A DNA stretch of 64,000 bases, taken from the NCBI GenBank assembly GCA_963743435.1, contig CAVUPG010000004.1, positions 176,238 through 240,237 of the forward strand. Reading direction: 5' to 3'. The position numbers and the translations under genes were made by a program. Positions 1-64,000 of the stretch are shown here, in pieces (within the stretch, counting starts at the first letter, position 1; the number at the start of each line of letters is the position of its first letter). The stretch comes from an uncultured Candidatus Saccharibacteria bacterium. GTDB lineage: Bacteria; Patescibacteriota; Saccharimonadia; Saccharimonadales; UBA4665. The notes beneath the pieces were generated by a model. It was not told the DNA's origin. It saw nothing but the letters and a program-made list of their open reading frames with translations, and searched no databases.

Positions 1-110
1 TCCTTTTGCTTAACAAATACTAGAATCTGAACGGCTAACAATACCGCCGAGGCGGGAGAAGAGAGCGAATCATGTATGTTGTCTGTGTCATTGCTGACAA
101 TTGTACACTA

Positions 111-935
111 CTACTTCAAGATGTACAGCACCGAGAATGCCACGGCATTTTTGATAGGCGTGGATACCTACACTGGTCCATATGCTGCCCGTTTTCTCAC
201 GCGCATAGGGAGTCAGCACGAGTGAGAGCACAAACGTATCGATACCCGCAATCCAGAGCAACGGTTGATTGTCGCCGAATTCGAGATGCCCCACTGCGAA
301 CAGCGCACTCGTGATGATGGCTGCGGCTACGAATGGGAGTTTTCTCTCAGCCCCTTGAACATAAAACCCCGGAATAGCGTCTCCTCTGCCAGAGGTGGCA
401 GCACGACAAGGCTAATAAACGTCAGCACGAGCTCCCAGCTGCCGAGTGGATCCTTGAACCCAATGTCCTGTTGCTGGTCTAGATTCAGGCTTGGTACCAG
501 TACCGACGCCAGAGTTATGACGACAATGTACGCGACAAAATAGACAGCATACCCTCCGAGCGCATACCCAACGTAATGCAAGCGTAACTTTGTAATGCCG
601 AGTTCAGCGAGTGTACCGCCACGATATCTGACATACCCAACAATGGCTGCGATAGTCAGCGCCTCGGCCAGGAGAATCAATGTAAACTGACCAGCAATGG
701 TGTCGATGAAAGCGGTTGGGGTATAGCCAAACAGCCCAACTGCAGTATAGAGTGCCACATAGGCAAACATCTGGGCACCGATAAACGCTAGCAGTGAATA
801 TACGAGCGCTGCCAACGGACCCCAATGCGCCTTCTTCTTTGCTGCAAGTGACGTGTCCATGTCCGAAGCCATCGGCTCACCATGCGCTACTTTGGGCTCA
901 GTATTGCCACTAGAAGAATCGTTTGACATCGACAA
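111..935 (-). CDS. CPBP-family intramembrane glutamic endopeptidase (CAAX-protease-like); reading frame broken twice
   Basis: ORF 327..935 is polytopic and ends in CPBP motif 1 (EETLFRGF). Motif 2 (LPFVAAAIITSALFAVGHLEF) and motif 3 (HAYQNAVAFSVLYILK*) follow in two other frames. Adding 1 nt at the T4 run 340-343 and removing 1 nt from the T5 run 148-152 gives one ORF ending at 111. The start is 935 (overlaps rseP by 26 nt) or ATG 872. Confidence 0.75.
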
Positions 936-2076
936 AGGTAATTAACGCTATCAGCCCGAGCAGTACGACGAAGCCGGTTCCGTAGACCGCTTCTTCCACC
1001 TGTCTCGTCAAGGGCTTTTTAAGCAATCGAGCGATGCCCATGACAAACACTCGACCACCATCAAGGGCCGGGATAGGTAGTATATTCATTATAGCGAGGG
1101 TGAGTGAAATGATAGCAATGATGAAAAGCATGAATGTCACGCCGAGCGCACTCCCGCCCTTCAGCACAAAATAAATTCCAAGTGGTCCGGATACTTGGCT
1201 GCTTGCTTCCGTCTGAGCGTGTTGCCGTGCCGTAGTGTTACCGGTGATTGCGCCGGCGATGATACCGCCCAACCCTTGCAGCGCGTGCCACAACCCTTGT
1301 AGGGTCAATTTCGTGAGCTGTACGCTCAAACCCACTGCAACAACCGGCGCAGACCAGGTAGAGCGCTGGACCGTGAGTGTAACAGGTTCAACGCCGAGAT
1401 AGCCGACATTTTTGCCTTCATCACGGGCTTGCTCAACGTCCTGCTCAGAATTCAAGACCGCCTGGGTTTCACGCTGGTCACCGTTCCTTGTGTAAGTGAC
1501 CGTCACCTCCTGGCCAGCCAGGTCTTTCGTAAGGGTTGCGAGTGGTTTGCTGCCTACATCGACGACCGCCCCATCCTGCTCGGTAAAGCTGATGATTTCG
1601 TCCTGCTCTTGTAGCCCGGCTTTAGCTGCCGGAGAACCATCCTCAACATAGCCGATCATCACTGTCGTGTGCGTGACCTTGGTATCGCTCGCGACTGTAA
1701 ACTGGTTATCAATAATCTTCGGCATGCCAGTCAGTGCCAAAATAGTAAACAGCACGAGCGCTGTGACGAAGTTTACTGCCACCCCAGCCAGCATAATCTT
1801 GACCTTCGCACGGTCGCTGGCGGCCCCGAAGCTGCCAGGTGTTTTGTCAGCATCGTATTCGCCCTTGAGCTTCACAAACCCCCCGAGCGGGAGCAAGTTT
1901 ATCGTAAAGTCCCAACCTTTTGCCATTCGCTTTTTCCAGAGGCGAGGAGGGAAAAATATACCAAACTCTTCGACATCAACGCCATTACGACGAGCAGCCC
2001 AAAAATGCCCCATCTCGTGAACGATGACGAGACCGACAAATAGCACTAGCCCAACAATAAATATCAATGTCCCCAT
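910..2076 (-). CDS. rseP: RIP/site-2 zinc metalloprotease, M50 family, with PDZ domain
   Basis: 388-aa ORF with HEMGH (HExxH) in the first TM helix, a central PDZ-like segment, NILPIPALDGG near the C-terminus and several TM helices. Confidence 0.9.
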   Translation of the reverse strand: MGTLIFIVGLVLFVGLVIVHEMGHFWAARRNGVDVEEFGIFFPPRLWKKRMAKGWDFTINLLPLGGFVKLKGEYDADKTPGSFGAASDRAKVKIMLAGVAVNFVTALVLFTILALTGMPKIIDNQFTVASDTKVTHTTVMIGYVEDGSPAAKAGLQEQDEIISFTEQDGAVVDVGSKPLATLTKDLAGQEVTVTYTRNGDQRETQAVLNSEQDVEQARDEGKNVGYLGVEPVTLTVQRSTWSAPVVAVGLSVQLTKLTLQGLWHALQGLGGIIAGAITGNTTARQHAQTEASSQVSGPLGIYFVLKGGSALGVTFMLFIIAIISLTLAIMNILPIPALDGGRVFVMGIARLLKKPLTRQVEEAVYGTGFVVLLGLIALITFVDVKRFF

Positions 2077-2103
2077 AGGTGTTTGTAGTATACCTGATTA
2101 TGC

Positions 2104-2667
2104 TTAGACGGTCATGATTTCGGCTTCTTTTGCCTTTGTTGCAGCCTCAATGTCACTGCGCGTTGCCTGTACGGCATCTTCTACCTGGCTCGTCAGCCGC
2201 TTCGCATCGTCTTCGCCAATTTCTTTGTCCTTCTTGGCTTTGTCTACTGCGTCTATCGCCTCATGGCGCACATTGCGCACCGCAATCATGGCGTCCTCTT
2301 GTTTGCCGCCAAGCTGCTTCGCAATTTCGCGGCGACGCTCCTCGGTGAGCGGTGGGATAGGCACTCGCACAACTCGACCATCATCACTTGGGTTGAGTCC
2401 CAGGCTTGGATTATCACGGATGGCGCTGGCAATTGCCTGAAGATTATTCGGATCAAATGGAGTAATTTGCAGGAGCTGTGCCTCTGGTGCAATAACATTC
2501 GAAACTTGATTCAGCGGCATCGGCTGACCATAAGCCTCCACCATAACGCCATCGAGCATCGATGCACTTGCACGTCCCGTACGAATCGTCTTGAGCTGCT
2601 CCTGATAGTGCTCAACTGCTCCGGCAAGTTTCTTTTTGGCATCATCAACAATCTGATTTGGGTTCAT
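2104..2667 (-). CDS. frr: ribosome recycling factor
   Basis: 187-aa ORF with the full-length RRF pattern (e.g. RVPIPPLTEERRREIAKQ), in the usual tsf-frr neighbourhood. Confidence 0.95.
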   Translation of the reverse strand: MNPNQIVDDAKKKLAGAVEHYQEQLKTIRTGRASASMLDGVMVEAYGQPMPLNQVSNVIAPEAQLLQITPFDPNNLQAIASAIRDNPSLGLNPSDDGRVVRVPIPPLTEERRREIAKQLGGKQEDAMIAVRNVRHEAIDAVDKAKKDKEIGEDDAKRLTSQVEDAVQATRSDIEAATKAKEAEIMTV

Positions 2668-2704
2668 TTGGTCTCCTTAATCCCTTCGATAGCTCTAGTA
2701 TACA

Positions 2705-2734
2705 CAAAAACCGACGGGGTTTCCCGCCGGTTTT
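2705..2734 (-). terminator. putative intrinsic terminator/attenuator downstream of tsf
   Basis: GC-rich hairpin ccgacggg/cccgccgg (1 mismatch, 2711-2730), followed on the minus strand by TTTTTGTG. Confidence 0.45.
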
Positions 2735-2751
2735 GAGCTGAGAGTGTAGGG

Positions 2752-3347
2752 TTACGCGACTTCGCCGAGAGCGATGCGCGAGAAACGTCGCACGACGATG
2801 TTCTCGCCAAGACGAGCATTGTGCTCTTTGACGTACTCACCAACCGTCTGATCTGGGTTCTTGATGAACGGCTGATCGAGGAGGCAACGCTCTGCAAAAT
2901 ATTTGTTGAGCTGGCCTTCGACAATCTTCTCTGCCATGTCTGCCGGCTTGCCTTTTAGGGCATCACCTTCGAGCAGTTCCTGCTTCTTGGCATCGCGGTC
3001 AGCAGCCGGAATGTCCTCTGAGCTGACGTATTCTGGGCTGCTCGCTGCGATGTGCATGGCGAGGTCCTTTACGAGGTCAGTGAAAATCTCATTACGAGCG
3101 ACGAAGTCTGTCTCGCAATTTACTTCAACGATAACGCCAATGCGCCCGTCGTGGTTGTAGGTGCCAACGATACCTTGGCGTGCTCACGCTCACCGCGCTT
3201 CTCTGCCTTGGTCATGCCCTTTTTGCGCATTTCTTTCAGCGCTGCGTCGAAGTCGCCACCACTCGCGTCGAGCGCTTGTTTAGCGTCAGTCATACCAACA
3301 CCAGTGAGCTCACGTAAACGTTTAATGTCTTCTATAGATACTGCCAT
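2752..3347 (-). CDS. tsf: translation elongation factor Ts (short form); one frame break
   Basis: N-terminal piece (ORF 3120..3389, real start MAVSIEDIKRLRELTGVGMTDAKQAL at 3347) and C-terminal piece (ORF 2752..3057). The missing middle (QGIVGTYNHDGRIGVIVEVNCETDFVARNEIF...) reads through in the C-terminal frame. A 1-nt indel lies near 3176-3185. Confidence 0.9.
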
Positions 3348-3483
3348 AGTCGTTATGGGGTAATGAGACAAACCAGGCGGTTTTCTCATCGCGCCGGCAA
3401 AAAGACGATACTTTTTGTCGGACTGCTGTTTCCCTACCCCTACTCCTTTCTTATTGTTCTAGTAATATGCTGGCTATGCCGAA

Positions 3484-4200
3484 TTATTTTGCGTCCTTGT
3501 CGGGTGGCTTGCTTTTAGCCTTGCCTGCCTGGACGGCAGCGCCGAAGTAGTCAGCGAGTAGCTGCAATGTCTTGATAGCGTCATCGTTACTCGGGATAAC
3601 ATAATCGATACCAGTCGGGTTGCTGTTGGTGTCACATACGCCTACGATTGGGAGCTTGAGCTTCTGTGCTTCTTTCACGGCATTCTGATCATGCACAATG
3701 TCAAAGATAACAACTGCACCTGGGCGAGCATTGAGCTCCTTGATACCGCCGTAAAGGACATTCATGCTGTCAATTTCTTCTTGGAATCGCTGCACCTCGA
3801 GCTTATTGAACTTGTTAGCAAGTTCGCCAGAAGCCATCTTATTCTCAAGGTCAATCAAGTGTTTGATCTGAGTACCGATAGTGTTCCAGTTCGTCAGCAT
3901 ACCGCCGAGCCATCGTTCGGTTACGTACGGCTGGTTGGTGTCTTCTGCAAGCTTCTTGACGATGTCTTGAGACTGGCGTTTGGTGCCGACAAACAAAATT
4001 TGCTTGTTCTTAGCAGCCGTGTCCTCGAGAAAAGCTAGTGCCTCGTCGAGTTTCGCGACCGTCTTAGTAAGGTCGATGATATGCGTGCCGCCACGCTTAC
4101 TGTGGATGTAGGGCGCCATCTTTGGGTGCCATCGCTCGGTCTTGTGTCCAAAGTGAGCACCTGCTTCTAGTAGTTGTTTGATGTCTACTTGCGTAGCCAT
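3484..4200 (-). CDS. rpsB: 30S ribosomal protein S2
   Basis: 238-aa ORF with a typical S2 N-terminus (LLEAGAHFGHKTERWHPKM) and rpsB-tsf synteny. Confidence 0.95.
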   Translation of the reverse strand: MATQVDIKQLLEAGAHFGHKTERWHPKMAPYIHSKRGGTHIIDLTKTVAKLDEALAFLEDTAAKNKQILFVGTKRQSQDIVKKLAEDTNQPYVTERWLGGMLTNWNTIGTQIKHLIDLENKMASGELANKFNKLEVQRFQEEIDSMNVLYGGIKELNARPGAVVIFDIVHDQNAVKEAQKLKLPIVGVCDTNSNPTGIDYVIPSNDDAIKTLQLLADYFGAAVQAGKAKSKPPDKDAK

Positions 4201-4369
4201 ATATAGGTAGTCCTTCCTGAACTCTTGTTCTTCAGTGTGATACCGGCAGCCGCCCGAAGAAGGAATGCTGCAAGAGAGCTCTACTCACACCTGCTTAATG
4301 TATTACTCTATTATTGTAACAGATATAACCTCGACAATCAATCCATGTGGTTTGTTTCATTAACAGGGG

Positions 4370-4378
4370 TGGTATACT
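4370..4378 (+). promoter_or_regulatory. possible extended -10 promoter element (TGgTATACT) for rpmE
   Basis: TGGTATACT lies about 100 nt upstream of the rpmE start in the divergent rpsB/rpmE spacer. No convincing -35 element. Confidence 0.3.
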
Positions 4379-4477
4379 CATATGCAACTGCTTGGGATAT
4401 ATCGACTGCAGGGTCGCTCGCCTGCTAACCGGTTGCCATGCATATAACTACACATTAAGAGCATGAGGATTATTCCT

Positions 4478-4819
4478 ATGAAAAAAGATATCCACCCACA
4501 GGATTATCGCCTGGTGGTCTTCCAAGACCTCAATAACAACACAACGTACCTGACTAAGTCGACAGTCGCAACTGACGAGACAATCAAACTCGAGGGTGTT
4601 GAGTATCCGCTCGTGAAAGTACACATTACCGGTAGTTCACACCCGTTCTACACCGGTGAAGAGCGCGTGCTTGACATCGAAGGCCGCGTTGACAAGTTTA
4701 AGGCTCGTGCAGAAGCCGCCAAGAAAGCTAAAGAAGCTCGCATGGCTGCCGCTAAAAAGACGAGTGAACGTGCCGTCAAGAAAGCTGCCAAGAAGGACGA
4801 AACCGAAGAGTCTAAGTAG
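4478..4819 (+). CDS. rpmE: 50S ribosomal protein L31 (Cys-less type B) with Lys/Ala-rich C-terminal tail
   Basis: MKKDIHPQDY... start with AGGA upstream and no CxxC motifs. An extra tail of about 40 aa reads KARAEAAKKAKEARMAAAKKTSERAVKKAAKKDETEESK. Confidence 0.9.
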   Translation: MKKDIHPQDYRLVVFQDLNNNTTYLTKSTVATDETIKLEGVEYPLVKVHITGSSHPFYTGEERVLDIEGRVDKFKARAEAAKKAKEARMAAAKKTSERAVKKAAKKDETEESK

Positions 4820-4831
4820 CTGGTCTATGGT

Positions 4832-4869
4832 AAAACCGCCGACGATATCTATCTGAGGCGGTTTTGTTT
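4832..4869 (+). terminator. intrinsic terminator after rpmE
   Basis: Stem aaaaccgcc (4832-4840) / ggcggtttt (4857-4865) with a 16-nt loop, followed by TTTTGTTT. Confidence 0.5.
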
Positions 4870-4892
4870 ATACTAGAGGCATAAAGGACACT

Positions 4893-5948
4893 ATGGACAG
4901 CAAGGAGCAATCACTACGAACCGAGTACGATGCACTGCAGCAAAAGCTACAGGACCCTTCTGTGTACTCTGATACTGGGTACCCTAAACTTGCCAAGCGA
5001 CAAGCATATCTAGAGCACGTCGTGGAGCTATTTGATGAAAGCCATGATCTGGAAAACAAGCTTGCCCAGGCGAAAACTGTTGCCGCCGAAGGTGGTGAAC
5101 TCGGTGAGTTGGCGAACGCCGAGCTGGAAGAGCTTGAGGAGCAGCGAATCAGCAACCAAGAAGCTCTAGAGCTTGCTCTGACACCCAAGGACCCAAACGA
5201 TGAAAAGGATGTGATCATCGAAATACGCGCCGGAGCCGGAGGCGACGAGGCATCATTATTTGCCGCAGAGCTGTACCGGATGTATATCCGCTGGGGCGAA
5301 ACGCATGGCTACAAAACGGAGCTTGTCAGTGAAAGCCCGAGTGAAGTTGGAGGGTTCAAAGAAATCATCTTTACCATGCACGGTGATGACATGTACAAGC
5401 AGCTCAAATTTGAGGCTGGTGTACACCGGGTACAGCGCGTACCCTCAACTGAAAGTCAGGGTCGTATCCACACTTCTACGGTCACCGTCGCAATTTTGCC
5501 TGAAGCCGAAGAAACTGATGTCGAAATCAACCCGAACGACCTTCGCATCGATGTTTTCCGTGCCGGCGGCCATGGTGGCCAGAGCGTCAACACTACTGAC
5601 TCTGCTGTTCGTATCACGCACATACCGACTGGGATAGTCGTAGCCAACCAGGATGAAAAGTCTCAGATCAAAAATAAAGCAAAGGCTCTGAGCGTGCTAC
5701 GCTCTCGCCTACTCCAAATGAAGATCGAGGATGAGCAAAAAGAGCTCAGCGACGCCCGCAAGAAACTCATTGGCTCAGGCGACCGGAGCGAAAAGATTCG
5801 TACGTATAACTTCCCACAGGATCGCATCACCGATCACCGTATCAGCTATAGTCGCAGCAACATCCCAGCTGCACTCAGTGGCGACATAGATGACCTTATC
5901 GAAAAACTTGCAGAGTACGACCGTAATCTTATCAACGCGGGAGACTAA
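4893..5948 (+). CDS. prfA: peptide chain release factor 1
   Basis: 351-aa ORF with the GGQ motif ([10 protein letters not shown]) and an RF1-type PST tripeptide ([14 protein letters not shown]). Confidence 0.95.
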
Positions 5949-5949
5949 C

Positions 5950-6459
5950 ATGCCCCGATATCTTGTCACTGGCCGAGCCGGTTCTGGTAAATCAACTGTC
6001 GCTTCCGAATTACGTAAACGTGGGTATGCCGCTTTCGATGCCGACAGCATCGACGGACTATCAAGTTGGATCAAACGCACTACCGGTCAGAAAGTTGTCA
6101 TTGAGGACAACACGAATGTTGACCTTACCCAGTACGACTGGCTGTGGGATGGTGATATTTTACGACATTTCATTTCTGACAAAGAGACACTATTTATATG
6201 CGGGGGTGCAGAGAATGATTTTTCGTTCGAAACACTATTCGATCAACACTTTGTGCTAGATATTGATGCAGACGCACAAATTCAGCGACTACTCTCACGC
6301 ATCGAGAACGACTACGGCAAAAATCCAGCGATGCATTCTTCTATCGTAGCAAAACAGGCGGCACATATAGCTGATGCCCGTACACATGGAGCTATCATCA
6401 TTGACGCTACAGAGCCCATAGATGAAGTGATTGATAAAATCATAGCGACTATACGATGA
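5950..6459 (+). CDS. P-loop NTPase, nucleoside/nucleotide-kinase-like
   Basis: ATG at 5950, 1 nt after the prfA stop. Walker A GRAGSGKST near the N-terminus. About 170 aa. The 4-nt ATGA overlap with prmC suggests one operon. Confidence 0.6.
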   Translation: MPRYLVTGRAGSGKSTVASELRKRGYAAFDADSIDGLSSWIKRTTGQKVVIEDNTNVDLTQYDWLWDGDILRHFISDKETLFICGGAENDFSFETLFDQHFVLDIDADAQIQRLLSRIENDYGKNPAMHSSIVAKQAAHIADARTHGAIIIDATEPIDEVIDKIIATIR

Positions 6460-7280
6460 CGATAGGAGACTGGCTTAAAGACTCCGAATATGCTCTTGCC
6501 GATGCCGGTATTGAGACCCCGAGGCTTGATGCACAAGTATTGCTGAGTGACCAGCTAAGTAAAGATAAGTCTTGGCTACTTGCGTACTCAGATACTATTT
6601 TACAGGGGTCAGATTTGAAATTATTGAATAAAAATATTATCCAAAGATGCAAACACATCCCGCTGGCGTACATTCGTGGCCATACAGAATATTATGGCCG
6701 CCCATTTAGCGTAAATGAACATGTACTCATCCCCCGCCCTGAGACTGAGTGTATGGTAGATGTACTCAAACAAATTGTTGCACCCGAAAAGTTTGCAACC
6801 GTCATTGATATCGGGACTGGTTCAGGCATGCTTGCTATTACCGCTAAGTTAGAGCTCCCGAACACAGAAGTCATTGCGCTCGACATAGATGAACACTGTG
6901 TTGCGACCGCCGAACAAAACGCTACCATGCTAGGCGCGGATGTCCGTTTCATGCAAGGCGACCTCCTCCAGCCTCTAGATAGTGTTGAGCTCAGATCTCC
7001 TTGTATCCTATTGTGTAACCTTCCTTATGTCCCAGATGACTATCCTATAAACAAAGCTGCTCAATACGAACCGAAGCTTGCACTATACAGCGGTGCAGAT
7101 GGTCTTGACCACTATAGACGTCTCTTCGGGCAATTTGCTAGCACCCCAACGTCGCCAGAATTCGTGATAACCGAATCCTTGCCTATGCAACACGAACCAC
7201 TCGCAACTCTCGCCAACCAACATGGATACAAAGAAATAGATACCGAAGGGCTAGTGCAATTATTCGCTGTGGTGAAATAG
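6456..7280 (+). CDS. prmC: release-factor N5-glutamine methyltransferase
   Basis: SAM-binding DIGTGSGMLAI and an NLPY(V) variant of the NPPY motif, located downstream of prfA. Confidence 0.9.
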   Translation: MTIGDWLKDSEYALADAGIETPRLDAQVLLSDQLSKDKSWLLAYSDTILQGSDLKLLNKNIIQRCKHIPLAYIRGHTEYYGRPFSVNEHVLIPRPETECMVDVLKQIVAPEKFATVIDIGTGSGMLAITAKLELPNTEVIALDIDEHCVATAEQNATMLGADVRFMQGDLLQPLDSVELRSPCILLCNLPYVPDDYPINKAAQYEPKLALYSGADGLDHYRRLFGQFASTPTSPEFVITESLPMQHEPLATLANQHGYKEIDTEGLVQLFAVVK

Positions 7281-7329
7281 TCGTTTAGTTGCCAAGTGCC
7301 CAATCAGAATACAATGTCGTAAAATATCA

Positions 7330-8613
7330 CTAGCTCGTTGGAGCTGCTTCGAGCTTCACTGACACTTGGAGTGTCTTGTCTCCGCGCACAACCGTCAGAT
7401 GTACTGTGTCGCCTACTTTGTGAGAGCCCAGGATTGAAATAAGGCTTGTTTTTTCGTCTATAGATTGTCCGTCAACCTTGGTGATGACATCCCCTTCTTG
7501 TAAGCCCGCTTTATCAGCAGGACCACCAGCTATGATAGACGGCGTGCCAAGCGCACGAGCGTATGGGATGTATGCACCTCGTGACACTCTCAGGTTGTAC
7601 TCTTTCGCGATATCATCTGTTAACATCACATAGCGGACCCCTAGGTAGGGCCGCTCAAGTTTGCCGGTCGATTTTACTCCGTCTATGAGACCCTTAATGT
7701 TATTTATCGGGATCGCGAAGCCAATATTCTGTGAACCGCTCGCAATTGCGGTGTTGATACCTATGACTTCTCCGTTGACATTGACCAGTGGACCACCAGA
7801 GTTACCCTCATTGATTGCGGCATCAGTTTGGAACATATCGTCGAGGTTCTCTGAGGAACTGCCACTACTGTCACTCGCCGTTACACTCCGCCCATACCCA
7901 GAAATGATGCCGCTCGTTACGGTGTTTTGGAACTGACCGAGAGCATTGCCGATTGCCACGACCGGGTCTCCGACCTTCATAGCACTCGAATTACCGAGAG
8001 TTGCAGGAGCCAGAGTCATGCCTTTCAGATCTTGCACCTGCAGGAACGCAACATCGAGGCTATCACTTTCACTGGTGCGTCCAACCACCTTCACATTATC
8101 AAGCACAGTACCGTCACTGAGCGTCACGCTTACTTTCGTCGTACCACTGGGCACGACGTGACGATTTGTCATGATCAGACCTTCCTTCGTGAGGATGATT
8201 CCGGTCCCCGCACTCTGCTGCGTCTGGCTACCGCCACCGCCCAAGAAACCAAAGAAGCTGTTGTAGGGAGAGGCGGTCGCTTGTGATAGGACATTTACAG
8301 ACACGACGCTCTGCCCCACCTGCTCAGCAATACTACTGACAAGATTGGCTTTATCGGATAGTATGGTGCGCTGCTGGACGATACTACTCTGATTGCTATT
8401 GTGACTTGCAGCGCCAAGCCACCCGCCACCAAATCCAAGGATAAATACTGCAGCACCGACGAAAACTACCTTAAACCGACCGCCGATTCGCTGCGTCTGT
8501 TGTTTGACGCGCGTCATGTCAGGCAACGGCACAATGAGAGCATTACGCTGTGTGGATGTTGATGTTGATTCTGGTGTCTGTTTCGTTTGCTTATCTGAAA
8601 AGTTTATACCCAT
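7330..8613 (-). CDS. htrA: HtrA/DegP-family trypsin-like serine protease with C-terminal PDZ domain and N-terminal membrane anchor
   Basis: Catalytic triad context TNRHVV / DVAFLQV / GNSGGPL, a PDZ-like C-terminus and a TM helix at about aa 48-68. Confidence 0.9.
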   Translation of the reverse strand: MGINFSDKQTKQTPESTSTSTQRNALIVPLPDMTRVKQQTQRIGGRFKVVFVGAAVFILGFGGGWLGAASHNSNQSSIVQQRTILSDKANLVSSIAEQVGQSVVSVNVLSQATASPYNSFFGFLGGGGSQTQQSAGTGIILTKEGLIMTNRHVVPSGTTKVSVTLSDGTVLDNVKVVGRTSESDSLDVAFLQVQDLKGMTLAPATLGNSSAMKVGDPVVAIGNALGQFQNTVTSGIISGYGRSVTASDSSGSSSENLDDMFQTDAAINEGNSGGPLVNVNGEVIGINTAIASGSQNIGFAIPINNIKGLIDGVKSTGKLERPYLGVRYVMLTDDIAKEYNLRVSRGAYIPYARALGTPSIIAGGPADKAGLQEGDVITKVDGQSIDEKTSLISILGSHKVGDTVHLTVVRGDKTLQVSVKLEAAPTS

Positions 8614-8662
8614 ACCCGTATTATTTCACCCCGTAACTTAGTATTCACTGAGAACCGTGCAA

Positions 8663-9412
8663 CTACACGATTTTGTCGCCCCAGTCTGAGAAGACCAAGA
8701 CAACTAATATTATCGTAATCAATACCACCACTATTTGACGGCGAACCATAGCGGAAAGCTTATCGAAATGATCGAGATAGTACAATGCTCCAAGCCCGAA
8801 CGCCAAGACCGACAAAATCAAGGTTGGCTGCGCGACAAACCTATAGTATATAAGCCAGTGGCCCAATACCCAGACGAGACTTGCGCTGAAAAACCCCCAT
8901 ACATAGCTCAAAAACTGCGAGTATTCCTCATCAAAACTATAGAAGAAGTGGTGTGCAGCGAAATAACATATACCGCCAGCAGCGATAACTAGCCACATCA
9001 GAGATGCATGTGGCCAGACCGAGAACAGCGCAATCAGTCCTACTACCTGGCCAAGCAGCGCCTGTACGGATACCCACAGGACACCTGACCGTGGCTTAAT
9101 AAAGACAAGCCAAAGCATCCATGCAGCTGCATAACCAAGCTGAGTCCAGCTCGTCGCAGTCGTTGCCATCACACCGACAGTCGAGACGCCGATAATCATA
9201 TCGATAGCGTTCGCCCGCAAGTTGGCTCCCCAGAAACGAGGTCGGACGGCAAACATTCTCCATTTACCGAGCAACACGACCGCCACCGCAAAAGGCACGA
9301 AATCTGCACGTACCAGACCAAGTACCAGCAATGGCAGTAGCACGTTCAAGATGATATAGACAACATGGGCGAAGCCCTTGCTGGGCGTAATTTTCTTTAT
9401 CAGAGGTCTCAT
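8663..9412 (-). CDS. polytopic membrane protein, unknown function
   Basis: 249-aa ORF with about 7 hydrophobic helices. Its start codon directly abuts the stop of the upstream LCP gene (9413-9415). Confidence 0.6.
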   Translation of the reverse strand: MRPLIKKITPSKGFAHVVYIILNVLLPLLVLGLVRADFVPFAVAVVLLGKWRMFAVRPRFWGANLRANAIDMIIGVSTVGVMATTATSWTQLGYAAAWMLWLVFIKPRSGVLWVSVQALLGQVVGLIALFSVWPHASLMWLVIAAGGICYFAAHHFFYSFDEEYSQFLSYVWGFFSASLVWVLGHWLIYYRFVAQPTLILSVLAFGLGALYYLDHFDKLSAMVRRQIVVVLITIILVVLVFSDWGDKIV

Positions 9413-11049
9413 TTACGGTACTAGTATAGCAAACTGAGTGCCTTCTGGCACGTCCAAGCCAACTGGGAGCGAGCTTGAGACGGTGAGCTGGAAGCGGTTC
9501 TCGAGATAGTGCCGCGTATAGCTTGCAGTCCCACCACTCAGATCAACCACCTTCGCCCCTGAATTGGGGCATCAGTCACGACACTCTTCGTCACATTGTA
9601 GCCAAGCTCCTTGAAGCGTGCTCGCTTGCGCGTCTGCTTTAGCCTGCGCCGATGCAAATACCATCACCGAGTGCATTTTCTTTTGTGAGAAAGCCATCTT
9701 TGAGCTGACTTTTCACATAGGTCTGGATTTCCGAGTAGCTAGAGAAGCCTGCTTTCGGTCGAACCACAGACAGAGTTACCCACCCTGTCAGTCGTAAGCA
9801 AATCATGTGGCGGCGTGGTGAGCCCAATGGATTCAATATTCGTATCGTTGATACGTCGCATGAGCGTAAAGAGTCGGGATGCCCCCTCAGTACTCAAGTC
9901 CGAATATGCATTGTTGCCGAACGCCTGCATGATACTATTTATTTTCGCTGGGTTGCTCAAGGTACCGAGTGTCAGGACTTTTTCCTTCAACGCAACGAGG
10001 AGTTGTCGCTGCCGCTCGCTTCGTGCAAAGTCTGAACTCGTGTGTCGAGAGCGAGCATATAGCAATGCTTCTTTGCCGTCCATTACCTGTACACCAGCTG
10101 CAGCAAGCAGCGGGTTGTTATGATTCTCCCAGGCCATGCTCGGGTCATACAACGATTCTTTGACGTCAACAGTGACACCATCGACCGTGTCGACAGCCTG
10201 TCTGAATGCTTTGAAGTCAACTAGCAGATGATAATTGATATTGATGCCAAGCACGTCCCCAAGCGCTTGATCTATAGAGGTAAATCCTGCCTGGATCGCT
10301 TTGGGTTCTGCCATCGTTGGGTCGGACTTGCCAAGGTAGCGATATTTGCCTGCACTGTAGGCGGCATTTATCTTTTGGTACTCACCGAAATAATTGACCG
10401 GCATCTTGACCCACAGATCGCGAGGCACGCTGAGTAGCACGGCTTTATTATTAACAGGGTCGACACTGAGCACAATAATAGTATCAGTCAGGTCAGAGCC
10501 ATCATGACCAACACCCCCTACGCCGAGAAGTAAGATGTTAACGCGACCATCACCTTCACCTTTGAGAAGATTCGGCGCAACTTTGTCAGTTGAGAGGGCT
10601 GCGACCGTCCCAGTACCTTGGAACACTTTGTGTGCTGCAAGATAGCCTTGCCACGCCATAAAACCACCACCGATAACAAACAGAGCGACGACAAAAGACA
10701 TCGATTGGATAATGAGCCGCTTGGTCCGCCTTCGTTTCACGATCTGCTTGGGCCTTTCAGGCAACTCGTACACTGGCAGCGAGAACTGAGGGCTTTCCAT
10801 TGTACGAGTCTGTGTCTGATTTGGTGCAGTCTGCGCAGCTGGCTGCTGAGTCACACCATCAACACTCACCCTTGCTTGAGGAGGTTGCCATGGTTGTTGA
10901 AACGCAGGTTGGGCCCCATTGGCTTGCTGCTGCACTCGTGTCTGCGGTTGTATGCTGCGTCGTACGGCGGGCGCAACGCGACTTACCCCATCTATTGATG
11001 TTGTGGAACGACGCATATAACCAGCGCTGCGAGACGTGTTTGTTTGCAT
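9413..11049 (-). CDS. LCP (LytR-CpsA-Psr) family cell-wall glycopolymer transferase with LytR_C-like tail; 3' part frame-broken
   Basis: ORF 9739..11049 has a TM anchor plus the LCP core (NILLLGVGG...DTIIVLSVDP...LLSVPRDLWV). The C-terminal continuation (VVRPKAGFSSYSEIQTYVKSQLKDGFLTKENA ... ELGYNVTKSVVTDAP ... KVVDLSGGTASYTRHYLENRFQLTVSSSLPVGLDVPEGTQFAILVP*) is spread over at least 3 frames between 9413 and 9840. Confidence 0.8.
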
Positions 11050-11172
11050 AATTATCTGTGACCAAGTATACCCGAGTATCCAGAGACGGTAAACCCCTTA
11101 TGGCTAGATTCTCAATTCTCTTTAACAGAGGTGAAGTGGCTATTTGCATATATTTCAAGTATAGTGGTCTTC

Positions 11173-11856
11173 ATGGATAATCACGACAAAGAGCCTCGCT
11201 CTTCTGTTGCTTCCGGCGGCCTAGATAAAACTGACGGTGTCTACCCAACACCAGAGCCATCGCGAGGTGAACGACTCAAAAGCACACTTTCGACTATTGG
11301 TATCCTGCTGCTTGCACCCCTCATAGCCGTGCTGCTAATTGCGTTCGTCTTCCAGTCGTACCAAGTCGACGGCCCCAGTATGGAAGACACCCTGCACAAT
11401 GGGGATAGACTGATTGTCTGGAAACTCCCTCGTACAATTGCTCGTATTACCGGGCAGCAGTACGTACCAAATCGGGGGGATATTATCATCCTCAATGAGT
11501 CAGGCTTATCATCATATGACGGCGGGAGTGATACCAAACAGCTCGTCAAACGGGTCATCGGCTTACCCGGAGATCATATCGTTATCAAAGACAATCTCAT
11601 CACCATCTACAACAACGACCACCCCAATGGGTTTAAGCCTGACGAGACACTCCCGTACGGCGCAAATGGCGCTATCCCGCCGACGCCGGGGAATGAATTT
11701 ATCGACGTACAACTTAGTGCAAACCAAATCTTTGTCTGCGGTGATAACAGGCCTAACTCGCTTGACTCACGTACATTTGGCCCCATCACAACTGATCAGG
11801 TTGTTGGCAAACTCGTCGCTCGTATCTTGCCCCTCAACCAATTCGAACGCTTCTAG
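11173..11856 (+). CDS. lepB: signal peptidase I
   Basis: Ser box GPSMEDTL, Lys box KRVIGLPGD and GDNRPNSLDSR. The ATG at 11173 (MDNHDKE) is preferred over the GTG at 11131. Confidence 0.9.
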   Translation: MDNHDKEPRSSVASGGLDKTDGVYPTPEPSRGERLKSTLSTIGILLLAPLIAVLLIAFVFQSYQVDGPSMEDTLHNGDRLIVWKLPRTIARITGQQYVPNRGDIIILNESGLSSYDGGSDTKQLVKRVIGLPGDHIVIKDNLITIYNNDHPNGFKPDETLPYGANGAIPPTPGNEFIDVQLSANQIFVCGDNRPNSLDSRTFGPITTDQVVGKLVARILPLNQFERF

Positions 11857-11883
11857 GTGCCCCGCTCTGCACCAAACACATGC

Positions 11884-12744
11884 TTAGCTATCAAGTGCCT
11901 CGAGTAGTTTTGTCAGCTCTTCGTCTGTTGTAAACGCCAACTCTATGCGTCCACCCTTTGCCATCCGATGAATCCGTACCTGCGTGCCGTATCGTTTACT
12001 GAGCTGTTTTGTCTCGGGCGTCTCATTGGCCATGCGTTTTTGTGCTGACTTCGTCTCAGTATGCCCGTCCTTAACAGAGTTTACATACCGCTCTGCTTGA
12101 CGCACCGACCATCCGTTCTTCGTGATTAATGCAAGCAACGCTGCTTGCTGAGTAGGCTTGTCTTTCAGTGCAAGTATCTGGCGTGCATGTCCCTCGCTTA
12201 TCACCCCATCTGACAAAGCTCGCTTACTTTCGTCAGGCAATTGTAGCAGTCGTACTGCATTACTCACCGCTGCGACCGATTTACCCAGACGCTGCGCGAT
12301 GGCGTTATAGTTCAGGTTGAATTGTTGGTGCAAGCGCTCTATTGAGACTGCTTGCTCTAGAGGGCTCAAATCTACACGCTGCACATTCTCAACGAGCGCC
12401 AACTCTAGGCGTTCGAGGTCTTTGCTTGATCTCACCACCGCCGGTACGGTGTTAAGACCCGCCAACTGCGATGCACGCCAGCGTCTTTCTCCGGCGATTA
12501 TCACGTACTGTTTACCGTGCGGGCTCACCACGAGTGGCTGCAATATTCCGTAGCGCTTTATGCTACCGGCGAGTTCTTGCAACGCTGCCTGGTCAAAGAC
12601 AGTTCGAGGCTGATCTGGATTCGGGGCCACATCTGCAATGCGTAACTGTTCGATACGTTCGCCCTTCTCTATCAGCACCCCGGTATCAAAGTTCTCCGGT
12701 ATGAGTGAACCAAGCCCTCTGCCTAGCCCTGACTTTGTACTCAT
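11884..12744 (-). CDS. parB: chromosome partitioning protein ParB/Spo0J
   Basis: 286-aa ORF with GLGRGLGSLI, the GERRWRAS box and an HTH, downstream of parA. Confidence 0.95.
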   Translation of the reverse strand: MSTKSGLGRGLGSLIPENFDTGVLIEKGERIEQLRIADVAPNPDQPRTVFDQAALQELAGSIKRYGILQPLVVSPHGKQYVIIAGERRWRASQLAGLNTVPAVVRSSKDLERLELALVENVQRVDLSPLEQAVSIERLHQQFNLNYNAIAQRLGKSVAAVSNAVRLLQLPDESKRALSDGVISEGHARQILALKDKPTQQAALLALITKNGWSVRQAERYVNSVKDGHTETKSAQKRMANETPETKQLSKRYGTQVRIHRMAKGGRIELAFTTDEELTKLLEALDS

Positions 12745-12820
12745 GATTTACTGCCTCGCATCATTTGTATCTACTATACCAGTTTTTCGACGTGAACCAC
12801 ACCACTTTGGGGGGTTTCTA

Positions 12821-13583
12821 TCAGAGGCCGGCACGCTGCACCACTTCCTGTGCAAGCGCCTTGTACGATCGAGCGCCCTTGCTCCATTTGTCATGTTCGA
12901 ATATGGTCTTGCCATGACTTGGCGCCTCTGCCAATCGGATGTTACGTGGTATTACTGTCTTAAATACACTATCGCCAAAATGCTGGGTGACCTCCGTTTG
13001 TACCTGCTCACTCAACACCGTTCGCTTCGTATACATCGTCAGCAGCACCCCGAAAATCGTTAAGCGAGGGTTAAGCCCCTGGCGTACCAGTTGTATTGTT
13101 TGCATGAGCTGACTGAGCCCCTCGAGTGCGAAGTACTCGGCCTGGACAGGTATCAGCACCCCGTTTGCTAGCTGTAAGTGCATTGACCGTCAATAGGCCC
13201 AGAGCTGGCGGGCAGTCAATGATAATAACGTCGGCTTGCACATTCATGAGCAAATCGGTCAGCTTTGTCTCTCTACTATCAACTGTTACTAGATCAACCT
13301 CTGCCTGTGCCAGCGCTCCGTTTGTCGGCAAAATGTAGAGGTTTTTGATGCGTGTAGCTAATAATACGTCCCCGACGGCTTGTGTACCAATTAGTGCATC
13401 ATAGAGTGTTAGCTCAAGACCCTCTTTCTCTATCCCAAGACTACTGGTGGCATTCCCTTGTGGATCCAGATCAACCAGGACAACACGACGCTTGGCGGAT
13501 GCAAGTTGTGCAGCCAAATTCACCGCGGTCGTCGTTTTACCAACTCCGCCCTTTTGATTTGTCACAGCCAGAACGAATGCCAT
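12821..13583 (-). CDS. parA: chromosome partitioning ATPase ParA/Soj; one frame break
   Basis: The N-terminal ORF 13071..13583 has the deviant Walker A NQKGGVGKTT. The C-terminal ORF 12821..13183 continues with ANGVLIPVQAEYFALEGLSQL. A 1-nt indel lies near 13160-13175 (AAA/GGGG runs). A strong SD (GGAGGAGG) lies upstream. Confidence 0.9.
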
Positions 13584-14050
13584 CGGTTATTACCCTCTTT
13601 CCTCCTCCAATCCTACCAGATATATCGCTAGTGGTAAACAAATTTATACCCAACCATATAGTACTAGTTCTATAGTACGCGCCCTATCGGCTACATTATG
13701 TGCGCATTCTATACTACTATGCCTAGTAAATTAACAGATGGAGAGATGCAATGAATAACCAAAGTAATTGCAAGTGGTTTGGGTGAGCTTTATTCACCCA
13801 ATTTGGAGCATGAATCAGTGTCATGCCGTATTGTGCGACATTCGCCTACCTCTAGGTGGCTATGATAACCAACCTTTGATCTTTGTATATTGCCCGTTTA
13901 GTAGATAAATCATTGACGAATGGTACACATGGTTGTTTTGCGATACAAAATGAAGCAATATTGCCTATTTTTGGCCCTAGCTGCTTCATATTGAACCTTT
14001 GCCATGTGCATAGACGATGAGAGCCGTACAATTTGACACAAAAAGAAAAA

Positions 14051-14078
14051 GCAGGGTTTGCGAGAGTCCCTGCTTTTT
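14051..14078. terminator. bidirectional intrinsic terminator-like hairpin
   Basis: gcaggg (14051-14056) / ccctgc (14068-14073) with an 11-nt loop. A-run on the 5' side and T-run on the 3' side, so both strands end in U-tracts. Confidence 0.55.
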
Positions 14079-14250
14079 CAATTTTTTTGAGTCGTTTTTG
14101 TTTTTGTTTGTTTGGTTTTTCGATTTTGACCAGCTGGTGCTACGAGAGCAAGAGCCTTGTGGCAAAATCTAAGCTTTAGTATGCGCTAACGCTAAAAATA
14201 ATGCAATAGTTTTTGTGCACATTTTTTACTCATGTGTGTATTTTCACCCC

Positions 14251-14261
14251 AGTTATCCACA
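14251..14261 (-). promoter_or_regulatory. conserved 11-mer TGTGGATAACT (DnaA-box core TTATCCACA), copy 1, orphan
   Basis: Exact plus-strand AGTTATCCACA in the AT-rich spacer between the propeller gene and parA. Confidence 0.5.
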
Positions 14262-14431
14262 TATACCCTGTTATTTATTGGTGTAAAAAGTAGCGTTGTC
14301 AGAATTATCTGAACCACTGGTGTAGTAACGCCCAGCTTGAGCGCTATATGTGAGCCAACAATAGTTACTATGCTACCCAGTACTCCATGATGTCGTTTGG
14401 GTAGTATAGCCTTATCTATTCTGACACGGGT

Positions 14432-17400
14432 CTAGAGCGAGATGTTTTGCTTTACACCGGCTCTACTAAACCAGTTACCGCCGTGCAGTAATGTTTGCAT
14501 AAGGGGGCCATACGACGTCTCAGCAATATTGTTAGCCCCCAGCTGACTACCCGCACTCGTTGCAACCCTTACACAAAAGTCCTTCCCCTTCAGAGCCGCA
14601 TTATCAACAGTTAGTGGGAGGAGCCACATCGCATCTTCACCAGCATACACGGTCGATTGGCTATTTGAGAAATTGTTCGATTCATTGTAGGTTTGTGCCC
14701 GAATAGTTCGTGAGCCGTCTGTAAGATCGTTACTGCCGGCTAACAGTGTGGTGGGGTTACCTAAAGTTGGGTTGTCATAATACCTCAATGTCGTAGCTGA
14801 GGTAACATCACTATAATTTCCACTAGTTACCGCGCTACAAGTTGCCGCAGACCCCCGCAGAGCGTACTGGAGCTTGAATGCCTGGCTGCCCGCGCTTATC
14901 CCGCTATTATCCACTCGTATGACAACGCCAAGATATACCGCTAATAAAGACGGCATGTCGTACGGTTTATTTTCTGGAGCTAGAGCCGACCCCGCTGCGA
15001 TTCCACCACTAACCGCGACTATAGGGGTAGTGTCACTCGTGTAGTCAGTTCCGTCACTGTAGTTTGTGCTGGTGTAGTCGGTGCCGTCAGATTCATTAAC
15101 ACTCGTGTAGTCGGTTCCGTCACTGTAGTTTGTGCTGGTGTAGTCTGTGCCATCTGACTTATTTAACACTGGTATAATCGTCCCATCCACTTTCATTGTG
15201 CTGGTATAGTCCGTACCATCAGATCGGCAATACGTACCACAACCGCCAATACTACCATCGCTTTTATACTTCGCTAGTAGCGCCACACTAGTGCCACCGC
15301 CGAAACTATACGTATACCCAGCTACTGCATAGCCACCATCGTTGGTTTGTACAACAGAAAATGCTGTGTCGGTACTATTATAGCCAAGTGTTTTGCTCCA
15401 GCTGAGCGTGCCTGTGCTGGTAAATTTAGCCAGGAACATGTCCGTTGACCCGTACCCGAACAATGTGCTCCCCACGACTGCATAGCCGCCGTCACTGGTT
15501 TGAACTAAAGGAAAACCATAGTTATTAGTACTGCCGCCCCAGGTTTTGCTCCAGCTGAGCGTGCCGGTGCTGGTGTATTTGGCCAGGAAGACATCAGTCG
15601 TATCTCCGCCAAAACTTTTCGTGTAGCCAGTAATGGCATAGCCGCCGTCGCTCGTTTGAACGACTGACTTGCCTTCTTCGGCTCCAGCTGCACCGCCCCA
15701 GGTTTTGCTCCAGCTGAGAGTGCCTGTGCTGGTGAATTTAATGAGACACATATCCTTGCTGCCGGAGGTGAAGCTTTGACTATAACCGGTAATAGCATAG
15801 CCGCCGTCACTAGTCTGGATAATGGAAGCACCCTGCTCGTAAGATGTACCGCCCCAGGTCTTGCTCCAGCTAAGCGTGCCGGTGCTGGTGTATTTTAGGA
15901 GGATTACATCATCCTGCCCAGCGCCTATAGTTGCGTTTGCTCGCCCAGTAAGCGCATAACCACCGTCGCTTGTCTGAACAATTGAATAAGCCTCCTCGTT
16001 ACTAGCCGCACTTCCCCATGTCTTGCTCCAGCTGAGGGTACCGGTGCTAGTGTATTTCAATAAACAAGCATCGTAGTTGCCGGCACCGTATCCTGAAGTA
16101 GAGCAGGCAATCGCATAGCCGCCATCGCTGGTCTGGATTATTGAATATGCAGTATTATACCCCCCATTTGTAGCACCCCAAGTTTTGCTCCAGCTCAAGA
16201 CGCCTGAGGAGTCAAATTTCGCAATAAATACATCGTAGTTGCTGGGGAAACTCCCAGTGTACCCCGTCATTGCATAACCGCCGTCGCTAGTATGTATGAC
16301 AGAGCGAGCGATATCAGAGCCATTACCACCCCAGCCCTCGGCGAATGTTACGCCCTGATCGTCAATCCCGTCGAACATACGATATGACTGCTGTGTAAAG
16401 CTTGCGGCTGGCGTCGTGATTTCAGGATATACCGTGTAGGTATTGAGGTCTGTGCCATCGCTCTTTACTACCTTGAAACAGTACGTGGTGTTTTGTAGGG
16501 TATTCTGCCCAACTAATGCAAAGTCCCACATGCCATCCTGACCAGCGGACACGGATGCGGTGGTAGTAAAAATAGAAGTACCGTACTCATGGTACGACTG
16601 TGCAATATTACTGTCTGCACTATGCACAGGATCGGCTGCGTTCGTTTGCAGGGGCAACCCATTACCCGCTTTAGGGTTATTGTAATATCGTATAGTCGTA
16701 CTATCAGTTACATCACTATATGTGCCCGAAGATACGGCGCTACATGAGCCCGCTCCGCCTTTTTCAGCATATTTCAGTTTGTAGCTGAAATAGCCTGCTG
16801 CCAATTGCGCACCCGACACATGCATATCCAGCCGGAGTCTAAATGGAGTACCGTCTCCAGGCGCAGTCGCTGCAGTATCTTGGCCTGCAAGTGCAGCACC
16901 AACATCGATAGCCGGCGCGGAGTTTATGAGGACAGTTAGTGTGCTCGTATAATCAGTACCGTCGGTCTTCTTTGTGCTGTTGTAATCTGTACCGTCGGCC
17001 TTCATGGCGCTGTTGTAATCGACGCCATCTGAGTGATGCGTGTAGGTGTAGTCGACGCCTTCGGTTTGCGTAGTGCTCGTGTAATCGACGCCGTCGGTTT
17101 TGACGATACCGGTGTAGTCAACCCCATCGGTTTTACATACCGTAGAGCAGTTAGTCATTGCTCCAGTGGACGTAAATTTCAGCAATAGTACTTGCTGATT
17201 ACTACTGCCGACGAAGGTGCTGCCAGCGATAACATAGCCGTCGTCATCTGCTTGAGCAATTGAGTATCCGTATGAGCCAGAGGCACCATCCCACTCTTTA
17301 CCCCAGCTAAAAGCACCTGCACTGGTGAGCTTAATAAGTATCACTGGGCCGCCACCCAGTCCAACCGCGTTCCCGTAGCCCGTGTATGCCAACCCACCGT

Positions 17401-18979
17401 CGCTTGTCTCGACAATAGACTCTGCAACATCAGTGTTACTGGTGCCCCATGTCGTACTCCAGCTAAACGTTCCGGTGCTTGTAAACTTCGCTACAAAGGC
17501 ATCAAATCCGCCTGCGCCGAAACTGCTAGTAGACCCTGCGATAACTAGCCCGTTATCACTCGTTTCTGTGAGACTATTACAGCCACTCGCTCCGCCCCAC
17601 AATTTAGACCAACTTAAACTTCCGGAATTGCTATATTTCACCAGGAACACATTACTACTGCCAGAGGTACCGGCGACCGCATACCCAGTATCTGATGTTT
17701 GTATGACTTTTTTAGCAATATCATTGTTGGTACCTCCCCAAGTTCTACTCCAACTCAGCGTCCCAGAACTCGTGAACTTCGCGATGTACATATCGTCTAA
17801 CCCCCCACCGGTGTAGCTGGTGGTTGACCCTACCATGACATAGCCCCCATCTGCGCTCTGAATAACAGAGTATGCCCTGTCATTCGAGGTGCCTCCCCAG
17901 GTTTTGCTCCAGCTCATGGTACCGGTGCTATCATATTTTGCTATAAATGCGTCAGTTAGGCCCGTTCCAAAAGAAGCTGTTTGCCCAACGACTATATAGC
18001 CGCCGTCACTCGTCAGCGCAAGGCTTTCACCAGTGTCATTCGAGGTGCCTCCCCAGGTTTTGCTCCAGCTCATGGTACCGGTGCTATCATATTTTGCTAT
18101 AAATGCGTCAGACTGTCCTGCCCCAAAGCTTTTAGTGGTACCTCCCACAGCATATCCGCCATCAGATGTCTGTAAGATGGTAGAGGCAACATTGTCTTGA
18201 GTCCCAGTGCCTCCCCACTTGTTGGCAAATGTCACATCACCACTATCAGTATTATTGAACCAGCGGTATGCAGATTGATTAAGTACTATAGATGATGTAT
18301 ATGTTAGTGTAGCGTACACATTGGCAATCTGCAGCGTATCCGCCTGGCCAGATGGGTTACCGCTCCCCTGTTTGACTCGAGTAATCTGAGCTTGCATACT
18401 GTCGACAGCAGTTTGATTCCATGAGCCGTTAAATGTAGCTGTACATGCCGTCCAACTATTGTATGCGGGGGTACACGTTCCTGCTGTCTGCAGCGTGCCA
18501 CTCACACGCAGATTGATACTGAGATCATCGAGAGTACCACCGTTTGCATTCGTGGTGCTCTCCGCATAAACCCGCACCACAACTTGGGTAGCGGTCGACA
18601 CATCTGCGGGGGATGTCAGGCCGTATTCTTCGACTTCACCACCGCCAGTACTTCCACTGGTAGTAACATAATCGGTGGTTTTATCGGTGGTGCCTTCATC
18701 CACAAAATCACAGTGCGTACCGCCCGCACAGGTACTATCGGTTGTTCCGCCTGTGGCTGGCCAGCCGGTCGTAACATCTGTATTCGGTACAAGCGTCACG
18801 CTAACTGCTGAACTGAAAATCGTGTTGCCGAGTAGCAGTCCTAGAGTTACAGTCAAAACTGCGACACCTGCTGATTTAACCGTGCGGTAGCGCCACCGCA
18901 TGTACCAATGCCATGCTGGAGAAACCATCAGCCTGAGGTTGTGAATTATTACTCGTAGAAAGGTGGAAGCGCTTTTCAT
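14432..18979 (-). CDS. giant signal-anchored repeat protein: 2 x [seven SBBP-like beta-propeller repeats + six 11-aa DG(T/V)DYT repeats + beta-sandwich module]
   Basis: Intact 1515-aa ORF. TM helix at about aa 36-58. There are 7+7 repeats of about 42-45 aa of the type TSDGGYAxxGxTxSFGxGxxDxFxAKYxSTGTLSWSKTWGG. The start codon lies 1 nt after the stop of the upstream fibre gene. Confidence 0.8.
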   Translation of the reverse strand: MKSASTFLRVIIHNLRLMVSPAWHWYMRWRYRTVKSAGVAVLTVTLGLLLGNTIFSSAVSVTLVPNTDVTTGWPATGGTTDSTCAGGTHCDFVDEGTTDKTTDYVTTSGSTGGGEVEEYGLTSPADVSTATQVVVRVYAESTTNANGGTLDDLSINLRVSGTLQTAGTCTPAYNSWTACTATFNGSWNQTAVDSMQAQITRVKQGSGNPSGQADTLQIANVYATLTYTSSIVLNQSAYRWFNNTDSGDVTFANKWGGTGTQDNVASTILQTSDGGYAVGGTTKSFGAGQSDAFIAKYDSTGTMSWSKTWGGTSNDTGESLALTSDGGYIVVGQTASFGTGLTDAFIAKYDSTGTMSWSKTWGGTSNDRAYSVIQSADGGYVMVGSTTSYTGGGLDDMYIAKFTSSGTLSWSRTWGGTNNDIAKKVIQTSDTGYAVAGTSGSSNVFLVKYSNSGSLSWSKLWGGASGCNSLTETSDNGLVIAGSTSSFGAGGFDAFVAKFTSTGTFSWSTTWGTSNTDVAESIVETSDGGLAYTGYGNAVGLGGGPVILIKLTSAGAFSWGKEWDGASGSYGYSIAQADDDGYVIAGSTFVGSSNQQVLLLKFTSTGAMTNCSTVCKTDGVDYTGIVKTDGVDYTSTTQTEGVDYTYTHHSDGVDYNSAMKADGTDYNSTKKTDGTDYTSTLTVLINSAPAIDVGAALAGQDTAATAPGDGTPFRLRLDMHVSGAQLAAGYFSYKLKYAEKGGAGSCSAVSSGTYSDVTDSTTIRYYNNPKAGNGLPLQTNAADPVHSADSNIAQSYHEYGTSIFTTTASVSAGQDGMWDFALVGQNTLQNTTYCFKVVKSDGTDLNTYTVYPEITTPAASFTQQSYRMFDGIDDQGVTFAEGWGGNGSDIARSVIHTSDGGYAMTGYTGSFPSNYDVFIAKFDSSGVLSWSKTWGATNGGYNTAYSIIQTSDGGYAIACSTSGYGAGNYDACLLKYTSTGTLSWSKTWGSAASNEEAYSIVQTSDGGYALTGRANATIGAGQDDVILLKYTSTGTLSWSKTWGGTSYEQGASIIQTSDGGYAITGYSQSFTSGSKDMCLIKFTSTGTLSWSKTWGGAAGAEEGKSVVQTSDGGYAITGYTKSFGGDTTDVFLAKYTSTGTLSWSKTWGGSTNNYGFPLVQTSDGGYAVVGSTLFGYGSTDMFLAKFTSTGTLSWSKTLGYNSTDTAFSVVQTNDGGYAVAGYTYSFGGGTSVALLAKYKSDGSIGGCGTYCRSDGTDYTSTMKVDGTIIPVLNKSDGTDYTSTNYSDGTDYTSVNESDGTDYTSTNYSDGTDYTSDTTPIVAVSGGIAAGSALAPENKPYDMPSLLAVYLGVVIRVDNSGISAGSQAFKLQYALRGSAATCSAVTSGNYSDVTSATTLRYYDNPTLGNPTTLLAGSNDLTDGSRTIRAQTYNESNNFSNSQSTVYAGEDAMWLLPLTVDNAALKGKDFCVRVATSAGSQLGANNIAETSYGPLMQTLLHGGNWFSRAGVKQNISL
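15025..15235 (-). repeat. in-frame 33-nt tandem repeat (6 copies, xSDGTDYTSTx)
   Basis: Encodes RSDGTDYTSTM KVDGTIIPVLN KSDGTDYTSTN YSDGTDYTSVN ESDGTDYTSTN YSDGTDYTSDT. Confidence 0.85.
16945..17140 (-). repeat. in-frame 33-nt tandem repeat (6 copies, KTDGVDYTxxx)
   Basis: Encodes KTDGVDYTGIV KTDGVDYTSTT QTEGVDYTYTH HSDGVDYNSAM KADGTDYNSTK KTDGTDYTSTL. Confidence 0.85.
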
Positions 18980-18980
18980 C

Positions 18981-21900
18981 TTAGTAATTCTCGTTAAAGC
19001 CGAATTGGAACGAACCGATTCGGACTAAATTAGTTTGCGGGCTGATGGCCGTCGGCTTAATGACGAAGGTTATCGTATCGTTTGCCGAGAAGCTACACCC
19101 GTTCCCGGGGTCGCTGATTGTCGTGGACGTCCATGATCCGGTTTGTTTGATCGACTGAGCCGATGCGTAGCAGCTCGTACCGCTTGCATCTTTTATCATG
19201 ACGGTTGCATCGGTGCTGGTGCCAGAGTCGAGGTATGACCAGAAGGTAAAGCTGCTGGAGGTGAACGACGTAAAGCCACTTGGGAGTTGGTACTGCACCA
19301 CTATGTCATAGTCCTGTGCCGTCCCCTGGTCAGTTGTCCATGCGTAGTAATTTCGCCCGGCAGTTGCATCGTAGTCGCTGGTCATGAAGCCCGTATTATT
19401 CGAGCCATCCGCCGAGAATACCGTGCTTGGGAACTCTGGGTTGATTTTGACGGTACGAACATGCGAGGAGCCGCTGCCGGTGGTGTCACAGTCAACCCAG
19501 CCCGTCGTGTAGCACTTGAACTTGTTGTTGGTGCTGTCGTAGTACATTGCACCGGCAAGACCTGTCGGCGTGATGGTAGATGGCACATTGTCGAGCACAA
19601 GAAGGGTGACATCGCCCGCAGCAGAAGCAGTACTATCGCCAATCTTGATGCGGTTGTTGCTCGTATCAGCCTGGAAGAGTACCTGGCTGCCGCCATTGTT
19701 TTGTATCTGAAGAGCGGTCGCCGAGTCAGCGAGCGGGCGAATTGTCGGCGTGTACACGCTCGTACCGAAGTAGCCGCTGCGCCAGGTGATAGCAGAGCTA
19801 CCGAGGTCGTCGGTGTTGGTAGTGTCAGAGATGAGGCTGGTGTTGATAGCGACACTGGCAAGGTTACTGAGCGCCTGGTTTGCGCCGCCACCGCCACCGC
19901 CGCAGCCCGAGCTCATCGTACAGATAGTATCGTTTCCAGTCAGGTCTGGGATACTCAGGGTGAAGCTACCAGTTGTCTGCGTAGCAGAAGTGAGGGTAAC
20001 GACATAGTTATTCGTGACGTTAGCGAAAGTAATCTTCCCGCTGACGGCGTTCGTACCGCCGTTGTAGTTACCGAGTTCAATTTGGCCAGAGGTGGTGTTT
20101 ACGTTCAGGACCGCGACACCGTTGCCGTCTTGTATATTGACGGCCGAGCTAGAGCTGGCTTGCCTGAAGCGGATGTCTTGGCCATTTGCCGCTATTGCCT
20201 GCCCAGAATATACAGTGCCTGTACCGAGGTCAAAGATACTTGTAGCACCCGTACCGTAGAAGAGATTGGAGGACAAAATATTGTATTGCTGTGACGAATT
20301 CGGTATGTAGATAGCGTATCCGGTACCAGCAGTGTCGGTGATGACGTTATTGTTTACGAGGTTGTAACTACCTGTTAGGTATATGCCGCCATTGTTAGAA
20401 CTACCACCTGGGTTAGTTATAGTGTTGTTGGAGAGTTCGTTATTGTTATTTGAGCCATTCATGTATATAGCATAACCACCCGAATTCACTACTGTATTCC
20501 CTGTGATACTGTTGTATTTACCGCCCACGTTTATACTTATTCCCTTGCTGTCCCCGGTTGAACTATTTCCTGAGACAGTTGTATAGCTCGCAGATACATA
20601 GATGCCGATGTTCGTGTTACTGACAGTTTTGTTACCGGAGATGATAGCACCATCTGTCAACACAGTGAGACCCTGGGCGTTTGATACAGCGGTATTATTC
20701 GTGATGCGCGCGGAGGCACTATTCGAAAGATACAACGCATAATTCTGGTTTGATGCAAAGTAGTTACTCGTGACAGAGGCATAGTTGACGCCTGTCATGC
20801 TAACACCGTATGTTGCGTTGTTGTATACGTATGACCTTGTGATCGTAACGTAGTTGATATTACTCATGTACATACCATTGGAACGGAAATTGCTGACCGA
20901 AACTCCATCGATTAGAATACCCGGTGCGCTGTTGGTTGCACTGGAGCTTAGATTAATACCTGTCTGCGTTCCAGAACTGTTGTTAGCCCGGTTACCGTCA
21001 ATTACTAGGTTTCTGATAACCATCCCTGATGCTCCCGTGGCGTTTATGACATTCACGGCCGCGTTTACAGAGTTAGCTAATTTTAAGACGGTTGCATTAT
21101 CAGTTCCGGCGAGGATCACATTTGTCCCGATATTTATCGCTCCATCCACGATGTATGTCCCATCCAGCAGGTACACAGTACCACCACTGGCTGGCAGAGC
21201 TGCGATAGCTGCGTTTATGGTGGTCTGGGCACTGGTACAGCTTGTATCGACGTAGTCGGCGCCGTCGTAGTTCTGTGAAGCAGTTGGGGTGGTACCAGTA
21301 CAACCAGTGGTTGGGCCCATGGCGACTATCTTGGTGGCGGTAGAGCGATCACTCACCCACTTGGTACCGTTGTACTGGAGGAGTTGGTGAGTACTGGTGT
21401 CGAAGTAGAGCATACCCTCGGTTGGAGAGCCGGGGCGAGAGGCGGTGTTGCCGCCGGTGAAGGAGATAGTTTGGTTAGCACCGAGGACAGCACCAGCATT
21501 GATGTTGACACTGTCGTTGAGGTTAATGGTCCCTGCCCCGTCGAGAACGATGTTACCACTCGTGGTGGTGGTAAGGTTGAGGTCACCGCTGGTGACGTTG
21601 AGGGCTGCACTGAGGTTGGTGGAGGCGATGTTGCTGAGGCTTGTGTTGGCGCCGCCGGCACCACCACAACTGGTCCAACCTAGCACACCACTGCCGGTTG
21701 TGTCTGACAGACAGTCGCCAGAGCTACCGAGGCCGGTTGGGAGGGTGAGATTGTAGCTGGTGCTAGTAGCACCAGACTGGATACCGACGTTATTGGCGTT
21801 GGTAGAGTTGTTGAAGACAATCTTACCGTTGACGGCGTTAGAGGCGTTGTACTCACCAAGCTCTATCTCTCCGTTGGTGGTGTCGACATTAAGGACGTTT

Positions 21901-24900
21901 CGTCCATTGCCATTCTGGATGGAAACAGCGGCAGATGAAGCGGCTTGTTTGAAGCGGACATCGAGGCCACCGGCGGTCATAGCTTGGCCGGCGTAGATGG
22001 TAGATGTGCTAGCATCGTTGATGGTCGTGGCACCGGTGCCGCTAAAGGTGTTACCAGAGAGGTAGGTATTGCTGTCTGTGCTTGCGCCAATGCGTATAGC
22101 GTACCCCGTACCCGCCGTATCAGTGATTTTGTTGTCGGTTATAGTGGTGTTAGTTGCGTATGTGTTCAGATATATAGCGTCGTTGGCACCTGAGCCGCCA
22201 TTGTCATAGAAAATGTTTCCCGTAATCTTGTTATCACTAGAGGGAAGGCCTACAGCACCGTTTAGTTGGATACCGCCCTGTAGGTTAGCACTAAGATCAT
22301 TTCCGCTAATAACCGAGCGGGTAGTGACGTATAGGATGATGCCGGGATCAAAACCTGAGCCCGTTGCCGTTACGGAGTTGGAATGTATGGTCAGATAGTT
22401 TGAGTATTGTGCGGCTATACCGCCCTGAGCACTTAAATTAATCTTGTTGTTCGACAGCGTAACGTGATCTGCCTCAACAGATATGCCATAGGTACTGCTG
22501 TTGGCAATCGTGTTAGCATCAACGACAGTGTAATCGCCCTTCATTTGAATGCCGTAGCCGTTGTTGTCTATAGCGTTGCTAGAGATAGTGTTGTGTTGGC
22601 TACTTGCACCATAGCTATAAATACCGGTATCGGTATTATCGGTGATAGTGTTTCCGGTAATAACGCTGTTGACCATATTCGAGGCATATATACCGATGGT
22701 CGAGTTGAGGATAGCGTCAGACTTGTCGGCTTGCCACTTGCCGAGGGCAGAGTTGTATACCAACAATTGCTTGTTTGTTGTGTCGTAGGTAGTCATGCCA
22801 TCAACTGGGCCACCGTAGCCACTGATATTGGCGTAGGTGTCACCCGCCAGTCTCAGGGTTTTACCAGAAGCCACCGTAGTGTTCTGGTTGAGGTTGATGC
22901 TGGTAGCATTTGTCGTACCAATGTTTAGTGTGCCTGCGGAGGCGGTGTCGAGAGCGGTACCCTGGAAGCTGGCGGCGGTTAGTTGGCCAACGAAGTTTGA
23001 GGTCCCGTCGTCGTAGAAGCTCATTATCTCAGAACCGGCATTATTCATGAATGCAAGGCGTGAATCTATACCGGTGGTTGACACCAGTTGCGATATCGTA
23101 AAGGTACGGCTCGTACTAGAGCTGCCGTTCCAGTATTTGCCAGTCATGTTGATGCTCATAGCATTATATACAGGGTTAAATGAGGTTGCGTTCGCTGCTG
23201 CCTGGAGGTTTAGCTTGTTATTGGTGCTATCTACCCTCAGGATCGGCTGTGAGCCACTATTCTGAATGACAAATACGCCAGTGCTACTCGTACTACCGAT
23301 TTGGGTGGTACCGCTGACTTCAAGATTGTAGCTTGAAGGTGTCGTGTTTATGCCTATGCGCTGGTTACTGGTGTCGACCGTAAGTATAGATTGTGTGCCT
23401 GCGGCATTTTGGATACGTATACCTGTAGTAGAGTCAGTGACAGCGCTAATAGTGCCACTCGCCAGACCATCATTAAACGTCTTGAGACCACCGAAGGTCT
23501 GGGCACTGTGTGTCACTAGGCCGGTGTGAGTGGCAGTTGCCTCCTGGAGGTAGATGGTGGTGGTACTGATGCTGGCGCCATTGTCACTGTAGGTACCACC
23601 GTCTAGGGCACCGACGGTAGTGACTCCGGAGCCAGTGCCCCCACCACAACTGGTGAAGCCTAATACACCACTGCCGTTGGTATCGACCAGACAGTCACCA
23701 CTACTGCCGAGGGCGGTTGGGAGAGTGAGGGTGTAGTCTGCGCTGGTGGCACCACTCTGGAGCTTGACGGTGTAGGTATTGCTACTGTTATTAAAGGTTA
23801 AGACACCGTTGATTGGGTTAGTGGCATCATACTGACCCAGCTGGAGCTCACCATTGGTGGTGTCAGCATTGAGCAGGTTGATGCCGTTGGCGTCTTGGAT
23901 GTTGACGGCACTAGTAGATGCGGCTTGTTTGAAGCGGATGTCGAGGCCACCCGCGGTCATTGCCTGTCCTGCGAAGATAGTGGTGGCACCTGCATCGTTG
24001 ATTGCCGTAGCTCCCGTGCCAGAGAATATGTTGCCAGACAGTACGTTACTTACCGCATTGCCGTCCGGGAGGTTTATGGCGTAGCCGGTACCCCCGTTGT
24101 CAGTGATTACGTTATCCGCAATGCGGCTGTAGCGACCTTGGTAGTAGATGCCGCTTGCTGTCGTGGTAACAGTACCAGAGTTCGTAATAGTGTTGCCTAT
24201 GATGGCATTGTAGTCACCGCCCGACCTCACCTGTATACCATGAGAGGTCGCGTTATATATAGTATTGCCGCTGTACGTAACACCTACAGTACTGGCACCA
24301 AACTGCGTGCCAAACTGGTCACCATCAGAGGTGTTCCCCGTAACAGTAGCGTAACTTGCAGGCACAATTCCTGCCCCAGCGTTGCTTGCTGTGTGGTTTC
24401 CAGTGATTACTGCCCTAGGCGTAGACAGACCAATACCATAGTTTCCGTTTGCCTTCGCAATGTTACCGGTCACACTTACACGACTCGACGCCATAATTTG
24501 CGCACCAACAGATGAGTTATTGTTAAACTTGTTACCACTAATGACCCAGTCGTTCCCTCCGCTTACATACAGACCTATTGAACCGTTACTGTCAATCAAA
24601 GAGTTACGGATGGTAAGTTGGTTCATGTTCCTGACGTACGTGCCATACTGCCTGAAGTTACGAGCGGTTACTTGCTCTATAGTTATTCCTGGCGTCGTGT
24701 TGCTGATTGAACCATTCTGAATGTTTATACCAATCTGGTTACCGCTACTGTTATTCGCTTTGTTGCCATCGAGCACTATGTCACGGAACGTTATGCCCGA
24801 GACATCGACGGAGTTTGAGATCATACTAATATTCGCATTGATACCATTCTTCAGCTTCAATATCGTGCTTTGGCCCGCACCTGCAATTGTCACATTGCTC

Positions 24901-25121
24901 GGCACTGTCACTGCACCGTCAATGATATACGTCCCATCCAGCAGGTACACAGTACCACCACTGGTTGGCAGAGCGGCGATGGCGCGTTTATTTCTGTCTG
25001 GGCACTGGTAGAGCTGGTAATGACGTAGTCTGCGGCGTCGTAGTTCTGACTGGCGATGGGTGGTGCCGGTACAGCCGTGGTCGGACCCATGGCGACTATC
25101 TTGGTGGCGGTGATCGATCAC
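18981..25121 (-). CDS. giant fibre protein A, distal 2/3: three pectate-lyase-like parallel beta-helix domains, stalk modules, conserved C-terminal domain
   Basis: 2046-aa ORF. PbH1-type repeats (NxxIxxNxxxGI...) lie at about 23960-24985, 21990-22720 and 20200-21240. Only codons downstream of about 24985 (AIAALPTSGGTVYLLDG...) are in the true frame. The ORF-track N-terminus (24986-25121) is out-of-frame read-through of the junction with ORF 25096..27609. Confidence 0.8.
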   Translation of the reverse strand: MIDHRHQDSRHGSDHGCTGTTHRQSELRRRRLRHYQLYQCPDRNKRAIAALPTSGGTVYLLDGTYIIDGAVTVPSNVTIAGAGQSTILKLKNGINANISMISNSVDVSGITFRDIVLDGNKANNSSGNQIGINIQNGSISNTTPGITIEQVTARNFRQYGTYVRNMNQLTIRNSLIDSNGSIGLYVSGGNDWVISGNKFNNNSSVGAQIMASSRVSVTGNIAKANGNYGIGLSTPRAVITGNHTASNAGAGIVPASYATVTGNTSDGDQFGTQFGASTVGVTYSGNTIYNATSHGIQVRSGGDYNAIIGNTITNSGTVTTTASGIYYQGRYSRIADNVITDNGGTGYAINLPDGNAVSNVLSGNIFSGTGATAINDAGATTIFAGQAMTAGGLDIRFKQAASTSAVNIQDANGINLLNADTTNGELQLGQYDATNPINGVLTFNNSSNTYTVKLQSGATSADYTLTLPTALGSSGDCLVDTNGSGVLGFTSCGGGTGSGVTTVGALDGGTYSDNGASISTTTIYLQEATATHTGLVTHSAQTFGGLKTFNDGLASGTISAVTDSTTGIRIQNAAGTQSILTVDTSNQRIGINTTPSSYNLEVSGTTQIGSTSSTGVFVIQNSGSQPILRVDSTNNKLNLQAAANATSFNPVYNAMSINMTGKYWNGSSSTSRTFTISQLVSTTGIDSRLAFMNNAGSEIMSFYDDGTSNFVGQLTAASFQGTALDTASAGTLNIGTTNATSINLNQNTTVASGKTLRLAGDTYANISGYGGPVDGMTTYDTTNKQLLVYNSALGKWQADKSDAILNSTIGIYASNMVNSVITGNTITDNTDTGIYSYGASSQHNTISSNAIDNNGYGIQMKGDYTVVDANTIANSSTYGISVEADHVTLSNNKINLSAQGGIAAQYSNYLTIHSNSVTATGSGFDPGIILYVTTRSVISGNDLSANLQGGIQLNGAVGLPSSDNKITGNIFYDNGGSGANDAIYLNTYATNTTITDNKITDTAGTGYAIRIGASTDSNTYLSGNTFSGTGATTINDASTSTIYAGQAMTAGGLDVRFKQAASSAAVSIQNGNGRNVLNVDTTNGEIELGEYNASNAVNGKIVFNNSTNANNVGIQSGATSTSYNLTLPTGLGSSGDCLSDTTGSGVLGWTSCGGAGGANTSLSNIASTNLSAALNVTSGDLNLTTTTSGNIVLDGAGTINLNDSVNINAGAVLGANQTISFTGGNTASRPGSPTEGMLYFDTSTHQLLQYNGTKWVSDRSTATKIVAMGPTTGCTGTTPTASQNYDGADYVDTSCTSAQTTINAAIAALPASGGTVYLLDGTYIVDGAINIGTNVILAGTDNATVLKLANSVNAAVNVINATGASGMVIRNLVIDGNRANNSSGTQTGINLSSSATNSAPGILIDGVSVSNFRSNGMYMSNINYVTITRSYVYNNATYGVSMTGVNYASVTSNYFASNQNYALYLSNSASARITNNTAVSNAQGLTVLTDGAIISGNKTVSNTNIGIYVSASYTTVSGNSSTGDSKGISINVGGKYNSITGNTVVNSGGYAIYMNGSNNNNELSNNTITNPGGSSNNGGIYLTGSYNLVNNNVITDTAGTGYAIYIPNSSQQYNILSSNLFYGTGATSIFDLGTGTVYSGQAIAANGQDIRFRQASSSSAVNIQDGNGVAVLNVNTTSGQIELGNYNGGTNAVSGKITFANVTNNYVVTLTSATQTTGSFTLSIPDLTGNDTICTMSSGCGGGGGGANQALSNLASVAINTSLISDTTNTDDLGSSAITWRSGYFGTSVYTPTIRPLADSATALQIQNNGGSQVLFQADTSNNRIKIGDSTASAAGDVTLLVLDNVPSTITPTGLAGAMYYDSTNNKFKCYTTGWVDCDTTGSGSSHVRTVKINPEFPSTVFSADGSNNTGFMTSDYDATAGRNYYAWTTDQGTAQDYDIVVQYQLPSGFTSFTSSSFTFWSYLDSGTSTDATVMIKDASGTSCYASAQSIKQTGSWTSTTISDPGNGCSFSANDTITFVIKPTAISPQTNLVRIGSFQFGFNENY

Positions 25122-27534
25122 TCACCCACTTGGTACCGTTGTACTGGAGGAGTTGGTGGGTACTGGTGTCGAAGTAGAGCATGCCCTCGGTTGGAGAGCC
25201 AGGGCGTGAGGCAGTGGTGCCACCGGTAAAGGAGATGGTTTGGTTAGCGGCGACGACCGCACCAGCGTTTATGTTGACACTGTCATTGAGATTAATGGTC
25301 CCTGCCCCGTCGAGGACGATGTTACCACTCGTGGTGGTGGTAAGGTTGAGGTCACCACTGGTGACGTTGAGGGCTGCACTGAGGTTGGTGGAGGCGATGT
25401 TGCTGAGGCTTGTGTTAGCACCGCCTGCGCCACCACAACTTGTCCAACCTAGCACACCACTGCCGGATGTGTCTGACAGACAGTCACCAGAGCTACCGAG
25501 TGCTGTCGGGAGAGTCAACGCGTAGCTGGTGCTGGTGGCACCGGATTGGATGCTGACGGTGTTGGTATTAGCTGTATTATTGAAGACGATCTTGCCATTG
25601 ACGGCATTGGTGCCGCCATTGTAGTTACCGAGCTGAACTTCCCCATTGGTGGTATCAGCGTTGAATAGGTCGACGCCGTTGGCGTCTTGAATTGTGAAGC
25701 TATTGGTACTGCCATAATCGGTTGTCACGATTACGCCACCATTCGCACCTGCTCCAATTGGAGCCCCGCCCGATAATATTAAGTTACCTCCATTTGCATC
25801 ATTTGTTGGGGATAAGGATATAATCGAGTAATATTGAGGCCCGGTCGGGCTAGAGGTGAACGTCTGTGAGAGCGTACCGTTCGACCCACTGACGCTGTAG
25901 CCAATCATACCCCCGCTGCCGGTTGAGGCATTGTTCTGGGCTAAAACAGTACCTGTAGTGATACCCACAGTGTCATTATTTTGTCGAACTGCACCAGCGT
26001 ATAGGACGAGATCTCCTGAGCTTACATTTACCGGTCCAACGACCGTAGAAGCCGAGCCAGTAAACGATTGGTAGCCTATATGGTCATTCACAGCACCGAC
26101 ATCGTGCACCCCTATAATACCGACCTCCCCATAACCTGCGCCAGTAAACGTCACGGTCACGGAACCCCCTATGTCGCCCAGTGTCACCGTCTTGTAGTAC
26201 AGCGCACCACACATGCCTGCGCCACAAGTGTACTCAGGCCGAGTCCAACCCGCGGGAGTATTAATACCATTGTATTGCTCGACAGACATGACAAGCATAT
26301 CACCGACCGATAGACCAGTCGGGTAGCTCGCCACCATACTCGCTACGTTATTTACATGGGTAAGCGTGTGACCAACTATAGTAGGCGATCCTGTAGCAGT
26401 TGCATTACCGGCTCTGACGCTCAGGCTGCTCCCAGTGCCGCTGGTCGCATCCGCTACTGAAATCGTGTGCGGTGTATCACCGCCGAAAGTGACATCGCCA
26501 GCTGCATTTACATCATCATTGAGATTAATGGTCCCTGCCCCGTCGAGGACGATGTTACCACTCGTGGTGGTGGTAAGGTTGAGGTCACCACTGGTGACGT
26601 TGAGGGCGGCGCTGAGGTTGGTGCTAGCGATGTTGCTGAGGGAGGTGTTGGCTCCTGTAGAACCGCTACAGTTTGCGAGCGTGACGAGACACAGGGTGTC
26701 ACTCGTGCCAGCGAGGTCTGGGAGACTAACGGTACCATTACCCACCGTCTGTGCTGCAATACTCAGGCTCACCTTGTACGCATTGGTGCTGTTGAACAAG
26801 TCAATTGTTCCCGTGGTGGTGCTGGCGGTACCGACAGCCAAAGAGGAGCCGAAGATACCTTTGCCGGAGATGTTGAGGTTACCGGTCTGAGCAGTACCCG
26901 GTGTGCTGCCTTGGAGCTGGATGAAGCCAGCATTCGCTTCGTTCTCGGTGAGGAGATTGTAGCTGCCGGCTGCACCTTGATCACGGATCTGGAACGTCTG
27001 GTCACCGACGGTTGGAGCCTGTAGCGTGAGCGTCGAGCTCAGTGCACCACTCGTCGTGATGAGCTGACTCGCTGTCTTCGCATTGAACGCATACGGTACG
27101 GCGGTGAGGGAGAGGCGTGGGGACATCTCACCGTCCCATGAGTTGGAGGTGCCAGTACCACCGATGTCCATGGTGAGGTAGAGCTGCTGGTCCCATGGGA
27201 TGGTGGATGGGAAGCTGGTGATGGCACCGAGGTCAACGCTGAGGTAGCCGTTGGCAACTCTGACTCGGTTGTCAGGAGAGCCACCGTTGTAGTCACGGGT
27301 TTCAGTCCAGAGGAGGGTGCCACCAGTGGAGGCGTCGTAGAGCTTGAAGCGGACGTTGTAGTTGCCGTCTGGGGCGATCTGGCCGGCTCCCTTCTGGAGG
27401 CGGGCTTGGAAGTTCAGGGTGTCGTTGGTGGCAGCATACGCAGGCGTAGACACGCGCGTAAGGAAAAACAGGGGTAGGATGAGCAAGAACAAGACCGAGA
27501 TAGCGCGGGCCATGGTGAGGATACGACCAGACAT
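25096..27534 (-). CDS. giant fibre protein A, proximal part (signal peptide, conserved N-terminal domain, unique globular insert, stalk module)
   Basis: Start chosen at MSGRILTMARAISVLFLLILPLFFLTRVSTPAYA|ATND (GAGGGG SD 8 nt upstream). It ends artificially at WVSDRSPPPR*, where paralogues continue WVSDRSTATKIVAMGPTT... Confidence 0.8.
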   Translation of the reverse strand: MSGRILTMARAISVLFLLILPLFFLTRVSTPAYAATNDTLNFQARLQKGAGQIAPDGNYNVRFKLYDASTGGTLLWTETRDYNGGSPDNRVRVANGYLSVDLGAITSFPSTIPWDQQLYLTMDIGGTGTSNSWDGEMSPRLSLTAVPYAFNAKTASQLITTSGALSSTLTLQAPTVGDQTFQIRDQGAAGSYNLLTENEANAGFIQLQGSTPGTAQTGNLNISGKGIFGSSLAVGTASTTTGTIDLFNSTNAYKVSLSIAAQTVGNGTVSLPDLAGTSDTLCLVTLANCSGSTGANTSLSNIASTNLSAALNVTSGDLNLTTTTSGNIVLDGAGTINLNDDVNAAGDVTFGGDTPHTISVADATSGTGSSLSVRAGNATATGSPTIVGHTLTHVNNVASMVASYPTGLSVGDMLVMSVEQYNGINTPAGWTRPEYTCGAGMCGALYYKTVTLGDIGGSVTVTFTGAGYGEVGIIGVHDVGAVNDHIGYQSFTGSASTVVGPVNVSSGDLVLYAGAVRQNNDTVGITTGTVLAQNNASTGSGGMIGYSVSGSNGTLSQTFTSSPTGPQYYSIISLSPTNDANGGNLILSGGAPIGAGANGGVIVTTDYGSTNSFTIQDANGVDLFNADTTNGEVQLGNYNGGTNAVNGKIVFNNTANTNTVSIQSGATSTSYALTLPTALGSSGDCLSDTSGSGVLGWTSCGGAGGANTSLSNIASTNLSAALNVTSGDLNLTTTTSGNIVLDGAGTINLNDSVNINAGAVVAANQTISFTGGTTASRPGSPTEGMLYFDTSTHQLLQYNGTKWVSDRSPPPR

Positions 27535-27685
27535 GACGAGACCCCTCAAGTCGGGGTGACTGGGGGTATGACGAGGCGGTATGGGCGTATTGCCTGAGAG
27601 ACCTGGCATGTGTTTTTGGTTTGTTTGGTTTGGTTTTAAAGTTTTGGAAAGTTTGTGTGTGTATCGGTTTTGGTTTTGGTCGATA
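27071..27685 (-). repeat. shared 5' module, copy A (proximal leader + signal peptide + N-terminal domain)
   Basis: Near-identical by eye to 41664-42275. The coding part also matches 55331-55749. Confidence 0.8.
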
Positions 27686-27927
27686 CTGAACTCTATTGTG
27701 CGTGAAAATACACCCAGAGGGTACCCCTACAAAAGTACTTTTTGTGTGCAGCTATGTCGCAGCAAAATCAGAGTAAATTCGATACATTTTTGTAGTTTTT
27801 GTGACTACGTAAATTGTGTTAGCCGCTGAATCTAACAAGCTTTTTATTTAATTATTTAATCGTTCTGTTGTAAATATTCCGTAGTATCAAATACAATATA
27901 GGCTCATTTTTGGATAATTTTATTATG

Positions 27928-27938
27928 AGTTATCCACA
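27928..27938 (-). promoter_or_regulatory. conserved 11-mer TGTGGATAACT, copy 2, 394 nt upstream of the fibre A start
   Basis: Exact AGTTATCCACA on the plus strand. An inverted partner TGGATAA at 27911-27917 gives TGGATAA-N12-TTATCCA. Confidence 0.55.
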
Positions 27939-28007
27939 ATTTTGCGAGCTGATTTTGTTTGTTATGCTGGTATCTTGCTGAATAACCGCTGTGCTCAGTT
28001 GTGACCA

Positions 28008-28472
28008 TTATGGGTTTTGCGTGCCGAGTACCACGTAGTCAAACGCGTATGTTTGTCCGGCCTGCACCGTGTCATTCGAGACGATATCAAAGCCTGAGGC
28101 TGTCTTGACGACGTAGATGCGTAAGTTAGCGGCCTGGTCGTTCGATGCACTAGCGACGACCTTGTACGAGCTACCGTAGGCGTCTACAAAGCTAATGTGC
28201 GCGAGTACACCGCTCGCAACATTCTGCGCCCCAGCTGTTACCGTGACCGTGCCTGCTGCGTCAGTACCGTCATTGCTGATAGCAGGAGCGTTTGTACTCG
28301 TGCCCAGAACGCCCTGCCCCAGCGCGTCACCAGTGCTCACGGTCGGCGCTGCACCCTTAGTGACGATGTGGCCATTGACATAGATATCGCCTGTCTCGAG
28401 AGTGCCGGCTACCGTGACATTACCGCTCACACTCAAATTGCCGTTCACGATATTGATTGGCAAAGCTCGCAT
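28008..28472 (-). CDS. C-terminal domain of fibre C (fragment)
   Basis: 154-aa ORF ending the frame-broken fibre C. This C-terminus (…TYAFDYVVLGTQNP*) differs from that of fibres A and D. Confidence 0.6.
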   Translation of the reverse strand: MRALPINIVNGNLSVSGNVTVAGTLETGDIYVNGHIVTKGAAPTVSTGDALGQGVLGTSTNAPAISNDGTDAAGTVTVTAGAQNVASGVLAHISFVDAYGSSYKVVASASNDQAANLRIYVVKTASGFDIVSNDTVQAGQTYAFDYVVLGTQNP

Positions 28473-29715
28473 TGCCAGTCACATTGAGGTTGCTGATGCT
28501 AGGCTGTGCCGCTAATAGTGAGGTCAGTGCCCATGATTTGGTTTGCCACGCTCAGGTTCTGAGTCTGTAAGGTGTTGGTGTTATTTTTCTGGTCGTAGAA
28601 GCTGAAGAGTACTGATACCTTGGCTACCTTGACGCCGTTTGCGTCGTGGTCACCGTGCTCCAGTCGACTGGTGCGGCTGCCTTAGCGAACACATGGCTGA
28701 CAGCGAATGTGCCTGGGTCACGCTGTGCGTACCCACTAAGACTGCTTGAGATGAGCGGCTCACCAATCTTGACATTGCCCGTGCCATTGTCAGCGATCCA
28801 GACGTCGCCGTTACCAGCTGCAGCGACGAGCTACGGGTTGTCCAGCGAGTATGGTTGCGCGTTTCGCTCAGGCCATTGAATGAACCAAGTACATTCGTGT
28901 CGTTTTCTGTGGCAGTCTGCACAATGCCATAGATAGGCTCGTTGCTGCCGGCCTTGTAGGCATTATCTCCGGTCAGCGATACAAGTTTGCCAGCGGCTAG
29001 ATGGGCCAATCAATCTTCGCATAGTGCGAGCCGGTAAAAGCATTGTAACTGACCGTACCCGAGGCAACACTAATTGTACCGATCGTCGTGTTGTCTCGCC
29101 TGAACGCAGAGCCAGACCGTCGTCCGTAGACCGATCGATACGTGTAGAGGGTTCGAGGCGTGCTCGGACAACAGAGTGGTCGAACTTAGCCGACGGCGCC
29201 ATTTGGCCGATGGAGACGCGGTTACTGCTATTGATAGACGATCGCAGATTAGAAGTCCCGCCAACGCCAAACTAGAGCTCGCATTTGCATTAGTGTTCAC
29301 ATTATTGATATATGTCTGGTTTGGCCGGTTGAACTTTAGTCAGCCCCTGAAATCTGCGTGTAGCAGTTGTCGCTACCGGAACAAGTTGCGTCACGGCGTT
29401 CCCGATCTGCAGCATCCGTTCGTGGTGTCAACAGTCAGGACAGCAAGGCCACTGGCATTTTGCACAAGGAGCGAGCTCGTGACTGTTAGCAGTTGGAGCG
29501 AGCGTGAGCCTCCATTTGCCAGTGTCGCTGAGTCGGCCCCTGCCTGCAGCGGCGGTAGTTGAACTTGGTGCGTTGACCCAATCGTCACCGTATCTGCAGC
29601 TGTCGCATTCGTGGCGATATTGATCGAATTTGCGGCACTATTTCCACTCCACCAATGTTAATTGTGCTGTCAAGCGCTGTGTTACCGAGATTCACATTGC
29701 CATTACTATTGATGT
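28473..29715 (-). pseudogene. fibre C segment shattered into at least 5 frame pieces
   Basis: Short minus-strand ORFs 28650..29009, 28963..29202, 29070..29300 and 29391..29588 carry fibre-type sequence (e.g. LLVQNASGLAVLTVDTTNG) in alternating frames. Confidence 0.55.
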
Positions 29716-32700
29716 CTACCAGTGACTGGCCCCCGACACTACTTGCCAGATACATTGGGTAATTATTCGTGCCACCCGTGATATTTTGTGCGTAGTAGCC
29801 ATACAGATTTGTTGCGAGCCGTTCGCAAGTGGGCGTGCCATGAAGTCGTAGGCGTTTGTCACCGTCGATGCAAAGTCGAACTGGCCCATGACACCGACGG
29901 CGTTCTGGATAGAACCGGATCCACTTGCGGTGCCAACCTTGCCGATAGTGCCGACCACGTATCCAGTGTTTGACGTGTTGGATGCGCCACTCCAGTTGAC
30001 CTGGTTAACACTGCCGAAAACATCCCCGGTGAACGTTGTGCCCGTAGCACCAGGGGAAGCGAGAAGCAGATTCCCAAAATGGCCCCCTGCGCTTGAGCCA
30101 CCCGGGTTAAAGGTGGTGCTCAAGGTGTTGCCTGGCTGTAGACCCCCACCATTGTTCTGGTTTGTCTGCAGCGAGAACCCTGCTCCGCCATTAGTACCTG
30201 TAGCCTGAATCGAAACGTTCGTATTGTTTGCGGTAATGCTACTAGCCCCACCACGGATGACTGTGCTCGAACCGGAATGGGTAGAACCTATTGTGACGGT
30301 ATCGGCAGCCGTCGCATTAGTGGCGATATTGATGGTGTTGGCTGCGCTATTAGAGACACCCCCGATATCTATCGTAGTAGCGACTGTCGTATCACCAATC
30401 TTAATGCCTCCCGAACCAGAGTTGATCACAACACTTGTCGCACCTGTCGTGTTACCTATGGTAATCGTCTTGGCGTTTGCACCGGTACCGATATTCAGCG
30501 CTCCCGTTGTACCAGAGTCGACAAGGAGTGCCGTGGCCGTGGCTGATTGGAATACGGGTGCGGTAAAGCTCGTCGTCGCACGGCCATCACCGCTTATCCA
30601 GAAATTCGATGTACTCTGCGCGCTACTATTTTGGTTTCGTATGTAGCTTGTATCTGCTGTTGTCGTAGTTAGCAGCGTCCCGCTCACATTCGGCAGTGTC
30701 CACGTACGGTTAGCCGTTAGGTCAGCGTTGGTGATGGTGCCAGTGAAGCGACCTGCTCCACCTGCCGTGACTGCAACGGCGATGAGGTCGTCCGTGGCGG
30801 TCGAGGTGTCTACCGTGAGCGTACGGATGGTTGCACCACCCTGGAAGCTCGAAGCTGTGGTGGTGGTTGCACCACGACCAGTGACCGTAGCAAGGGTGTC
30901 GGCTTCGGCACTGAGACCACAACTACCCCATTGGATGCTGGTTGTGGTGCTGGTGAGACATTGACCGTTGGTACCACGAGCCAGACGAGTACTGTTGGTA
31001 CCGTTGTTGTAGAGGAGGTCACCATTGGTCGTGAGCTGAGAGAGGTTGTTGATGGCGCTTTGGCTGGTGGTGGCACCAGTGCCACCATTGGCTATGGGCA
31101 CTGCTGGTGGTGCCGGGACGCCACCAGCGGTGTTGGTGACGATGCCAGCGGTACTCAGGCCAGTTATAGTCACCGTCTTCCCCGCTGCCACAACCGTATT
31201 TTGGTTGAGGTTGATGCTGGTGGCATTGGTGGTGCCGATGTTGAGGGCGGCGGCAGACGCAGTGTCGACCAAAGACGCTAAGAGATTTGTTGTTCGAGTC
31301 GTACCTGACACGTCGAGATCGTATTGAGGGTTAACGGTACCGATGCCGACCTTGCCGGCCCCGCTCAACTGCAGCCCTGCGTAGTTGATGTAGTAGTGTC
31401 GACCACTAGCTGTAAACCCGACACTTGAAGAGACAGTAATGTGGGTAGCGCCAGTGTACCCGGTTATTGTACCGACGTATGGCGCAGTTGAGGTCGATGC
31501 TGAATCGATGTAGATAGTGTTGCCTACCATACCAGCGCTAAAGCTTGTCCCCGTACCTACGATAGCGCCAGAAGCGTTTGTGGTCGCGACGGTACCAGCA
31601 CTGGTGCGGTAGGCCTCTGCAGATAGTTGGTTCAACGGGGCACCCGTGCCGATACCAACTTTTACGGAGTCTACGCCCTGACCACCAAGCGCGATAGTAT
31701 TCGACTGGAAGACCTGTGCGTAGGCACCGATGGCGGTGGTGTTTTGCAGATTATTTACGGACTCGAAGTACGAGCCAGAGTCCCAGCCGCCTGCAGCATA
31801 ACCGATGGCAGTGTTGTGGCTACCCGTCGTGTTGTTGAACCCAGAGTAGGCACCAAAGCCCGCGTTACCGCTACCTGTAGTATTTGAGTAAAGTGCCTCT
31901 TCGCCAAACCCTGCATTTTCGTCACCGCTTACATTGCCCTGCAAAGCCCAGCTACCTGTGGCCACGTTGTAATAACCGGTTGAGTTTTGAGAGAGCGATT
32001 GAGAACCAACAGCAATGTTCCAGCCTCCGCTCGTGTTATTGAGGAGCGCAATCTCGCCAATCGCAACGTTTTGCGAACCGGTCGTGTTGTGAAGCAGTGT
32101 CGATGGCCCAACTGCCGTGTTACGATTACCGGTTGTAACGCTCTGGAGAGCGTTAAGTCCGATACCGACGTTGTCGTAGCTACTGCTCTGAGCATTTTGG
32201 AGTGCGCCCGTACCAAAGCCCAAGTTGCCGTTGTACGCGCGTATCTCGGCACCCGTCGCACCAGTGCTGTCTTTGATTACGATTGGGGCAGAAGCAATAC
32301 TTGAGACGGGCTTGATACTCAGAATGGTGATTGAGCCTGTCTGTGCGCTATCCACACCGACCGCAAAGCTTGCCGTCGTAGTCGCGGTTAATAACTGGCT
32401 CTTTGACGTGGTGTTGCCGAAGATATAGATACCTGTCGCTCCGCCCAGTTTTGGCCAGAATGCGTATCCACTTGTCGTACCTGTCGTCGTGTATTTGACC
32501 TCATATGTCGTACCGGCAGTGATGCTTGGGCTTGTACAAGTAAGCACTGTATTGGAGCCGGCTGTGTGCGTCCATACATTGGTGCCGGTATCTGTCCAGT
32601 TAGTACCAGTACAGGTGTTGTTATCAGCTCCGAAGACATCCGATCCCACCGTGGCATTATCGTACTTATTCTGGAAGCTGGTCTGCTGGGTAGAAGCATC

Positions 32701-32880
32701 GACGTTGAAAAACGTCGTCCCACCTGTCGTCGCAACACTCAGTGCATTTGCGTAGTCACTCGTAATCTTGATGCCTCGATTTGAGGTATCGATAGTGAGA
32801 ATATCTGCAGTACCTGCAGCATTCTGTATCTTGAGAGCGGTAGTTGAGTCAGCTAATGGACGAATCGTTGGCGTATACAC
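29716..32880 (-). CDS. fibre C fragment (1054 aa): stalk and tail-fibre-like modules
   Basis: Begins mid-motif ([19 protein letters not shown], internal in fibre A). Contains ...[32 protein letters not shown]... and Gly/Thr/Ser/Asn-rich repeats. Confidence 0.75.
30677..31249 (-). repeat. about 0.57-kb intragenic repeat, copy 1 (ANGGTGATT / [18 protein letters not shown] module)
   Basis: Near-identical by eye to 35170-35742 and 37373-37870. The ORF track shows nearly identical spurious antisense ORFs at all three sites. Confidence 0.85.
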
Positions 32881-33176
32881 TGCCGTGCCGAAATAACCAT
32901 TGCGCCAGGTGATGGCAGCGCTACCAAGATCGTCGGTGTTGGTGGTGTCAGATATGAGGCTGGTGTTGATAGCGACGCTCGCGAGGTTGTGAAAGCGGTA
33001 TTAGCACCACCCGCACCACCACAGGTCGTCCAGCCGAGCACGCCTGTACCGGTGGTGTCGTAGAGACACTGGCCTGAGCTACCAAGACCGGTCGGGAGGG
33101 TGAGATTGTAGCTAGCGCTCGTGGCGCCAGACTGGATACCGACGGTGTTTACGTTGGAAGCAATTATTGAAGACAA
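32853..33176 (-). CDS. fibre C fragment (stalk unit [14 protein letters not shown]...[10 protein letters not shown])
   Basis: 107-aa ORF. It is continuous in sequence logic with 33112..33696 upstream and 29716..32880 downstream, but in another frame. Confidence 0.6.
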
Positions 33177-33696
33177 TCTTGCCGTTGACTGGATTGGTGC
33201 CGCCGTTGTAGTTGCCGAGCTCTATTTGGCCTGAGGTGGTATTGGCATTGAAGACGTTTACACCATTGCCGTTTTGGATGGATACTGCTGCAGATGAAGC
33301 GGCTTGTTTGAAGCGGATGTCGGTGCCACCGGCGGTCATAGCCTGACCGGCATAGATAGTGTTAGTGCCGGCGTCACTGATGCTTGTCGCCCCCGTACCA
33401 GAGAAGGTGTTGCCGGAGAGGTATGTGCCGCTCGTACCAGTCGCATTTACCTGGATGGCGTAGCCTGTACCGGCTGTATCTGTGATGGTGTTACCGTGCA
33501 CTACAACATTGGCGGCGTATTGGTCGATGAGGATAGAGCTGGACGCTCCAGTGCCACCGTTGTTGTACAGGGTGTTATCACTAACGTTGGTGTCGTCAGA
33601 ATGGTAGGCCGATGAGCCGTTAACCCGGATACCCTCTGCGGTGTTGCTGCTGGCGGTGTTGCTGGTGATGAGCGCACGGTAGCGAGCCGTAGACAT
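33112..33696 (-). CDS. fibre C fragment (end of beta-helix domain 2 + stalk unit)
   Basis: Contains NTITDTAGTGYAIQVNATGTSGTYLSGNTFSGTGATSISDAGTNTIYAGQAMTAGGTDIRFKQ, paralogous to fibre D at about 52450-52700. Confidence 0.65.
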   Translation of the reverse strand: MSTARYRALITSNTASSNTAEGIRVNGSSAYHSDDTNVSDNTLYNNGGTGASSSILIDQYAANVVVHGNTITDTAGTGYAIQVNATGTSGTYLSGNTFSGTGATSISDAGTNTIYAGQAMTAGGTDIRFKQAASSAAVSIQNGNGVNVFNANTTSGQIELGNYNGGTNPVNGKIVFNNCFQRKHRRYPVWRHER

Positions 33697-33776
33697 AGAA
33701 GCCTTACCCGGTGTTCGAGACGGCCTTGTTACCAGTCACGACCACATCGTCCGCGTAGGCGATGTCGAAGCCACCA

Positions 33777-34304
33777 CTACCGTTGCCCGTCGCGGTGTTG
33801 CCTGTGACGCGCATGCCGACATCGGAGTCGATGTAGAAACCGTAGCTGTAGGCGTTGTTGCTGCGATGTTGTCAGACACGACATTGCGAGCGCCGTTAAT
33901 GTAGAAACCGGTGCCGCCAGTGTTGGTAGCAGTGTTATCACTGACAACATTGTCGGTACCGAATATCTCCATACCATCACCACCTGCAAGGTTGCTGATA
34001 GTGTTACCTGTAATTGTGTTAAAGGAGAGCCGGAATAGAGATTAATACCGCCACCGCCTGAGTTAATGATGGTGTTGCCTGCAATGTAGTTGTGATCTCC
34101 GGCAGTAATGTCGATCGAATCATATGGAATACGTGTAATTTGCAGGCGAGTCACAGAAGCGCCCGCACGAGAGGCAGATTCGCTGCCCATGTTGGTCAAG
34201 TTAATACCCGTGCCCGTAGCACTGTTGCGATCAGTTCGCCCATCGAGTTTAAGGTCACGAATCGTAACACCTGTTCCAGTGGTCTGATCGGTGTTCACAA
34301 TCAT
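33777..34304 (-). CDS. fibre C fragment (beta-helix domain 2, N-terminal turns)
   Basis: Contains TIRDLKLDGRTDRNSATGTGINLTNMGSESASRAGASVTRLQITR, paralogous to fibre D at about 53250-53420. The reading frame decays towards the 3' end. Confidence 0.6.
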   Translation of the reverse strand: MIVNTDQTTGTGVTIRDLKLDGRTDRNSATGTGINLTNMGSESASRAGASVTRLQITRIPYDSIDITAGDHNYIAGNTIINSGGGGINLYSGSPLTQLQVTLSATLQVVMVWRYSVPTMLSVITLLPTLAAPVSTLTALAMSCLTTSQQQRLQLRFLHRLRCRHARHRQHRDGQR

Positions 34305-34903
34305 GGTAATCCCCGTGCCATGGTGCCGAAGTTACCGAGCTGGATGATGGTACTGTTACCGCTACCAGCGAGTGTGACGTTGTTCGGGATGGAGATGCTG
34401 CCGTCTATGGTGTAGGTGCCTTCGGTGAGGTAGACGGTGCCACCACCAGCTGCAGCGGCAGCAGTTAGGGCATTGTTTATTTCTATTTGGTCACCGTCGA
34501 GGGTACCGATGCCACTGCCAGAGCTGTCTTCGCCATTGGCGACGTACTGCGCACCATCCTTGGCTGCTTGTGAGCTGTTGCTGGCGGCGACGATGAAGGT
34601 AGCAGCTTTGCTATCGCTCTGCCATTTGCCATTGCTGTAGGTGAGGAGTTGTTTGGTGGTGGTGTCGAAGTACATAGTACCCTCAGATGGTGAGCCTGGA
34701 CGGTTGGCGGTGGGAGCCCCAACAAAGCGGATTGTCTGCGCGGCAGCTACCGTCGCACCGGCGTTAATGTTAACTGAGTCATTCAGGTTTATTGATCCCG
34801 CGCCATCCAGCACGATATTGCCGGAAGTGGTTGTGGTGAGGTTGAGATCCCCGTTAGTGACATTGAGGGCAGCACTGAGGTTAGTGCTAGAGATGTTGCT
34901 CAA
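34301..34903 (-). CDS. fibre C fragment (stalk module + start of beta-helix domain 2)
   Basis: Contains ...NRPGSPSEGTMYFDTTTKQLLTYSNGKWQSDSKAATFIVAAS...GGGTVYLTEGTYTIDGSISIPNNVTLAGSG, highly similar to fibre D. Confidence 0.7.
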   Translation of the reverse strand: MSNISSTNLSAALNVTNGDLNLTTTTSGNIVLDGAGSINLNDSVNINAGATVAAAQTIRFVGAPTANRPGSPSEGTMYFDTTTKQLLTYSNGKWQSDSKAATFIVAASNSSQAAKDGAQYVANGEDSSGSGIGTLDGDQIEINNALTAAAAAGGGTVYLTEGTYTIDGSISIPNNVTLAGSGNSTIIQLGNFGTMARGLP

Positions 34904-35001
34904 GCTCGTATTGGCCCCACCGGCCGCCGCACTACAACTACTCCAGATAGGTGCAGCACCGACGCCGTTGGAGACAAGACATGAGCCAGCAGCGACTGCT
35001 G

Positions 35002-38000
35002 TTAGTTTGCCGAGGGAGCTTGCCCCGTGGCGTATAGCAAGTCCCCAGTGGTGTAACTACTGAGACCAGTGCCTCCGTACGCCGCACCGATAGCCGTACC
35101 CTGCCAAGTACCACTCGTGATAGTGCCCGTGCAGGTAATGCTGTTGAGGTTACCAGTCGTGATGACTGTGCCGCTCACATTCGGCAATGTCCACGTACGG
35201 TTAGCTGTTAGATCAGCGTTGGTGATGGTGCCAGTAAATCTGCTAGCCCCGCCAGCAGCCACTGCAACGGCGATGAGGTCGTCCGTCGCGGTTGAGGTGT
35301 CTACCGTGAGAGTACGGATGGTTGCACCACCCTGGAAGCTCGAAGCTGTGGTGGTGGTTGCACCACGACCAGTGACCGTAGCAAGGGTGTCGGCTTCGGC
35401 ACTGAGACCACAACTACCCCATTGGATGCTGGTTGTGGTGCTGGTGAGACATTGACCGTTGGTACCACGAGCCAGACGAGTACTGTTGGTACCGTTGTTG
35501 TAGAGGAGGTCACCATTGGTCGTGAGCTGAGAGAGGTTGTTGATGGCGCCTTGGCTGGTGGTGGCACCAGTGCCACCATTGGCGACTGGGACACTGCTGG
35601 TGGTGCCGAGGACACCACCAGCGGTGTTGGTAACGATGCCAGCGGTGGAGAGGCCAGTTATAGTCACCGTCTTCCCCGCTGCCACAACCGTATTTTGGTT
35701 GAGGTTGATGCTGGTGGCGTTGGTGGTGCCGATGTTGAGGGCGACGGCAGAGTTTGTATCAATCGTCGGAGTTATAATGCTAGTACCGAAGTAACCGCTA
35801 CGCCACGACGTACCACTTGTACCGATGTCCAAGCTATTAGACGCGTTGGCTGTAAGCGTCTGGTTGACGCTAGTACTCGTCAGATTGGACAGGCTGGTGT
35901 TAGCCCCGCCAGGTCCACTTGTGGTTATACAGTCAGTCCACGCACCATTCTCATAGCAACGAAGCTTGTTCGTACTGGTGTTGTAGTACATCGCGCCGTT
36001 ATAACCGGCTGGATCAGAGCCGCCATTATAGCTGTCGAGTATGAGTAGTGTGGCATTCGCATCTGTTACGGCATTGCCCACTTGAACTATCTTGTTTGTG
36101 GTGTCCACAGTGAGCTGTCCTAAGCCGGATGTATTTTGCACAGCGAGAGCGACCGTGCTATTTAGCTTAGTTAACACACCGCCGCTGTTAGGATTGACGG
36201 TGAACACATCTGTTCCACCGTTTTGCACGGCGAAGCGGCCACCGCTGGCGCTACAAGTTGTACATTGGAGGTTGAAAACCATACTTGCGTCAGTGGTTGT
36301 ATCGGCAAATGTAAAGGCCACATCACGGCTATCGGTAGTCGTGATGGTATTGCCAGCAGTATAAGCATCGTTCAGGGTGACTGCACCACCACTACCTGAG
36401 CCATTATTACAGTTATAGAAACCGAGCTGCCCGGAGCCATTTGTTTTGAGACACTGCAGACTACTGCCGTCCGCTGTCGGGAACAAGAAGGTTAGGTTGC
36501 TGCTTGATGCACCGGCCTTCAGCGTAGTCGTGTAGCCACCACCACTTTGCAAGACTAAGCTTCCCTGCAAACTCGCCGTACCGACCGTCACACTAGCGCC
36601 CTGAACCGCAAGAGTGCTCGAGCCGTTAATTGTCACCGTGCTCCCATCGTCACTGATTGAGGAGTCTGTGATAGCCTGGGAAGCGCTAAATTTCGCGATA
36701 CGATTTGTCGTGCCGCCAGAGGTTGAAACACCCCCACCAGAGCCAACACAGTTGCCTACCGTCGTACAGATGGTGTAGCTGCCGGCCGCCACGGAGCGAT
36801 CAAAGTTGTAGCTGACGTTGCCCACAGGAGCCCCGCTAAACCCAATCGTCGTAGTACCACCTCCGCCATTAGCTGTGATGGTACTACCCCCAGTCCCTTG
36901 CAGAACGAAGACTTGCGAAGTTGAGCCGGCTGTCAGGGTACCGCTCGGCGTGATGGTGAGTGACGTATTGCTCTGCAACAGCGGCGTGTTGACGGAGGTT
37001 CCAAAGTAGCCAGCACGCCAGGTGGTAGAGCTGGTGCCAATGTCACGAGTATTGTTTGCGTCGGCGACGAGGTTTTGGTTGATACTTGTCGCGGTCAAGT
37101 TGCTAAGTGACGTATTCGCACCCCCCGCTGCCGCACTACAACTACTCCAGATAGGCGCAGCACCGACACCGTTCGAGACGAGACATGAGCCGGCTGCGAC
37201 AGCGGTGAGTTTACTGAGCGTGCTCGTCCCGCTGGCGTAGAGAAGATCTCCGGCAGTGTAACTGGTTAAGCCGGTACCACCGTATCCGACACCAATGGCT
37301 GTACCCTGCCAGGTACCACTCGTGATGGTACCAGTGCTGGTGATGCTGTTGAGGTTACCAGTCGTAATGACCGTCCCGCTCACATTCGGCAGTGTCCACG
37401 TACGGTTAGCCGTTAGGTCAGCGTTGGTGATGGTGCCAGTGAAGCGACCTGCTCCACCTGCCGTGACTGCAACGGCGATGAGGTCGTCTGTGGCGGTTGA
37501 GGTGTCTACCGTGAGCGTACGGATGGTTGCACCACCCTGGAAGCTCGAAGCTGTGGTGGTGGTTGCACCACGACCAGTGACCGTAGCAAGGGTGTCGGCT
37601 TCGGCACTGAGACCACAACTACCCCATTGGATGCTGGTTGTGGTGCTGGTGAGACATTGACCGTTGGTACCACGAGCCAGACGAGTACTGTTGGTACCGT
37701 TGTTGTAGAGGAGGTCACCATTGGTCGTGAGCTGAGAGAGGTTGTTGATGGCGCCTTGGCTGGTGGTGGCACCAGTGCCACCATTGGCGACTGGGACACT
37801 GCTGGTGGTGCCGAGGACACCACCAGCGGTGTTGGTAACGATGCCAGCGGTGGAGAGGCCAGAGAACGTGATGGTGCCGGAGCTAGTTATGGCAGTACCG
37901 CCGGAGATAGCACCTGCGCTGGTAATACCGCCATTGTTGTTGTTGAGGCCACCGGTGATTGACGCTCCTCCTGCAGAAACTGTCAGTGCGGCACTGCTGG

Positions 38001-39582
38001 TGACGCCGTTTTGGAAGGTCTTGAGACCACCAATGGTTTGAGCGGCACTCGTCAATACACCGCCATTGGTGCCGTTTGCTGCCGTCAGGTTCAGTGTGTT
38101 GCCAGTGATGGTTGCACCGTTGGCGTTGGCTGTGCCAGAGATGGCTCCGACGGTGGTGGCGCCACTCCCTGCTCCGTCAATGTTCGCTGGAGCCCAAGCC
38201 GTGCCGTTCCATATGTAGGCCTGACTCTTCGATATTGGAATCGTGACGCCATACATCGTGAAGCTATTGCTTCCACCGACATTATTTATATAGACAAGTC
38301 GCCCGCCAGTCGCAGTTGTCGGGGTCGGCAGCGTAAATGTCAAACCACCCGCAGTAGCGGTTATATTGAAAGTCGTATATACGTCTACCGTAGAAGCAGC
38401 CGCACCCACCGCCCCTGAACTACCAAGACTCAGTGGTTGTGCACTGAGTAATGTGTAGCCAGTGTTTGTTAGACCAGCGGTCGTGACGGTCGTAAAGTTC
38501 GGGGTGGCAGACACCGCAAGCGTCAGGCTGCCGCCAAGCGAAACCGTACCACCACCCGTAATGTTGCTGCCATTATTGATTGTGATGCTGCTGTTCACGA
38601 GATTAGCATTCGCTACGGTAGCGTTTGCGATATTACCGCCGGTAATAGTGGCGCTCGCGATTTGGGTTGTCGTTATCGTGGCGTTGGCAATGTTTGATGC
38701 AGTGATGGTCGTAGCCGCGATGTTGCTGCCCGTTACCGTCGAGGTAGCCAGGTCAGTACCTGTGACCGTGCCGTCGGATATTGACGTACTGTTGACTGCT
38801 CCAGTCGCTATCTTGCCATTTGTAATAGCACTATTCGCGATAGTGAATGTATTGGTGCTACCAGAGACACTATTTGTCAGATCACCTGCACTCGTGCCAT
38901 TCACCCAGTTGGTGCCGTTATAGACGAGCATTTGGTTCGTTGCAAGACCCGAGACGCTGACATTTGCGCCGCCGATACTACCGGCTGGGCATGTACCCCA
39001 GCTCGGCGCCGCAGCGGTCGTAGCGAGTAGACACTGACCGGTTGAGCCGGCTGCAGTCGAAGCAATCTTGCTGCCATCGTAGTAGTTCACCCCATTGGTC
39101 GTGTAGGTCGTGTTGTTGGTGCCACCATTAGCAATCGGCAGCGTGGCGACTGTGCCCAATACGCCCCCTGCGGTGTTAGTGACGATACCAGCCGTGCTGA
39201 GGCCCGATACCGAAATCGTGCCGGCGAGTGTCGTTGTCACACCCGTTTTGCCAATGGTGATAGCATTGGCGTTACTCGTCCCAATGGACAAAGCGCCGGC
39301 GCTCACTGTGTCAAAGGCTGGCCCATACACCGCCGTGCCAAAGTAGCCATTGCGCCAGGTGATACCCGAGCTACCGAGGTCATCAGTGTTGGTTGTGTCA
39401 GAGATGAGGCTGGTGTTAATAGCGACGCTGGCGAGGTTATCGAGGGCGTGTGGCTCCGCCACCACCACCGCCGCCACAGCTGGTGAAGCCGAGGACACCA
39501 GTGCCAGTCGTGTCGACGAGACAGTCGCCGGAGCTCCCGAGCCCAGTCGGAAGGGTGAGGTTGTAGCTGGTGCTAGTCGCAC
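35002..39582 (-). CDS. fibre C fragment (1526 aa): long Gly/Thr/Ser/Asn/Ala fibre with two copies of the tail-fibre-like module
   Basis: Largest intact piece. Its first ~45 codons are out-of-frame read-through. The 3' break sits at a G4 run (ACGGGGCAAGC, about 35010-35020), after which SSLGKLTAVAAGSCLVSNG... continues in another frame. Confidence 0.75.
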   Translation of the reverse strand: MRLAPATTSPFRLGSGAPATVSSTRLALVSSASPAVAAVVVAEPHALDNLASVAINTSLISDTTNTDDLGSSGITWRNGYFGTAVYGPAFDTVSAGALSIGTSNANAITIGKTGVTTTLAGTISVSGLSTAGIVTNTAGGVLGTVATLPIANGGTNNTTYTTNGVNYYDGSKIASTAAGSTGQCLLATTAAAPSWGTCPAGSIGGANVSVSGLATNQMLVYNGTNWVNGTSAGDLTNSVSGSTNTFTIANSAITNGKIATGAVNSTSISDGTVTGTDLATSTVTGSNIAATTITASNIANATITTTQIASATITGGNIANATVANANLVNSSITINNGSNITGGGTVSLGGSLTLAVSATPNFTTVTTAGLTNTGYTLLSAQPLSLGSSGAVGAAASTVDVYTTFNITATAGGLTFTLPTPTTATGGRLVYINNVGGSNSFTMYGVTIPISKSQAYIWNGTAWAPANIDGAGSGATTVGAISGTANANGATITGNTLNLTAANGTNGGVLTSAAQTIGGLKTFQNGVTSSAALTVSAGGASITGGLNNNNGGITSAGAISGGTAITSSGTITFSGLSTAGIVTNTAGGVLGTTSSVPVANGGTGATTSQGAINNLSQLTTNGDLLYNNGTNSTRLARGTNGQCLTSTTTSIQWGSCGLSAEADTLATVTGRGATTTTASSFQGGATIRTLTVDTSTATDDLIAVAVTAGGAGRFTGTITNADLTANRTWTLPNVSGTVITTGNLNSITSTGTITSGTWQGTAIGVGYGGTGLTSYTAGDLLYASGTSTLSKLTAVAAGSCLVSNGVGAAPIWSSCSAAAGGANTSLSNLTATSINQNLVADANNTRDIGTSSTTWRAGYFGTSVNTPLLQSNTSLTITPSGTLTAGSTSQVFVLQGTGGSTITANGGGGTTTIGFSGAPVGNVSYNFDRSVAAGSYTICTTVGNCVGSGGGVSTSGGTTNRIAKFSASQAITDSSISDDGSTVTINGSSTLAVQGASVTVGTASLQGSLVLQSGGGYTTTLKAGASSSNLTFLFPTADGSSLQCLKTNGSGQLGFYNCNNGSGSGGAVTLNDAYTAGNTITTTDSRDVAFTFADTTTDASMVFNLQCTTCSASGGRFAVQNGGTDVFTVNPNSGGVLTKLNSTVALAVQNTSGLGQLTVDTTNKIVQVGNAVTDANATLLILDSYNGGSDPAGYNGAMYYNTSTNKLRCYENGAWTDCITTSGPGGANTSLSNLTSTSVNQTLTANASNSLDIGTSGTSWRSGYFGTSIITPTIDTNSAVALNIGTTNATSINLNQNTVVAAGKTVTITGLSTAGIVTNTAGGVLGTTSSVPVANGGTGATTSQGAINNLSQLTTNGDLLYNNGTNSTRLARGTNGQCLTSTTTSIQWGSCGLSAEADTLATVTGRGATTTTASSFQGGATIRTLTVDTSTATDDLIAVAVAAGGASRFTGTITNADLTANRTWTLPNVSGTVITTGNLNSITCTGTITSGTWQGTAIGAAYGGTGLSSYTTGDLLYATGQAPSAN
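35170..35742 (-). repeat. about 0.57-kb intragenic repeat, copy 2
   Basis: See 30677-31249. Confidence 0.85.
37373..37870 (-). repeat. about 0.5-kb intragenic repeat, copy 3
   Basis: See 30677-31249. Homology ends at ...gatgccagcggtggagaggcc. Confidence 0.85.
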
Positions 39583-40045
39583 CAGATTGGAGCCCTACCG
39601 TATTGGCATTAGTACTATTATTAAAGCTTATTTTGCCGTTGACTGCGTTGGTCCCACCATTGTAGTTGCCGAACTGGATTTCCCCATTGGTGGTATCTGC
39701 GTTGAAGAGGTTAACCCCGTTCGCATTTTGGATAGTAAATGCAGATGTACTGCTCGTCTGGCTGTAACGAATATCCTTGCCGTTTGCGCTCATCGCTTGA
39801 CCATTGTAGATAGTCGTGGAGCTGAGATTTAGGCTACTGGAACCTGTACCAGAGAATATGTTGCCAAACACGATTGTATTGATGACATTCCCGCCAGTAC
39901 CCTTTATCGCGTAGCCACTGCCGGCGGTATCAGTGATCCGGTTATTGGAAATCTGGTTGCCTGTTGCGCCGCCAGTACCCCTAAATTCGATAGCACTCCA
40001 GCTGCTAGTACCACCGTTGTCGTACAAGTTATTGCCTGACACCAA
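39437..40045 (-). CDS. fibre C fragment (end of beta-helix domain 1 + stalk unit)
   Basis: Contains NRITDTAGSGYAIKG...GQAMSANGKDIRYSQ...[35 protein letters not shown], then a frame break inside or next to the Gly-codon run at about 39455-39480. Confidence 0.65.
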   Translation of the reverse strand: MVSGNNLYDNGGTSSWSAIEFRGTGGATGNQISNNRITDTAGSGYAIKGTGGNVINTIVFGNIFSGTGSSSLNLSSTTIYNGQAMSANGKDIRYSQTSSTSAFTIQNANGVNLFNADTTNGEIQFGNYNGGTNAVNGKISFNNSTNANTVGLQSGATSTSYNLTLPTGLGSSGDCLVDTTGTGVLGFTSCGGGGGGGATRPR

Positions 40046-40197
40046 GTTATAGTTAACGCCCTGGAACTGGATGACCTCTGAGTCGCATTGCCTGTCAGGG
40101 TGTTATCCGTAACTTTAGAGTAGTTACCGTACAGCTGGATACCCGTATCGGAGTTGCCTGATACATAGTTGCCATTGACGTCATTGTAGCTATTCAT
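39904..40197 (-). CDS. fibre C fragment (beta-helix turns)
   Basis: Contains NGNYVSGNSDTGIQLYGNYSKVTDNTLTGNA. Short piece between two frame breaks. Confidence 0.5.
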   Translation of the reverse strand: MNSYNDVNGNYVSGNSDTGIQLYGNYSKVTDNTLTGNATQRSSSSRALTITWCQAITCTTTVVLAAGVLSNLGVLAAQQATRFPITGSLIPPAVATR

Positions 40198-40205
40198 ACG
40201 AATAC

Positions 40206-42128
40206 CTATCGAGCCGTTGCCTGAAACAATGTTATTCGAGATTGTCGTACTTTATCTCCAGCTAATATACCCATATTGCCATTCGAGCTTACCGTGTTGC
40301 CACTAATAAGTAGGCCGCTAGTCGAGCTGCTGTCGATACCTCTACTTGAGTTTGAGGTGACAGTGTTGTTGACTATTTTTGCGTTGGGTGCACCCTTAAT
40401 GTATAGGCCAGAGTTATTTGTCACGCCTTTGATTGTGCTATTCTCTATCGTGCTTGAGTTAAAGTTATTGGCGTACACTGCCACGCTCCGCGTGTTTTGA
40501 ATGGTTATATCGGAAATAATCACGCCCGGCGTGCTCGTGACATTCGTGTATATACCTTGGTGGTTTGCACTACCGTTGTTCGCGGCATTACCATCCAACA
40601 TCATGTTAGTGATTTTCACCCCGGCCGAGCTGGTAGTGACCATGTTTATCGTAGCTGTGCTGTCGGCGATAATCAGCTTTGTGCCGACACCGGAGCCAGT
40701 AAACGTCACATTGGCCGGGATGGTTATCGCACCGTCAATCACATACGTCCCCTCCATCAAGTACACAGTACCACCGCTAGCTGGGAGGGCTGCAATGGCT
40801 GCATTTATGGTGGTCTGGGCACTGGTACAGCTGCTGGCAACATAGTCAGCACCGTCGTAGTTCTGTGAAGCAGTTGGGGTGGTACCAGTACAACCAGTGG
40901 TTGGGCCCATGGCGACAATCTTGGTGGCGGTAGAGCGATCACTCACCCACTTGGTGCCGTTGTACTGGAGGAGTTGGTGAGTACTGGTGTCGAAGTAGAG
41001 CATACCCTCAGTTGGTGAAACAGGGCGAGAGGCGGTGTTGCCGCCGGTGAAGGAGATAGTCTGGTTGGCACCGAGGACAGCACCAGCGTTGATGTTGACG
41101 CTGTCATTGAGGTTAATGGTCCCTGCCCCGTCGAGGACGATGTTGCCACTCGTGGTGGTGGTAAGGTTGAGGTCACCACTGGTGACGTTGAGGGCTGCAC
41201 TGAGGTTGGTGGAGGCGATGTTGCTGAGGCTTGTGTTAGCACCGCCACCACCTCCTCCGGTACAGTTGGCGAGCGTGACCAGACAGAAGGTGTCGCTCGT
41301 ACCGGCTAGATCTGGAAGACTGACGGTACCATTCGCAACCGTCTGCGCAGCAATGTTTAGACTCACCTTGTACGCACTGGCGCTGTTGAACAAATCGATT
41401 GTTCCGGTTGTGGTACTAGCCGTACCGACGGCTAATGAGGACCCAAAGATTCCTTTGCCGGAGATGTTCAGGTTACCCGTTTGGGCGGTGCCCGGGGTGC
41501 TGCCTTGGAGTTGGATGTAGGCACCATTGGCAGCTGCGCCGGTCAGGAGCGTGTAGGTACCAGCGGCGCCCTGGTCCGGGATGACGAAGGTCTGGTCACC
41601 GACAGTTGGAGCTTGGATGCTGAGGGTTGAGCTCAGTGCACCACTGGTGGTGACGAGCTGTGAGGCTGTCTTCGCATTGAACGCATACGGTACGGCGGTG
41701 AGGGAGAGGCGTGGGGACATCTCACCGTCCCATGAGTTGGAGGTGCCAGTACCACCGATGTCCATGGTGAGGTAGAGCTGTTGGTCCCATGGGATGGTGG
41801 ATGGGAAGCTGGTGATGGCACCGAGGTCAACGCTGAGGTAGCCGTTGGCAACTCTGACTCGGTTGTCAGGAGCACCACCGTTGTAGTCACGGGTTTCAGT
41901 CCAGAGGAGAGAGCCACCAGTGGAGGCGTCGTAGAGCTTGAAGCGGACGTTGTAGTTGCCGTCTGGGGCGATCTGACCTGCTCCCTTCTGGAGGCGGGCT
42001 TGGAAGTTCAGGGTGTCGTTGGTGGCAGCATACGCAGGCGTAGACACGCGCGTAAGGAAAAACAGGGGTAGGATGAGCAAGAACAAGACCGAGATAGCAC
42101 GGGCCATGGTGAGGATACGACCAGACAT
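40206..42128 (-). CDS. fibre C, N-terminal fragment: signal peptide, conserved N-terminal domain, stalk module, beta-helix domain 1
   Basis: Same MSGRILTMARAISVLF... start and SD as fibre A. It continues WVSDRSTATKIVAMGPTTGCTGT...AIAALPASGGTVYLMEGTYVIDG without a break, which shows how the fibre A junction should read. Confidence 0.8.
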   Translation of the reverse strand: MSGRILTMARAISVLFLLILPLFFLTRVSTPAYAATNDTLNFQARLQKGAGQIAPDGNYNVRFKLYDASTGGSLLWTETRDYNGGAPDNRVRVANGYLSVDLGAITSFPSTIPWDQQLYLTMDIGGTGTSNSWDGEMSPRLSLTAVPYAFNAKTASQLVTTSGALSSTLSIQAPTVGDQTFVIPDQGAAGTYTLLTGAAANGAYIQLQGSTPGTAQTGNLNISGKGIFGSSLAVGTASTTTGTIDLFNSASAYKVSLNIAAQTVANGTVSLPDLAGTSDTFCLVTLANCTGGGGGGANTSLSNIASTNLSAALNVTSGDLNLTTTTSGNIVLDGAGTINLNDSVNINAGAVLGANQTISFTGGNTASRPVSPTEGMLYFDTSTHQLLQYNGTKWVSDRSTATKIVAMGPTTGCTGTTPTASQNYDGADYVASSCTSAQTTINAAIAALPASGGTVYLMEGTYVIDGAITIPANVTFTGSGVGTKLIIADSTATINMVTTSSAGVKITNMMLDGNAANNGSANHQGIYTNVTSTPGVIISDITIQNTRSVAVYANNFNSSTIENSTIKGVTNNSGLYIKGAPNAKIVNNTVTSNSSRGIDSSSTSGLLISGNTVSSNGNMGILAGDKVRQSRITLFQATAR

Positions 42129-42275
42129 GACGAGACCCCTCAAGTCGGGGTGACTGGGGGTATGACGAGGCGGTATGGGCGTATTGCCTGAGAGACCTGG
42201 CATGTTTGAGTTTTGGGTTTTGGTTTAGTTTTTGAAAATGTTTGTTTGTATCGGTGTTTTGGGTTTGATTGATAC
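41664..42275 (-). repeat. shared 5' module, copy C
   Basis: See 27071-27685. Confidence 0.8.
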
Positions 42276-42512
42276 GCTCTCATTTTCCTCCTGATGCACT
42301 CGGTACGGCAAGGTGTTAGAGGCAAGAAACTTGCTCAAGTAATTGACATGGTGTATAAACTTATTTACAACAATTATTGTTGTGCTAGTTGCTACATAAC
42401 TGCTCGGAACTGATACCGCCGCTCGTATTGCTCGATGTGTAGCAGTCTCAAGTTAGAATTTTTTGTAGTAATTTATACATTTTATGATTTCCATACCACT
42501 TTGTTATTACCT

Positions 42513-42523
42513 AGTTATCCACA
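42513..42523 (-). promoter_or_regulatory. conserved 11-mer TGTGGATAACT, copy 3, 385 nt upstream of the fibre C start
   Basis: Exact AGTTATCCACA. It shares the 16-mer AGTTATCCACAGGCAA with copy 4, but the flanks are otherwise unrelated. Confidence 0.55.
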
Positions 42524-42549
42524 GGCAACGTCCCCTCAGCATCCATTTT

Positions 42550-43470
42550 CTATTCGAGCGCCTGGATGTACGCAACCCAGTCAGTAATCTCAAGTTCTTT
42601 CGGCGAGGTAATAAACAGGAGTAGCTGCCGATGCACAAGAACTAGACGCTGGTAGCCGCCTTCCGAGGTTGCGATGTAGACTTTGCCGTTTGCCGTATCA
42701 AAGCTATCAGTCGCACCGATACTTTGTTCTGCAATCTTCGCCAACTTGTCTGGGTTTTGTTTGATATCGTCAGGGAGTGGCTGTTGGCTAATCGTCAGTG
42801 ATGAGCCAAGGTAGGTGTCATTGTACTTGTAGAGCTGTTGTTTTGCGCTGTAGACGGAGGACGCATCGACACTACTCTTGTCTGATATAGATGGCTTAAG
42901 AGGTGCATACGTCGGTTGCTCAGATCCGCTTTGTTTGGCCAGTCTTGCCGCTTCATTGGTCTTGCGAAGCCATACATTCCCCCCAGCTAGTAGCGCGATG
43001 ACAACAAGTACGAGTACGGCCCAGCGCATATAGCGCCAATCTGGCAACAGCTTCTTCAACTTTGGCAGTGTAACCTGTGGCAAATGGATGTTGATTGCGA
43101 TATCACCTTGGTTGGTCGATTTATCGACCTTACTTGGCTTTGGGGAGTTGGGGGTTGCGCGCCAGTTTAGCGTCGGTGCCGCAGACCGAGCGGGTCGTGG
43201 CATAGACTTCGGCTGGGACGCCGGTTTCGGCTCAACCGTCGTGAATCTGGGCTGCTGTGACTGCGGGAAGCCCGTGCGAGGACGTGCCGTAAAGCCATCT
43301 AAGCCCGCTGCAGGAGATTTTTTGGTGCCACTAGTCATGGGTTCCTTGAAAGAGGGTACTCTGCCCTGTGTGGCGCCGAAGGCATCCCTCTGAGGCGACG
43401 AGTCGTCATTCAACCAATCTAGCCAGGCCTGGTTCTGTGATATATCTGATTTTTTCTTGCGTAGTCCCAT
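42550..43470 (-). CDS. single-pass membrane protein: disordered Pro/Ser/Lys-rich N-terminus, about 130-aa extracytoplasmic C-terminal domain
   Basis: 306-aa ORF with a TM helix (WAVLVLVVIALLAGGNVWL). It starts 8 nt after the stop of the Kelch-like gene and is probably co-transcribed. Confidence 0.6.
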   Translation of the reverse strand: MGLRKKKSDISQNQAWLDWLNDDSSPQRDAFGATQGRVPSFKEPMTSGTKKSPAAGLDGFTARPRTGFPQSQQPRFTTVEPKPASQPKSMPRPARSAAPTLNWRATPNSPKPSKVDKSTNQGDIAINIHLPQVTLPKLKKLLPDWRYMRWAVLVLVVIALLAGGNVWLRKTNEAARLAKQSGSEQPTYAPLKPSISDKSSVDASSVYSAKQQLYKYNDTYLGSSLTISQQPLPDDIKQNPDKLAKIAEQSIGATDSFDTANGKVYIATSEGGYQRLVLVHRQLLLFITSPKELEITDWVAYIQALE

Positions 43471-43478
43471 AAATACTC

Positions 43479-45284
43479 CTAAAACGGTGTGTCGAGCGGT
43501 TGCTGCTCGCCCCCAACAAACGTTTTACCATGTATGAGACGCTTGCTCGGATCGGCAGTGTAGAACAAGCTAAGGTCGGCAATAGTCGGGCCGCGTGTCA
43601 CATCCTCTGGGTACCCATATGCTCTCTGGCTATCAATCGTCACGATCATGTAGAAGTAGCGGGCACAGCTCGTATTCGTACCAGAGCCATCTTTCGGCGT
43701 ATAGGTCTGCGGTATACCGAGTGGGACCTCGCCAAAGTCAGTGTCAACGCCCCAGGTGGTCATCGCCGACGTACTGCACTGATCCCCTGCTCCACCGTTC
43801 GACTGCGGGTCGGTCATGCTACGGTAGCGCATGTACCAGCGTGCACCAGTCGAATTGTCGAGACCGTTCATGAGCCACTTTGTCGGGAATACATCGGTGT
43901 CGGTATCGATGAGACGCGAGTAGCGCGCAATCTGCGGCTGCGACTGCAGCGTGCTGTACTGCACTCGGTTTGTTGTGGTAATCATCGAGCCATTGCATTG
44001 CCCGCCGAGCACATAGGCTTTGCCGCTGTCATAGACAGCCGCTGCGCCGTAGCGGTTACCGCTGTATTTGATATTGGTGGCGTACCACTCACCGATACCC
44101 GTTGGGTTGTTGCCCGTAGAGATTGTCGTGTTGGCACTGATTGGTGCCACGATGGTGTTTGAGGTGCAGGTCGTATTAGTCGAACGCCCGCCAAAGAGAT
44201 AGATAAAGCCGTTCGCCGCAAAGCCATCCGCCTGACGGAGATCCACCGGCAGACTCGTCGTGTATGTCCAACTCCCGACCGACCCGTCATCGATGACGTA
44301 TTTCGTGCCCGCGGCAACTGTCCGACTGGCGTCTACCGTTAGTGACGTAGCGCTCGTGTAGCCAGTGATCGTTGCCGTGGCACCATCGGCGTACTGTATC
44401 TTGTCGCCGACCATGGCAGCTGTCCATGATGTGCCCGAGCCAGTCACCGTAGTCCCTGACTGAGAGAGCGTCCCTGCTTTATACCCTATCGAGGAGAACT
44501 GGGCGTCGTTGAGATAATTGGACCCGGTATAGCCCCCGAAAATGTAGAGGTTGTTAGCATACGCGATTGCCGTTGTTCCGTTACGCGACACATTAAAGTT
44601 CGTGGAAGTAGTCCCCCATGAGCTAATAGCCCCACCACTCACTTGATCCGAGCTGACGTAGACGGTGTTGGTGGCAGTACCGCTCGCATTATTGCCCCCC
44701 ACCACATAGAGCCGGTCGTGCCAGACCGCCGCCCCAAACTGCGTACGGCCCGCTGGCAGTAGACCAGAGCCAGTGGAGGACGTCCAGGAGCCAATCGTGC
44801 CACTGCCCGGGGTCGTGTAATACACGTTGGTTTGGCCGTTATTGGATCCGCTAGCTTGGCCGCCGACGTAGTACAGTGAGCCTCCAGCCGCCATCAGCTT
44901 CCCCCAGGATCGTGCGGCTGGCAAGGTTGCGACACCCGAGGTTGTCCAGGTGCCGATAGTACCGTCAGCGGCGTTGATAGGTGCGCTCTCAACTGACGTC
45001 GTTGCAGTCGTACAGTCCGTCGCGGCGGTGGTACAGCCACCTGCGAAGTATATGTAGCCGTTGACAATAGCTGCGCTCCCACCGTAACGATTGGTGGCGT
45101 ATTGTGCGCCGTTATTGTATGCCTTGGGTGAGCCAGAGTAGTTATTGTAAAGCTGGAAGGTCTGTACGGTGCTGGTCATCGTACTACAACTCGCCGGCGG
45201 CGTACCGACACTACAGCCACCGATGGCATAGACATAGCCGTTGTTTACGACCGTACGGAGATCCCATCGAGCTGTCACTGTCAC
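43479..45284 (-). CDS. Kelch-like multi-propeller protein, C-terminal fragment (601 aa)
   Basis: Blade signatures NGYVYAIGG, NGYIYFAGG, GSLYYVGG, DRLYVVGG, NNLYIFGG, GFIYLFGG and KAYVLGG, each followed by a Trp-containing strand. Confidence 0.7.
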   Translation of the reverse strand: MTVTARWDLRTVVNNGYVYAIGGCSVGTPPASCSTMTSTVQTFQLYNNYSGSPKAYNNGAQYATNRYGGSAAIVNGYIYFAGGCTTAATDCTTATTSVESAPINAADGTIGTWTTSGVATLPAARSWGKLMAAGGSLYYVGGQASGSNNGQTNVYYTTPGSGTIGSWTSSTGSGLLPAGRTQFGAAVWHDRLYVVGGNNASGTATNTVYVSSDQVSGGAISSWGTTSTNFNVSRNGTTAIAYANNLYIFGGYTGSNYLNDAQFSSIGYKAGTLSQSGTTVTGSGTSWTAAMVGDKIQYADGATATITGYTSATSLTVDASRTVAAGTKYVIDDGSVGSWTYTTSLPVDLRQADGFAANGFIYLFGGRSTNTTCTSNTIVAPISANTTISTGNNPTGIGEWYATNIKYSGNRYGAAAVYDSGKAYVLGGQCNGSMITTTNRVQYSTLQSQPQIARYSRLIDTDTDVFPTKWLMNGLDNSTGARWYMRYRSMTDPQSNGGAGDQCSTSAMTTWGVDTDFGEVPLGIPQTYTPKDGSGTNTSCARYFYMIVTIDSQRAYGYPEDVTRGPTIADLSLFYTADPSKRLIHGKTFVGGEQQPLDTPF

Positions 45285-45523
45285 ACTTGAGGTAGCGAAC
45301 TGACTGATACTGCCGTCACTGACGTTAATCTTGGCATAGAGGAGGTCATTGAGTGACCCGCCCTCAGAGACGTTAAGCCCGCGAGCGCATAGAGATAGCC
45401 GTTGTAGCCAAAGGCAGACCCACGCCGACGGACCGGGTTCAATTCGACCGGTACATCATCGCCATTGCCTTTGATGCCATACGGGCCCCGCGTCGCTGGC
45501 AGATATCCACGCGCTGCCACCAT
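45281..45523 (-). CDS. Kelch-like protein fragment
   Basis: Contains YNGYLYALAG. Short piece between frame breaks. Confidence 0.45.
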   Translation of the reverse strand: MVAARGYLPATRGPYGIKGNGDDVPVELNPVRRRGSAFGYNGYLYALAGLTSLRAGHSMTSSMPRLTSVTAVSVSSLPQV

Positions 45524-46052
45524 CTGCCGCCACGATGTTGTTAGAATTATCTATCTTGGCGTACAGCACCTCGCCACGCTCACCCTCGTTCGGGCTCTGG
45601 CCGCCGATGAGATAGATGTAGTTGGCATAGACCGTACCGGCTGCTACCCCGAGACCCTGCGTGCCAGCGGTTGTTTCTGAGTCAATCTGGAGTTGTCCGC
45701 TCGTCGTACAGGTGCTACCCGATGTTTCTAGCGATCCGTCAGTCTTAATATAGCACTTATACACTTCTGTGTAGAGCGTACCTGTGCAGTCGAGGCCGTT
45801 ATCTGCCGCCGTGACACCGCTACAGCCACCGAGCACATAGAGATTCCCTGGGTATGTACCAGCCGATGACGGATTTGCCCGGGTAAACGCGTACTGGTAT
45901 CCCTTAGCGTTACCGAGCCCTACATTGCCAAATGTCTGAGTGGACCACGATCCCCAGGTACCATCGCTATTAAAGGTCGACCCGCATAACCGTATCTTGC
46001 CACTGCGTACCTGTCGTTCCACCGATGATGTACATGGTGTTGTTAAACACAC
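45456..46052 (-). CDS. Kelch-like protein fragment
   Basis: Contains GNLYVLGGCSGVTAADNGLDC and ANYIYLIGGQ. Confidence 0.6.
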   Translation of the reverse strand: MCLTTPCTSSVERQVRSGKIRLCGSTFNSDGTWGSWSTQTFGNVGLGNAKGYQYAFTRANPSSAGTYPGNLYVLGGCSGVTAADNGLDCTGTLYTEVYKCYIKTDGSLETSGSTCTTSGQLQIDSETTAGTQGLGVAAGTVYANYIYLIGGQSPNEGERGEVLYAKIDNSNNIVAADGGSAWISASDAGPVWHQRQWR

Positions 46053-46299
46053 TATACCCGAATGCGGAAATTTTGTCTGGCATCGATCCGCTGCCGTTTA
46101 TCGCGCACCAACTACCTACGAAACTGCCTGAGCAGCTCGAAATTCGTGTGATGTGTCCTGCGGAATCGATAGCAGCATATGCGATGTTGTCGGTCGACTT
46201 CCCAGAGTTACCTGTGAAACACACACTATTATTCCCAACTGCCGTGCAGCCCCCGATGTAGTAAATGTAGCCATTGTTGATTATGGCACCCCCGGACAT
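45970..46299 (-). CDS. Kelch-like protein fragment
   Basis: Contains NNGYIYYIGGCTAVGNNSVC and NNTMYIIGGT. Confidence 0.55.
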   Translation of the reverse strand: MSGGAIINNGYIYYIGGCTAVGNNSVCFTGNSGKSTDNIAYAAIDSAGHITRISSCSGSFVGSWCAINGSGSMPDKISAFGYSVFNNTMYIIGGTTGTQWQDTVMRVDL

Positions 46300-46345
46300 A
46301 CCCCCCGCCTGGCCGTTACCATCCCCCTGTGGTGGCAGGTCGCAG

Positions 46346-47218
46346 TTATAGTAGCCCGTACCCTGACACGCAGGGTGACGTCCCGTTTGAAACAGATGTA
46401 CTCACCGTGCTCACATCACCGTCTGGGTTAATCTCACCAATGTCTGTTGTTGTTTTTACGCTCGTGCAGGCCCCTGTTGACGTGTTTTGGGCACTACACC
46501 CACCGATGCCGTAGAGCGCGTTACGCCACACCATGAGCCCATAGCCCATACGGCTATTGGTGATGTTGGTAACGGTGGTCCAGTCTGTGATGCTACCGTC
46601 CGCATTGATGCTCGCAAGTTGGACATCATTGGCGATGCTCGTACAGTAGCCACTGCCATTCACCGTCGAACAACCACCGGCCACATAGATGTACCCACCC
46701 CATATGGTCGCGAATTTACCCCCAAGTGCTGCCCGAGCCGTCGTAGTACCTGTATTACCTATTGGGTTACCCGTTTGCCAGGAGTTGATAGTGCCGTCAG
46801 TGTTTATTTTGGTATACAGTACCGCACTCTGCGTTGTCGTCCCACTGATACCCCCGATGACGTATAAGAAGTCGTTATAGGTTTGCAGACTGTGACTCAT
46901 TATTGCTGAGGACAGTTGGGACATGCCTGTTGTCGTCCAGTTTGTCAGCTTGCCGGTTGGGTTAATGTCTGCCTTCTGTACGGTTGTAGAGCCGCCAGTC
47001 CATCCAGATGTTGAGCCGCCTACAACATACATACGGTTGTTATACGCGACCGCACCCAGGAACGCACGGTTTGAGCTCAGCGCCGTGTCGCTGTACCAGT
47101 AGACCCAGTTGTTTTTGTTAGTGTCAGTTGGGTGCCAGAGCTGGGGTTCGCCATTGGCGCCCAGCTTCGCAACATACACCGTACTCGTGGCGCTCCCCCC
47201 GCTATTGAGACCCACCAA
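46346..47218 (-). CDS. Kelch-like protein fragment (290 aa)
   Basis: Contains NNRMYVVGG, NDFLYVIGG, GGYIYVAGGCSTVNGSGYC and RNALYGIGGCSAQNTSTGAC. Confidence 0.65.
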   Translation of the reverse strand: MVGLNSGGSATSTVYVAKLGANGEPQLWHPTDTNKNNWVYWYSDTALSSNRAFLGAVAYNNRMYVVGGSTSGWTGGSTTVQKADINPTGKLTNWTTTGMSQLSSAIMSHSLQTYNDFLYVIGGISGTTTQSAVLYTKINTDGTINSWQTGNPIGNTGTTTARAALGGKFATIWGGYIYVAGGCSTVNGSGYCTSIANDVQLASINADGSITDWTTVTNITNSRMGYGLMVWRNALYGIGGCSAQNTSTGACTSVKTTTDIGEINPDGDVSTVSTSVSNGTSPCVSGYGLL

Positions 47219-47271
47219 ACAGATACAGATAGCCGTTATACGCCACTAGGGAGGCGCCTTGACGTACCTGG

Positions 47272-48456
47272 CTACTTGGGCAGGTTATATGCAGAGTTGG
47301 TGCACCAACTGGCACAGGCACCCGCACCGGGGTTTGGCTGCTCTATCAGCCCCGTTGAGTTGTTGATGTGTGCCCAATACACGTCGCCTTTGACCGACGA
47401 GCCGTCGTTACCACCGACGATGTAGATATACCCACCAGCGACCGCCGTGGATTGATTCCACCGCGCAGACGGCAATGCAGTCATGCCAGTTGTCACCCAG
47501 CTATCGAAACGCCCACCGGTTGTCTTCCCCTTTTGGATGAGCTCATTGTCGATGTCGAAGTCGATGTTACTCTCGTTGTTACCGCGCATGAGCTTTGCTG
47601 CCGTCTCGATGTAGACCGAAGGGTCAATCGTGAGTGGGTAGCTGGCGTCCTTGAGCCCTTCAGCGTAAATGGTCAGCACATTGTCCTTGAGGCCATACCA
47701 GGCTCTTGCGTTGCTGACTTGCTTCCCTGACTCTTTGATGAACGGTGCCGGGATGCTAAACAACAGGTTTGTCTTGGGTGCGTTGGCACGAGCTTTCTCG
47801 AGCAATTTCGCATCTGCATCGGAGCCAGTCGTCACATTGCCCAGGAGATTACTGTCTACACCGTAAATACCGATAGCGCCGCTCGGCTCCATGTGGGCTT
47901 CAAGCCCATCATCCAGAGACAGCTCATAGGAGAACTCTTGCTTGTCACCCTGATAATGGTTCAGGATGATATCCTCCTTGAGCTTGATGGCCTGGGCAGT
48001 AAACACTTGCTGGGCGTCGCGGCCCGTTACGGGATAGATGACACGGTTTTGGTTTGTCTGCGGAGCCTTAAGGTTAAACTTCGGCTTGAAGCCCATTGTG
48101 ACCTGGCTGACGGGATCTGTTATGGTCACGCCCTTCTCGGGGTCCTGGCTGAAGCTAGCACTAAATTTTGCTCTCGCCGAGTCTCCAGACATCGTTGTGC
48201 TCGGCGTGTAGTCTTTGTTGAATTCGATTGTTTGGGCCTTGGTATCTACCTTCAGGCTGTCGGCCAGGGTAGGCACGGCATCCGGCAGGAGTGCAGCGGC
48301 CTGAGGGGTAAGTGCATAGGCATTTGCCTGCTGCCGCCAAATAGACGTATCGATAAAAATCGTACTCAACATCAGAAGTGCCATGAGGCCCCATCCTAGT
48401 CGCGTTAGTACCGGATGTTTGCGCTTAGATGGCCGATACTGTTGTGCTAGGCGCAA
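47272..48456 (-). CDS. Kelch-like protein, N-terminal fragment (basic tail, TM anchor, non-repeat domain, first blade)
   Basis: TM helix LGWGLMALLMLSTIFI and the first blade GGYIYIVGGN. The start is uncertain: TTG at 48456, or ATG at 48665 (MDNRQKPTY...) joined through another frame break. Confidence 0.6.
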   Translation of the reverse strand: MRLAQQYRPSKRKHPVLTRLGWGLMALLMLSTIFIDTSIWRQQANAYALTPQAAALLPDAVPTLADSLKVDTKAQTIEFNKDYTPSTTMSGDSARAKFSASFSQDPEKGVTITDPVSQVTMGFKPKFNLKAPQTNQNRVIYPVTGRDAQQVFTAQAIKLKEDIILNHYQGDKQEFSYELSLDDGLEAHMEPSGAIGIYGVDSNLLGNVTTGSDADAKLLEKARANAPKTNLLFSIPAPFIKESGKQVSNARAWYGLKDNVLTIYAEGLKDASYPLTIDPSVYIETAAKLMRGNNESNIDFDIDNELIQKGKTTGGRFDSWVTTGMTALPSARWNQSTAVAGGYIYIVGGNDGSSVKGDVYWAHINNSTGLIEQPNPGAGACASWCTNSAYNLPK

Positions 48457-48764
48457 CGGTTTCGTATCTGATAGCGCTCGTGCTTTGCGCCGTAACTGCT
48501 GTATTGGGTGGCGAGGTATCCTAATCGATATAGTACCCTTGTGTGGGCTCCGGAGCGCGGTATCTCTTGAGCATGCGATTGTGCCGTCGGTCTTGCCGCT
48601 GGGCGTGCAGTATCATCGAGGTATGACGGGCCTGTACGATACGTTGGCTTTTGTCTATTATCCATGTCGGTTTCCAGCTGGTTGCGTGTAGCCGCTCTCT
48701 ACAGTGGCCGACGCTCCTATTACACTAATGCTTTCTAGTGTAGCACTTTTACCCCCGTTTGAAT

Positions 48765-48800
48765 AGCAAAAGCCCAGGGATAAAACCCTGGGCTTTTGCT
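48765..48800. terminator. perfect 15-bp inverted repeat, bidirectional intrinsic terminator
   Basis: agcaaaagcccaggg (48765-48779) / ccctgggcttttgct (48786-48800) with a 6-nt loop. The GC core is followed by TTTTGC on both strands. Confidence 0.7.
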
Positions 48801-48839
48801 GAATGTGTTTGTTTTGGTTACTGACCAGACAGTATGAAC

Positions 48840-48962
48840 TTACGCTAACGAAAAGAGCGGATCGTTCTGTATCTGGCGACGAAGGCGCAGTTGCTTACGG
48901 CGCTCGTTCTGAGGCAGCCGTTTCAGCACCCTATCGTCTTGCTTCTTTCTTTCCTTTTTCAT
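48840..48962 (-). CDS. candidate 40-aa basic small protein
   Basis: Encodes MKKERKKQDDRVLKRLPQNERRKQLRLRRQIQNDPLFSLA*. An ATG follows a C/A-rich tract like those in the fibre leaders, and the stop lies 40 nt before the 48765-48800 terminator. Below the ORF-track length cutoff, with no homology evidence. Confidence 0.3.
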   Translation of the reverse strand: MKKERKKQDDRVLKRLPQNERRKQLRLRRQIQNDPLFSLA

Positions 48963-49134
48963 ATTACTTTGCTCGCTTTTTTACTGTTTGTTGATTTTTG
49001 GTTTGTGCTTTTGTTTTGTCTACCTGTCGTCGGGTCTCGCCCCGACGGTCGGTAGTCACCAGTCGGTCCCGCCCGAGTGGTGAGAGAGGATTTAGGAGGT
49101 GGTATTGTTGAATACATTATTTTCATATCTTTTC

Positions 49135-52100
49135 CTACTTGTTGCTGTACTGGAACGTTAAGTTTTCTGCATATACCGAAGCGTTACTTTGCGCGGTCAC
49201 ATCAATCTTGAAGACGATGCTATCTCCAGCGACAAACGAGGTACAGCTGCTCGGATCGGTGGTCGGCGCAGCGGTGGTCCAGGTATTGGTCGAACCCGAG
49301 CCAGAGCCCACGACTGTCTTACTCGCACTACAGCTCGTGAGACCACCGCCAGATGCTTTGCGGTAGATTGAGTACGCTATGCCGGCATTGGATGTACTGT
49401 CGACCAGCCCTGTCATATTGGTCGACCCACTGACGAAGCCCTTAAAGGTTGACGGCAAGCGGTAGGTGACGTAGATGCTGTAGGTCTGTGCTGTAGGTTG
49501 TGGTGAAGTCCACTTGTAGTAGTTGCGTGCCTCGCCGCTAGCACAGAAGCCTGTGTTGACCGAGAGACCACCACCGTTGCCACAGAAGTCGGCTGTCAGC
49601 GTACCCACGCCCGTGCCGTTCAGTACGGCGCCAGTATACTCAGGAGTAAGCGTGATGATGTCATCTGGCGCACTACCACAAGCACCCCAGCCATTTGACT
49701 GGTAGCACTGGATAGTACCCTTCGTGGTGTCGTAGTACATTGAGCCGAGGAATGAGTCATTACCAGCATCCATCGGTGGACCAGCAAACTGGTCGAGAGT
49801 GAAGATGGTTGGCTGGCCACCGAATGAACCGCCACCAATCTGGACATTTGCAGGAGTAGTACTGCCAGCGTTTGAGATGACACTCAGGTTGTCGATGTAG
49901 AAAGTGCCCGATCCAAGGTCCGTTTCATAGATACGGATGGCATTCCCAGAGGTGATACCACTACTCGGAACGGTGATGAAGCATGATACCTTCGTCCAAC
50001 TACTCTTGATGGAGAAGTCAGTGGTACTGGTGTAGCCAGTGCCTGGCAAGCTGGACTCACATGCTGCGCTGTTTGCTGAGCCATCGATGCTGTAGTAGAT
50101 ATTGAGTGTGTTCGGGCCACCACTTGCAACCTTGGCTGCGAAGTTAACGACGTAGATTTCGTCAGCCGTCAGCGACGTTGTCAGGGCGCCCTTTACCCCT
50201 TGGTTGTTGCCTGTGGTGACTACACTCACCGATGCACGTCCTGTTGCGACATTGCTCGATGTTGTGTTCTGAGTGACTGTTGAGCCGATCGCAGTCCAGC
50301 CAGTGAAGGTTGTTTCCTCTGCGCCACCATTGTCAGCGTAGTCTGTCGTGTTGTTGTTGACTGAGAAGAGGTTGGTGGCAATTGAGCTCTGAACCTCAAA
50401 GAGGGAGCCTGTAATCGGCACGCCATTGTTACGGATAGTGAAGCCGTCTGCATTACCGCCAGGAGCGTTCAGTACGAGCTCTGCACCACCGGCACTCGTC
50501 AGCGTGTTGTTGTAGGCAGACTGAAGGTCAGTCGAGCTTGATGCACCAGCAGCGGTCCAGCCTGTGCCGTTCCAGATGAGCGTGGCGGTGCTGTTTGGCT
50601 TAAGCGCGATGTTGATGCTCGTACCAGAAAGCAAGATGTTGAAATCCTCGCCTCCGACATTTGCCAGGTAGAGCACACGACCGACGACTTGGTTAGCCGC
50701 TGCAGGCGCAGGCACTGTGACCGTTACCCCTGTCGTTGTAGCTGCGACTGGCACAGAGCTGTACTGGTCAACGAGGCCAGCGGTCAGGCTACCAGAACTG
50801 CCGAAGCTTTGGGTGCTGCTCGAGAGGAAGGCACTGGTCGAGAAGGTCACGAGGCCCTGGACGCCACTACCCGTCCCTGCGCCACCACTGATGAGTACAG
50901 CCCCGCCGTCTGCATTCGTCCCGCCACCGGTGCCACCCTTGATGGTGACTGCGCCACCGGTACCGGTGCCGTTGCCGGTGCTGCCCTGAATTGTCAGGCT
51001 TGTACCTGCAGTGTTAGCTGCCGTCTGTGTCGCGCCCTGTATGGTCGTATTGCCGGTTGCAGAGCCAACGGTGATAGTGTCTGAGCCAAGTACGGTTGCA
51101 TTGGCGCTATTACCGATGGTAACTGTGCCAGTTGATGTGCCGGTTGCAATGTTTACGGCGTAGTTGCTGTTTGCGTTGAGGTTCACGGCCCCGCCGCTAG
51201 CAGTAAGAGAACCTGTCGCCACGACGTCACCTTGCAGGCTAAGATCTATGCCTGCGTGGCCGATATTGATAGACTCAGCATTTGTTGTGCCGATATTGAT
51301 AGCTGGTGTACCCTGATTCTTCACGATTGTAATGTCATCGAAGTACGTTATAGAGCTACCGGTACCGGTACCACCGAATGTCAGGTACATGTAATTAGCC
51401 CCTGCCGGCACTATCGTCGTGAGTGTCATCTGCGTCCATTCAGTTGTGGTAGCGGTTACGCTCGGTATAGAGCTGTAAGGCGCAGGACCACTCCATTCGA
51501 TTTCGCCACCGATGTTCTCGCTGACAGTAGCTGTCTTTACCCATGCACTAACCGTAATTTGTTCGCCTGGCGTGACTGCTACCGAGTTATAGTCCTGCTG
51601 AATACCCCAGTAGGTAGCCCCCTCCGCTACCTGGAGTACACACGAGCCACCATGGGCACCTGCGCCCAGGTTATGACCTGTAAGGGTAGTGTCGAACCAG
51701 TCGTTCATATCATCGGTCGAACAACCCTCGAAATCGTCATTGACTGCGGTGGCTGGAGACCCTGCGTCACTTGCACCGTTATCGATAGATATGTTGCCCG
51801 CAACACCACTCGATGAGTCACCTGACTTGAGGTACACCGCGCCGCTATTCCCTGTTGTGTTACCGGTCGTCGCTACAAGAGATCCAGTTCCTGCTTGCAA
51901 TGTAAGGCTGCTGGCACCACTCGTAGAACCGAGTGTTACCGCTTGGTCACCAGTACCTGTGGCGATGTTTACAGAGTGATTAGCGTTGTTTGTCGCAACA
52001 TTCACGGTCGTGGCGTTGGTGGTACCGATAGAGAGCGTACCTGCTGCTGCGGTGTCGAGGAGCGGAGTCAGGATGCTGGTGTCAGCTCGACCGGTGCCGG

Positions 52101-55100
52101 CGATCCAGAAGCTGGCAACACCGTCTGTCTGTTGTGCACTGTTCTGGTTCTGGATGAAGTTGGCGCTGCTAGCCGCACAGTTACCGAGCGTCTCGAGACA
52201 GAAGGTGTCATCAACACCTGCTGTATCAGGGATGGTGATGGTGGCATCCGCACTCGTCTGCCCCTCCGAGACGATACTGACCTTGTACGCAGTCGTGCTG
52301 CTGTAGAGTGCGATGCTACCGTCAGTGGTGCTGGCTACACCAAGCGTGAGGCTCGAACCACCAGTGATGGTACCGGAGATATCGGTGTTTGCGTTCAGCT
52401 TGATAGAGCCCGCGGGTTGGATGACGTAGTTACTTGAGCTATCGACCTGGCCGGCGTAGATGGTGCCAGTACCAGCATCGTTGATAGTGGTCGCCCCCGT
52501 ACCGCTGAATGTGTTACCCGAGAGATAGGTACCACTGATGCCCGTTGCATTAATCTGGATGGCGTAGCCGGTACCGGCGGTATCAGAAACGGTGTTGTCG
52601 GTAATTGACGCGTTACTTGCGTACGCGCTGATAGTAATTGAGCTGGATGCGCCTGAGCCACCATTGTCGTAGAGGACGTTGCCCGTGATGGTGACGCCGT
52701 CAGAGTGGTAGGAAGTGGCGCCGTTTATTCGTATCCCCTCGGTCGTGTTGCTGCTGGCCGTGTTACCGGATACCAGTACGCGGTTGGAGCCGTAGACGTA
52801 GAAGCCAGGGCCAGTGTTTGAGACGGCTTTGTTGCCGCTGACGACCGCATCGTCGCTGTAGGCAATGTCGAAGCCACCGTTACCATTACCAGACGCGGTG
52901 TTGCCTGTCACGCGCATGTCGACATCTGAGTCGAGGTAGAAGCCATAGCTGTAGGCGTTGTTGGCCGCCGTGTTGCCTGAGACGACGTTGCGGGTGCCAC
53001 CGACGTAGAACCCTGCACCCCCCGTGTTGGTTGCGGTGTTATTACTCACAATGTTGTCGGTACCGAAGATTTCCATACCGTCGCCGCCGGCAGTGTTACT
53101 GACTGTGTTACCAGTGATGGTGTTGAAGCTGGAGCTAGAGTAGACATTTATACCACCGCCACCGGTGTTGATGATAGTGTTGTCAGTGAAGGTGTTGTGG
53201 TCACCCGAGGTAATGTCGAGGGCATCGTAGGCAACCCGGGTAATCTGTAGACGAGTCACAGTCGCACCGGCGCGTGAGCCAGACTCACTGCCCATGCCGG
53301 TGAGGTTGATGCCTGCTTGTGATCCAGCGCTGTTGCGGTCATTGCGGCCATCGAGCTTGAGGTCACGGATGGTGACGCCGGTACCAGTAGAAGTGTCGGT
53401 GTTCACGATCATGGTGACGGCTGTGCTGGTAGCTCCGAAGTTACCGAGCTGGATGAGCGTGCTGTTGCCGGAACCAGCCAGGGTGACGTTGTTCGGGATG
53501 GAGATACTACCGTCGATGGTGTAGGTGCCTTCGGCGAGGTAGACGGTACCACCACCGGCTGCTGCTGCAGCGGTTAGGGCGTTGTTTATCTCTATCTGGT
53601 CACCGTCAAGGGTACCGATGCCAGCGCCAGCGCTGTCTTCACCGTTGGCAACGTACTGAGCACCGTCTTTGGCTGCTTGGGAGCTGTTGCTGGCGGCGAC
53701 GATGAAGGTAGCGGCTTTGCTGTCGCTCTGCCATTTAGTGCCGTTATATTGGAGGAGTTGGTGAGTAGTGGTGTCGTAGTACAGCATACCTTCAGTTGGA
53801 GAGCCTGGGCGGGTACCGGTGGCACCGCCGGTGATGGTGATGGACTTGTTGGCGGCGAGGACGGTGTCTTGGTTGAGGTTGATGCTGGTGGCGTTGGTGG
53901 TGCCGATGTTGAGGGCAGTTGCTGAGGCGGTGTCGAGCAATGGCGTCAGGACAGACGTATCAGCTCGAGCCGTACCGCTGATCCAGTAGTCACCTGTCTG
54001 CTGGCTGCTACTTTGGTTCTGGATGAAGTTCGTGGCTGTTGGTGCGACGTAGCTCGCATCACAGTCACTCAGCAAGCCAGAGCCGTTGAGACACACCATA
54101 GTGGTGCCGGTGGTGCTATTTAATGTAATACCTATGTCTCCTGCGACAGTCGTGGTGACGCCTGACTGGCCTATAGTTATATCACTCGCATTTGTTGTGC
54201 CTATAGTTAATGAAGCGGAGCTCGCAGTGTCTAGGTACGGTGTCAAGACGCTGGTAGTACCCTCCAGTGTCGCAGCGATGCCTGTGCCGTTTATATTAAA
54301 GTTGCCAGCCTGCGCTGTGCCTGGTGTTGTTCCCTGGAGTGAGACGTAATTAGCGCCGGCGTCGGTCACGCCAATAACTCGCCAGAGACTGTCGCCGCTA
54401 TCATATATAAGTTGTATGGAACCACCGACGGGAATGTTAAGGTTGGCGCCCGTCCCGGTAGTGATGCGATTGGCTGCGCTACTAGTACCTGCATTGTTTG
54501 CAAGCACTGCTGGTGCACTCCCTGCGTTCAGGAGTGTTATCGTGCGACCATCAGTACCGCCGGCGATACCGTTTATCGTCTGCGTGCTGGCGCCGGTGAG
54601 ACGGAAGAGGACGCCAGCGCCAAAATTGACGTCATCGCTTGCACCAGTAGTGCTAAAGTCTGTTCCCTTGTTGAAGGCGACGCCGCTTGTGTTCTGGAAT
54701 GTTGCGTCTCCGACAAAATCTGAGGAGCCATTGAAGGTGTTCGTCGAAGATGAGTTACCGAAACGGATGTCGGTTGCGTTGGTGTCACCGAACGAGATAT
54801 ACCCAAGAGTGCCAGTTGCCGTACCAACGTCAAACCTAATGTTGCCTGAGTTACCCCCGGTTGCGTCACCGCTCTTGATGAGGAACCCACCCGTGTTACC
54901 ACTGACGGTGCTACCACTACGGATAGTGAACGCTACGCTGTCCCCGGCAACGGTGCGGTCCAGCGTACGGATAGTGCCAGTGGTGGCACTGACGATGTCC
55001 CCGCCAAAGAATGCCTTGCCCGCACTATCGATATAGAACAGCTTAGTCCCAGATGAGTTCTTCACCTGGAGGTAGTCGACGCTCTGTCCGCTTGCCCCCT

Positions 55101-55794
55101 GGAATACTGCGACTGAGCTTGCTGCATTAGCGCTCTGGATGTTGAAGTTGCCAGTTTGAGTACTTGCAGTCTGGTTTTGGATGTAGTTGGCGTTTGCCTG
55201 GGCGTCTGTGAGAAGGTTGTACGTCCCTGCCGCGCCCTGGTCTTGAATCTGGAAGGTTTGGTTACCACTGGTTGGAGCGTTGATGGAGAGCGTTGCGATG
55301 TTGGCACCAGAGCTTGTCGTCAACTCACTCGCTGTCTTCGCATTGAACGCATACGGTACGGCGGTGAGGGAGAGTCGTGGGGACATCTCACCGTCCCATG
55401 AGTTGGAGGTGCCAGTACCACCGATGTCCATGGTGAGGTAGAGCTGTTGGTCCCATGGGATGGTGGATGGGAAGCTGGTGATGGCACCGAGGTCAACGCT
55501 GAGGTAGCCGTTGGCAACTCTGACTCGGTTGTCAGGAGAGCCACCGTTGTAGTCACGGGTTTCAGTCCAGAGGAGGGTGCCACCAGTGGAGGCGTCGTAG
55601 AGCTTGAAGCGGACGTTGTAGTTCCCGTCTGGGGCGATCTGACCTGCTCCCTTCTGGAGGCGGGCTTGGAAGTTCAGGGTGTCGTTGGTGGCAGCATACG
55701 CAGGCGTAGACACGCGCGTAAGGAAAAACAGGGGTAGGATGAGCAAGAAAAGACCCGCAAAAATGCGGGCGGTTGTGAGCGCACGGTGAGGCAT
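49135..55794 (-). CDS. giant fibre protein D (2219 aa, intact): signal peptide, conserved N-terminal domain, fibre, beta-helix domain, two CBM4_9-like jelly-roll modules, conserved C-terminal domain
   Basis: Start chosen at MPHRALTTARIFAGLFLLILPLFFLTRVSTPAYA|ATND (AAGGGG SD). The ORF-track extension to 56028 has no coding support. Beta-helix at about 52450-53560. CBM-like modules at about 51320-51755 and 49880-50360. Confidence 0.85.
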   Translation of the reverse strand: MPHRALTTARIFAGLFLLILPLFFLTRVSTPAYAATNDTLNFQARLQKGAGQIAPDGNYNVRFKLYDASTGGTLLWTETRDYNGGSPDNRVRVANGYLSVDLGAITSFPSTIPWDQQLYLTMDIGGTGTSNSWDGEMSPRLSLTAVPYAFNAKTASELTTSSGANIATLSINAPTSGNQTFQIQDQGAAGTYNLLTDAQANANYIQNQTASTQTGNFNIQSANAASSVAVFQGASGQSVDYLQVKNSSGTKLFYIDSAGKAFFGGDIVSATTGTIRTLDRTVAGDSVAFTIRSGSTVSGNTGGFLIKSGDATGGNSGNIRFDVGTATGTLGYISFGDTNATDIRFGNSSSTNTFNGSSDFVGDATFQNTSGVAFNKGTDFSTTGASDDVNFGAGVLFRLTGASTQTINGIAGGTDGRTITLLNAGSAPAVLANNAGTSSAANRITTGTGANLNIPVGGSIQLIYDSGDSLWRVIGVTDAGANYVSLQGTTPGTAQAGNFNINGTGIAATLEGTTSVLTPYLDTASSASLTIGTTNASDITIGQSGVTTTVAGDIGITLNSTTGTTMVCLNGSGLLSDCDASYVAPTATNFIQNQSSSQQTGDYWISGTARADTSVLTPLLDTASATALNIGTTNATSINLNQDTVLAANKSITITGGATGTRPGSPTEGMLYYDTTTHQLLQYNGTKWQSDSKAATFIVAASNSSQAAKDGAQYVANGEDSAGAGIGTLDGDQIEINNALTAAAAAGGGTVYLAEGTYTIDGSISIPNNVTLAGSGNSTLIQLGNFGATSTAVTMIVNTDTSTGTGVTIRDLKLDGRNDRNSAGSQAGINLTGMGSESGSRAGATVTRLQITRVAYDALDITSGDHNTFTDNTIINTGGGGINVYSSSSFNTITGNTVSNTAGGDGMEIFGTDNIVSNNTATNTGGAGFYVGGTRNVVSGNTAANNAYSYGFYLDSDVDMRVTGNTASGNGNGGFDIAYSDDAVVSGNKAVSNTGPGFYVYGSNRVLVSGNTASSNTTEGIRINGATSYHSDGVTITGNVLYDNGGSGASSSITISAYASNASITDNTVSDTAGTGYAIQINATGISGTYLSGNTFSGTGATTINDAGTGTIYAGQVDSSSNYVIQPAGSIKLNANTDISGTITGGSSLTLGVASTTDGSIALYSSTTAYKVSIVSEGQTSADATITIPDTAGVDDTFCLETLGNCAASSANFIQNQNSAQQTDGVASFWIAGTGRADTSILTPLLDTAAAGTLSIGTTNATTVNVATNNANHSVNIATGTGDQAVTLGSTSGASSLTLQAGTGSLVATTGNTTGNSGAVYLKSGDSSSGVAGNISIDNGASDAGSPATAVNDDFEGCSTDDMNDWFDTTLTGHNLGAGAHGGSCVLQVAEGATYWGIQQDYNSVAVTPGEQITVSAWVKTATVSENIGGEIEWSGPAPYSSIPSVTATTTEWTQMTLTTIVPAGANYMYLTFGGTGTGSSITYFDDITIVKNQGTPAINIGTTNAESINIGHAGIDLSLQGDVVATGSLTASGGAVNLNANSNYAVNIATGTSTGTVTIGNSANATVLGSDTITVGSATGNTTIQGATQTAANTAGTSLTIQGSTGNGTGTGGAVTIKGGTGGGTNADGGAVLISGGAGTGSGVQGLVTFSTSAFLSSSTQSFGSSGSLTAGLVDQYSSVPVAATTTGVTVTVPAPAAANQVVGRVLYLANVGGEDFNILLSGTSINIALKPNSTATLIWNGTGWTAAGASSSTDLQSAYNNTLTSAGGAELVLNAPGGNADGFTIRNNGVPITGSLFEVQSSIATNLFSVNNNTTDYADNGGAEETTFTGWTAIGSTVTQNTTSSNVATGRASVSVVTTGNNQGVKGALTTSLTADEIYVVNFAAKVASGGPNTLNIYYSIDGSANSAACESSLPGTGYTSTTDFSIKSSWTKVSCFITVPSSGITSGNAIRIYETDLGSGTFYIDNLSVISNAGSTTPANVQIGGGSFGGQPTIFTLDQFAGPPMDAGNDSFLGSMYYDTTKGTIQCYQSNGWGACGSAPDDIITLTPEYTGAVLNGTGVGTLTADFCGNGGGLSVNTGFCASGEARNYYKWTSPQPTAQTYSIYVTYRLPSTFKGFVSGSTNMTGLVDSTSNAGIAYSIYRKASGGGLTSCSASKTVVGSGSGSTNTWTTAAPTTDPSSCTSFVAGDSIVFKIDVTAQSNASVYAENLTFQYSNK
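55331..55749 (-). repeat. shared 5' module, copy D (coding part only)
   Basis: See 27071-27685. Confidence 0.75.
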
Positions 55795-56190
55795 GACAAT
55801 ACCCCTTAGTCGAGAGAGACTAGGGGTGCGTTGCAATATGGCAAGCGCCGTACGTTTTGGTTTGAACATTTGGTTTAAGGTGTTTGTCTTGGTTTCGCTT
55901 TTTGACTTGCGAGAGACCAAAAATGTTTGTTTGGATTTGTCACGTTTTCGTTTGAATTTTTGTTTCGGACAATTCCTGCACTCAGTATCGCTAGATACGA
56001 CAAGATATACAACCGAAAATGTATGCAAAAATTTGTACCCAATTTGTGCATAAATACCTCTAGAATACGTTGTGCTGTGTGCAACGTTTCATATACACCC
56101 CTGTTTTCTGCACTCGTTTAGGCTACAAAAAGTGATGTAGTGACACCAAATTTCGTAGCTATATTTGCAACGATATTTATATTGCATGTG

Positions 56191-56201
56191 AGTTATCCAC
56201 A
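56191..56201 (-). promoter_or_regulatory. conserved 11-mer TGTGGATAACT, copy 4, 397 nt upstream of the fibre D start
   Basis: Exact AGTTATCCACA immediately downstream of the rplU terminator. Confidence 0.55.
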
Positions 56202-56210
56202 GGCAATATA

Positions 56211-56237
56211 AAAAGACCCTAGGATTTAGGGTCTTTT
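56211..56237 (-). terminator. intrinsic terminator after rplU
   Basis: aaaagaccct (56211-56220) / agggtctttt (56228-56237) with a 7-nt loop. U-tract on the minus strand. Confidence 0.7.
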
Positions 56238-56254
56238 GTGAGGCAGTTCGCGTA

Positions 56255-56563
56255 CTACGCGATGCTGTCTATCTTGATGACCGTCTGGTGTTGACGGTGA
56301 CCGTGAAGTTTGTGGACTCGCTTTTTCGCTTTGTAGCGAATAGCGGTCACCTTCTCTGAGCGCGCTTCGTTGTCAACGACTGTCGCCTTGACGACTGCGC
56401 CCTTCACGGTAGGAGTGCCGACTTTCGTCGTGTTGCCGTCTACAACGAGCAGTGCGTCAAAGCTGACGGTCTTTTTGTCATCTTTGAGTCGCTCGATGGA
56501 AAGTTCTTGACCTTCGGCTACGACATATTGTTTGCCGCCGGTAGCAATAACTGCTTTTTTCAT
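56255..56563 (-). CDS. rplU: 50S ribosomal protein L21
   Basis: 102-aa ORF reading MKKAVIATGGKQYVVAEGQELSIERL...KVTAIRYKAKKRVHKLHGHRQ. Confidence 0.95.
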   Translation of the reverse strand: MKKAVIATGGKQYVVAEGQELSIERLKDDKKTVSFDALLVVDGNTTKVGTPTVKGAVVKATVVDNEARSEKVTAIRYKAKKRVHKLHGHRQHQTVIKIDSIA

Positions 56564-56634
56564 CTGGGCTTCCTAACCTTACTTTAGTACCGAGACATGA
56601 TACCAATTTCACCCCTGTTTGTAAAGGGGTTGTG

Positions 56635-57315
56635 CTACTGCATGCATCGTTCAACAAATGCACGGTAGATGTGGATACCCGTTTCATCAGACTCTGGGTG
56701 CCATTGAATCCCCCACCAGCCATCGCCTGCGAGCGCTTCGATAATCCCGTCAGGCGCTGTAGCTGCAATTCGTGTGTCTGCAGGTGGTAACGAGACTGAT
56801 TGGTGATGCCGAGATGCAATATCGTACCTACTCCCTGCACGCAACCCCAGGAAATCTTCACTGAATGAAATTGGGTGTATCGTCTTGTTGTGATTAAGAC
56901 TATTTGGCACTTCTGTTTGTATATCTTGGTGTAGTACACCACCGTACTTCACTGCGAGCAGCTGCATGCCGTAGCAAATACCGAGCATTGGTTTACGTTG
57001 TCTTTCACACAACTCGATGAGCTTATATTCCCATCTCGTTCGGTCAATTGGCTCTTTTGGGAACAGTGTTTCTGGCGCATTATTGAAGCTTGGATTAATG
57101 TCTTCGCCTCCAGAAAATATGATGCCCTCGCACTGTTGCATCACGTATTCAAGAGGCATCTCCGCATTGAGTATGAGTGGGATTGCGCCAACTGACTCCA
57201 GTATCTTCGTGTATTCCCTGCGTAGATAGAGCGTCTCCTTGCTTTGTGGTATCTTAGCCGCTTCATCGAAGGCAGGCGTAATACCGATGACTGGACGCCG
57301 CTTGGTCTTACTCAT
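56635..57315 (-). CDS. class I glutamine amidotransferase-like hydrolase (peptidase C26 / gamma-glutamyl-GABA hydrolase family)
   Basis: Nucleophile elbow GICYGMQLL and GIQWHPE. Its start overlaps the ileS stop by 8 nt. Confidence 0.8.
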   Translation of the reverse strand: MSKTKRRPVIGITPAFDEAAKIPQSKETLYLRREYTKILESVGAIPLILNAEMPLEYVMQQCEGIIFSGGEDINPSFNNAPETLFPKEPIDRTRWEYKLIELCERQRKPMLGICYGMQLLAVKYGGVLHQDIQTEVPNSLNHNKTIHPISFSEDFLGLRAGSRYDIASRHHQSVSLPPADTRIAATAPDGIIEALAGDGWWGIQWHPESDETGIHIYRAFVERCMQ

Positions 57316-60164
57316 GCTTTGCTATGCCCACCGTCAGCTCCCTGCCCTCTACTGTTTCAGTGGTGCGGTACAAGGGGTTCTCTATCTGTTTTACAAATGT
57401 GTGCGTAAGTGTCTCTGCGGCAATCGCATCACTGTGTTCGGTAATGGCATGCTGTAGCTCTTTGTCAGCCGTCTCGAGCGAGAGCTCAATCCTATCGTCC
57501 ACCTCGAGTCCTGCAGCCTTTCGCGATACCTGCACGACACGGACAATCTCACGCATGAGGCCCTCTCGATGCAGTTCGGGGGTTATGACCTCGTCTAGTG
57601 CCACTTCTGGACCGGTGTGCACGGCTTTCACATTGAGCTCGTCCTCGAGAATTGGCAGGAAGTCGATATGCTCACCAAGCTGCGGCACCGTCACGCTAGC
57701 CAATGGTTGTCGTACCTTGATACCTGCCTTGGCACGCTGACTCAAGCCTTGGTTGACGTAATCGCGTACTTGCTCCATGTCGTTCATGACGAGTTCATTC
57801 ACCCGACCAGCTGGAAGCCAATCTTTGAGGTGTACAGACTCTTTGTCGCCCGTGAGTTGATGATAGAGCTCCTCGGCCAGAAAAGGCGTGAAAGGGGCCA
57901 GTACGTAGCTCAGACGCACCAACACATAGTGGAGCGTGCGGTACGCAAGCTGTTTGTCGCTATCATCCTCGCTTTTCCAGAAGCGGCGACGACTTCGGCG
58001 AACATACCAGTTACTGGCGTCATCGAGAAATGGCAAGATTGGACTCAGCGCATCAGGGATGTTGTAGGCATCCATATGCTTCTCCACCTCTGCAACCAGT
58101 TGGTGCATGCGTGAGATGATCCAGATATCGAGCGGGTTCGAGCAGTCTTCGAGCGGGTCGACCAGCTTGCCGTCGTACTCCCACCCATCTACCTCTGCGT
58201 ACATCGTGAAGAAATCGTACATGTTCCAGATCATGCTCAGCTTGCGAGCGACGTCGCCGACCTCTTTATCCTGTAGCGCGAAGTCCTCTCCGTTCAGTAG
58301 CGGTGAGCTGAGCAACAAGAATCGCAAACTATCTGCGCTAAATTTATCCATCAGTTCATTAGGGTCAGTGTAGTTGCCGTAGCTTTTACTCATCTTGCGC
58401 CCATCATTACCAGCCACATTACCGGTGACGATGACGTTCTTGAAGCTATTCTCACCAAACAGCGCGACGTTCATTGCGTGCATGTAGTAGAACCATGCCC
58501 GCACCTGACCGATGTACTCAACGATGAAATCACCCGGGAAATTTTCTTCGAACTTCTGTTTGTTCTCGAATGGATAATGGAACTGCGCAAACGGCATACT
58601 GCCCGCTTCAAACCAGCTGTCCATCACCTTGTCTATGCGTGTGTAGGTCTCGCCGTCAATCTCAAACGTGACATCATCTATCCATGGGCGGTGATAGTCC
58701 TCGAGCTCAACCCCTGAGAGGTCCTTGAGCTCAGCATAGCTTCCCACCACCTTAACCTTGCCGGTTGGCGATTTCCAGACCGGCATCGCCGTTGCCCAGA
58801 AGCGGTCCCGAGAGATGTTCCAGTCAGGGGCCTGTTGGACCGTCTTCTCAAATCGGCCATGTTTAACATGCGGCGGGAACCAAGTGATTGGCTCATTTTT
58901 CTCGAGCATAAGCTCACGCTGGCCTTCAATATCCATGAACCAGCTCGGGTGTGCGCGATACATCAGTTTCGTGCCACAGCGGTGACAATGAGGGTAGCTG
59001 TGCCGGATGTAGTCAATCTTCCAGACGACACCTTGTTCATGCAGATCTTTGGCGATTTGCTTGTTGACGTCCCAGACGTTTTTCCCTGCCCATTCGCTCT
59101 CGGTAAAGAATCCATTTTGGTCGATGGTGTGTACCACCGGTATACCCTTTTCCCGTGCAAGCACGAAGTCCTCTTCACCATATGCTGGTGCAAGATGCAC
59201 AACACCCGTGCCTTCTTCATGGCTCACGTATGGCGCAGACCACACTTTATGTGCTCTCTCACCTCTGTTTACTCCGAGGAGAGGTTGGTAGGTCTTACCA
59301 ACGAGTTCCTTGCCTTTTAACTCGCGTAGGATGTTGTAAGAAAGTGGTTGATGTTTCTCGTCTTGCAGTACTTTTTCGACAAGTTCTTTGGCTAGAATGA
59401 GCTGCTCATCACCGACCTCTACTTCCACGTATGTCAGCTTTTCGTTTACTGCGACGGCGGTATTGGCCGGCAGTGTCCATGGCGTTGTCGTCCACGCAAG
59501 TAGTGTGCTGCCGTCATCGAGCTTGAATTTCACATAGACGCTGGGGTCGGTGATGTCCTGGTAAGACCCTGCGTCCATCGTGACCTCAGCCTTACTGAGC
59601 GGGGTGCCATCAAGCGTACAGTACATGAGGACTTTTTCGCCCTCATATATTTTGCCCTTTTCGTACAGCGTCTTGAACGCCCACCAGATGGACTCCATGT
59701 AGTCTTTGTCCATGGTTTTGTAGGCGCCTTTGAAATCCACCCAGCGGCCGATTCGATCGACCACGTCTTCCCATTCGCCACTGGTCTGCACCATGTTATT
59801 GCGAGTTGCATTGATGTATTTCTCGATGCCATACTCAACAACTTCTTGTCGCGAGTGGATACCAAGTTTCTTTTCGGTGAAGCGTTCGGCCGGCAGTCCA
59901 TGGCAATCCCAGCCCCAGACACGCTCGACGCGCTTGCCTTTCATCGTCTGATAGCGCGGCACGGCGTCTTTGACGATAGAGCTCAAGCAGCGTACCATGG
60001 TGAGGCACACCCGAGATAAACGGTGGCCCATCGTAGAAAACATAGCTGTTGTCTTTCGGTCGCTGTTCGACGGATTTCTCAAATGTCTTGTCTTCTTTCC
60101 AGCGCTGTACCCAGTCCTTTTCGTATTCGAGTGCTCGCCTGCGTGTGCCGTGTTTGAATTTCAT
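57308..60164 (-). CDS. ileS: isoleucine--tRNA ligase; one frame break near the HIGH region
   Basis: The true N-terminus MKFKHGTRRRALEYEKDWVQRWKEDKTF...FYDGPPFISGVPHHGTLL lies in ORF 59835..60230 (ATG 60164, GGAG SD). The main ORF 57308..60082 continues with SSIVKDAVPRYQTMKGKRVERVWGWDCHGLPAE and has KMSKS. A 1-nt indel lies near 59975-59990. Confidence 0.9.
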
Positions 60165-60380
60165 ACTGTCTCCAATTAAAAATCCCTGTTTAGACCCTGG
60201 AACCCGATCTATCTCATCGGGCGGTACCATCCAGATTCTAAAAAGGGATTCCTCTTTAGCGCTTGGTTACTCGATCTGACGGGTCGTTTCCGTCGGGGTC
60301 TACTGGGCGTGAAGCCGTTCTTCCCGAAGCGTCGCGGGTGATAGCCGCTCACGTGACGTCTCTGCCGTCACACTGCCTAT
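60165..60380 (-). promoter_or_regulatory. T-box riboswitch leader of ileS
   Basis: Minus-strand AGAAUCUGGAUGGUACCGCC (plus 60220-60239) matches the T-box consensus AANNNGGGUGGUACCGCG, including UGGU. AUC triplets are available as an Ile specifier. A stem III-like hairpin reads CUAAAGAGG/CCCUUUUUAG. A 20-bp terminator helix (arms 60231-60250 and 60181-60200, 17/20 paired) is followed by UUUUUAAUU. A putative promoter has TTGCAT (60411-60416) and TAGTAT (60387-60392). Confidence 0.65.
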
Positions 60381-60422
60381 ATCTGTATACTACTCCAACT
60401 GGGGTCAGTTATGCAACACTGC

Positions 60423-60704
60423 TTACGCGCCGCCGAAGCTAAACGCGTAGCTCATGACTTCGTCCATCAGCGGTAAATCACCGCTCCAGCTCTTGATGTA
60501 CGCGCCGTAGCTATCAACCACAACAATGCCCGGGTAGGAAATAACATCGTACAAGCTGGCGAGCGAGGCGCCCTCGCGGGTATCGATGCTGACCGTCTCA
60601 ACATCTTTCGGTGATATATCGTGCTGCCGCAGTAGCTCACGCATGAACTCCTCAGTCTTCCTCGCATGCTCTGACTCTGGTCGATAAAACACTAGCACCT
60701 TCAT
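60423..60704 (-). CDS. small hypothetical protein (about 93 aa, Cys-free)
   Basis: Start preferred at MKVLVFYRPESEH (60704). It lies between the nrdJ terminator and the ileS leader. No recognisable catalytic motif. Confidence 0.5.
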   Translation of the reverse strand: MKVLVFYRPESEHARKTEEFMRELLRQHDISPKDVETVSIDTREGASLASLYDVISYPGIVVVDSYGAYIKSWSGDLPLMDEVMSYAFSFGGA

Positions 60705-60747
60705 ACCAAGCAGTATACCCCGTCTGTTTCGATGACACCAGTCGAGA

Positions 60748-60777
60748 GCAAAAATCCCCGGCAAGCCGGGGATTTCG
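60748..60777 (-). terminator. intrinsic terminator after nrdJ
   Basis: aaatccccgg (60752-60761) / ccggggattt (60766-60775) with a 4-nt loop. U-tract on the minus strand. Confidence 0.65.
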
Positions 60778-60797
60778 CGAGAGACCGAGCTATGCTC

Positions 60798-63617
60798 CTA
60801 TGAGCAGCCCGTGGTAGAGCCGCATGAGCTGCAGACGTAGCAGCTACCTGAGCGCTGCGTCTGGTTGCCACAGTTGTAGCACAGTGGTGCTGTACTGTCG
60901 GTAACTGCCGATTTCTTCTCGGCCTCAGCAGCTGCTGCCGCCATTGGCGCCATTGGCTGAGAGGTTGGTTCACTGCCATCGATGCCAGCTGGTTCGCTTA
61001 CCTGCTGCGTGACTGCTGTTTCGACTGGCTGTTCCTCGAGCAGACTGGTCTGCGCATCTGGCATGTCGTCGAGATCTGCGAGCCCAAGCTCAAGCTTGTC
61101 ATCGAAGCTGAGGTAATCAAGCGCCAAACGACGAATGATGTAGTCAGTGATGGAGCTAGCAGTGCGGATTTCATCGTCATCGGTGATACCGAATGGTGCG
61201 AAGCTCATACCGCGGAGCGTCTTGACGTAACTCTTCAGTGGCACACCGTACTGGAGGCCGTGGCTCATACTGATGGCGAATGAGTCCATCAGACCAGCGA
61301 GGGTTGAACCTTGGCGGCTGACACTGATGAAGAGTTCACCTGGCGTACCATCTGGGTATTCACCGACGGTGAAGAAGCCCTTGAGGTCAGCTAGGACGAA
61401 GCGGTAGGTGCGGCTGTTACGTTTGCGTGGCAATAGTCGACGTACCGCACCCTTCACGACGATACGGCTATCGTCAGTGACGGTGGCAGCAGCTACGGCT
61501 GGTGCGACAGCTTCTGCAGGCTTTTTCTCGTCACCGTCTTTCTTAGCCATAGAGAGTGGCTGCGCAACCTTACAGTTGTCACGGTAGATAGCGATGGCTT
61601 TCAGACCCATGTTCCAAGCGTCGATGTGTAGTTGCTCGACATCTTCCACAGTAGCAGTTTCTGGCATATTGACCGTCTTGCTGATAGCGCCAGATAGGAA
61701 CGGTTGGACGGCAGCCATCATCTTGACGTGGCCAAGATAGTGGATAGAGTTGTCACCCATTGAGCACGCGAAGACTGGCTCGTGTTCCTTTTGTAGGTGT
61801 GGCGCACCGAGGATAGTCTTTTCGGTGTCGATGTAGGCAATGATGTCAGTGACTTGTTCGTCAGTGTAGCCGAGAGCACGAAGTGCGCGTGGCACGGTCT
61901 GGTTCACGATACTCATCGTACCGCCACCAACGAGCTTCTTGACTTTGACGAGACCGAGATCTGGCTCGATACCCGTCGTGTCACAGTCCATCATCAGTCC
62001 GATGGTACCAGTTGGTGCAAGCACGCTCGCCTGGCTGTTACGGACACCGTAGAGTTCACCGAGCTCGACTGCTTCGTCCCATGCGGTCGTTGCAGCACTG
62101 AGTAGGTCCTCAGAGACCATGCTTGGGTCGATGTGGTCGACAGCCTCGCGGTGCATGCGCAATACATTGAGCATGCCGTCACGGTCTTTGTGGAAGCCGG
62201 CAAAAGGACCGACCTTACGAGCCATCTTAGCGCTTGTAGCGTAGCTGTGCCCAGTTAGCAGAGCCGTGATAGCAGCAGCTTGTGCTCGGCCTTCGTTGCT
62301 GTCGTACGGCAAACCCTGTGCCATCAGCAGTGCGCCGAGGTTAGCGTAGCCAATTCCGAGCTCACGGTAGGCTTTGGCGTTCTTGGTGATGCGCTCGGTT
62401 GGATAGACGCTGTAGCCAACCAGTATCTCCTGCGCGGTGAAAATGAGTTCGACGGTGTGCTTGAAGCTTTCGATGTCGAAGCTGAAGTCATCGTTCATGT
62501 ATTTGAGCAGGTTGATGCTCGCCAGGTTACAGGCAGAGTTATCGAGGTGCATGTACTCGCTGCAAGGGTTGGAGCCGTTGATACGACCAGCATTCGGCGT
62601 AGTGTGCCATTTGTTGATGACGGTGTCGAACTGCATGCCCGGGTCAGCACATTCCCATGCTGCCTCGGCGAATTGGCGGAAGAGGTTGCGCGCCTTGACG
62701 GTGCGAACGGTCCTGCCGTCTTTGATTGCTTTGAGGTCCCAGTCTTTGTCATCCACGACAGCCTGCATGAAATCGTCAGTTACGCGGACAGAGTTGTTGG
62801 CATTTTGGTACTGGACGCTGAAGATGTCTTTGCCGTCGAGGCTCATGTCATACCCAGCTTCCTGTAGGACGCGTGCTTTGCGCTCCTCGATAGCTTTACA
62901 CCAGATGAACTCTTCCACATCAGGGTGGTCTGAGTTCAGGATTACCATCTTGGCCGCACGGCGCGTTTTGCCGCCACTCTTGATAGCACCAGCGCTAGCG
63001 TCAGCACCGCGCATAAAGCTCAGTGGACCAGAAGCCGTACCGGCACTCTTGCCGAGCTTTTCGACGCTTGAGCGGATACTGCTAATATTAACGCCGCTGC
63101 CTGAGCCACCCTTGAAGATCATGCCTTCGTCGGTGTACCACTGCAGGATTGATGGCATAGTGTCATCAACTCCCAAGATAAAGCAGGCGCTCGCTTGCTG
63201 TGCGCGGTCTGCAGCACCGATGTTGAACCACACAGGACTGTTGAACGCGGCTCGCTGGCTTGCCAAGATGTATTTGAGCTCTTCGCGGAAAGTCTCTGCC
63301 TCTGCGTTACTATCGAAGTAGCCCTCTTGTTGGCCCTGACGAGTAACGGTGTCCACGACTCGATCAATCAGGTGCTTGAGTGACGTCTCACGGTCTTTGT
63401 CCCCCGGCGTACCGGTGAAGTATTTCTGCGCCACGATATTAAGTGCATTCATTGACCACGACTCAGGAATCTCAACTTCTTTCTGCTCGAATACAACCTC
63501 GTTTGTGAACGGGTTCTTGAGCAGTGAATCTCGCTTGACCCAGGTCAGCGCGTCGTATCCCTTCGACTTCGGCTCAGTGAAGAGCCGGCGCACACCGCTA
63601 TCTGTTGTTTGTCCCAT
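60798..63617 (-). CDS. nrdJ: adenosylcobalamin-dependent (class II) ribonucleotide reductase
   Basis: 939-aa ORF with NPCSEY...SACNLASINL, TGIEPD and a C-terminal Cys-rich tail CYNCGNQTQRSGSCYVCSSCGSTTGCS. Strong SD (GGAGGG). Confidence 0.9.
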   Translation of the reverse strand: MGQTTDSGVRRLFTEPKSKGYDALTWVKRDSLLKNPFTNEVVFEQKEVEIPESWSMNALNIVAQKYFTGTPGDKDRETSLKHLIDRVVDTVTRQGQQEGYFDSNAEAETFREELKYILASQRAAFNSPVWFNIGAADRAQQASACFILGVDDTMPSILQWYTDEGMIFKGGSGSGVNISSIRSSVEKLGKSAGTASGPLSFMRGADASAGAIKSGGKTRRAAKMVILNSDHPDVEEFIWCKAIEERKARVLQEAGYDMSLDGKDIFSVQYQNANNSVRVTDDFMQAVVDDKDWDLKAIKDGRTVRTVKARNLFRQFAEAAWECADPGMQFDTVINKWHTTPNAGRINGSNPCSEYMHLDNSACNLASINLLKYMNDDFSFDIESFKHTVELIFTAQEILVGYSVYPTERITKNAKAYRELGIGYANLGALLMAQGLPYDSNEGRAQAAAITALLTGHSYATSAKMARKVGPFAGFHKDRDGMLNVLRMHREAVDHIDPSMVSEDLLSAATTAWDEAVELGELYGVRNSQASVLAPTGTIGLMMDCDTTGIEPDLGLVKVKKLVGGGTMSIVNQTVPRALRALGYTDEQVTDIIAYIDTEKTILGAPHLQKEHEPVFACSMGDNSIHYLGHVKMMAAVQPFLSGAISKTVNMPETATVEDVEQLHIDAWNMGLKAIAIYRDNCKVAQPLSMAKKDGDEKKPAEAVAPAVAAATVTDDSRIVVKGAVRRLLPRKRNSRTYRFVLADLKGFFTVGEYPDGTPGELFISVSRQGSTLAGLMDSFAISMSHGLQYGVPLKSYVKTLRGMSFAPFGITDDDEIRTASSITDYIIRRLALDYLSFDDKLELGLADLDDMPDAQTSLLEEQPVETAVTQQVSEPAGIDGSEPTSQPMAPMAAAAAEAEKKSAVTDSTAPLCYNCGNQTQRSGSCYVCSSCGSTTGCS

Positions 63618-63798
63618 AATTCTCCCTCCATTTGGTACATCTCCGTAAGAGACAAAGACGTACGTGCTTTTATATTTTTGTTAGAGTTTCCTCTAACCCG
63701 CCCCTCACACTGGCAGGTTATCGGCAAGCTCTCCGGGGAGTTCAACAGGTGTTGAGCCCTCAGGAGAGCCGTCGCTAGCCATACAGATGTGAGGAAGT

Positions 63799-64000
63799 TA
63801 TGCTACCGAAGATTCAGTCGTCTTTTGTTCGCGAATTTGCGTGAGCGCCTTTTCGAAGCTTGCAATATCCGTAAATCGCCGATACACGCTGGCGAAGCGC
63901 ACATAGGCAACTTCGTTCAGCGCTGCGAGGCGCTTCATCGCCATCTCACCAATCTTGCGTGATTGCACTTCACTATCAGCGCACGCGTAGAGCTCTTGCT
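63799..64000 (-). CDS. nrdR: transcriptional repressor NrdR, 3' end (partial, runs off the window)
   Basis: Manual translation of the minus strand gives ...IGEMAMKRLAALNEVAYVRFASVYRRFTDIASFEKALTQIREQKTTESSVA*, an ATP-cone C-terminus. The stop is at 63799-63801. Absent from the ORF track because the start lies outside the window. Confidence 0.8.

Follow-up and report, generated by a model that had tools for sequence, protein, structure and literature searches.

Genomes in decay, such as those of Mycobacterium leprae and Sodalis, carry many pseudogenes. Interrupted reading frames are also met as indel errors when genomes and metagenomes are assembled from long reads, where they are exposed by IDEEL-type tests (PMC9262707, Sereika et al., 2022; Kastor, PMC12007338), and consensus error in strain mixtures provides a further point of comparison. 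The genome under study (G000) is a 947-kb Saccharimonadales bin of eight contigs, and the window is a stretch of 64,000 nucleotides on its contig C4. Its completeness score is 86%, while the 20 relatives drawn for comparison score 81-100% (median about 94%). We consider it very likely that the frame breaks of this genome are uncorrected consensus errors, namely indels of 1 nt or in some cases 2 nt, left in a contiguous metagenome assembly that was presumably built from long reads. They are assembly-specific, comprise nothing but indels, fall on genes regardless of whether these are essential, and do not recur in close sister sequences; from these comparisons we infer that they are errors and not alleles. 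A same-species assembly was sought through ileS in the protein collection and none was found, the best ileS identity being 84-86% among the matches listed.

Using three-frame translation and ortholog HSPs, we located in the deposited sequence the breaks that the original prediction had reported for tsf, parA, ileS, the CPBP protease gene and the LCP gene, all at the places given there. These genes, like fibres A, C and D and the Kelch gene described below, lie on the reverse strand. The CPBP protease gene is interrupted twice: one base is missing from an A4/T4 run at 342..344 (deletion type, C4:176579-176581), with HSPs in frames -2 and -1, and one base is extra in an A5/T5 run at 148..152. 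At this second break frame 0 ends as ...GIHAYQKC and frame 1 as ...IKNAVAFSVLYILK*, and the ortholog ends are ...HFMNNIIAFFVIY. The break in tsf (EF-Ts; 3180..3182) is one missing base outside any homopolymer, with HSPs to the tsf of the relative G010 at 91% and 78% identity on its two sides, and the TIGR00116 family assignment of the product was confirmed. The LCP (LytR-CpsA-Psr) gene, for which at least three breaks had been reported, shows four frame changes within 9500..9863, a patch in the region of the C-terminal domain that runs through frames 0, 1, 2, 0 and 2; ortholog HSPs occur in frames -1, -2 and -3, and one change could be placed at 9773-9775. In parA, one base is extra at 13169..13170 (insertion type, C4:189406-189407). 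The ileS break is likewise one extra base, within CTGCTTGAGC (59984..59988), where deletion of any of the five bases yields the same Leu-Leu-Ser-Ser. This gene occupies a single locus in the genome, and its relatives are full-length proteins of 945-1069 aa (119 among the matches listed, of 7,999 scored hits, with the window's own protein left out).

The giant surface-type genes of the window are affected very unequally. Fibre D (49138..56088) stays open in a single frame over 2317 codons and is free of breaks, as predicted. Two breaks had been attributed to fibre A together with the SBBP gene; the one at about 25100 is real, but proved to be a patch of four deletions of 1, 1, 2 and 1 nt (24983..25111), whose net shift connects the ORF at 27726-25099 with that at 25121-18984, and the paralogous copies at 40716-41020 and 21127-21430 agree with one another and contain the bases missing from the patch. 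The fibre A/SBBP junction at 18980 consists of a stop, 1 nt and an ATG, so that it may be a normal gene boundary. For fibre C (28011..42224), ORF tiling gives 12 frame changes between 42224 and 29588, several of them backed by collinear paralog or ortholog HSPs across frames, grouped in three patches set apart by break-free intervals of 4.4, 2.9 and 2.0 kb; the earlier figure was at least 15. Up to 6 further putative changes lie in the 3' tail (29588-28478), which has no homolog for checking. Individual indels were placed at 35027, 34319-34325 (net one base), 34027, 33860 and 33683, and the in-frame stop at 33736-33738 falls inside an out-of-frame stretch. The Kelch-repeat gene (43482..48612), which matches Kelch Pfam families, has 5-6 frame changes, at about 47270 (1-2 changes), 46366, 45975, 45500 and 45400, when measured against intact orthologs, close to the at least six proposed; its in-frame stop at 45456-45458 also lies within an out-of-frame stretch. 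The Kelch orthologs of relatives are single open frames of 1696-2241 aa, collinear with the pieces in the window, and relatives have intact fibre genes of 1860-2867 aa in the same gene order. Repeat-induced mis-polishing had been offered for the excess in fibre C and is not clearly supported: about 8 of the 12-17 breaks, roughly half, fall in repeated modules that make up 44% of the gene, with no clear enrichment.

Genome-wide, frame shifts were determined with a tblastn junction test in which the ORFs of two relatives (G010 and G015) were searched against G000. Both references combined gave 128 distinct frame shifts over 477 kb of conserved coding sequence, 74 of insertion type and 54 of deletion type; taken singly, G015 ORFs gave 73 shifts per 341 kb and G010 ORFs 113 per 437 kb. 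The same test between the two relatives served as control: searching G015 ORFs against G010 gave 0 shifts in 341 kb, and searching G010 ORFs against G015 gave 5 in 339 kb. The number in G000 is thus above that in both controls, and it is also higher than chance would give. A reverse control with G000 ORFs against G010 showed 27 apparent shifts, which are mirror images of the breaks of G000 itself because wrong-frame tails match wrong frames; it was dropped and the third genome was used instead. Single-frame coverage of orthologs is lower in G000, where 59% of genes are at least 90% covered by a single frame, than in G010 (76%). On the preferred reading, errors occur throughout the 947 kb of the genome, with about 3 for every 10 kb of coding sequence.

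The distribution of the breaks is far from uniform. Counts per 10-kb bin have a genome-wide variance/mean ratio of 2.24 (p=6e-6). At the dense end, conserved stretches reach 13 breaks in 14 kb and 17 in 19 kb, and the first 40 kb of contig C3 hold 0 breaks in the 31 kb covered. Same-type indels tend to cluster in runs, with weak significance (p=0.03). Two scales of patchiness may be distinguished, namely patches of 0.1-1.5 kb with several indels each and domains of 10-40 kb that are either error-rich or error-free, and fibre C and the Kelch gene would sit in an error-rich domain. The uneven density described earlier for the window is real, but it does not separate fibre genes from housekeeping DNA, conserved DNA being equally patchy.

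Considering that fibre C and the Kelch gene together hold 17-24 breaks in 19.2 kb, 3-4 times the genome mean, we examined the explanation that they are truly broken on top of the error background, either as decaying pseudogenes or as contingency genes frameshifted off in part of the population. Their break count is a strong outlier under a plain Poisson model (p below 1e-4), both are accessory surface-type genes with paralogs in fibres A and D, so that their loss could be tolerated, and the Kelch gene is present in only 15 of 27 genus relatives. Under a negative binomial, however, the tail probability is 0.002-0.05, and the two genes are the upper tail of the genome-wide distribution, not a clear outlier. 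Every located lesion is a 1-2-nt indel, both in-frame stops are accounted for by paired shifts, and no nonsense codon is left over 19 kb, where general mutation spectra (the figure was not computed from this genome) lead one to expect roughly 8-20 nonsense codons alongside 17-24 neutral frameshifts. The fragments each stay open for up to 4.6 kb. In fibres A and C, the breaks that could be placed fall in ordinary sequence, away from repeat tracts and long homopolymers, which argues against contingency loci, and conserved housekeeping DNA comes close to the break density of the two genes (the 13 per 14 kb above), with similar micro-patches in the LCP gene and fibre A. True degeneration of these genes, raised as a possibility in the original prediction, is disfavoured by the nature of the lesions and we regard it as unlikely. 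There is a slim chance that part of the excess is real, with the two surface genes switched off or decaying in the sampled population, or present there in both intact and frameshifted form; in that case some of the mapped breaks would reflect true microdiversity of a cell-surface island, beyond consensus noise. If, as preferred here, the breaks are consensus errors, both genes are probably intact in the organism.

A wider alternative is mass pseudogenisation of the kind met in a symbiont recently confined to a host, in which most of the breaks would be real mutations. Saccharibacteria are reduced epibionts and more than 100 genes are broken here, in agreement with such a process. The broken set nevertheless includes single-copy genes of translation, replication and energy metabolism. 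Among the core genes hit are glyA, gap, rplP, groEL, atpD, alaS, metK, ssb, rny, tsf and ileS, together with rpoB, which was recognised by eye only. For 91 of the 105 broken genes no second long match occurs elsewhere, and the others match sister contigs or distant paralogs. Clean nonsense codons were looked for in long, well-conserved HSPs (greedy gene set and inspection of alignments) and none were seen; mid-gene stops in short stretches that lose identity were read as paired indels, and the other listed stops belong to 5' leaders, C-terminal tails or shadow frames. Conservation is not relaxed either, since similarity to G010 does not differ between broken genes (median 61.1%) and intact ones (61.0%, p=0.50), and the share of genes broken climbs with gene length, from 11% to 24% and then 50%. 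Added to the 0-5 breaks of the two relatives in the same test, and to sister contigs from the same sample that stay in frame, these observations make mass pseudogenisation very improbable and strongly support the earlier proposal that the breaks are consensus errors and the genes not dead.

Short homopolymers had been part of the original argument, and here the genome-wide data disagree. Runs of at least 3 bases are the site of 27-28% of the breaks, against 22-24% of simulated random indels, and insertion-type breaks avoid homopolymers, extending one in 5% of cases against 19% in the simulation; the homopolymer hypothesis was accordingly rejected. A different signature was found at the insertions, 66% of which (simulated 42%, p=1.6e-4) show two different adjacent bases at a third codon position, either of which can be removed with no change in the protein. 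Deletion-type breaks lack this signature. About a third only of the adjacent-base pairs are transitions, a lower share than real SNPs would usually show. The motif CTT[AG] is found at 14 of the 74 insertion-type breaks against 5.8% of the simulated ones (p=4e-4), an excess expected from the degeneracy of Leu codons when a silent third-position pair is written twice. A programmed frameshift at CTT-A/G had been considered from the context at ileS and four other sites, and was rejected in view of this degeneracy and of the sister contigs. Recoding that reads through the breaks, whether by programmed +1/-1 ribosomal frameshifting or by transcriptional slippage, could draw on the CTT[AG] excess and on the resemblance of CUU-A/G to known +1 slippery sites such as those of Ty1 and prfB, but is extremely unlikely given that the other 60 insertion-type and 54 deletion-type breaks share no common motif, that no slippery motif conserved in relatives was found at the breaks, that the extra base is missing from relatives and from 91%-identical sister contigs (as at C3:125120), that the window has no long A or T runs permitting slippage (its longest homopolymer run is 7 nt) and that the ileS relatives are full length.

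Returning to consensus errors, the bin itself offers a candidate source. It contains a second related, co-assembled strain in the form of contigs C1 and C5-C8, which match parts of C3 and C4 at 84-99% identity. At the sites tested, identity between these sister contigs and the main ones is 90-99%, and for 12 of 13 predicted breaks the sister differs by precisely the 1 nt expected, in some cases inside perfectly identical stretches of 25 nt. Between main and sister contigs, 126 gaps are 1 nt long, 22 measure 2 nt and 19 measure 3 nt, and both contig classes carry breaks (17 in main, 5 in small contigs). Our best guess is that the patchiness stems from a mix of strain-conflict consensus trouble and ordinary low-coverage deletion errors; in the strain-conflict part, reads of the second strain would differ from the main one, and insertions would arise where both alternative third-codon bases are written next to each other. 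The population heterogeneity suggested earlier gains some support as a cause of error, from the second strain and the silent-base pairs. The main-contig regions that pair with a sister contig are overall not clearly richer in breaks: as candidate error-rich regions, only that of C7 stands out (8 breaks in 14 kb), and those of C8, C6, C1 and C5 are average.

Since the breaks are patchy across the whole genome, they should be treated as an annotation hazard and not as biology. At least 105 genes are liable to be annotated as pseudogenes or split ORFs, which depresses the apparent completeness (86%) and could prompt mistaken reports that a reduced epibiont has lost genes. In studies of architecture, the giant fibre genes and the Kelch gene of the window are best taken as intact. 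In judging similar bins, errors may be expected to be patchy rather than uniform, and insertions that sit at silent sites and avoid homopolymers suggest a strain-mixed consensus over simple homopolymer miscalling.

Compared with the decaying genomes of M. leprae and Sodalis, the present one is alike in its many interrupted genes and differs in having no clean nonsense codons, no sign of relaxed constraint and essential single-copy genes broken in proportion to their length. With strain-mixture consensus error it shares a second strain in the bin, an enrichment of side-by-side silent bases at insertions and patchy breaks; the signature is, however, moderate (66% against 42%) and absent at deletions, and the sister-contig regions are not clearly richer. 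The usual homopolymer bias of polished Nanopore or HiFi consensus is missing here, insertions are no rarer than deletions (74 against 54) and the breaks are strongly patchy, in all of which they depart from the indel errors of long-read assemblies. With those same errors they nevertheless agree in being 1-base indels, in striking genes of any function, in being specific to one assembly, and in the lower apparent completeness and reduced single-frame ortholog coverage that accompany them.

Three-frame translation revealed one frame change apiece in tsf, parA and ileS, and multiple frame changes in both the LCP gene and the CPBP protease gene. Using orthologs as guides, we placed a missing base in tsf at 3180-3182, an extra base in parA at 13169-13170, an extra base in ileS at 59984-59988, and a missing base within an A4/T4 run of the CPBP gene at 342-344; a second CPBP break, in the A5/T5 run at 148-152, was confirmed as real in the sequence, and the LCP gene carries four frame changes inside about 360 nt. 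The frame breaks that the original prediction listed for these genes are thus present in the deposited sequence.

Fibre D is a single open frame of 2317 codons, free of breaks as had been claimed. Fibre A was said to contain one break; comparison with two mutually agreeing paralogous copies resolves it into four closely spaced deletions at 24983-25111, of 1, 1, 2 and 1 nt. The fibre A/SBBP junction (18977-18983) may be a plain gene boundary, considering that the fibre A stop (18981-18983) and the SBBP ATG (18979) are separated by 1 nt, and it may have been counted originally as a frame break. Twelve frame changes were located in fibre C (28011-42224), from 42224 to 29588, and its 3' tail, consisting of short pieces, has room for up to six more. 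The fibre C breaks fall in three patches with clean stretches of 4.4, 2.9 and 2.0 kb between them; several junctions are bridged by paralogs and orthologs, and every lesion locatable via paralogs (35027; 34319-34325, net one base; 34027; 33860; 33683) is a short indel. Compared with its two sister copies at 35168-35751 and 37372-37862, the repeat copy containing 31094-31115 shows three 1-nt gaps in 21 nt there. Because 3 nt are lost in total, the frame is kept, and the stretch reflects either errors that compensate one another or a true difference of 3 nt. The last tail piece (28014-28451) aligns at 69% identity with the C-terminal 146 aa of an ORF of 1178 aa, which in the relative G007 comes after the fibre gene; what is taken here as the 3' end of "fibre C" may therefore be the counterpart of a second gene that stands apart in relatives. 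The Kelch-repeat gene (43482-48612), identified by Pfam Kelch families, shows 5-6 breaks when aligned collinearly, in shifting frames, to the relatives' uninterrupted ORFs of 1696-2241 aa. The order of the Kelch and fibre genes is conserved in several genus relatives (G029:C13, G022:C1, G007:C4), where the giant Kelch gene comes first and both it and the fibre gene after it (1887-2867 aa) are intact single open frames.

The source genome, G000, comprises 946,787 bp in 8 contigs (52% G+C), with a completeness score of 86%; the 20 relatives drawn score 81-100% (median about 94%). The window covers 176238-240237 of its contig C4, and the relatives of its ileS are labelled Saccharibacteria/Saccharimonadales in their source records. 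No same-species assembly was found in the collections searched, and two complete genomes served for comparison: the 862-kb G010, of the same genus, and the single-contig G015 of 669 kb. Stop-to-stop ORFs of the relatives were compared with the genomes by tblastn, counting a shift where collinear HSPs from one protein abut in different frames. The G015 ORFs gave 73 shifts in 341 kb of the source genome against 0 in 341 kb of G010, and the G010 ORFs gave 113 in 437 kb against 5 in 339 kb of G015. Pooling both references yields 128 distinct breaks in 477 kb (2.7 per 10 kb), and the entire assembly is affected. Among the orthologs of broken genes are those for serine hydroxymethyltransferase, GAPDH, L16, GroEL, ATP synthase beta, AlaRS, MetK, SSB, RNase Y and EF-Ts. 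No second long match exists in the source genome for 91 of the 105 broken genes; for the other 14, the matches are sister contigs or distant paralogs.

Extra bases account for 74 of the 128 breaks and missing bases for 54. No clean nonsense codon was found in long, well-conserved HSPs of the source genome: mid-gene stops sit in short stretches with lost alignment identity, and are read as paired indels, and the other stops on the list fall within shadow frames, 5' leaders or C-terminal tails. The island's two in-frame stops, in the Kelch gene (45456-45458) and fibre C (33736-33738), are likewise in out-of-frame stretches and read as paired indels. Median similarity to G010 orthologs is 61.1% for broken and 61.0% for intact genes (p=0.50), and the broken share grows with gene length, from 11% (<250 aa) to 24% (600-1000 aa). 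This pattern resembles random damage to the sequence record, unlike selection-filtered mutation. G010 itself has a clean in-frame stop at C19:55692, in an otherwise well-aligned FtsK-like gene (AEVG*RNIEEY vs AEVGKRNIGEY).

Five small contigs, C1 and C5-C8, duplicate parts of C3 and C4 at 84-99% identity, which implies that pieces of a second, related strain make up about 60 kb of the bin. The main-contig stretches with sisters (C1, C5, C6, C7, C8) are C3:123803-138105, C3:254043-278041, C3:357532-362177, C3:391771-402424 and C4:53191-60558. At 12 of the 13 breaks falling in these stretches, the sister shows the predicted 1-nt difference in the right direction, several of the 12 sites lying inside 25-nt perfectly identical stretches. 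In this gene-dense DNA, single-nucleotide gaps between main and sister contigs number 126, against 22 gaps of 2 nt and 19 of 3 nt. Isolated gaps that are not multiples of three break the main-contig ORF 17 times and the small-contig ORF 5 times, and where both are present the small contigs often retain frames lost from the main contig.

As a context control, 500 random insertions and 500 deletions were simulated with the same placement routine. The homopolymer rationale originally offered for errors is not borne out, since breaks are not enriched at runs of at least 3 (27-28% observed, 22-24% simulated) or at least 4 (7-11% and 6-8%). CT, GCT and CTA contexts are enriched at insertion-type breaks (p ~2e-5). 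We also tested whether a strain-mixed consensus had written both silent-site alleles side by side (n=73 insertion-type breaks). Insertions extend a homopolymer in 5% of cases against 19% simulated (p=0.003), and 66%, against 42% simulated, place two different adjacent bases at a third codon position, either droppable silently (p=1.6e-4). Transitions make up only a third of the side-by-side pairs, so that support for a strain-mixed consensus writing both alleles is moderate; the insertion contexts and silent-site placement look like a consensus-algorithm signature. Deletions gave no side-by-side signal in a test low-powered for them, and of six deletions recognised by comparison with sister contigs, three fall in a TT or TTT run and make it shorter.

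In conserved DNA alone, counts per 10 kb covered have a variance/mean of 2.24 (p=6e-6) and break spacings are non-exponential (p=5e-5); the highest densities reached are 13 breaks in 14 kb and 17 in 19 kb, and C3 0-40 kb has 0 in 31 kb covered. Housekeeping genes show micro-patches just as fibre genes do, as in LCP and in fibre A (four in 130 nt). Break type clusters weakly (runs test p=0.03); 14 consecutive deletion-type breaks span C4:128275-179417, reaching window 1-3182, and insertion-type runs occur elsewhere, e.g., C3:397704-418889. Under a negative binomial calibrated on housekeeping DNA, the tail probability is 0.002-0.05 for the 17-24 breaks that fibre C and Kelch together carry in 19.2 kb. 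As the genome accommodates about 49 stretches of this size, the pair sits in the upper tail and is not a clear outlier; zero breaks in fibre D's 6.9 kb has a probability of 0.07-0.17. The uneven density noted originally is real, but it is not peculiar to the window's genes and is genome-wide patchiness of consensus quality.

Fibre C and Kelch could alternatively be truly decaying or phase-variable. General mutation spectra imply that 17-24 neutral frameshifts should come with a comparable number of nonsense substitutions, whereas these 19 kb contain 0 nonsense codons. Given also that relatives keep both genes whole, as giant ORFs arranged in this same order, that the paralog-locatable fibre C lesions are indels only, and that open fragments reach lengths of 4.6 kb, we regard such decay or phase variation as unlikely. 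Programmed frameshifting is not supported, as the breaks share no motif, neither relatives nor sister contigs carry the extra bases, and the excess of CTT-A/G sites is due to leucine codon degeneracy.

From five lines of evidence we infer that the breaks are errors, not alleles. The consensus-error reading at the centre of the original prediction is upheld by breaks that are assembly-specific and indels only, by conservation that is not relaxed, and by sister contigs that differ as predicted. The frame breaks are very probably an assembly artefact; gene-fragmenting indels in long-read assemblies are well described (PMC9262707, PMC12007338).

Follow-up and report, generated by a model that had tools for sequence, protein, structure and literature searches.

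Giant fibre and propeller genes at one chromosomal locus of an uncultured Saccharibacterium: candidates for a host-contact apparatus

What does a bacterium with a tiny genome do with a block of giant genes at a single locus, and are these genes intact? The question arises from a window of 64 kb (the whole stretch of DNA analysed here), in which stop-to-stop frames and ORF lists revealed five giant genes and one gene for a 306-aa membrane protein, all on the minus strand at 14432–56028. This island accounts for 65% of the window.

The island and its chromosomal site

The island is bordered by parAB on one side and by rplU (56258–56572) on the other. All substantial minus-strand frames between parA and rplU are parts of the giants or of the 306-aa gene; frame maps and ORF lists thereby bear out the arrangement of five giants described in the first-pass annotation, which had been made from the letters alone. 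The left boundary gene, parA (12824–13583, minus strand), is split by one frameshift located in the zone 13074–13189. A tblastn search with the intact 255-aa ParA of a relative (L001) gave two HSPs in different frames, and three GGGG runs fall within the break zone. The giants consist of 52–65% Thr, Ser, Gly, Asn, and Ala and of 3–7% Lys, Arg, and Glu, as compared to ~26% and ~20%, respectively, in IleS, which confirms the compositional bias noted earlier. The GC content of the island resembles that of the flanks.

The flanks contain housekeeping genes exclusively; genes for phage functions, mobility, or dedicated secretion are absent, as had been claimed. Across island and flanks, we found no genes for capsid, tail tube, baseplate, or other phage structural proteins, and none for lysis, integrase, transposase, toxin, or immunity proteins. 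Signal peptidase I is encoded three genes (~2.6 kb) away from the island, and an LCP transferase is encoded in the flanks. Flanks and relatives point to a monoderm CPR bacterium, in agreement with the compact monoderm or CPR-type genome proposed before: the nearest genomes are MAGs of Ca. Saccharibacteria/Saccharimonadales, sharing the order L31-prfA-prmC-htrA-LCP-lepB-parB-parA-island. Thus, the synteny comparison suggested for the parAB region recovered the same flank-to-island order in Saccharimonadales MAGs, and the chromosomal site is identical in at least four of them.

An independent sister contig, contig_84624 (L020/L021), aligns colinearly to window positions 46729–25080 at 95–96% identity. 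It covers the Kelch gene, the 306-aa gene, Fibre C, the junction between Fibres C and A, and the 5' end of Fibre A, and differs from the window by one 1.66-kb module indel. The L001/L019 genome has the same island order minus one fibre. Because the order was reproduced in contig_84624 and in L001/L019, the gross gene order of the island is not an assembly chimera, a possibility that the first-pass annotation had named as an objection. The pair of a fibre gene followed by a p1515-like gene also occurs in L004, L009, L013, L014, and L016, and Kelch and beta-helix genes co-localise in CP064992, too.

Three related fibres and two propeller giants

Fibres A, C, and D constitute one undescribed family. 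Each comprises a Sec signal peptide, an Ig-like N-domain, a modular beta-helix shaft of the pectate-lyase type, and a variable tip, and the canonical signal peptidase I site lies between ...STPAYA and ATNDT. The domain-wise profile searches proposed earlier returned Beta_helix, CBM_4_9, and Kelch matches above the curated cut-offs. Beta_helix, NosD, and Pect-lyase_RHGA_epim matched Fibres A, C, and D at or above these thresholds (models PF13229, PF05048, PF12708, and TIGR03804; cut-offs 19–27 bits), which places all three among the right-handed parallel beta-helix proteins. A recognisable wall- or membrane-anchoring motif was not found on the fibres.

The N-domain (mature residues ~1–110; 27100–27432, minus strand, in Fibre A) was modelled with AF2 as an Ig-like beta-sandwich with a pLDDT above 90 for residues 40–145. 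Paralogous copies are located on the same strand at ~41694–42026 in Fibre C and ~55360–55692 in Fibre D. The model had no match in the PDB fold search at E<1e-3 and weak phage matches only in BFVD, and no Pfam model matched the domain. At E<=1e-3, the N-domain was found in 10,155 representative proteins; in 150 of 150 among the matches listed it lies near the N-terminus, in proteins of up to 5,425 aa. Combined with the C-region it occurs in 59 of 120 relatives, including minimal forms of 570–670 aa, and shaft length therefore varies. Three family members end in a PF13884 phage tail-fibre chaperone domain, which is an indirect hint at trimers.

The fibre genes also share a 5' cassette of A/C-rich leader, Shine-Dalgarno sequence, signal peptide, and N-domain, located on the minus strand at 26516–27686 (A), 41104–42275 (C), and 55205–55827 (D). 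The cassettes of A and C are 88% identical over 1179 nt, with a core of 98% and full identity (100%) from -77 through the signal peptide; both are 87–88% identical to that of D over 628 nt. Judged from these near-identical cassettes and their shuffled modules, the three fibres are paralogues, a relationship that is new here.

Fibre A (18981–27534, minus strand, ~2850 codons) carries signal peptide, N-domain, right-handed beta-helix shaft (Beta_helix, 158 bits; NosD, 119 bits; PF12708, 28.8 bits), and a CBM-like tip; its matches to tailspike PHROGs were weak. The tip, formed by the last ~160 aa (18984–19463, minus strand), was modelled with AF2 as a jelly-roll with a pLDDT of 80–95. Foldseek matched it to CBM61 in the PDB (2xom; E 7e-6, TMt 0.66), to the Klebsiella phage K2-2 tailspike (8iq9/8iqe), to phage Kp7 gp52 (7xyc), and to CBM11/22/4. 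Structure prediction of parts, as recommended in the first-pass annotation, thus yielded a confident N-domain fold and a CBM/tailspike-like fold for the Fibre A tip. Fibre D (49135–55794, minus strand) is intact with 2219 aa and consists of signal peptide, N-domain, beta-helix (Beta_helix, 84 bits; a second beta-helix model, 42 bits; TIGR03804, 61.7 bits), a CBM_4_9 domain, and a CBM-like tip. The CBM_4_9 match (PF02018; ~51379–51747, minus strand; ORF residues 1428–1550) scored 35.3 bits at a cut-off of 25.9, and sugar binding is predicted on this basis. The tip (~49138–49848, minus strand) is homologous to that of Fibre A, with 32% identity in tblastn. The positional counterpart of Fibre D in a relative is a 1524-aa protein with 62% identity over the C-terminal ~1000 aa. 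Fibre C (28008–42128, minus strand, ~4700 codons) combines an A-type 5' cassette and N-domain with a beta-helix shaft and a distinct, unassigned tip, which showed no similarity to the A/D tip in tblastn. Its Pfam matches fall into the pieces 33112–33696 and 40206–42203, the latter with Beta_helix, NosD, and Pect-lyase_RHGA_epim at 35.6, 34, and 36.8 bits, respectively. The shaft includes a mannuronan-C5-epimerase/pectate-lyase-like module (PDB 8xfq; E 5e-4 over ~180 residues).

The gene for p1515 (14432–18979, minus strand; 1515 aa, intact) starts 1 nt beyond the Fibre A stop codon. The protein has an N-terminal membrane anchor (transmembrane segment at residues 33–51) and is composed of two copies of a unit with a delta-60/SBBP-like beta-propeller, 11-aa DGTDYTS tandem repeats (33-nt repeats in the gene), and a beta-rich domain. 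DUF5122 (PF17164; 57.4 bits, cut-off 27) and TIGR02608 (124.8 bits, cut-off 76.5) assign it to the delta-60 repeat proteins, and the CylK propeller was the sole match in a sequence search of the PDB. The SBBP-like double propeller described previously therefore stands as to repeat type and the two copies; it does not extend to membership in the Leptospira SBBP lipoproteins (LipL53, NF047494), for which p1515 scored 95.8 bits against an equivalog cut-off of 400. A TNT toxin domain is present in one distant homologue of p1515.

The Kelch giant (43479–48456, minus strand) is one gene of ~1650 codons, whose product has a signal anchor at its N-terminus and several beta-propellers of the Kelch type. 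The piece 43479–45284 matched Kelch_1 (51.6 bits, cut-off 20.1), Kelch_6 (47.8 bits), and PF24681 (73.4 bits, cut-off 50), and additional profile matches in the upstream pieces likewise identify it as a Kelch-repeat propeller protein. The gene for the 306-aa protein (42550–43470, minus strand) starts 8 nt past the Kelch stop codon. According to hydropathy, its product is a single-pass membrane protein whose cytoplasmic N-terminal half is basic and rich in Pro, Ser, and Gln, with a transmembrane segment at residues 145–163 and an external domain of ~140 aa; it had no Pfam, NCBIfam, or PHROG match. The coupled layout agrees with the first reading, and the pair is kept in L001/L019, where the partner has 280 aa and is 37% (tblastn) or 45% (MAFFT codon alignment) identical.

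Hydrophobic N-terminal segments were found on the giants, in line with the signal peptides or signal anchors reported earlier. The C-termini of p1515 (...KQNISL), Fibre A (...FGFNENY), Fibre D (...FQYSNK), and the Kelch giant (...PLDTPF) lack both an LPXTG motif and a transmembrane segment. The absence of LPXTG, observed already in the first pass, rules out sortase anchoring for these four proteins.

Frame breaks, selection, and exchange between lineages

Fibre C had been seen in many frame pieces, and we counted ~16 frame lesions in this gene and ~5 indel lesions in the Kelch gene, most of them outside homopolymers. By contrast, the remaining giants have 0–1 lesions, and the housekeeping genes have 1 in ~21 kb. 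Moreover, breaks and divergence both peak in the 3'-terminal 1.7 kb of Fibre C, and one nonsense codon is real and private to the window (TAA near 33705; TCA in contig_84624). Fibre C and the Kelch gene might thus be genuine, recently decayed pseudogenes and the island partly a relic, which would leave two of the five giants inactive in this strain. We consider this unlikely, since all checkable breaks are missing from the 95–96% identical sister contig, which has private 1-nt deletions of its own in the same genes. Seven Fibre C lesions are window-private: 39448, 35026, 34321, 34025, 33860, ~33705, and 32989. Fibre A contains a single break, a window-private 1-nt deletion near 25104–25111 through which contig_84624 reads, instead of the two breaks listed originally. 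Two TGAs that seem to be in frame, at 33736 and 45456, turned out to fall in out-of-frame stretches between paired indels. Core or essential genes are broken in these long-read MAGs as well, namely parA in the window and IleS and Kelch in a relative, whose 714-aa and 823-aa Kelch calls are one indel-split ORF; L020 is continuous across this junction.

Fibre C shows a dN/dS of 0.09 against the sister strain, with overwhelmingly synonymous substitutions. The C-terminal 374 aa of the Kelch giant are 85% identical to those of a relative at a pS of 0.71 and a dN/dS of ~0.05. From these ratios, one between strains and the other between lineages, we conclude that the island genes are under purifying selection; its absence was to have counted against the island as coding sequence. 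The breaks are probably for the most part consensus errors, given that the checkable ones are absent from the sister contig, that Fibre C has a dN/dS of 0.09, and that parA is broken, too.

The p1515 gene contains a tract (15980–18667, minus strand; codons ~105–1000) that is near-identical to the orthologue in the Ca. Saccharibacteria MAG MFD05684.bin.1.284. Within this ~2.7-kb core, pS per 100 codons is 0–0.17, with several 200-codon runs at 0, as compared to 0.64–0.91 at the gene ends and 0.77–0.82 in the flanking housekeeping genes. In blastn, window and partner are 94% identical over 4.26 kb and 66–70% in the flanks. The housekeeping genes of the partner are saturated (48–75% amino acid identity), and p1515 is 47% identical in another relative with an equally distant ParB. 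Near-identity of the core alongside saturated housekeeping genes indicates recent inter-lineage recombination, a pattern that is new here and is read from the alignments. Fibre A has two comparable minus-strand segments within 20019–22712 (20019–21418, 94% DNA identity; 21952–22712, 98.9%), found by blastn in permuted order in the 2548-aa fibre of a distant relative. Sample ERZ25039549 contains both the exchange partner and the window-like strain. With both strains in the sample of the MAG, repeat collapse or cross-polishing during long-read assembly could partly have inflated the stretches of 100% identity.

Recombination appears to diversify the locus, with paralogues keeping their 5' cassettes and swapping shaft modules and strains differing by entire modules. 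The p1515 and Fibre A tracts appear to have moved recently among Saccharibacteria with saturated synonymous sites, plausibly by natural transformation; natural competence has been shown in a cultured Saccharibacterium (PMC10633639).

A candidate host-contact apparatus

We interpret the island as a chromosomal cell-surface, glycan-targeting host-contact apparatus of an epibiotic Saccharibacterium and assign this reading a probability of roughly 0.6. Fibres A, C, and D would be exported by the Sec system and cleaved by signal peptidase I between AYA and A. The conserved Ig-like N-domain would serve as the cell-proximal docking end, followed by the long modular right-handed beta-helix shaft of the pectate-lyase/C5-epimerase type. 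The variable distal end, predicted to be a CBM-like jelly-roll in A and D with an additional CBM_4_9 domain in D, may bind and perhaps cut polysaccharides of the host envelope. The two propeller giants, both with a predicted N-terminal anchor, may act as co-adhesins and/or as a platform holding the fibres; p1515 is coupled in translation to Fibre A, and the Kelch protein, which evolves slowly, is coupled to the 306-aa membrane protein. A tentative and rather doubtful extension envisages a cell-borne, chromosomally encoded equivalent of the receptor-binding apparatus of phages: a membrane-anchored, slowly evolving Kelch/306-aa/p1515 platform with interchangeable, probably trimeric fibres that dock through the universal N-domain and whose distal modules, binding or cutting glycans, are swapped among paralogues, strains, and even genera by natural transformation, so that one locus sets and rapidly re-sets host range.

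Attachment of the fibres to the cell is assumed, because they bear no recognisable anchoring motif, and they could instead be released as enzymes. That the giants are free polysaccharide-degrading enzymes for feeding on environmental or host-derived glycans would agree with their cleavable signal peptide, the Pect-lyase_RHGA_epim and NosD/Beta_helix matches, the mannuronan C5-epimerase 8xfq, the CBM_4_9 and CBM-like tip, and an alginate-lyase gene close to an N-domain protein in another genome. Soluble CAZymes, however, do not typically reach lengths of 2,200–4,700 aa with many non-catalytic-looking shaft repeats. In their conserved N-domain, variable tip, and shuffled modules the giants resemble receptor-binding fibres, and there is tight coupling between the fibres and the membrane-anchored propeller proteins; we therefore judge such a feeding role improbable. 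The surface or host-contact role proposed in the first-pass annotation had left a choice between adhesion fibres and an S-layer-like coat. Extracellular-type domains only, CBM/tailspike-like tips, selection, and synteny support the surface role as such; of the two options, adhesion fibres fit better, since the profile searches turned up neither SLH nor any other S-layer signature. A coat of the S-layer type or another protective coat, such as a shield against phages or host defences, is quite improbable, even though large, secreted, low-charge Thr/Ser/Gly-rich proteins occupy a large share of a tiny genome and phage-exposed surface proteins are also expected to recombine diversifyingly. Pfam and NCBIfam yielded neither an SLH match nor a match to any other domain of S-layer or wall-binding type in the island proteins, the tip folds match glycan-binding modules, and five different multi-thousand-residue proteins with lectin-like tips are unlike lattice-forming S-layer subunits.

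Weak PHROG tailspike and virion-protein matches, the tailspike-like tip, the mosaic of recent transfer, and the TNT domain of the distant p1515 homologue could suggest a phage-derived or mobile element (a prophage tail-fibre cluster or tailocin) or a polymorphic-toxin/contact-dependent-inhibition locus. Gene content largely refutes this origin, which we regard as hardly credible: phage, mobility, toxin, and immunity genes are lacking in island and flanks, the GC content is flank-like, the locus occupies the same site in at least four Saccharimonadales MAGs, and gene ends at background divergence argue for allelic replacement, not element insertion. A polymorphic toxin/CDI system was rejected, with no toxin or immunity family found and C-termini that are lectin-like or propeller-associated beta domains.

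The island fibres share with phage tailspikes (K2-2, 8iq9/8iqe; Kp7 gp52, 7xyc) a conserved N-terminus, a right-handed beta-helix, and a lectin/CBM-like C-terminus, which is a resemblance in working mode, not family membership. Further parallels are modular, recombination-driven exchange, the PHROG tailspike matches, and PF13884 in some family members. Unlike tailspikes, the fibres are 4–8 times longer, carry a Sec signal peptide, and are encoded at a conserved chromosomal site without phage genes. A role as virion receptor-binding proteins was discarded, as island and flanks hold no phage structural genes and the locus lies on the chromosome, with synteny among MAGs. FHA/TpsA, autotransporter adhesins, and mannuronan C5-epimerase (8xfq) have the right-handed parallel beta-helix fold in common with the fibres. 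In contrast to the diderm adhesins, however, the fibres belong to a monoderm CPR organism and have neither a TpsB/Omp85 partner nor a C-terminal beta-barrel translocator, which excludes two-partner secretion and autotransport.

The island joins a known kind, the giant surface proteins of CPR bacteria. Vampirococcus lugosii, a CPR epibiont, encodes several predicted surface proteins of 1.4–4.2 kaa, for which a fibrous host-contact surface was proposed (Moreira et al., 2021; PMC8080830). Compared by description, both are reduced-genome bacteria investing in such giants. The domains differ (WD40, PKD, DUF11, integrin, FN3, and saposin there; beta-helix, CBM, Kelch, and delta-60 propellers here), and clustering at one locus, shared 5' cassettes, and inter-lineage recombination are unreported in the Vampirococcus paper (PMC8080830). 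In Southlakia epibionticum, the adhesins SEML1_0890/0891/0315 are essential for epibiotic growth (Wang et al., 2023; PMC10633639). Again compared by description, this member of the same phylum has secreted proteins with glycan-binding-type domains, although these are VCBS, dockerin, and FN3 and differ from those of the island giants; its natural competence is a route for the recombination seen in the island. Predatory Omnitrophota possess proteins of up to 85 kaa that contain CBM-like regions and long beta-helices and for which roles in adhesion to prey and in digestion of walls were proposed (West-Roberts et al., 2023; bioRxiv 10.1101/2023.11.21.568195). The island giants are likewise very large with both types of region, but antiparallel beta-helices, SecA-like and dockerin domains, adjoining T2SS genes, and the far larger size are confined to the Omnitrophota proteins.

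The fragmentation of Fibre C and the Kelch gene carries a practical warning: indels heavily break up gene calls of repeat-rich giants in long-read MAGs and lead to under-annotation. To our knowledge, no host-recognition determinants of CPR epibionts are known beyond type IV pili and a few 'adhesins' of one Tn-seq screen. The locus offers concrete host-contact candidates at a conserved site adjoining parAB that occupies ~3–5% of the genome, along with a very large, undescribed family of fibres that is diagnosed by its N-domain and has lectin-like tips. It also provides direct sequence evidence that gene parts move between Saccharibacteria co-occurring in one sample. If the fibres set host range, the mosaic pattern would represent host-range evolution by recombination, and if the platform/fibre reading is true, the N-domain family, with more than 10,000 representative clusters, would be the hallmark of a class of bacterial surface fibres that is very widespread yet undescribed.

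Gene content and conservation of the parAB–rplU interval

Stop-to-stop frames and ORF lists revealed that the minus strand between parA (13071-13583) and rplU (56258-56572) is occupied by six genes, corresponding to 65% of the window. These encode a double-propeller protein of 1515 aa (p1515; 14432-18979, intact), the giant beta-helix proteins Fibre A (18981-27534, ~2850 codons), Fibre C (28008-42128, ~4700 codons) and Fibre D (49135-55794, 2219 aa, intact), a 306-aa single-pass membrane protein (42550-43470), and a Kelch giant (43479-48456, ~1650 codons). Domain searches at curated thresholds bore out the labels of the first-pass annotation. Beta_helix, NosD and Pect-lyase_RHGA_epim were matched in Fibres A, C and D, CBM_4_9 in Fibre D, and Kelch models in the Kelch gene. 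The p1515 protein matched DUF5122 and the TIGR02608 delta-60 repeats; its repeats are of SBBP-like type, but its score falls short of the Leptospira SBBP equivalog model, to which it was not assigned. A sequence search of the PDB returned only the CylK propeller for p1515, nothing for Fibre D, and only noise (E~0.6) for Fibre A. A protein database entry, P0001, is 100% identical to p1515. Following each propeller, 33-nt tandem repeats (15034-15224 and 16950-17142) encode 11-residue xDGTDYTSxx units.

The giants had been described as rich in Thr, Ser, Gly, Asn and Ala and poor in charged residues, and the counts agree: T+S+G+N+A amount to 52-65% and K+R+E to 3-7%, compared with ~20% K+R+E in IleS. 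Signal peptides or anchors were likewise found as described, with a canonical signal peptide in the fibres (cleavage between MSGRILTMARAISVLFLLILPLFFLTRVSTPAYA and ATNDT) and one hydrophobic anchor segment each in p1515, the Kelch giant and the 306-aa protein. An LPXTG motif occurs at none of the island C-termini read.

The flanks contain housekeeping genes only, in line with the earlier statement that dedicated secretion, phage-structural and mobility genes are missing. They encode RseP, RRF, S2, L31, PrfA, PrmC, HtrA, LCP, signal peptidase I, ParB and ParA on the parA side, and L21, a glutamine amidotransferase, IleRS and NrdJ on the rplU side. Rfam and tRNA scans detected no RNA genes in the window. 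The left flank (910-13583) is a conserved envelope/secretion housekeeping cluster shared with the related loci L001, L003, L004 and L014, in the order RseP ... HtrA, a 249-aa uncharacterised protein, LCP glycopolymer transferase, signal peptidase I, ParB and ParA. The signal peptidase I gene lies three genes (~2.6 kb) from the island, and its product would process the fibres.

A p1515 homologue with 93% identity is encoded on contig_10098 (729,692 bp, CAVSRJ010000001) of the uncultured Ca. Saccharibacteria MAG MFD05684.bin.1.284. The left neighbourhood there is the same (L31-prfA-prmC-htrA-x-LCP-lepB-parB-parA), and parA is followed by p1515, a 2548-aa beta-helix fibre, a 280-aa protein, Kelch, a 1524-aa fibre, rplU and ileS. 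The gene set thus occupies the same site between parAB and rplU in this relative, and in three further Saccharimonadales MAGs (L003, L004, L014) the position immediately upstream of parA-parB-lepB-LCP is likewise taken by p1515-like or fibre genes. Because these syntenic relatives are Saccharibacteria and Saccharimonadales, the earlier guess of a CPR-type monoderm was right. Judged by gene order, the parAB-adjacent site is a conserved home of this gene set. Fibres differ there in number and in length, and the window has two fibres where MFD05684.bin.1.284 has one. A fibre gene followed by a p1515-like gene recurs in L004, L009, L013, L014 and L016, and Kelch and beta-helix genes also occur together in CP064992. 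In the window, p1515 starts 1 nt past Fibre A and the 306-aa gene 8 nt past Kelch; both pairs, Fibre A/p1515 and Kelch/306-aa, are conserved and translationally coupled.

Architecture of the fibre family

A conserved N-terminal domain (N-domain) directly follows the signal peptide in Fibres A, C and D and in the 2548-aa and 1524-aa proteins of MFD05684.bin.1.284. AF2 modelled it as an Ig-like beta-sandwich with pLDDT >90 over residues 40-145. A fold search gave no significant match in the PDB, and the BFVD matches, all to small phage proteins, were weak; no Pfam, NCBIfam or PHROG model matched the N-domain stretch of the N-terminal fibre pieces. An exhaustive HMMER search retrieved 10,155 representative proteins at E<=1e-3, with 2,039 at E<=1e-10. 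Among the 150 matches listed, the N-domain is located near the N-terminus, and the proteins reach 5,425 aa. Precomputed Pfam domains are almost absent from the family members listed.

The last ~160 residues of Fibre A are predicted by AF2 as a confidently folded jelly-roll. In a structure search of the PDB, this tip matched CBM61 2xom (E 7e-6, TM 0.66), CBM11/22/4 and two phage domains, the C-terminal ones of the Klebsiella phage K2-2 tailspike and of Kp7 gp52. The Fibre D tip is 32% identical to that of Fibre A, and Fibre C ends in a different domain. N-domain and C-region are combined in 59 of 120 relatives, including minimal versions of 570-670 aa; the shaft is therefore a variable-length insert. 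Shaft modules gave weak tailspike PHROG matches and a match to mannuronan C5-epimerase 8xfq. Module junctions repeatedly carry a short motif, G-x-[LM]-Y-[FY]-D...Y-x-G-x2-W, which is the source of the phrog_20787 matches.

PF13884 is the intramolecular chaperone domain Peptidase_S74, which belongs to phage tail fibres and endosialidases. It terminates three N-domain family members, the paralogous ~950-aa proteins P0285, P0292 and P0298 encoded on one 163,892-bp JGI contig, which hints that the family forms trimers.

The fibre genes also share a 5' cassette. Fibres A and C are 88% identical over 1179 nt, with cores of 98%, and 100% identical from -77 through the signal peptide; Fibre D shares the cassette over 628 nt. 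The three leaders (27535-27700, 42129-42290 and 55795-55960) are A/C-rich and of low complexity (CAAAACCAAAAC...ACAAACAAAC...AAACCAAA) and may represent a shared 5'-UTR or regulatory element. A GAGGGG/AAGGGG Shine-Dalgarno sequence precedes all three genes. Promoter and terminator scans of five intergenic regions yielded counts not above those of shuffled sequences, with the exception of a hairpin at 48764-48801, within the 680 nt that separate the stop codon of Fibre D from the Kelch start. This single strong signal of the scans has a perfect 16-bp stem (TAGCAAAAGCCCAGGG...CCCTGGGCTTTTGCTG) and resembles a terminator.

Frame breaks and allelic exchange

Frame lesions number ~16 in Fibre C, ~5 in Kelch and one each in Fibre A and parA; p1515, Fibre D, the 306-aa gene and ~21 kb of housekeeping genes have none. 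The sister contig contig_84624 (L020/L021) is 95-96% identical to and colinear with window positions 46729-25080. It contains the C-to-A junction together with the 5' end of Fibre A, indicating a genuine gross order and not a chimeric assembly. Compared with this contig, the window has private 1-nt or 2-nt deletions at 45374, 39448, 35026, 34321, 34025, 33860, 32989 and ~25104-25111, and a TAA near 33705 where contig_84624 reads TCA. In turn, contig_84624 carries private deletions where the window is intact. Two in-frame TGA codons were rejected as recoding or nonsense, as they fall in short out-of-frame stretches between paired indels; there, the contig_84624 reading agrees with the Kelch protein of MFD05684.bin.1.284. 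The Kelch calls of 714 and 823 aa in that genome (L019 7660-12472) are not two genes but one ORF split by a single indel. Its IleS is also called as two ORFs (L019 1-1765) owing to a single indel, and Kelch and beta-helix genes of CP064992 (L036) are shredded likewise. Annotation of long-read MAGs systematically breaks up giant repeat-rich genes. In the window, parA (12824-13583) is split by a single frameshift in a zone with three GGGG runs (13074-13189), and the MFD05684.bin.1.284 orthologue is an intact 255-aa protein; the split is probably an assembly indel and provides a built-in gauge of the errors of this contig.

Fibre C substitutions relative to contig_84624 are overwhelmingly synonymous (dS 0.19, dN 0.016, dN/dS 0.09), revealing purifying selection on the coding sequence. 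The private lesions, the deletions of the sister contig, the split core genes and this ratio together argue for functional island genes, with consensus errors of long-read assembly behind most of the breaks. Filling all window gaps from L020 did not restore a single ORF because L020 carries its own indels; choosing the variant at each site extended one ORF to 2001 aa. Partial pseudogenisation of the island is the competing explanation. The lesions are strongly clustered in Fibre C and Kelch, as uniform error would not produce, and the clustering may stem from mixed-strain polishing or from very recent inactivation in this strain. Against the dN/dS of 0.09, we consider pseudogenisation unlikely. 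The 3' part of Fibre C (28448-29816) is both its most frame-broken part and by far the most divergent stretch between window and sister (17% mismatch at 29-30 kb, many indels); a conserved C-terminal piece of 156 aa (28011-28478), unlike the A/D tip, follows just downstream.

Divergence between the sister strains is mosaic, ranging from 0.4% to 17% mismatch per kb, and a module of 1.66 kb (window 39675-41338) distinguishes their Fibre C genes. Within the island, many shaft modules are found again at other positions, with 75-98% identity. Between the window and MFD05684.bin.1.284, housekeeping proteins share 48-75% identity, and their synonymous sites are saturated (proportion of synonymous differences, pS, 0.77-0.82). 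In contrast, p1515 codons ~105-1000 have a pS of 0-0.17, with several 200-codon runs at zero, and both gene ends are at background (0.64-0.91). Fibre A also contains two segments that match the MFD05684.bin.1.284 fibre at 94% and 98.9% identity, in permuted order. In another relative with an equally distant ParB, p1515 is only 47% identical; thus, the high identity does not reflect general conservation. A metagenome scan retrieved no further p1515 copy above 48% identity. This pattern of sequence identity bears the signature of recent allelic replacement via homologous recombination. Saccharibacteria are documented to be naturally competent (PMC10633639), and a window-like strain (contig_84624) and MFD05684.bin.1.284 were both present in sample ERZ25039549. 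Assembly-graph collapse could have inflated the stretches of exact identity; it cannot produce the overall contrast, because gene ends and flanks have diverged far too much to be assembled together. The C-terminal 374 aa of Kelch (43479-44645 vs. L001 1-1125) are 85% identical, above PrfA (71%) and L31 (75%). With pS 0.71, near saturation, and dN/dS ~0.05, this conservation is due either to constraint of unusual strength or to an earlier exchange.

Proposed function of the locus

The best-supported reading of the island is a surface, glycan-targeting host-contact apparatus. The fibres would be exported by Sec, held at the cell by the conserved N-domain, as we infer, and present variable lectin-like tips; the two anchored propeller giants and the small membrane protein would accompany them. 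The adhesion part of the first-pass proposal is thereby favoured, and its S-layer-like coat is rejected on gene content. A protective coat formed by the giants is accordingly judged improbable, the tips being CBM-like. The CBM-like tips and the epimerase match would also suit released CAZymes, set against the conserved N-domain and the coupling of the fibres to anchored propeller proteins; this alternative is unlikely. The locus parallels phage receptor-binding proteins in architecture and mode of evolution, but gene content rules out a phage derivation as well as prophage and CDI readings, and a mobile or toxin element is the least probable explanation.

Literature searches returned no paper on this locus, the N-domain family, or delta-60/DUF5122 function. 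Giant surface proteins of CPR epibionts are already a known theme (PMC8080830; compare bioRxiv 10.1101/2023.11.21.568195), as are essential adhesins in Saccharibacteria (PMC10633639); the general idea is expected. New are the conserved locus beside parAB, a very large fibre family defined here that had no annotation (N-domain, shaft, CBM-like tip), the shared 5' cassettes of its genes, and the clear inter-lineage recombination tracts. The locus provides testable candidates for host-range determinants and is useful and somewhat surprising to a CPR specialist.

Follow-up and report, generated by a model that had tools for sequence, protein, structure and literature searches.

P0001, a 1515-residue protein of a tiny, parasitic Saccharibacterium (Saccharimonadia, TM7/CPR), appears to be a modular binding protein that is exported through the Sec pathway. 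Because its gene is paired with a fiber gene and its central part has been copied between lineages, we regard an exchangeable "gripping head" in host recognition as a strong candidate role for it. On balance, we consider it probable that P0001 is exported and serves a phage-like host-attachment fiber as its exchangeable receptor-binding partner, a reading in which we infer both the docking and the ligand. Fiber and exchangeable propeller partner together form a concrete, widely conserved gene pair that is open to test. The gene lies in a region of ~45 kb that consists of a series of surface-protein genes, within the window, by which we mean the whole stretch of 64,000 nt analyzed here; scans for tRNAs and Rfam families found none in it.

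Domain anatomy of P0001

P0001 is internally duplicated, as a preliminary description of this DNA had claimed. Residues 226–870 and 861–1515 align collinearly, with 44% identity over 626 aa (E 1e-157). Its features are collected in Table 1. The orthologue at locus L020 is 93% identical and of equal length. A likely Sec cleavage site can be read from the sequence directly N-terminal to VTLVPNTDV, and homologues carry A-x-A-type sites in the equivalent position; a lipoprotein signal is absent from P0001. The N-terminal domain that follows the leader was found in ~25 homologues, and sequence searches gave no Pfam or PDB relative for it.

Table 1. Features of the fiber A/P0001 locus (coordinates within the window; residues are those of P0001).
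Feature	Coordinates	Strand	Remarks
P0001, exported modular propeller protein	14432..18979	-	Whole gene (ORF), 1515 codons + stop
Leader, residues 1–60	18800..18979	-	Basic N-region, hydrophobic core 38–55; read from sequence
N-terminal all-beta domain, residues 61–232	18284..18799	-	All strands in the AF2 model, pLDDT ~80
Propeller 1, residues 233–615	17135..18283	-	Seven delta-60/DUF5122 blades; C..C pair at domain end
Spacer 1, residues 616–690	16910..17134	-	Six 11-aa DG(V/T)DY(T/N) units
mod1, residues 691–862	16394..16909	-	Ig-like beta-sandwich, unannotated domain family
Propeller 2, residues 863–1251	15227..16393	-	Seven blades
Spacer 2, residues 1252–1325	15005..15226	-	Six 11-aa DGTDYTS units, one degenerate
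mod2, residues 1326–1490	14510..15004	-	Terminal beta-sandwich; AF2 pLDDT ~90–97
Conserved C-terminal tail, residues 1491–1515, PLMQTLLHGGNWFSRAGVKQNISL	14435..14509	-	Same-type motif ends 35 homologues
Hairpin, then U-run	14045..14079	-	dG -26.7 kcal/mol, z -4.5 (folding)
Fiber A, upstream partner gene	18981..27609	-	Signal peptide, head domain, beta-helix modules
Fiber A C-terminal domain, ~250 aa	18984..19736	-	Co-occurs with partners that have mod + tail

Each propeller has seven blades, which start at residues 271, 323, 375, 428, 476, 525 and 577 in propeller 1 and at residues 897, 950, 1003, 1056, 1109, 1161 and 1212 in propeller 2. The seven repeats per array had been described before and stand; their length of 42–45 aa does not, as the period is 52–53 aa, and the 41-aa motif given for them omitted the variable inter-blade loop. 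The AF2 model of propeller 1 (mean pLDDT 83.7) contains 28 strands (7 × 4), with the strand TFANKWGG before blade 1 adding to blade 7 the fourth strand that it lacks and thereby closing the propeller; propeller 2 is 47% identical to the modeled propeller 1. Foldseek likewise agreed with the propeller fold expected from the repeats, placing CylK on top (E 5e-23; ~400 columns, rmsd 2.5–3.9 Å), then seven-bladed lectins of Photorhabdus and, further down, sialidases and a lyase. In sequence searches of the PDB, too, the CylK propeller is the closest solved relative of P0001 (E 3e-13 to 5e-15).

The propellers belong to the delta-60/DUF5122 family. P0001 passes the curated cut-offs of TIGR02608 (124.8 bits vs. 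76.5) and PF17164 (57.4 bits vs. 27), and each half by itself passes the latter, with 42.8 and 44.7 bits. Like this family and CylK, its propellers are built from seven four-stranded blades. They differ from the family in the blade period, compared with the ~60 aa that its name implies, and from both in that each propeller belongs to a larger unit of propeller, spacer and mod, which is repeated as a cassette. The earlier assignment to the SBBP repeat holds only loosely, for the general motif and the seven-bladed architecture. PF06739 gave no match at E ≤ 0.01 with the whole of P0001 or at E ≤ 10 with each of five segments, and the model of the SBBP lipoproteins of the Leptospira LipL53 type, NF047494, scored 95.8 bits, below its cut-off of 400 (E 2e-27), with the propeller blades alone aligning; these lipoproteins also differ from P0001 in their lipoprotein signal. 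We therefore set the SBBP identity aside. One homologue, P0063, has both PF17164 and PF06739.

Among 249 blades, variability is highest at the end of strand 2 and in two loops, of which one precedes strand 1 and the other follows strand 2; the remaining loops are conserved, as are the cores of the strands. By general propeller geometry, the loop before strand 1 and the loop after strand 2 should share one face. No ligand-binding residues could be identified in P0001.

Each propeller is followed by six DG(T/V)DYT units, at residues 618–683 and 1254–1319, with a period of 11 aa and a DNA period of 33/66 nt. This is as previously described, except that one unit of the second array has degenerated to DGTIIPV, where the L020 orthologue has DGTDYTS. 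Confidence in the AF2 model of spacer 2 is low (pLDDT 50–56), and homologues carry other short repeats at the spacer position, e.g., SSPTATT, DRATAEV and TESNQTV.

The module of about 170 aa after each spacer, which we call mod, was also recognized correctly, although the F(R/K)L(R/Q) motif ascribed to it merges two strands, which read FRLRL followed by YKLKYA in copy 1 and VYLGVVIRV followed by FKLQYA in copy 2. The mod region is all-beta (AF2 pLDDT > 90), which bears out the proposed beta-sandwich, though a fold search of the PDB gave no significant match (best E 3e-3, TM < 0.3). A fold search of the BFVD viral structures had no match at E < 1e-3, matches of the mod profile to PDB sequences were at chance level, and Pfam gave none. 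The domain is present in ~2,100 protein clusters, which makes it a large domain family without database annotation. Its weak best fold matches are leg domains of integrin alpha (probability up to 0.95, E 3e-3 to 0.1). P0001 shares with integrin alpha the order of a seven-bladed propeller followed by Ig-like beta-sandwiches (thigh and calf in the integrin), and some members of its family carry FG-GAP propellers. The matches are not significant, however, and nothing speaks for common descent; the resemblance is an architectural analogy only. The tail that ends the protein is modeled with low confidence (pLDDT 50–60) and, being conserved, may be a docking or a sorting signal.

Pairing with fiber A and exchange of the payload

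Fiber A is one gene that is split into two ORFs through frameshifts near 24950–25130; in L020 it is unbroken, with 2548 aa. As noted previously, the fiber A stop and the P0001 start lie 1 nt apart (TAA-G-ATG). The same gap occurs in L020, and in L016 and L019 the called fiber and partner genes overlap. P0001 is probably translationally coupled to fiber A. The hairpin downstream of P0001, behind which ParA follows, is likely the end of the fiber A/P0001 transcription unit; a consensus terminator scan did not call it because its loop exceeds the length that the scan allows.

Is the neighborhood of fiber and propeller protein conserved, as the preliminary description proposed to check? In all 14 other loci with upstream DNA (L004, L005, L006, L007, L008, L016, L017, L019, L020, L022, L027, L031, L032 and L034), a protein with a C-terminal mod directly follows a same-strand gene that ends in the fiber C-terminal domain. 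The window shows the same arrangement, with P0001 and its terminal mod and tail directly downstream of fiber A on the same strand. The tail pattern was matched in 12 of these 14 loci and missed in L020, where the tail is evident by alignment, and in L034. The linkage is thus conserved, and it can be narrowed to the fiber C-terminal domain and the terminal mod/tail. The shortest fiber ORF has 479 aa and the longest at least 3,285 aa, with one upstream product given as 5,359 aa; the partners measure 680–2,300 aa, and their payloads are delta-60 propellers, Kelch, FG-GAP or none. Fiber length and partner payload thus appear to vary freely around a constant pair of end domains. Pairing is still present where mini-fibers of ~480–550 aa have a head and C-terminal domain only. 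The genes flanking the pair differ between loci, and L007, L016 and L019 keep the pairing despite different flanks. The pairing loci are not all independent because several share flanking synteny, with ParAB, LytR and HtrA found in L005, L008, L017 and L020.

Two further fibers can be compared. Fiber D, in the same window, has a C-terminal domain of the fiber A type (E 2e-24), and the gene behind it encodes a Kelch propeller protein whose end is tail-like. The tail match of this protein is weak (hhalign probability 5%), and it is the tail alone that aligns, as no mod domain was detected in the protein. Elsewhere in the genome of P0001, the tail was found in this one protein only. Directly behind fiber C lies only an ORF of 154 aa, with neither propeller nor tail. 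Mod proteins that have neither a terminal mod nor the tail have no fiber gene upstream.

The payload of P0001, between leader and tail, is 93–100% identical in DNA to that of L020, the locus of a Saccharibacterium, whereas the flanking ParA, ParB, LytR and HtrA proteins are only 47–60% identical. The fiber C-terminal domain and the leader are 30–57% identical, the leader stretch (residues 1–60) taken alone 27%, and the tail ~40%. In 23 of 24 genomes of the same genus, P0001 found no match, and in the 24th it matched only mod. By these comparisons, the payload is a cassette recently exchanged between distant lineages. They give direct sequence evidence of trade in a binding cassette between lineages that have diverged to about 50–60% identity in the housekeeping proteins at its flanks, a pattern expected of host-range determinants in an arms race.

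Possible roles of P0001

How might P0001 serve the fiber? In the mechanism that we propose, fiber A and P0001 would be made from one transcript, with P0001 as the dedicated partner of fiber A, and the terminal mod and tail would dock onto the conserved C-terminal (distal) domain of the fiber. P0001 may be a stoichiometric tip or base component of the fiber, as had been suggested earlier. Its N-terminal domain and propellers would be displayed as receptor-binding heads for a ligand on the host-cell surface, most likely a glycan, and recombination that swaps the payload between lineages would alter what the fiber recognizes. Tentatively, and with less confidence, we extend this reading to a two-component device of Saccharimonadia, in which a phage-like fiber might provide reach and anchorage and a separate propeller/Ig-like head, moving horizontally at the same locus, might be plugged in via mod and the 25-residue tail. 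If this is true, a swap of the head would re-target the fiber, just as phages exchange receptor-binding proteins, and mod and the tail would be new CPR-wide building blocks.

Could P0001 instead be an independent adhesin or lectin, anchored or released alone, that shares no more than operon and regulation with fiber A? Its tail would then be a general sorting or wall-anchoring signal, in keeping with the tail-like end of a Kelch protein and with a whole region made up of surface-protein genes. Moreover, the linkage partly overlaps the wider ParAB/LytR/HtrA synteny of four loci, and co-regulation alone can hold neighboring genes of a surface locus together. We nevertheless judge this explanation rather unlikely, since the pairing survives both differing flanks and the reduction of the fiber to its head and C-terminal domain. 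Furthermore, the confinement of the tail to two proteins of this genome, both of which follow fibers with the shared C-terminal domain, speaks against a general sorting signal, which would be expected on more proteins, and the small ORF behind fiber C, which has no tail, points the same way. A role as an assembly factor, whose mod and tail would help the fiber C-terminal domain to fold or trimerize, appears improbable. Phage tail-fiber chaperones offer the precedent, and phage fiber genes often have helper genes directly downstream; the position of P0001 immediately behind fiber A, the probable translational coupling and the conserved pairing with one particular fiber end domain all fit such a role. 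A chaperone, however, would not need the propellers and binding-type domains of partners of this size, the payload rather than the fiber end is what has been exchanged between lineages, and a PHROG search with P0001 and the fiber C-terminal domain found no matches.

The fold matches raise the further question of whether P0001 is a secreted enzyme with catalytic propellers of the kind known from CylK or from glycosidases and lyases of the propeller type. Its best PDB relative by both sequence and fold is indeed an alkylating enzyme and not a lectin, and sialidases and a lyase stand lower in the fold list. Yet the active site of CylK needs an N-terminal Ca2+ beta-roll, which contributes Arg105 where the domains meet (PMC8916777). 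Such a domain is missing from P0001, whose N-terminal domain does not match the beta-roll and whose PDB matches to CylK are confined to the propeller (chain residue 229 onward). In the register chosen by HMMER, the CylK residues Asp440 and Tyr473 pair with R368 and D395 and so would not be conserved, but a seven-fold repeat permits more than one register. We rejected the CylK-like reading because the catalytic N-terminal domain is absent and, as the delta-60 family is found mostly in large surface proteins, we consider an enzymatic role of any kind very improbable.

Relation to known attachment systems

To our knowledge, host attachment by the ultrasmall CPR/Patescibacteria epibionts has so far been linked to nothing but type IV pili, Pam pili and a few adhesins. 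The receptor-binding partner proposed here recalls a pattern known from phages, in which an adhesin or assembly gene lies behind the fiber gene, e.g., gp37 with gp38 in T4-type phages. In both cases, a smaller partner comes directly after the fiber gene, and conserved contact elements have exchangeable recognition parts at their flanks. On the other hand, P0001 shows no sequence or PHROG similarity to the phage proteins and is far larger, multi-domain and cellular, and its contact with the fiber is what we infer.

A bacterial parallel is provided by the MAT fibers of Bdellovibrio, which have a cell-proximal N-terminal domain and variable distal tips (Caulton et al. 2024, PMC10769870). Here, too, recognition would be fiber-based in a bacterium that lives on bacteria, with a conserved cell-near head and exchangeable distal ends. 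The adhesive tip of MAT fibers, however, is part of the fiber chain, and a term search through the text of that paper (PMC10769870) yielded no separate downstream partner gene, whereas the variable binding modules described here are borne by a separate downstream gene product. Among TM7 bacteria, a seven-bladed propeller protein, PilX2 of TM7x, is required for host binding (PMC11623550).

A further system for comparison is the Pam pili of CPR bacteria (Troman et al. 2026, PMC13278184), with their large first-gene proteins. Propeller and mod modules also occur on proteins encoded first in Pam/WxL-like operons, such as P0029 in L018 and a 1271-aa protein on contig C8 of P0001's own genome. Several mod proteins without terminal mod or tail, one of them in that genome, lie inside such pilus operons. 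The C8 paralogue combines a pilin-like C-terminal end, which found no match in the PDB, with downstream WxLIP-like/pilin genes, a combination that P0001 does not share. Unlike these large proteins, P0001 ends in mod and tail instead of a pilin-like C-terminal domain and sits behind a fiber gene, not in a Pam operon.

Architecture and predicted fold of the duplicated protein

Residues 226-870 of P0001, the 1515-residue protein directly downstream of the phage-like surface-fibre gene fibre A, align end to end with residues 861-1515 (44% identity over 626 residues, E 1e-157), which bears out the internal duplication claimed in the preliminary description. Each half has the seven blades proposed there, then six DG(T/V)DYT units of 11 residues each and a module of about 170 residues (mod). 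The blade period is 52-53 residues rather than 42-45, the latter value being too short because the motif on which it was based omits the variable inter-blade loop. The SWSKTWGG strand is absent from the last blade of both arrays and is found instead ahead of blade 1 (TFANKWGG, TFAEGWGG), the standard "velcro" way of closing a propeller. Each array is closed by a Cys..Cys pair. One spacer unit of P0001 is degenerate (DGTIIPV), with a normal unit at the same place in an orthologue whose equal length confirms that the ORF is unbroken.

Features of P0001 and its surroundings (nucleotide positions in the window unless residues are stated)
Feature	Position	Strand	Detail
P0001 ORF	14432-18979	minus	1515 residues encoded
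Propeller 1 blade starts	residues 271, 323, 375, 428, 476, 525, 577		seven blades
Propeller 2 blade starts	residues 897, 950, 1003, 1056, 1109, 1161, 1212		seven blades
mod modules	residues 691-862 and 1326-1490		one after each spacer
Hairpin + U-run	14045-14079	minus	likely terminator; ~355 nt past P0001 stop; dG -26.7 kcal/mol, z -4.5; not reported by the consensus terminator scan, its loop being longer than the scan permits
Fibre A	18981-27609	minus	one frameshift-split gene; ORFs 25096-27609 and 18981-25121; several frame changes near 24950-25130
Kelch-propeller surface protein	43479-48456	minus	after fibre D; at least 4 frame pieces

The repeats had been likened to the SBBP repeat, but the PF06739 search gave no match at E<=0.01 with the whole protein or at E<=10 with segments. 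An SBBP-lipoprotein model matched P0001 only partially, and the curated cut-offs of PF17164 (DUF5122) and TIGR02608 (delta-60 repeat) were both passed. AF2 modelling of residues 57-620 on a 15-row alignment (mean pLDDT 83.7) gave an all-beta N-domain and, after it, 28 strands (7x4), so that the anticipated propeller fold is predicted for the first propeller; the second, 47% identical to it, would share this structure. Across 249 blades, variability peaks in the loop that leads into strand 1, where strand 2 ends and in the loop that follows it, a pattern that would fit a variable binding face.

In a second AF2 model (residues 1245-1515, 43 rows), pLDDT exceeds 90 across the module and is ~55 in the spacer and 50-60 in the tail; the all-beta sandwich of the module supports the earlier beta-sandwich reading. 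The mod fold had no significant match among PDB and viral structures; its weak best matches, to integrin alpha leg domains, C3 MG domains and pilus chaperones, were of Ig-like type. In P0001, mod falls under no Pfam or NCBIfam model, and the N-domain is likewise without annotation. A mod profile search retrieved 2,114 representative proteins with a cut-off of E<=1e-3 and 914 with E<=1e-30; a single protein had as many as 13 matched stretches. Some of the proteins retrieved touch Ig-like models of Pfam, GBS104-like_Ig and MG2 among them.

Pairing with the fibre gene and exchange of the payload

The genome containing the window comprises 947 kb in 8 contigs, and MAGs of Candidatus Saccharimonadales and Saccharibacteria are the nearest relatives that have a name. 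The recurring plan among 120 homologues starts with a signal peptide and an N-domain, of which there are two types. Propeller units of 370-400 residues, one or several, come next, then a spacer of short repeats and finally mod, the unit being repeated. The spacer repeats vary (DGTDYTS, SSPTATT, DRATAEV, TESNQTV), and Kelch or FG-GAP propellers stand in for the delta-60 propeller in related proteins. In 35 proteins, mod plus a conserved tail of ~25 residues, of the pattern P.M.Q.(M/L)R.G.(W/F)F....(K/R)Q(P/N).., makes up the C-terminus.

The preliminary description placed the start of P0001 one nucleotide after the fibre A stop, as the sequence TAA-G-ATG confirms, and asked whether this linkage is conserved. 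We tabulated domains at 24 related loci. In all 14 with a C-terminal-mod protein and upstream DNA (L004, L005, L006, L007, L008, L016, L017, L019, L020, L022, L027, L031, L032 and L034; L021, cut at a contig end, is outside this set), a same-strand gene ending in the fibre A C-terminal domain (roughly 250 residues) lies directly upstream. The tail pattern matched in 12 of these, missing L034 and also L020, although an alignment shows the L020 tail clearly. The length of the fibre ORF varies between 479 aa and 3,285 aa or more, with an upstream product of 5,359 aa listed at one locus; the shortest fibres consist only of the head and the C-terminal domain, and the partner payload, between leader and tail, is as variable as fibre length. 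Some paired loci share a ParAB-LytR-HtrA neighbourhood; several differ in their flanking genes, so the pair is kept beyond general synteny. At L016 (10001-19738), P0009 (propeller-mod-propeller, no tail) immediately precedes P0026 (propeller-mod-tail); a frameshift may have divided one partner gene into this pair.

L020, from an uncultured Saccharibacterium, has ParA, ParB, LytR and HtrA proteins that share only 47-60% identity with their counterparts in the window, and a P0001 orthologue of equal length that is 92.5% identical. DNA identity is 30-57% in the leader and in the C-terminal domain of the fibre. Within the payload (window 14559-18813, L020 9158-13412) it jumps to 93-100% between codons ~60 and ~1030, where several 150-nt windows reach 100%, then steps down to 91-93% and to 86-67% through the second module, with ~40% at the tail and beyond. 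These values point to a recent horizontal exchange of the mature payload between diverged lineages at this shared locus, while the fibre end, leader and tail stayed lineage-specific. Fibre-body blocks are 94-99% identical in a different order; the L020 fibre is an intact 2548-aa ORF whose module arrangement differs from that of fibre A. Among 24 same-genus genomes searched, 23 had no match and one matched mod only, a patchiness in line with rapid turnover. The ParA ORF (13071-13583, minus) encodes 170 aa here versus 254-255 aa in L005, L017 and L020; a frameshift or an assembly error has probably shortened it. Several genes in the window's assembly are frameshifted, which leaves some of the neighbouring ORFs with uncertain boundaries.

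A proposed partner of the attachment fibre and the alternatives

Could P0001 be an enzyme? By sequence, CylK entries are the sole relatives of solved structure (E 3e-13), and Foldseek with the model of residues 57-620 also placed CylK nearest (E 5e-23, ~400 columns, rmsd 2.5-3.9 A), followed by Photorhabdus seven-bladed fucose-binding lectins (TM ~0.73 on target). CylK catalysis, however, depends on a Ca2+ beta-roll at the N-terminus, the source of Arg105 (PMC8916777). P0001 is without such a domain, and a CylK-type enzyme was therefore rejected. In the HMMER register, one of several that a seven-fold repeat allows, Asp440 and Tyr473 of CylK lie opposite R368 and D395. An enzyme role and a chaperone role are both among the less likely readings.

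The main rival is that P0001 is an independent adhesin merely co-regulated with the fibre. The best-supported interpretation is that P0001 is an exported binding protein that serves a host-attachment fibre as its dedicated, exchangeable partner. The terminal mod and tail would likely contact the conserved distal domain of the fibre, with the propellers likely acting as recognition heads. A distal position for the fibre C-terminus fits the MAT-fibre paper on Bdellovibrio (PMC10769870), and host binding by TM7x requires a seven-bladed propeller protein (PMC11623550).

Other tail and mod proteins

Fibre D, another fibre gene in the window, has a C-terminal domain in common with fibre A (31% identity, E 2e-24). 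The Kelch protein behind it ends in RLIHGKTFVGGEQQPLDTPF, which resembles the family tail, and mod was not detected in it; apart from this protein and P0001, the genome encodes no protein with the tail. The fibre genes 40206-42203 and 25096-27609 (minus) have the same first 80 residues (leader, signal peptide and head start).

At the examined loci, no fibre lay upstream of mod proteins having neither terminal mod nor tail. Several of these proteins come first in operons of 300-350-residue genes, including WxLIP-like proteins, an arrangement resembling that of Pam pilus operons in CPR bacteria (PMC13278184). The window's own genome has one such protein on contig C8 (14693-18508, minus) and a truncated copy on C3 (260014-262744, plus), nearly identical to it and without the N-terminal part; both have HxH-rich repeats and a pilin-like C-end, and no propellers. 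The C8 gene is first in an operon with genes of 313, 352, 322 and 465 aa, the 322-aa product of which meets the WxLIP_PGBD cut-off (27.4 vs 27.3 bits).

What the first reader, a model, noticed from the sequence alone, without database searches (positions are those of the whole stretch)
20200..24985. Tailspike-like beta-helix domains and tail-fibre-like motifs strung along cellular giant proteins
There are six parallel beta-helix (PbH1/pectate-lyase-like) domains. Three are in fibre A (about 23960-24985, 21990-22720, 20200-21240), two in fibre C (about 39840-40830, 33112-34560) and one in fibre D (about 52450-53560). Each opens with ...AQTTINAAIAALPASGGTVYLLDGTYIVDG..., the pattern I associate with Pectate_lyase_3-type phage tailspikes and depolymerases. 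Each is followed by the same stalk unit, GQAMTAGGLDIRFKQ...[30 protein letters not shown], which has two conserved Cys. The linker modules carry (T/N)xxRPGSP(T/S)EG(M/T)(L/M)Y(F/Y)DTxxxQLLxYxNGxKW and [19 protein letters not shown]. From memory, both resemble phage tail-fibre motifs. There are no capsid, terminase, baseplate or integrase genes, so this is not a prophage. It looks like a cell using tailspike architecture, plausibly to bind or cut a partner's surface polysaccharide.
Basis: partly seen in the sequence, partly recalled or inferred. Interest (0 to 1): 0.75.

Follow-up and report, generated by a model that had tools for sequence, protein, structure and literature searches.

The report
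Phage-like surface fibres of a Saccharibacterium
A tiny parasitic bacterium (Saccharibacteria/TM7) encodes three giant secreted fibre proteins built from beta-helix and tail-fibre modules also found in phage receptor-binding proteins, and an N-terminal domain like that of Bdellovibrio prey-recognition fibres, so they are probably the adhesins it uses to grip another cell's sugar coat.

Summary
Six right-handed parallel beta-helix domains lie at the stated coordinates in three paralogous minus-strand genes: fibre A (27609-18981), fibre C (42203 to about 28008) and fibre D (56028-49135). The evidence is Pfam Beta_helix at E 1e-46 and a confident AlphaFold core.

Three details are off:
- Domain A2 has no cap motif.
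- D has no stalk unit, and the A3 stalk is divergent.
- The PVANGGTGA motif occurs only in fibre C.

The genome is a cellular Saccharimonadales (CPR) genome with housekeeping flanks and no phage hallmark genes.

The neck motif (RPGSPxEGMxYFDT...W) and the GGTG module match phage tail-fibre proteins by profile and by tblastn. The beta-helix body is closest in fold to AlgE mannuronan epimerases, with tailspikes next. It carries no conserved catalytic residues, so "cutting" is unsupported.

New here:
- Each fibre starts with a Sec signal peptide and a domain remotely homologous to the N-terminal domain of Bdellovibrio MAT fibres.
- The C-terminal domain is CBM-like.
- The architecture NTD-(neck-helix-stalk)n-CTD recurs in about 60 Saccharibacteria genomes.
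- Modules are shuffled between close relatives.

Best reading: mosaic, phage-RBP-like glycan-binding surface fibres. They are a new variant of a known kind. The frameshifts are probably assembly errors.

The parts
18981..27609 (-). Fibre A gene, about 2,870 aa as one reading frame once the small indels at about 24980-25115 are bridged. Order: signal peptide, NTD, unknown domain, stalk, neck, BH A1, stalk, degenerate neck, BH A2, stalk, neck, BH A3, stalk-like unit, neck-like unit, CTD.
   Evidence: ORFs 25096-27609 and 18981-25121; module map; indels relative to paralogous copies.
27433..27534 (-). Sec-type signal peptide of fibre A (MSGRILTMARAISVLFLLILPLFFLTRVSTPAYA|A). The same peptide is present in C, and a near-identical one in D.
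   Evidence: Read directly from the translation. The public gene model for the identical fibre C N-terminus (P0002) starts at this Met.
27061..27432 (-). N-terminal domain (NTD) of fibre A, 98-100% identical in C (41655-42026) and D (55321-55692). Remote homologue of the Bdellovibrio MAT N-terminal domain.
   Evidence: NCBIfam Bdello_MAT_N hits 18 of 30 family members, best E 5.7e-10, with full-length coverage of the model.
23964..24992 (-). Beta-helix A1 (capped; cap region carries four small deletions).
   Evidence: Pfam PF12708 and PF13229.
21984..22720 (-). Beta-helix A2, a capless partial helix. A recombination breakpoint lies at about 22709.
   Evidence: Pfam best stretch aa 856-1026. 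It is 99.6% identical to the C-terminal 248 aa of a capped helix in L004, and the DNA identity starts abruptly at 22709.
20199..21266 (-). Beta-helix A3 (capped).
   Evidence: AlphaFold2 pLDDT above 90 for the core; Foldseek AlgE4 E 1e-9 and Sf6 tailspike E 1e-6; phrog_7458 tail spike E 6.5e-11.
21312..21524 (-). Neck module (..TASRPGSPTEGMLYFDTSTHQLLQYNGTKW..) before A3. Other copies: 25111-25293, 40902-41114, 34586-34789 and 53695-53886; degenerate copy at 22713-22901; related YYD neck at 19485-19613.
   Evidence: 13 PHROG families at E below 0.01, best 2.3e-8. tblastn to the N-terminus of a Streptococcus phage tail fiber protein at E 7e-5.
21660..21989 (-). Stalk unit (GQAMTAGGLD.RFKQ ... 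GSSGDCL.DT.GSGVLGWTSCGG) after A2. Other canonical copies: 25429-25710, 23655-23969, 39476-39802 and 33015-33348; divergent copy at 19920-20204.
   Evidence: No Pfam or PHROG match. Modelled with pLDDT below 50.
18984..19463 (-). C-terminal domain (CTD) of fibre A, a beta-sandwich like carbohydrate-binding modules. Fibre D copy at 49147-49656.
   Evidence: AlphaFold2 pLDDT 76. Foldseek: CBM61 E 2.6e-5 (TM 0.65), Klebsiella phage K2-2 tailspike C-terminus, Bd1399, CBM11/4/16/6.
28008..42203 (-). Fibre C gene, broken into at least 7 reading-frame pieces (about 4,700 aa if continuous). Order: signal peptide, NTD, neck, BH C1, stalk, GGTG/SEAD modules, neck, BH C2, stalk, phage-like repeat region, GGTG. 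The 3' end is uncertain: 29716, or on to 28008.
39842..40856 (-). Beta-helix C1.
   Evidence: Pfam PF12708 E 4.7e-9 and PF13229 E 8.7e-9.
33343..34558 (-). Beta-helix C2 (three frame pieces). Its cap stretch is 95% identical in protein to that of the fibre D helix; the two regions are about 76% identical in DNA.
37135..37857 (-). GGTG1-SEAD-GGTG2 tail-fibre-like module set in fibre C. It repeats at 34931-35652; further GGTG1 copies lie at 38989-39201 and 30916-31158.
   Evidence: phrog_30390 E 2.5e-12 and phrog_31660 (tail fiber) E 2.5e-5. 55% identical to P0040, which lies in a phage structural cluster. tblastn to a 'phage-related tail fiber protein' at E 9e-5.
31660..32235 (-). Repeat region (NTA(I/V)G... 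units) in distal fibre C that matches phage virion and tail-spike families.
   Evidence: phrog_23837 E 1.8e-17 and phrog_4636 (tail spike) E 3.4e-12.
49135..56028 (-). Fibre D gene, an intact ORF of 2,297 aa (the real start is probably the Met of MPHRALTT...). Order: signal peptide, NTD, neck, BH D, non-stalk module, CBM_4_9, CTD.
52447..53667 (-). Beta-helix D.
   Evidence: Pfam PF13229 E 1.2e-23; TIGR03804 E 5e-17.
51379..51747 (-). CBM_4_9 carbohydrate-binding domain in fibre D.
   Evidence: Pfam PF02018 E 1.8e-8, aa 1428-1550.

Best explanation
The three genes encode secreted, cell-surface fibre adhesins of an epibiotic Saccharibacterium. They are distant, much enlarged relatives of the 'mosaic adhesive trimer' (MAT) fibres that Bdellovibrio uses to recognise prey.

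Proposed working:
1. A Sec signal peptide exports the chain.
2. The conserved N-terminal domain holds the chain at the producer's envelope.
3. A long shaft of phage-tail-fibre-like modules (neck, GGTG, stalk with one disulfide each) projects one to three right-handed beta-helix domains outwards. Depending on the paralogue, it also carries CBM_4_9 and a CBM-like C-terminal domain.
4. These domains bind glycans on another cell's surface, most plausibly that of the actinobacterial host.
5. Specificity is diversified by swapping whole modules between paralogues and strains, as in phage receptor-binding proteins.

Shown here: beta-helix fold, secretion signal, remote NTD homology to MAT_N, module sharing with phage tail fibres, CBM-like fold of the CTD, family-wide architecture, and module shuffling.

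Inferred, not shown: trimeric assembly, surface anchoring through the NTD, glycan and host binding, and lack of enzymatic activity.
For: - Organism and context. Best homologues and 62 related loci are almost all Saccharibacteria/Saccharimonadales. The flanks are housekeeping genes.
- Fold. Pfam, the AlphaFold2 model, and Foldseek against PDB and BFVD.
- NTD. It is identical across the three paralogues. Bdello_MAT_N is the only NCBIfam family that hits it: 18 of 30 members, best E 5.7e-10, model positions 4-161 of 162 covered. [quoted passage not shown]
- NTD superfamily. 51,296 representative clusters carry it, always at the N-terminus, in proteins of 300-6,916 aa.
- Phage-shared modules..
- Glycan-binding parts. 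CBM_4_9 and the CBM-like CTD.
- No conserved catalytic set..
- Architecture. NTD-(neck-BH-[stalk])n-CTD recurs with 1-4 helices per ORF, in ORFs of 640-3,970 aa, including in complete genomes.
- Mosaicism. Helix modules are 98% and 99.6% identical to those of the L004 fibre but in the reverse order. The NTD is only 53% identical and the CTD 42%, while the neighbouring gene B is 92% identical in protein. L004 has one fibre where the window has two.
- Literature. Tn-seq in a cultivated Saccharibacterium found envelope proteins with glycan-binding domains to be essential for epibiotic growth (PMC10633639).
Against: - The NTD matches to Bdello_MAT_N are all below NCBI's 60-bit cut-off. No MAT sequence was available for a direct profile-profile test.
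- Trimerisation could not be tested. The closest solved helix (AlgE4) is a monomeric enzyme.
- The strict MAT capping-loop motif is absent.
- The stalk was modelled poorly and has no known relative.
- The CTD is conserved across family members (33-42% identity). That is less variable than expected for a specificity-determining tip.
- No expression, localisation or host data exist for this organism.
- Fibres A and C carry frameshifts. If these are real, two of the three genes would be pseudogenes.
Confidence: 0.6

Rival explanations
1. The proteins are secreted polysaccharide-active enzymes: depolymerases, lyases or C5-epimerases strung on one chain. They would cut or remodel the host's cell-wall or capsular polysaccharide for access or for nutrients.
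For: - The top solved-structure matches are enzymes: AlgE4/AlgE6 epimerases, alginate epimerase/lyase, GH28, inulin fructotransferases, RbmB and phage depolymerase tailspikes.
- NCBI names one homologue 'glycosyl hydrolase family 28-related'.
- CBM-type domains often accompany enzymes.
- Arabinogalactan-degrading enzymes have been reported for a Patescibacterium (PMC11880426).
Against: - Across 69 near full-length family domains, no acidic, basic or His position is conserved in the helix body after the first coils; only an Asn ladder and Gly are.
- The AlgE YG(F/I)DPH(D/E) motif and the GH28 motif set are absent from all six domains. A3 has no His and a single Glu.
- A2 is a capless partial helix.
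- All homology to enzyme families is at fold or generic-repeat level (NosD, Beta_helix).
Confidence: 0.15
2. The proteins are structural envelope or matrix components: an S-layer-like coat, a sheath, or general adhesion to abiotic surfaces or biofilm. Partner-cell recognition plays no part.
For: - They are secreted, very large and rich in Asn/Ser/Thr/Gly, and contain PbH1 repeats.
- The NTD superfamily is huge (51,296 clusters). It therefore cannot be restricted to epibionts or predators.
Against: - There are three paralogues with an identical NTD but different distal parts.
- Modules are shuffled and copy number differs between close relatives.
- Modules are shared with phage receptor-binding proteins, and CBM-type domains are present. 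All of this fits a recognition role better than a uniform coat.
- No SLH or other known S-layer anchoring domain was found.
Confidence: 0.15
3. The locus is a degraded prophage or tailocin remnant, or a mis-assembled or chimeric repeat region. The 'giant proteins' are then not real functional genes.
For: - There are many frameshifts in fibres A and C.
- DNA repeats of 150-300 nt at up to 98% identity between copies could confuse assembly and polishing.
- The modules are phage-like.
Against: - No phage hallmark genes were found; the flanks are housekeeping genes.
- Each gene begins with a Sec signal peptide and a cellular NTD.
- The same architecture occurs in about 60 independent genomes, including complete chromosomes CP064992.1 and CP064960.1.
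- Fibre D and the L004 fibre are intact ORFs of 2,297 and 2,548 aa.
- tsf (essential) and parA are also frameshifted in this window, so the indels are most simply assembly errors.
Confidence: 0.05

Closest known systems
Bdellovibrio bacteriovorus MAT (mosaic adhesive trimer) chimeric fibre proteins (Caulton et al. 2024, PMC10769870; NCBIfam NF053851 Bdello_MAT_N)
   Same: - A signal peptide is followed at once by a conserved beta-rich N-terminal domain shared by all paralogues (remote profile match).
- A long fibre is built from phage-tail-fibre-like modules.
- There are several paralogues per genome, with variable distal parts and mosaic evolution.
- The producer lives by attaching to other bacteria.
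- A CTD fold match includes a Bdellovibrio protein, Bd1399.
   Different: - The NTD match is below the family cut-off.
- These proteins are 2-5 times longer.
- They carry one to three monomer-type right-handed parallel beta-helix domains in series, whereas the solved MAT shafts are intertwined triple beta-helices.
- There is no Peptidase_S74 chaperone.
- The strict MAT capping-loop motif is absent.
- The producer is a Gram-positive-type CPR bacterium.
- Trimerisation is untested.
Phage tailspikes and depolymerases of the pectate-lyase superfamily (e.g. Sf6, Det7, HK620, CBA120 TSPs; Pfam PF12708)
   Same: - Right-handed parallel beta-helix with the same type of N-terminal cap (PF12708 hits).
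- Foldseek E 1e-6 to 1e-5 against tailspikes and E 1e-10 to 1e-7 against phage beta-helix proteins in BFVD.
- phrog_7458 'tail spike' at E 6.5e-11.
- The CTD resembles the C-terminal domain of a Klebsiella phage tailspike.
   Different: - There is no virion-attachment domain and no phage gene context.
- The chain is exported by Sec.
- Several helices sit on one chain.
- No conserved catalytic residues.
- No detectable sequence similarity to any of 50,697 phage genomes by tblastn.
Phage tail-fibre proteins carrying the N-terminal 'P..P..G..YFD....L..Y.G..W' neck or the 'GGTG...GD(L/I)LY...L..G..G..L' module (PHROGs 20787, 1325, 8309, 30390, 31660; S. pyogenes prophage tail fiber; Streptomyces phage minor tail protein with Peptidase_S74)
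   Same: Both modules are shared at sequence level: 39% identity over 63 aa and 55-62% identity over 34-74 aa.
   Different: - In phages these modules sit in 250-420 aa virion proteins. Here they are repeated along multi-thousand-residue secreted proteins.
- The Saccharibacterial copies of the GGTG and stalk modules end in a Cys pair that the phage copy examined (P0040) lacks.
AlgE-type mannuronan C-5 epimerase A-modules (PDB 2PYG, 5LW3)
   Same: Best structural match of the helix body: E 1e-9, TM 0.71 normalised to the target.
   Different: - The catalytic YG(F/I)DPH(D/E) motif is absent.
- No R-modules were recognised.
- Sequence identity is 18-20%, and NCBIfam AlgG hits are only E 0.003-0.6.

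Membership tests
MAT (mosaic adhesive trimer) fibre family | A signal peptide followed at once by the conserved beta-rich N-terminal domain of about 130-160 aa (NF053851). | tested here: inconclusive
   A signal peptide is present. Bdello_MAT_N is the only family hitting the NTD: 18 of 30 members at E<=0.01, best 5.7e-10, near full-length coverage of the model. All scores are below the 60-bit curated cut-off.
MAT (mosaic adhesive trimer) fibre family | Several paralogues sharing the NTD but carrying diversified, chimeric distal domains. | tested here: met
   Three paralogues have NTDs 98-100% identical and different distal architectures. Modules are shuffled relative to L004.
MAT (mosaic adhesive trimer) fibre family | Homotrimeric fibre along its whole length. 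| not testable with these tools
   Only monomer AlphaFold2 was available. The shaft and stalk were modelled with pLDDT below 50.
MAT (mosaic adhesive trimer) fibre family | Capping-loop motif V-G-(G/N)-pi-x-x-P-x-x-x-L on triple beta-helix segments. | tested here: not met
   The strict motif is absent. A relaxed VGIGTxxPxxxL occurs twice in fibre C.
MAT (mosaic adhesive trimer) fibre family | C-terminal Peptidase_S74 chaperone (S74 subgroup), or an alternative adhesive tip (NS74 subgroup). | tested here: met
   There is no S74. A CBM-like beta-sandwich CTD forms the tip of A and D, which fits the NS74 type.
Phage tailspike / depolymerase (pectate-lyase superfamily) | Right-handed parallel beta-helix with a PF12708-type cap. 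| tested here: met
   The cap is present in 5 of 6 domains.
Phage tailspike / depolymerase (pectate-lyase superfamily) | Encoded in a phage or tailocin structural module and carrying a virion-binding N-terminal domain. | tested here: not met
   No phage hallmark genes; housekeeping flanks; Sec signal plus cellular NTD.
Phage tailspike / depolymerase (pectate-lyase superfamily) | Catalytic acidic residues in the groove that cleave the receptor polysaccharide. | tested here: inconclusive
   No family-wide conserved Asp, Glu, His or Lys in the helix body after the first coils. Tailspike active sites are not conserved between families, so individual domains cannot be excluded.
AlgE-type mannuronan C-5 epimerase | Catalytic YG(F/I)DPH(D/E) motif in the A-module. 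| tested here: not met
   A regex search finds none in any of the six domains.
Glycoside hydrolase family 28 | Conserved NTD / (G/Q)DD / (G/S)HG / RIK motif set. | tested here: not met
   No domain has more than one of the four motifs, and none has (G/Q)DD or RIK.

The most novel reading that the evidence does not exclude
Saccharibacteria, and perhaps CPR bacteria more widely, recognise their bacterial hosts with MAT-like mosaic fibres assembled from the same module pool as phage receptor-binding proteins. Whole beta-helix and tip modules are exchanged between paralogues and strains, and possibly with phages of the same hosts. An epibiont's host range would then be set and reprogrammed like that of a phage, and could be read from its fibre repertoire.
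Probability: 0.3. Interest if true: 0.8.

Novelty: new variant of a known kind. Interest (0 to 1): 0.6.

Why it matters
How ultrasmall CPR epibionts find and hold their specific host cells is largely unknown. Type IV pili are the best-documented factor, and a Tn-seq screen flagged several envelope proteins with glycan-binding domains as essential.

- This family supplies concrete, widespread candidates, found in about 60 Saccharibacteria genomes here. Their architecture links three contact-dependent lifestyles: phage adsorption, Bdellovibrio predation and CPR epibiosis.
- If the fibres determine host range, their modular repertoire could predict partners of uncultivated CPR bacteria. It could also guide cultivation.
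- Serial beta-helix domains on one chain, and near-identical modules placed in a different order in close relatives, make a tractable case of receptor-binding-protein evolution outside viruses.

Tried and rejected
- tblastn of the whole A3 helix module against phage genomes: no match.
- phmmer of the same module against PDB sequences: only a chance hit.
- Rfam scan of the window: nothing.
- Look-up of P0002, the public copy of the fibre C N-terminus, to name the source contig: not on record.
- The word-indexed search with the NTD reached only close Saccharibacteria fragments and no Bdellovibrio proteins. The MAT link therefore rests on NCBIfam profile hits.
- The stalk, NTD and CTD gave no Pfam or PHROG match.
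- The stalk could not be modelled as a monomer.
- The strict MAT capping-loop motif was not found.
- Literature searches found no paper describing these Saccharibacterial beta-helix fibres.
- Prophage origin was considered and rejected because there are no hallmark genes.
- Pseudogenisation of A and C was rejected as the default reading because tsf and parA are frameshifted too.
- A specific origin of the modules from actinobacterial phages was rejected. Streptomyces and Microbacterium phage hits are weak (E 0.02-0.9), and cyanophages dominate the hit list.

Full report
**What the window is.** The window is part of a cellular genome. Positions 1-13,600 carry rseP, frr, tsf, rpsB, rpmE, prfA, prmC, htrA, an LCP protein, lepB, parB and parA. 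Positions 57,308-63,617 carry ileS and a class II ribonucleotide reductase.
- The closest homologues of the fibre modules are named Candidatus Saccharimonadales or Saccharibacteria.
- A scan of one genome per GTDB species returned 62 related loci, almost all from Saccharibacteria MAGs.
- The nearest is L004 (MAG MFD05684.bin.1.284). Its module is 87% identical, and its neighbouring 1,515-aa gene is 92% identical in protein.
- No Rfam family is present.

**The genes.** Three large minus-strand genes share a beginning.
- Fibre A runs 27609 to 18981, fibre C runs 42203 to about 28008, and fibre D runs 56028 to 49135.
- Each starts with a Sec-type signal peptide (MSGRILTMARAISVLFLLILPLFFLTRVSTPAYA|A). 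An N-terminal domain of about 125-160 aa follows, 98-100% identical among the three.
- D is an intact ORF of 2,297 aa.
- A is split at about 25,100. C is split into at least seven frame pieces.
- The A1 head differs from its paralogous copies by four 1-2-nt deletions within 130 nt.
- The essential gene tsf and parA are each frameshifted as well. The related L004 fibre is an intact ORF of 2,548 aa.
- I therefore read the frameshifts as consensus errors, concentrated where repeats of 150-300 nt reach up to 98% identity between copies. I do not read them as pseudogenisation. Only the reads can prove this.

**Check of the observation.**
- Pfam gives Beta_helix E 1.8e-46, NosD 2.5e-34 and Pect-lyase_RHGA_epim 1.3e-6 for fibre A. 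It gives 8.7e-9 and 4.7e-9 for C1, 1.2e-23 for D, and weaker hits for the C2 fragments.
- Mapping 13 module queries by tblastn gives these architectures:
  - A = SP-NTD-...-stalk-neck-BH(A1)-stalk-...-neck*-BH(A2)-stalk-neck-BH(A3)-stalk*-...-YYD neck-CTD
  - C = SP-NTD-neck-BH(C1)-stalk-[GGTG/SEAD modules]-neck-BH(C2)-stalk-phage-like repeats-GGTG-...
  - D = SP-NTD-...-neck-BH(D)-other module-CBM_4_9-...-CTD
  - A2 has no cap.
  - D has no stalk.
  - The A3 stalk is divergent.
  - [13 protein letters not shown] occurs only in fibre C.
- The stalk's two cysteines are conserved in five window copies and in ten copies from other genomes.

**The helix.** An AlphaFold2 model of neck + A3 + stalk (17-sequence alignment) has pLDDT above 90 across the helix core and below 50 for the stalk.
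- Foldseek against the PDB puts the AlgE4/AlgE6 mannuronan C-5 epimerase A-modules first (E 1e-9, TM 0.71). An alginate epimerase/lyase comes next. Then come phage tailspikes (Sf6, Det7, HK620, CBA120, 9NA), GH28 enzymes, inulin fructotransferases and RbmB.
- Against predicted viral structures the best hits are phage and giant-virus beta-helix proteins at E 1e-10 to 1e-7.
- At sequence level the relation to phages is thin. One PHROG 'tail spike' family hits at 6.5e-11. tblastn against 50,697 phage genomes finds nothing.
- So the fold is that of the pectate-lyase-like superfamily, which includes tailspikes. It is not specifically a tailspike.

**Enzyme or binder?** I aligned 69 near full-length family domains from 62 genomes.
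- The conserved positions are the neck (R13 P14 P17 G20 Y23 D25 Q30 L31 L32 Y34 K38 W39), an ADYV motif, the cap (DQ..IN.AL.A...GG.V.L..GTY) and a DG in the first coils. In the rest of the helix body only an Asn ladder and glycines are conserved.
- The AlgE catalytic motif and the GH28 motif set are absent from all six window domains. A3 has no histidine and one glutamate.
- This argues against a family-wide active site. It does not exclude activity in single domains.

**Tail-fibre-like modules.** The neck is not low-complexity.
- As a 71-aa query it hits 13 PHROG families at E below 0.01 (best 2.3e-8), usually near the N-terminus of 300-400-aa phage proteins.
- By tblastn it matches the N-terminus of a 257-aa 'tail fiber protein' of S. 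pyogenes prophages (39% identity over 63 aa, E 7e-5). It also matches Streptomyces phage minor tail proteins, one of which carries a Peptidase_S74 chaperone domain, and many cyanophage proteins.
- In the Saccharibacterial family the neck directly precedes nearly every capped helix. A related YYD neck precedes the CTD. The neck therefore looks like an adaptor before globular domains rather than a free linker.
- The second GGTG unit (..GYGGTGLTSYTAGDLLYASGTSTLSKL..) hits phrog_30390 (2.5e-12) and a 'tail fiber' PHROG (2.5e-5). It has 649 database relatives.
- It is 55% identical to 331-aa proteins such as P0040. The neighbours of P0040 on a 56-kb contig match phage virion and tail-fibre PHROGs (E down to 0).
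- It also matches an annotated 'phage-related tail fiber protein' (E 9e-5).
Most of the annotated ones are tail-fibre proteins.
- A repeat region in distal fibre C matches two more phage structural PHROGs (1.8e-17, 3.4e-12).
- The stalk, NTD and CTD match no phage or Pfam family.

**The ends of the fibres.** The NTD is hit by one NCBIfam model only: Bdello_MAT_N, the N-terminal domain of Bdellovibrio mosaic adhesive trimer fibres.
- The window sequence scores E 4.8e-6. Two homologues are covered over model positions 4-161 of 162. 18 of 30 family members score E<=0.01, with a best of 5.7e-10. All are below the 60-bit cut-off.
[quoted passage not shown] It is thought to sit at the predator surface while variable C-terminal tips bind prey. 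The published list of MATs in other predators contains no CPR bacterium (PMC10769870).
- A profile of the Saccharibacterial NTD finds 51,296 representative clusters (2,590 at E<=1e-30). The listed matches all lie at the N-terminus, in proteins of up to 6,916 aa. The NTD thus marks a very large class of secreted fibres.
- The CTD (pLDDT 76) is a beta-sandwich. Its best matches are carbohydrate-binding modules (CBM61 E 2.6e-5 with TM 0.65, then CBM11, 4, 16 and 6), the C-terminal domain of a Klebsiella phage tailspike, and Bdellovibrio Bd1399.
- Fibre D also has a Pfam CBM_4_9 domain.

**Family and evolution.** Across the related loci the architecture NTD-(neck-BH-[stalk])n-...-CTD recurs. It ranges from about 930-aa minimal forms to ORFs of 3,300-3,970 aa with three or four helices, and it occurs in complete chromosomes.
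- The comparison with L004 is telling. The neighbouring gene B is 92% identical in protein and 95% in DNA. The L004 fibre has an NTD only 53% identical and a CTD 42% identical.
- Yet L004 contains one helix 98% identical to A3 and another whose last 248 aa are 99.6% identical to A2, in the opposite order. The DNA identity begins abruptly at window 22709, exactly where the capless A2 starts.
- L004 has a single fibre between the small upstream gene and B, where the window has C and A.
- Modules are therefore moved as cassettes between fibre genes of close relatives, as in phage receptor-binding proteins and MATs.

**Interpretation.** The best-supported reading is a set of secreted, surface-held, glycan-binding fibres, distantly related to MAT fibres and assembled from modules shared with phage receptor-binding proteins. 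The epibiont most plausibly uses them to attach to its host.
- Directly shown: fold, export signal, homologies, architecture and mosaicism.
- Inferred: trimerisation, anchoring through the NTD, and host binding.
- Supporting context: envelope proteins with glycan-binding domains are essential for epibiotic growth of a cultivated Saccharibacterium (PMC10633639).
- Rivals:
  - Polysaccharide enzymes. The fold neighbours are enzymes, but no catalytic signature is present.
  - A structural coat or general adhesin.
  - A prophage remnant or assembly artefact. This is contradicted by the gene context and by recurrence in about 60 genomes.

**Novelty.** I found no paper describing these proteins in CPR bacteria. 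Public annotation calls them 'right-handed parallel beta-helix repeat-containing protein'. The principle of cellular phage-RBP-like chimeric fibres for cell-cell recognition is known from Bdellovibrio. The CPR setting, the giant size and the serial monomer-type beta-helices are a new variant of it.

Noticed in passing
window 2740-3480 (tsf) and 12800-13600 (parA): Both housekeeping genes are split by a single frameshift, and tsf is essential. The assembly therefore carries indel errors. This matters for reading the broken fibre genes.
   Followed up: yes
window 14432-18979 (-): Gene B starts 2 nt after the stop of fibre A. It encodes a 1,515-aa protein with an N-terminal hydrophobic stretch that looks like a membrane anchor, two blocks of DUF5122 beta-propeller repeats (..SWSKTWGG..) and DGTDYTS repeats. 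It is 92% identical and in the same position next to the fibre in L004. It could be a partner or anchor of the fibres.
   Followed up: partly
window 43479-48456 (-) and 42550-43470 (-): A large Kelch-repeat protein with an N-terminal hydrophobic segment is broken into four ORFs. A 306-aa Pro-rich protein with a hydrophobic segment lies beside it. Both sit between fibres D and C, and related sequence lies upstream of the fibre in L004 (DNA match for the Kelch gene). The region looks like a surface-protein island.
   Followed up: partly
window 22709; L004 13181-13938: There is a sharp recombination breakpoint. DNA identity to L004 jumps to 99% exactly at the start of the capless helix A2. In L004 the same sequence is the C-terminal two-thirds of a capped helix.
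   Followed up: yes
window 28008-29716: The stretch between the last long fibre C ORF and ORF 28008-28472 is a mosaic of short ORFs in different frames. The 154-aa ORF (..NGNLSVSGNVTVAGTLETGDIYVNGHIV..) may be the true C-terminal tip of fibre C. It is unlike the CTD of A and D and matches no Pfam or PHROG family.
   Followed up: partly
window 25750-26450 (fibre A, aa about 390-620 of ORF 25096-27609): A Cys-containing domain of about 200 aa (..GHTLTHVNNVASMVASYPTGLSVGDMLVMSVEQYNGINTPAGWTRPE..) is unique to fibre A. It has no Pfam, NCBIfam or PHROG match.
   Followed up: no
NTD profile search (alignment A4): The N-terminal domain defines a very large superfamily: 51,296 clusters at 50% identity, in proteins of up to 6,916 aa. 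Its taxonomic spread beyond Saccharibacteria was not examined.
   Followed up: partly
L030 (CAVYSP010000012.1, labelled Gammaproteobacteria), L038 (Woesebacteria), L065 (Chthonomonadaceae): A few family members lie in MAGs labelled as non-Saccharibacteria. This could reflect mis-binning, or wider distribution or transfer.
   Followed up: no
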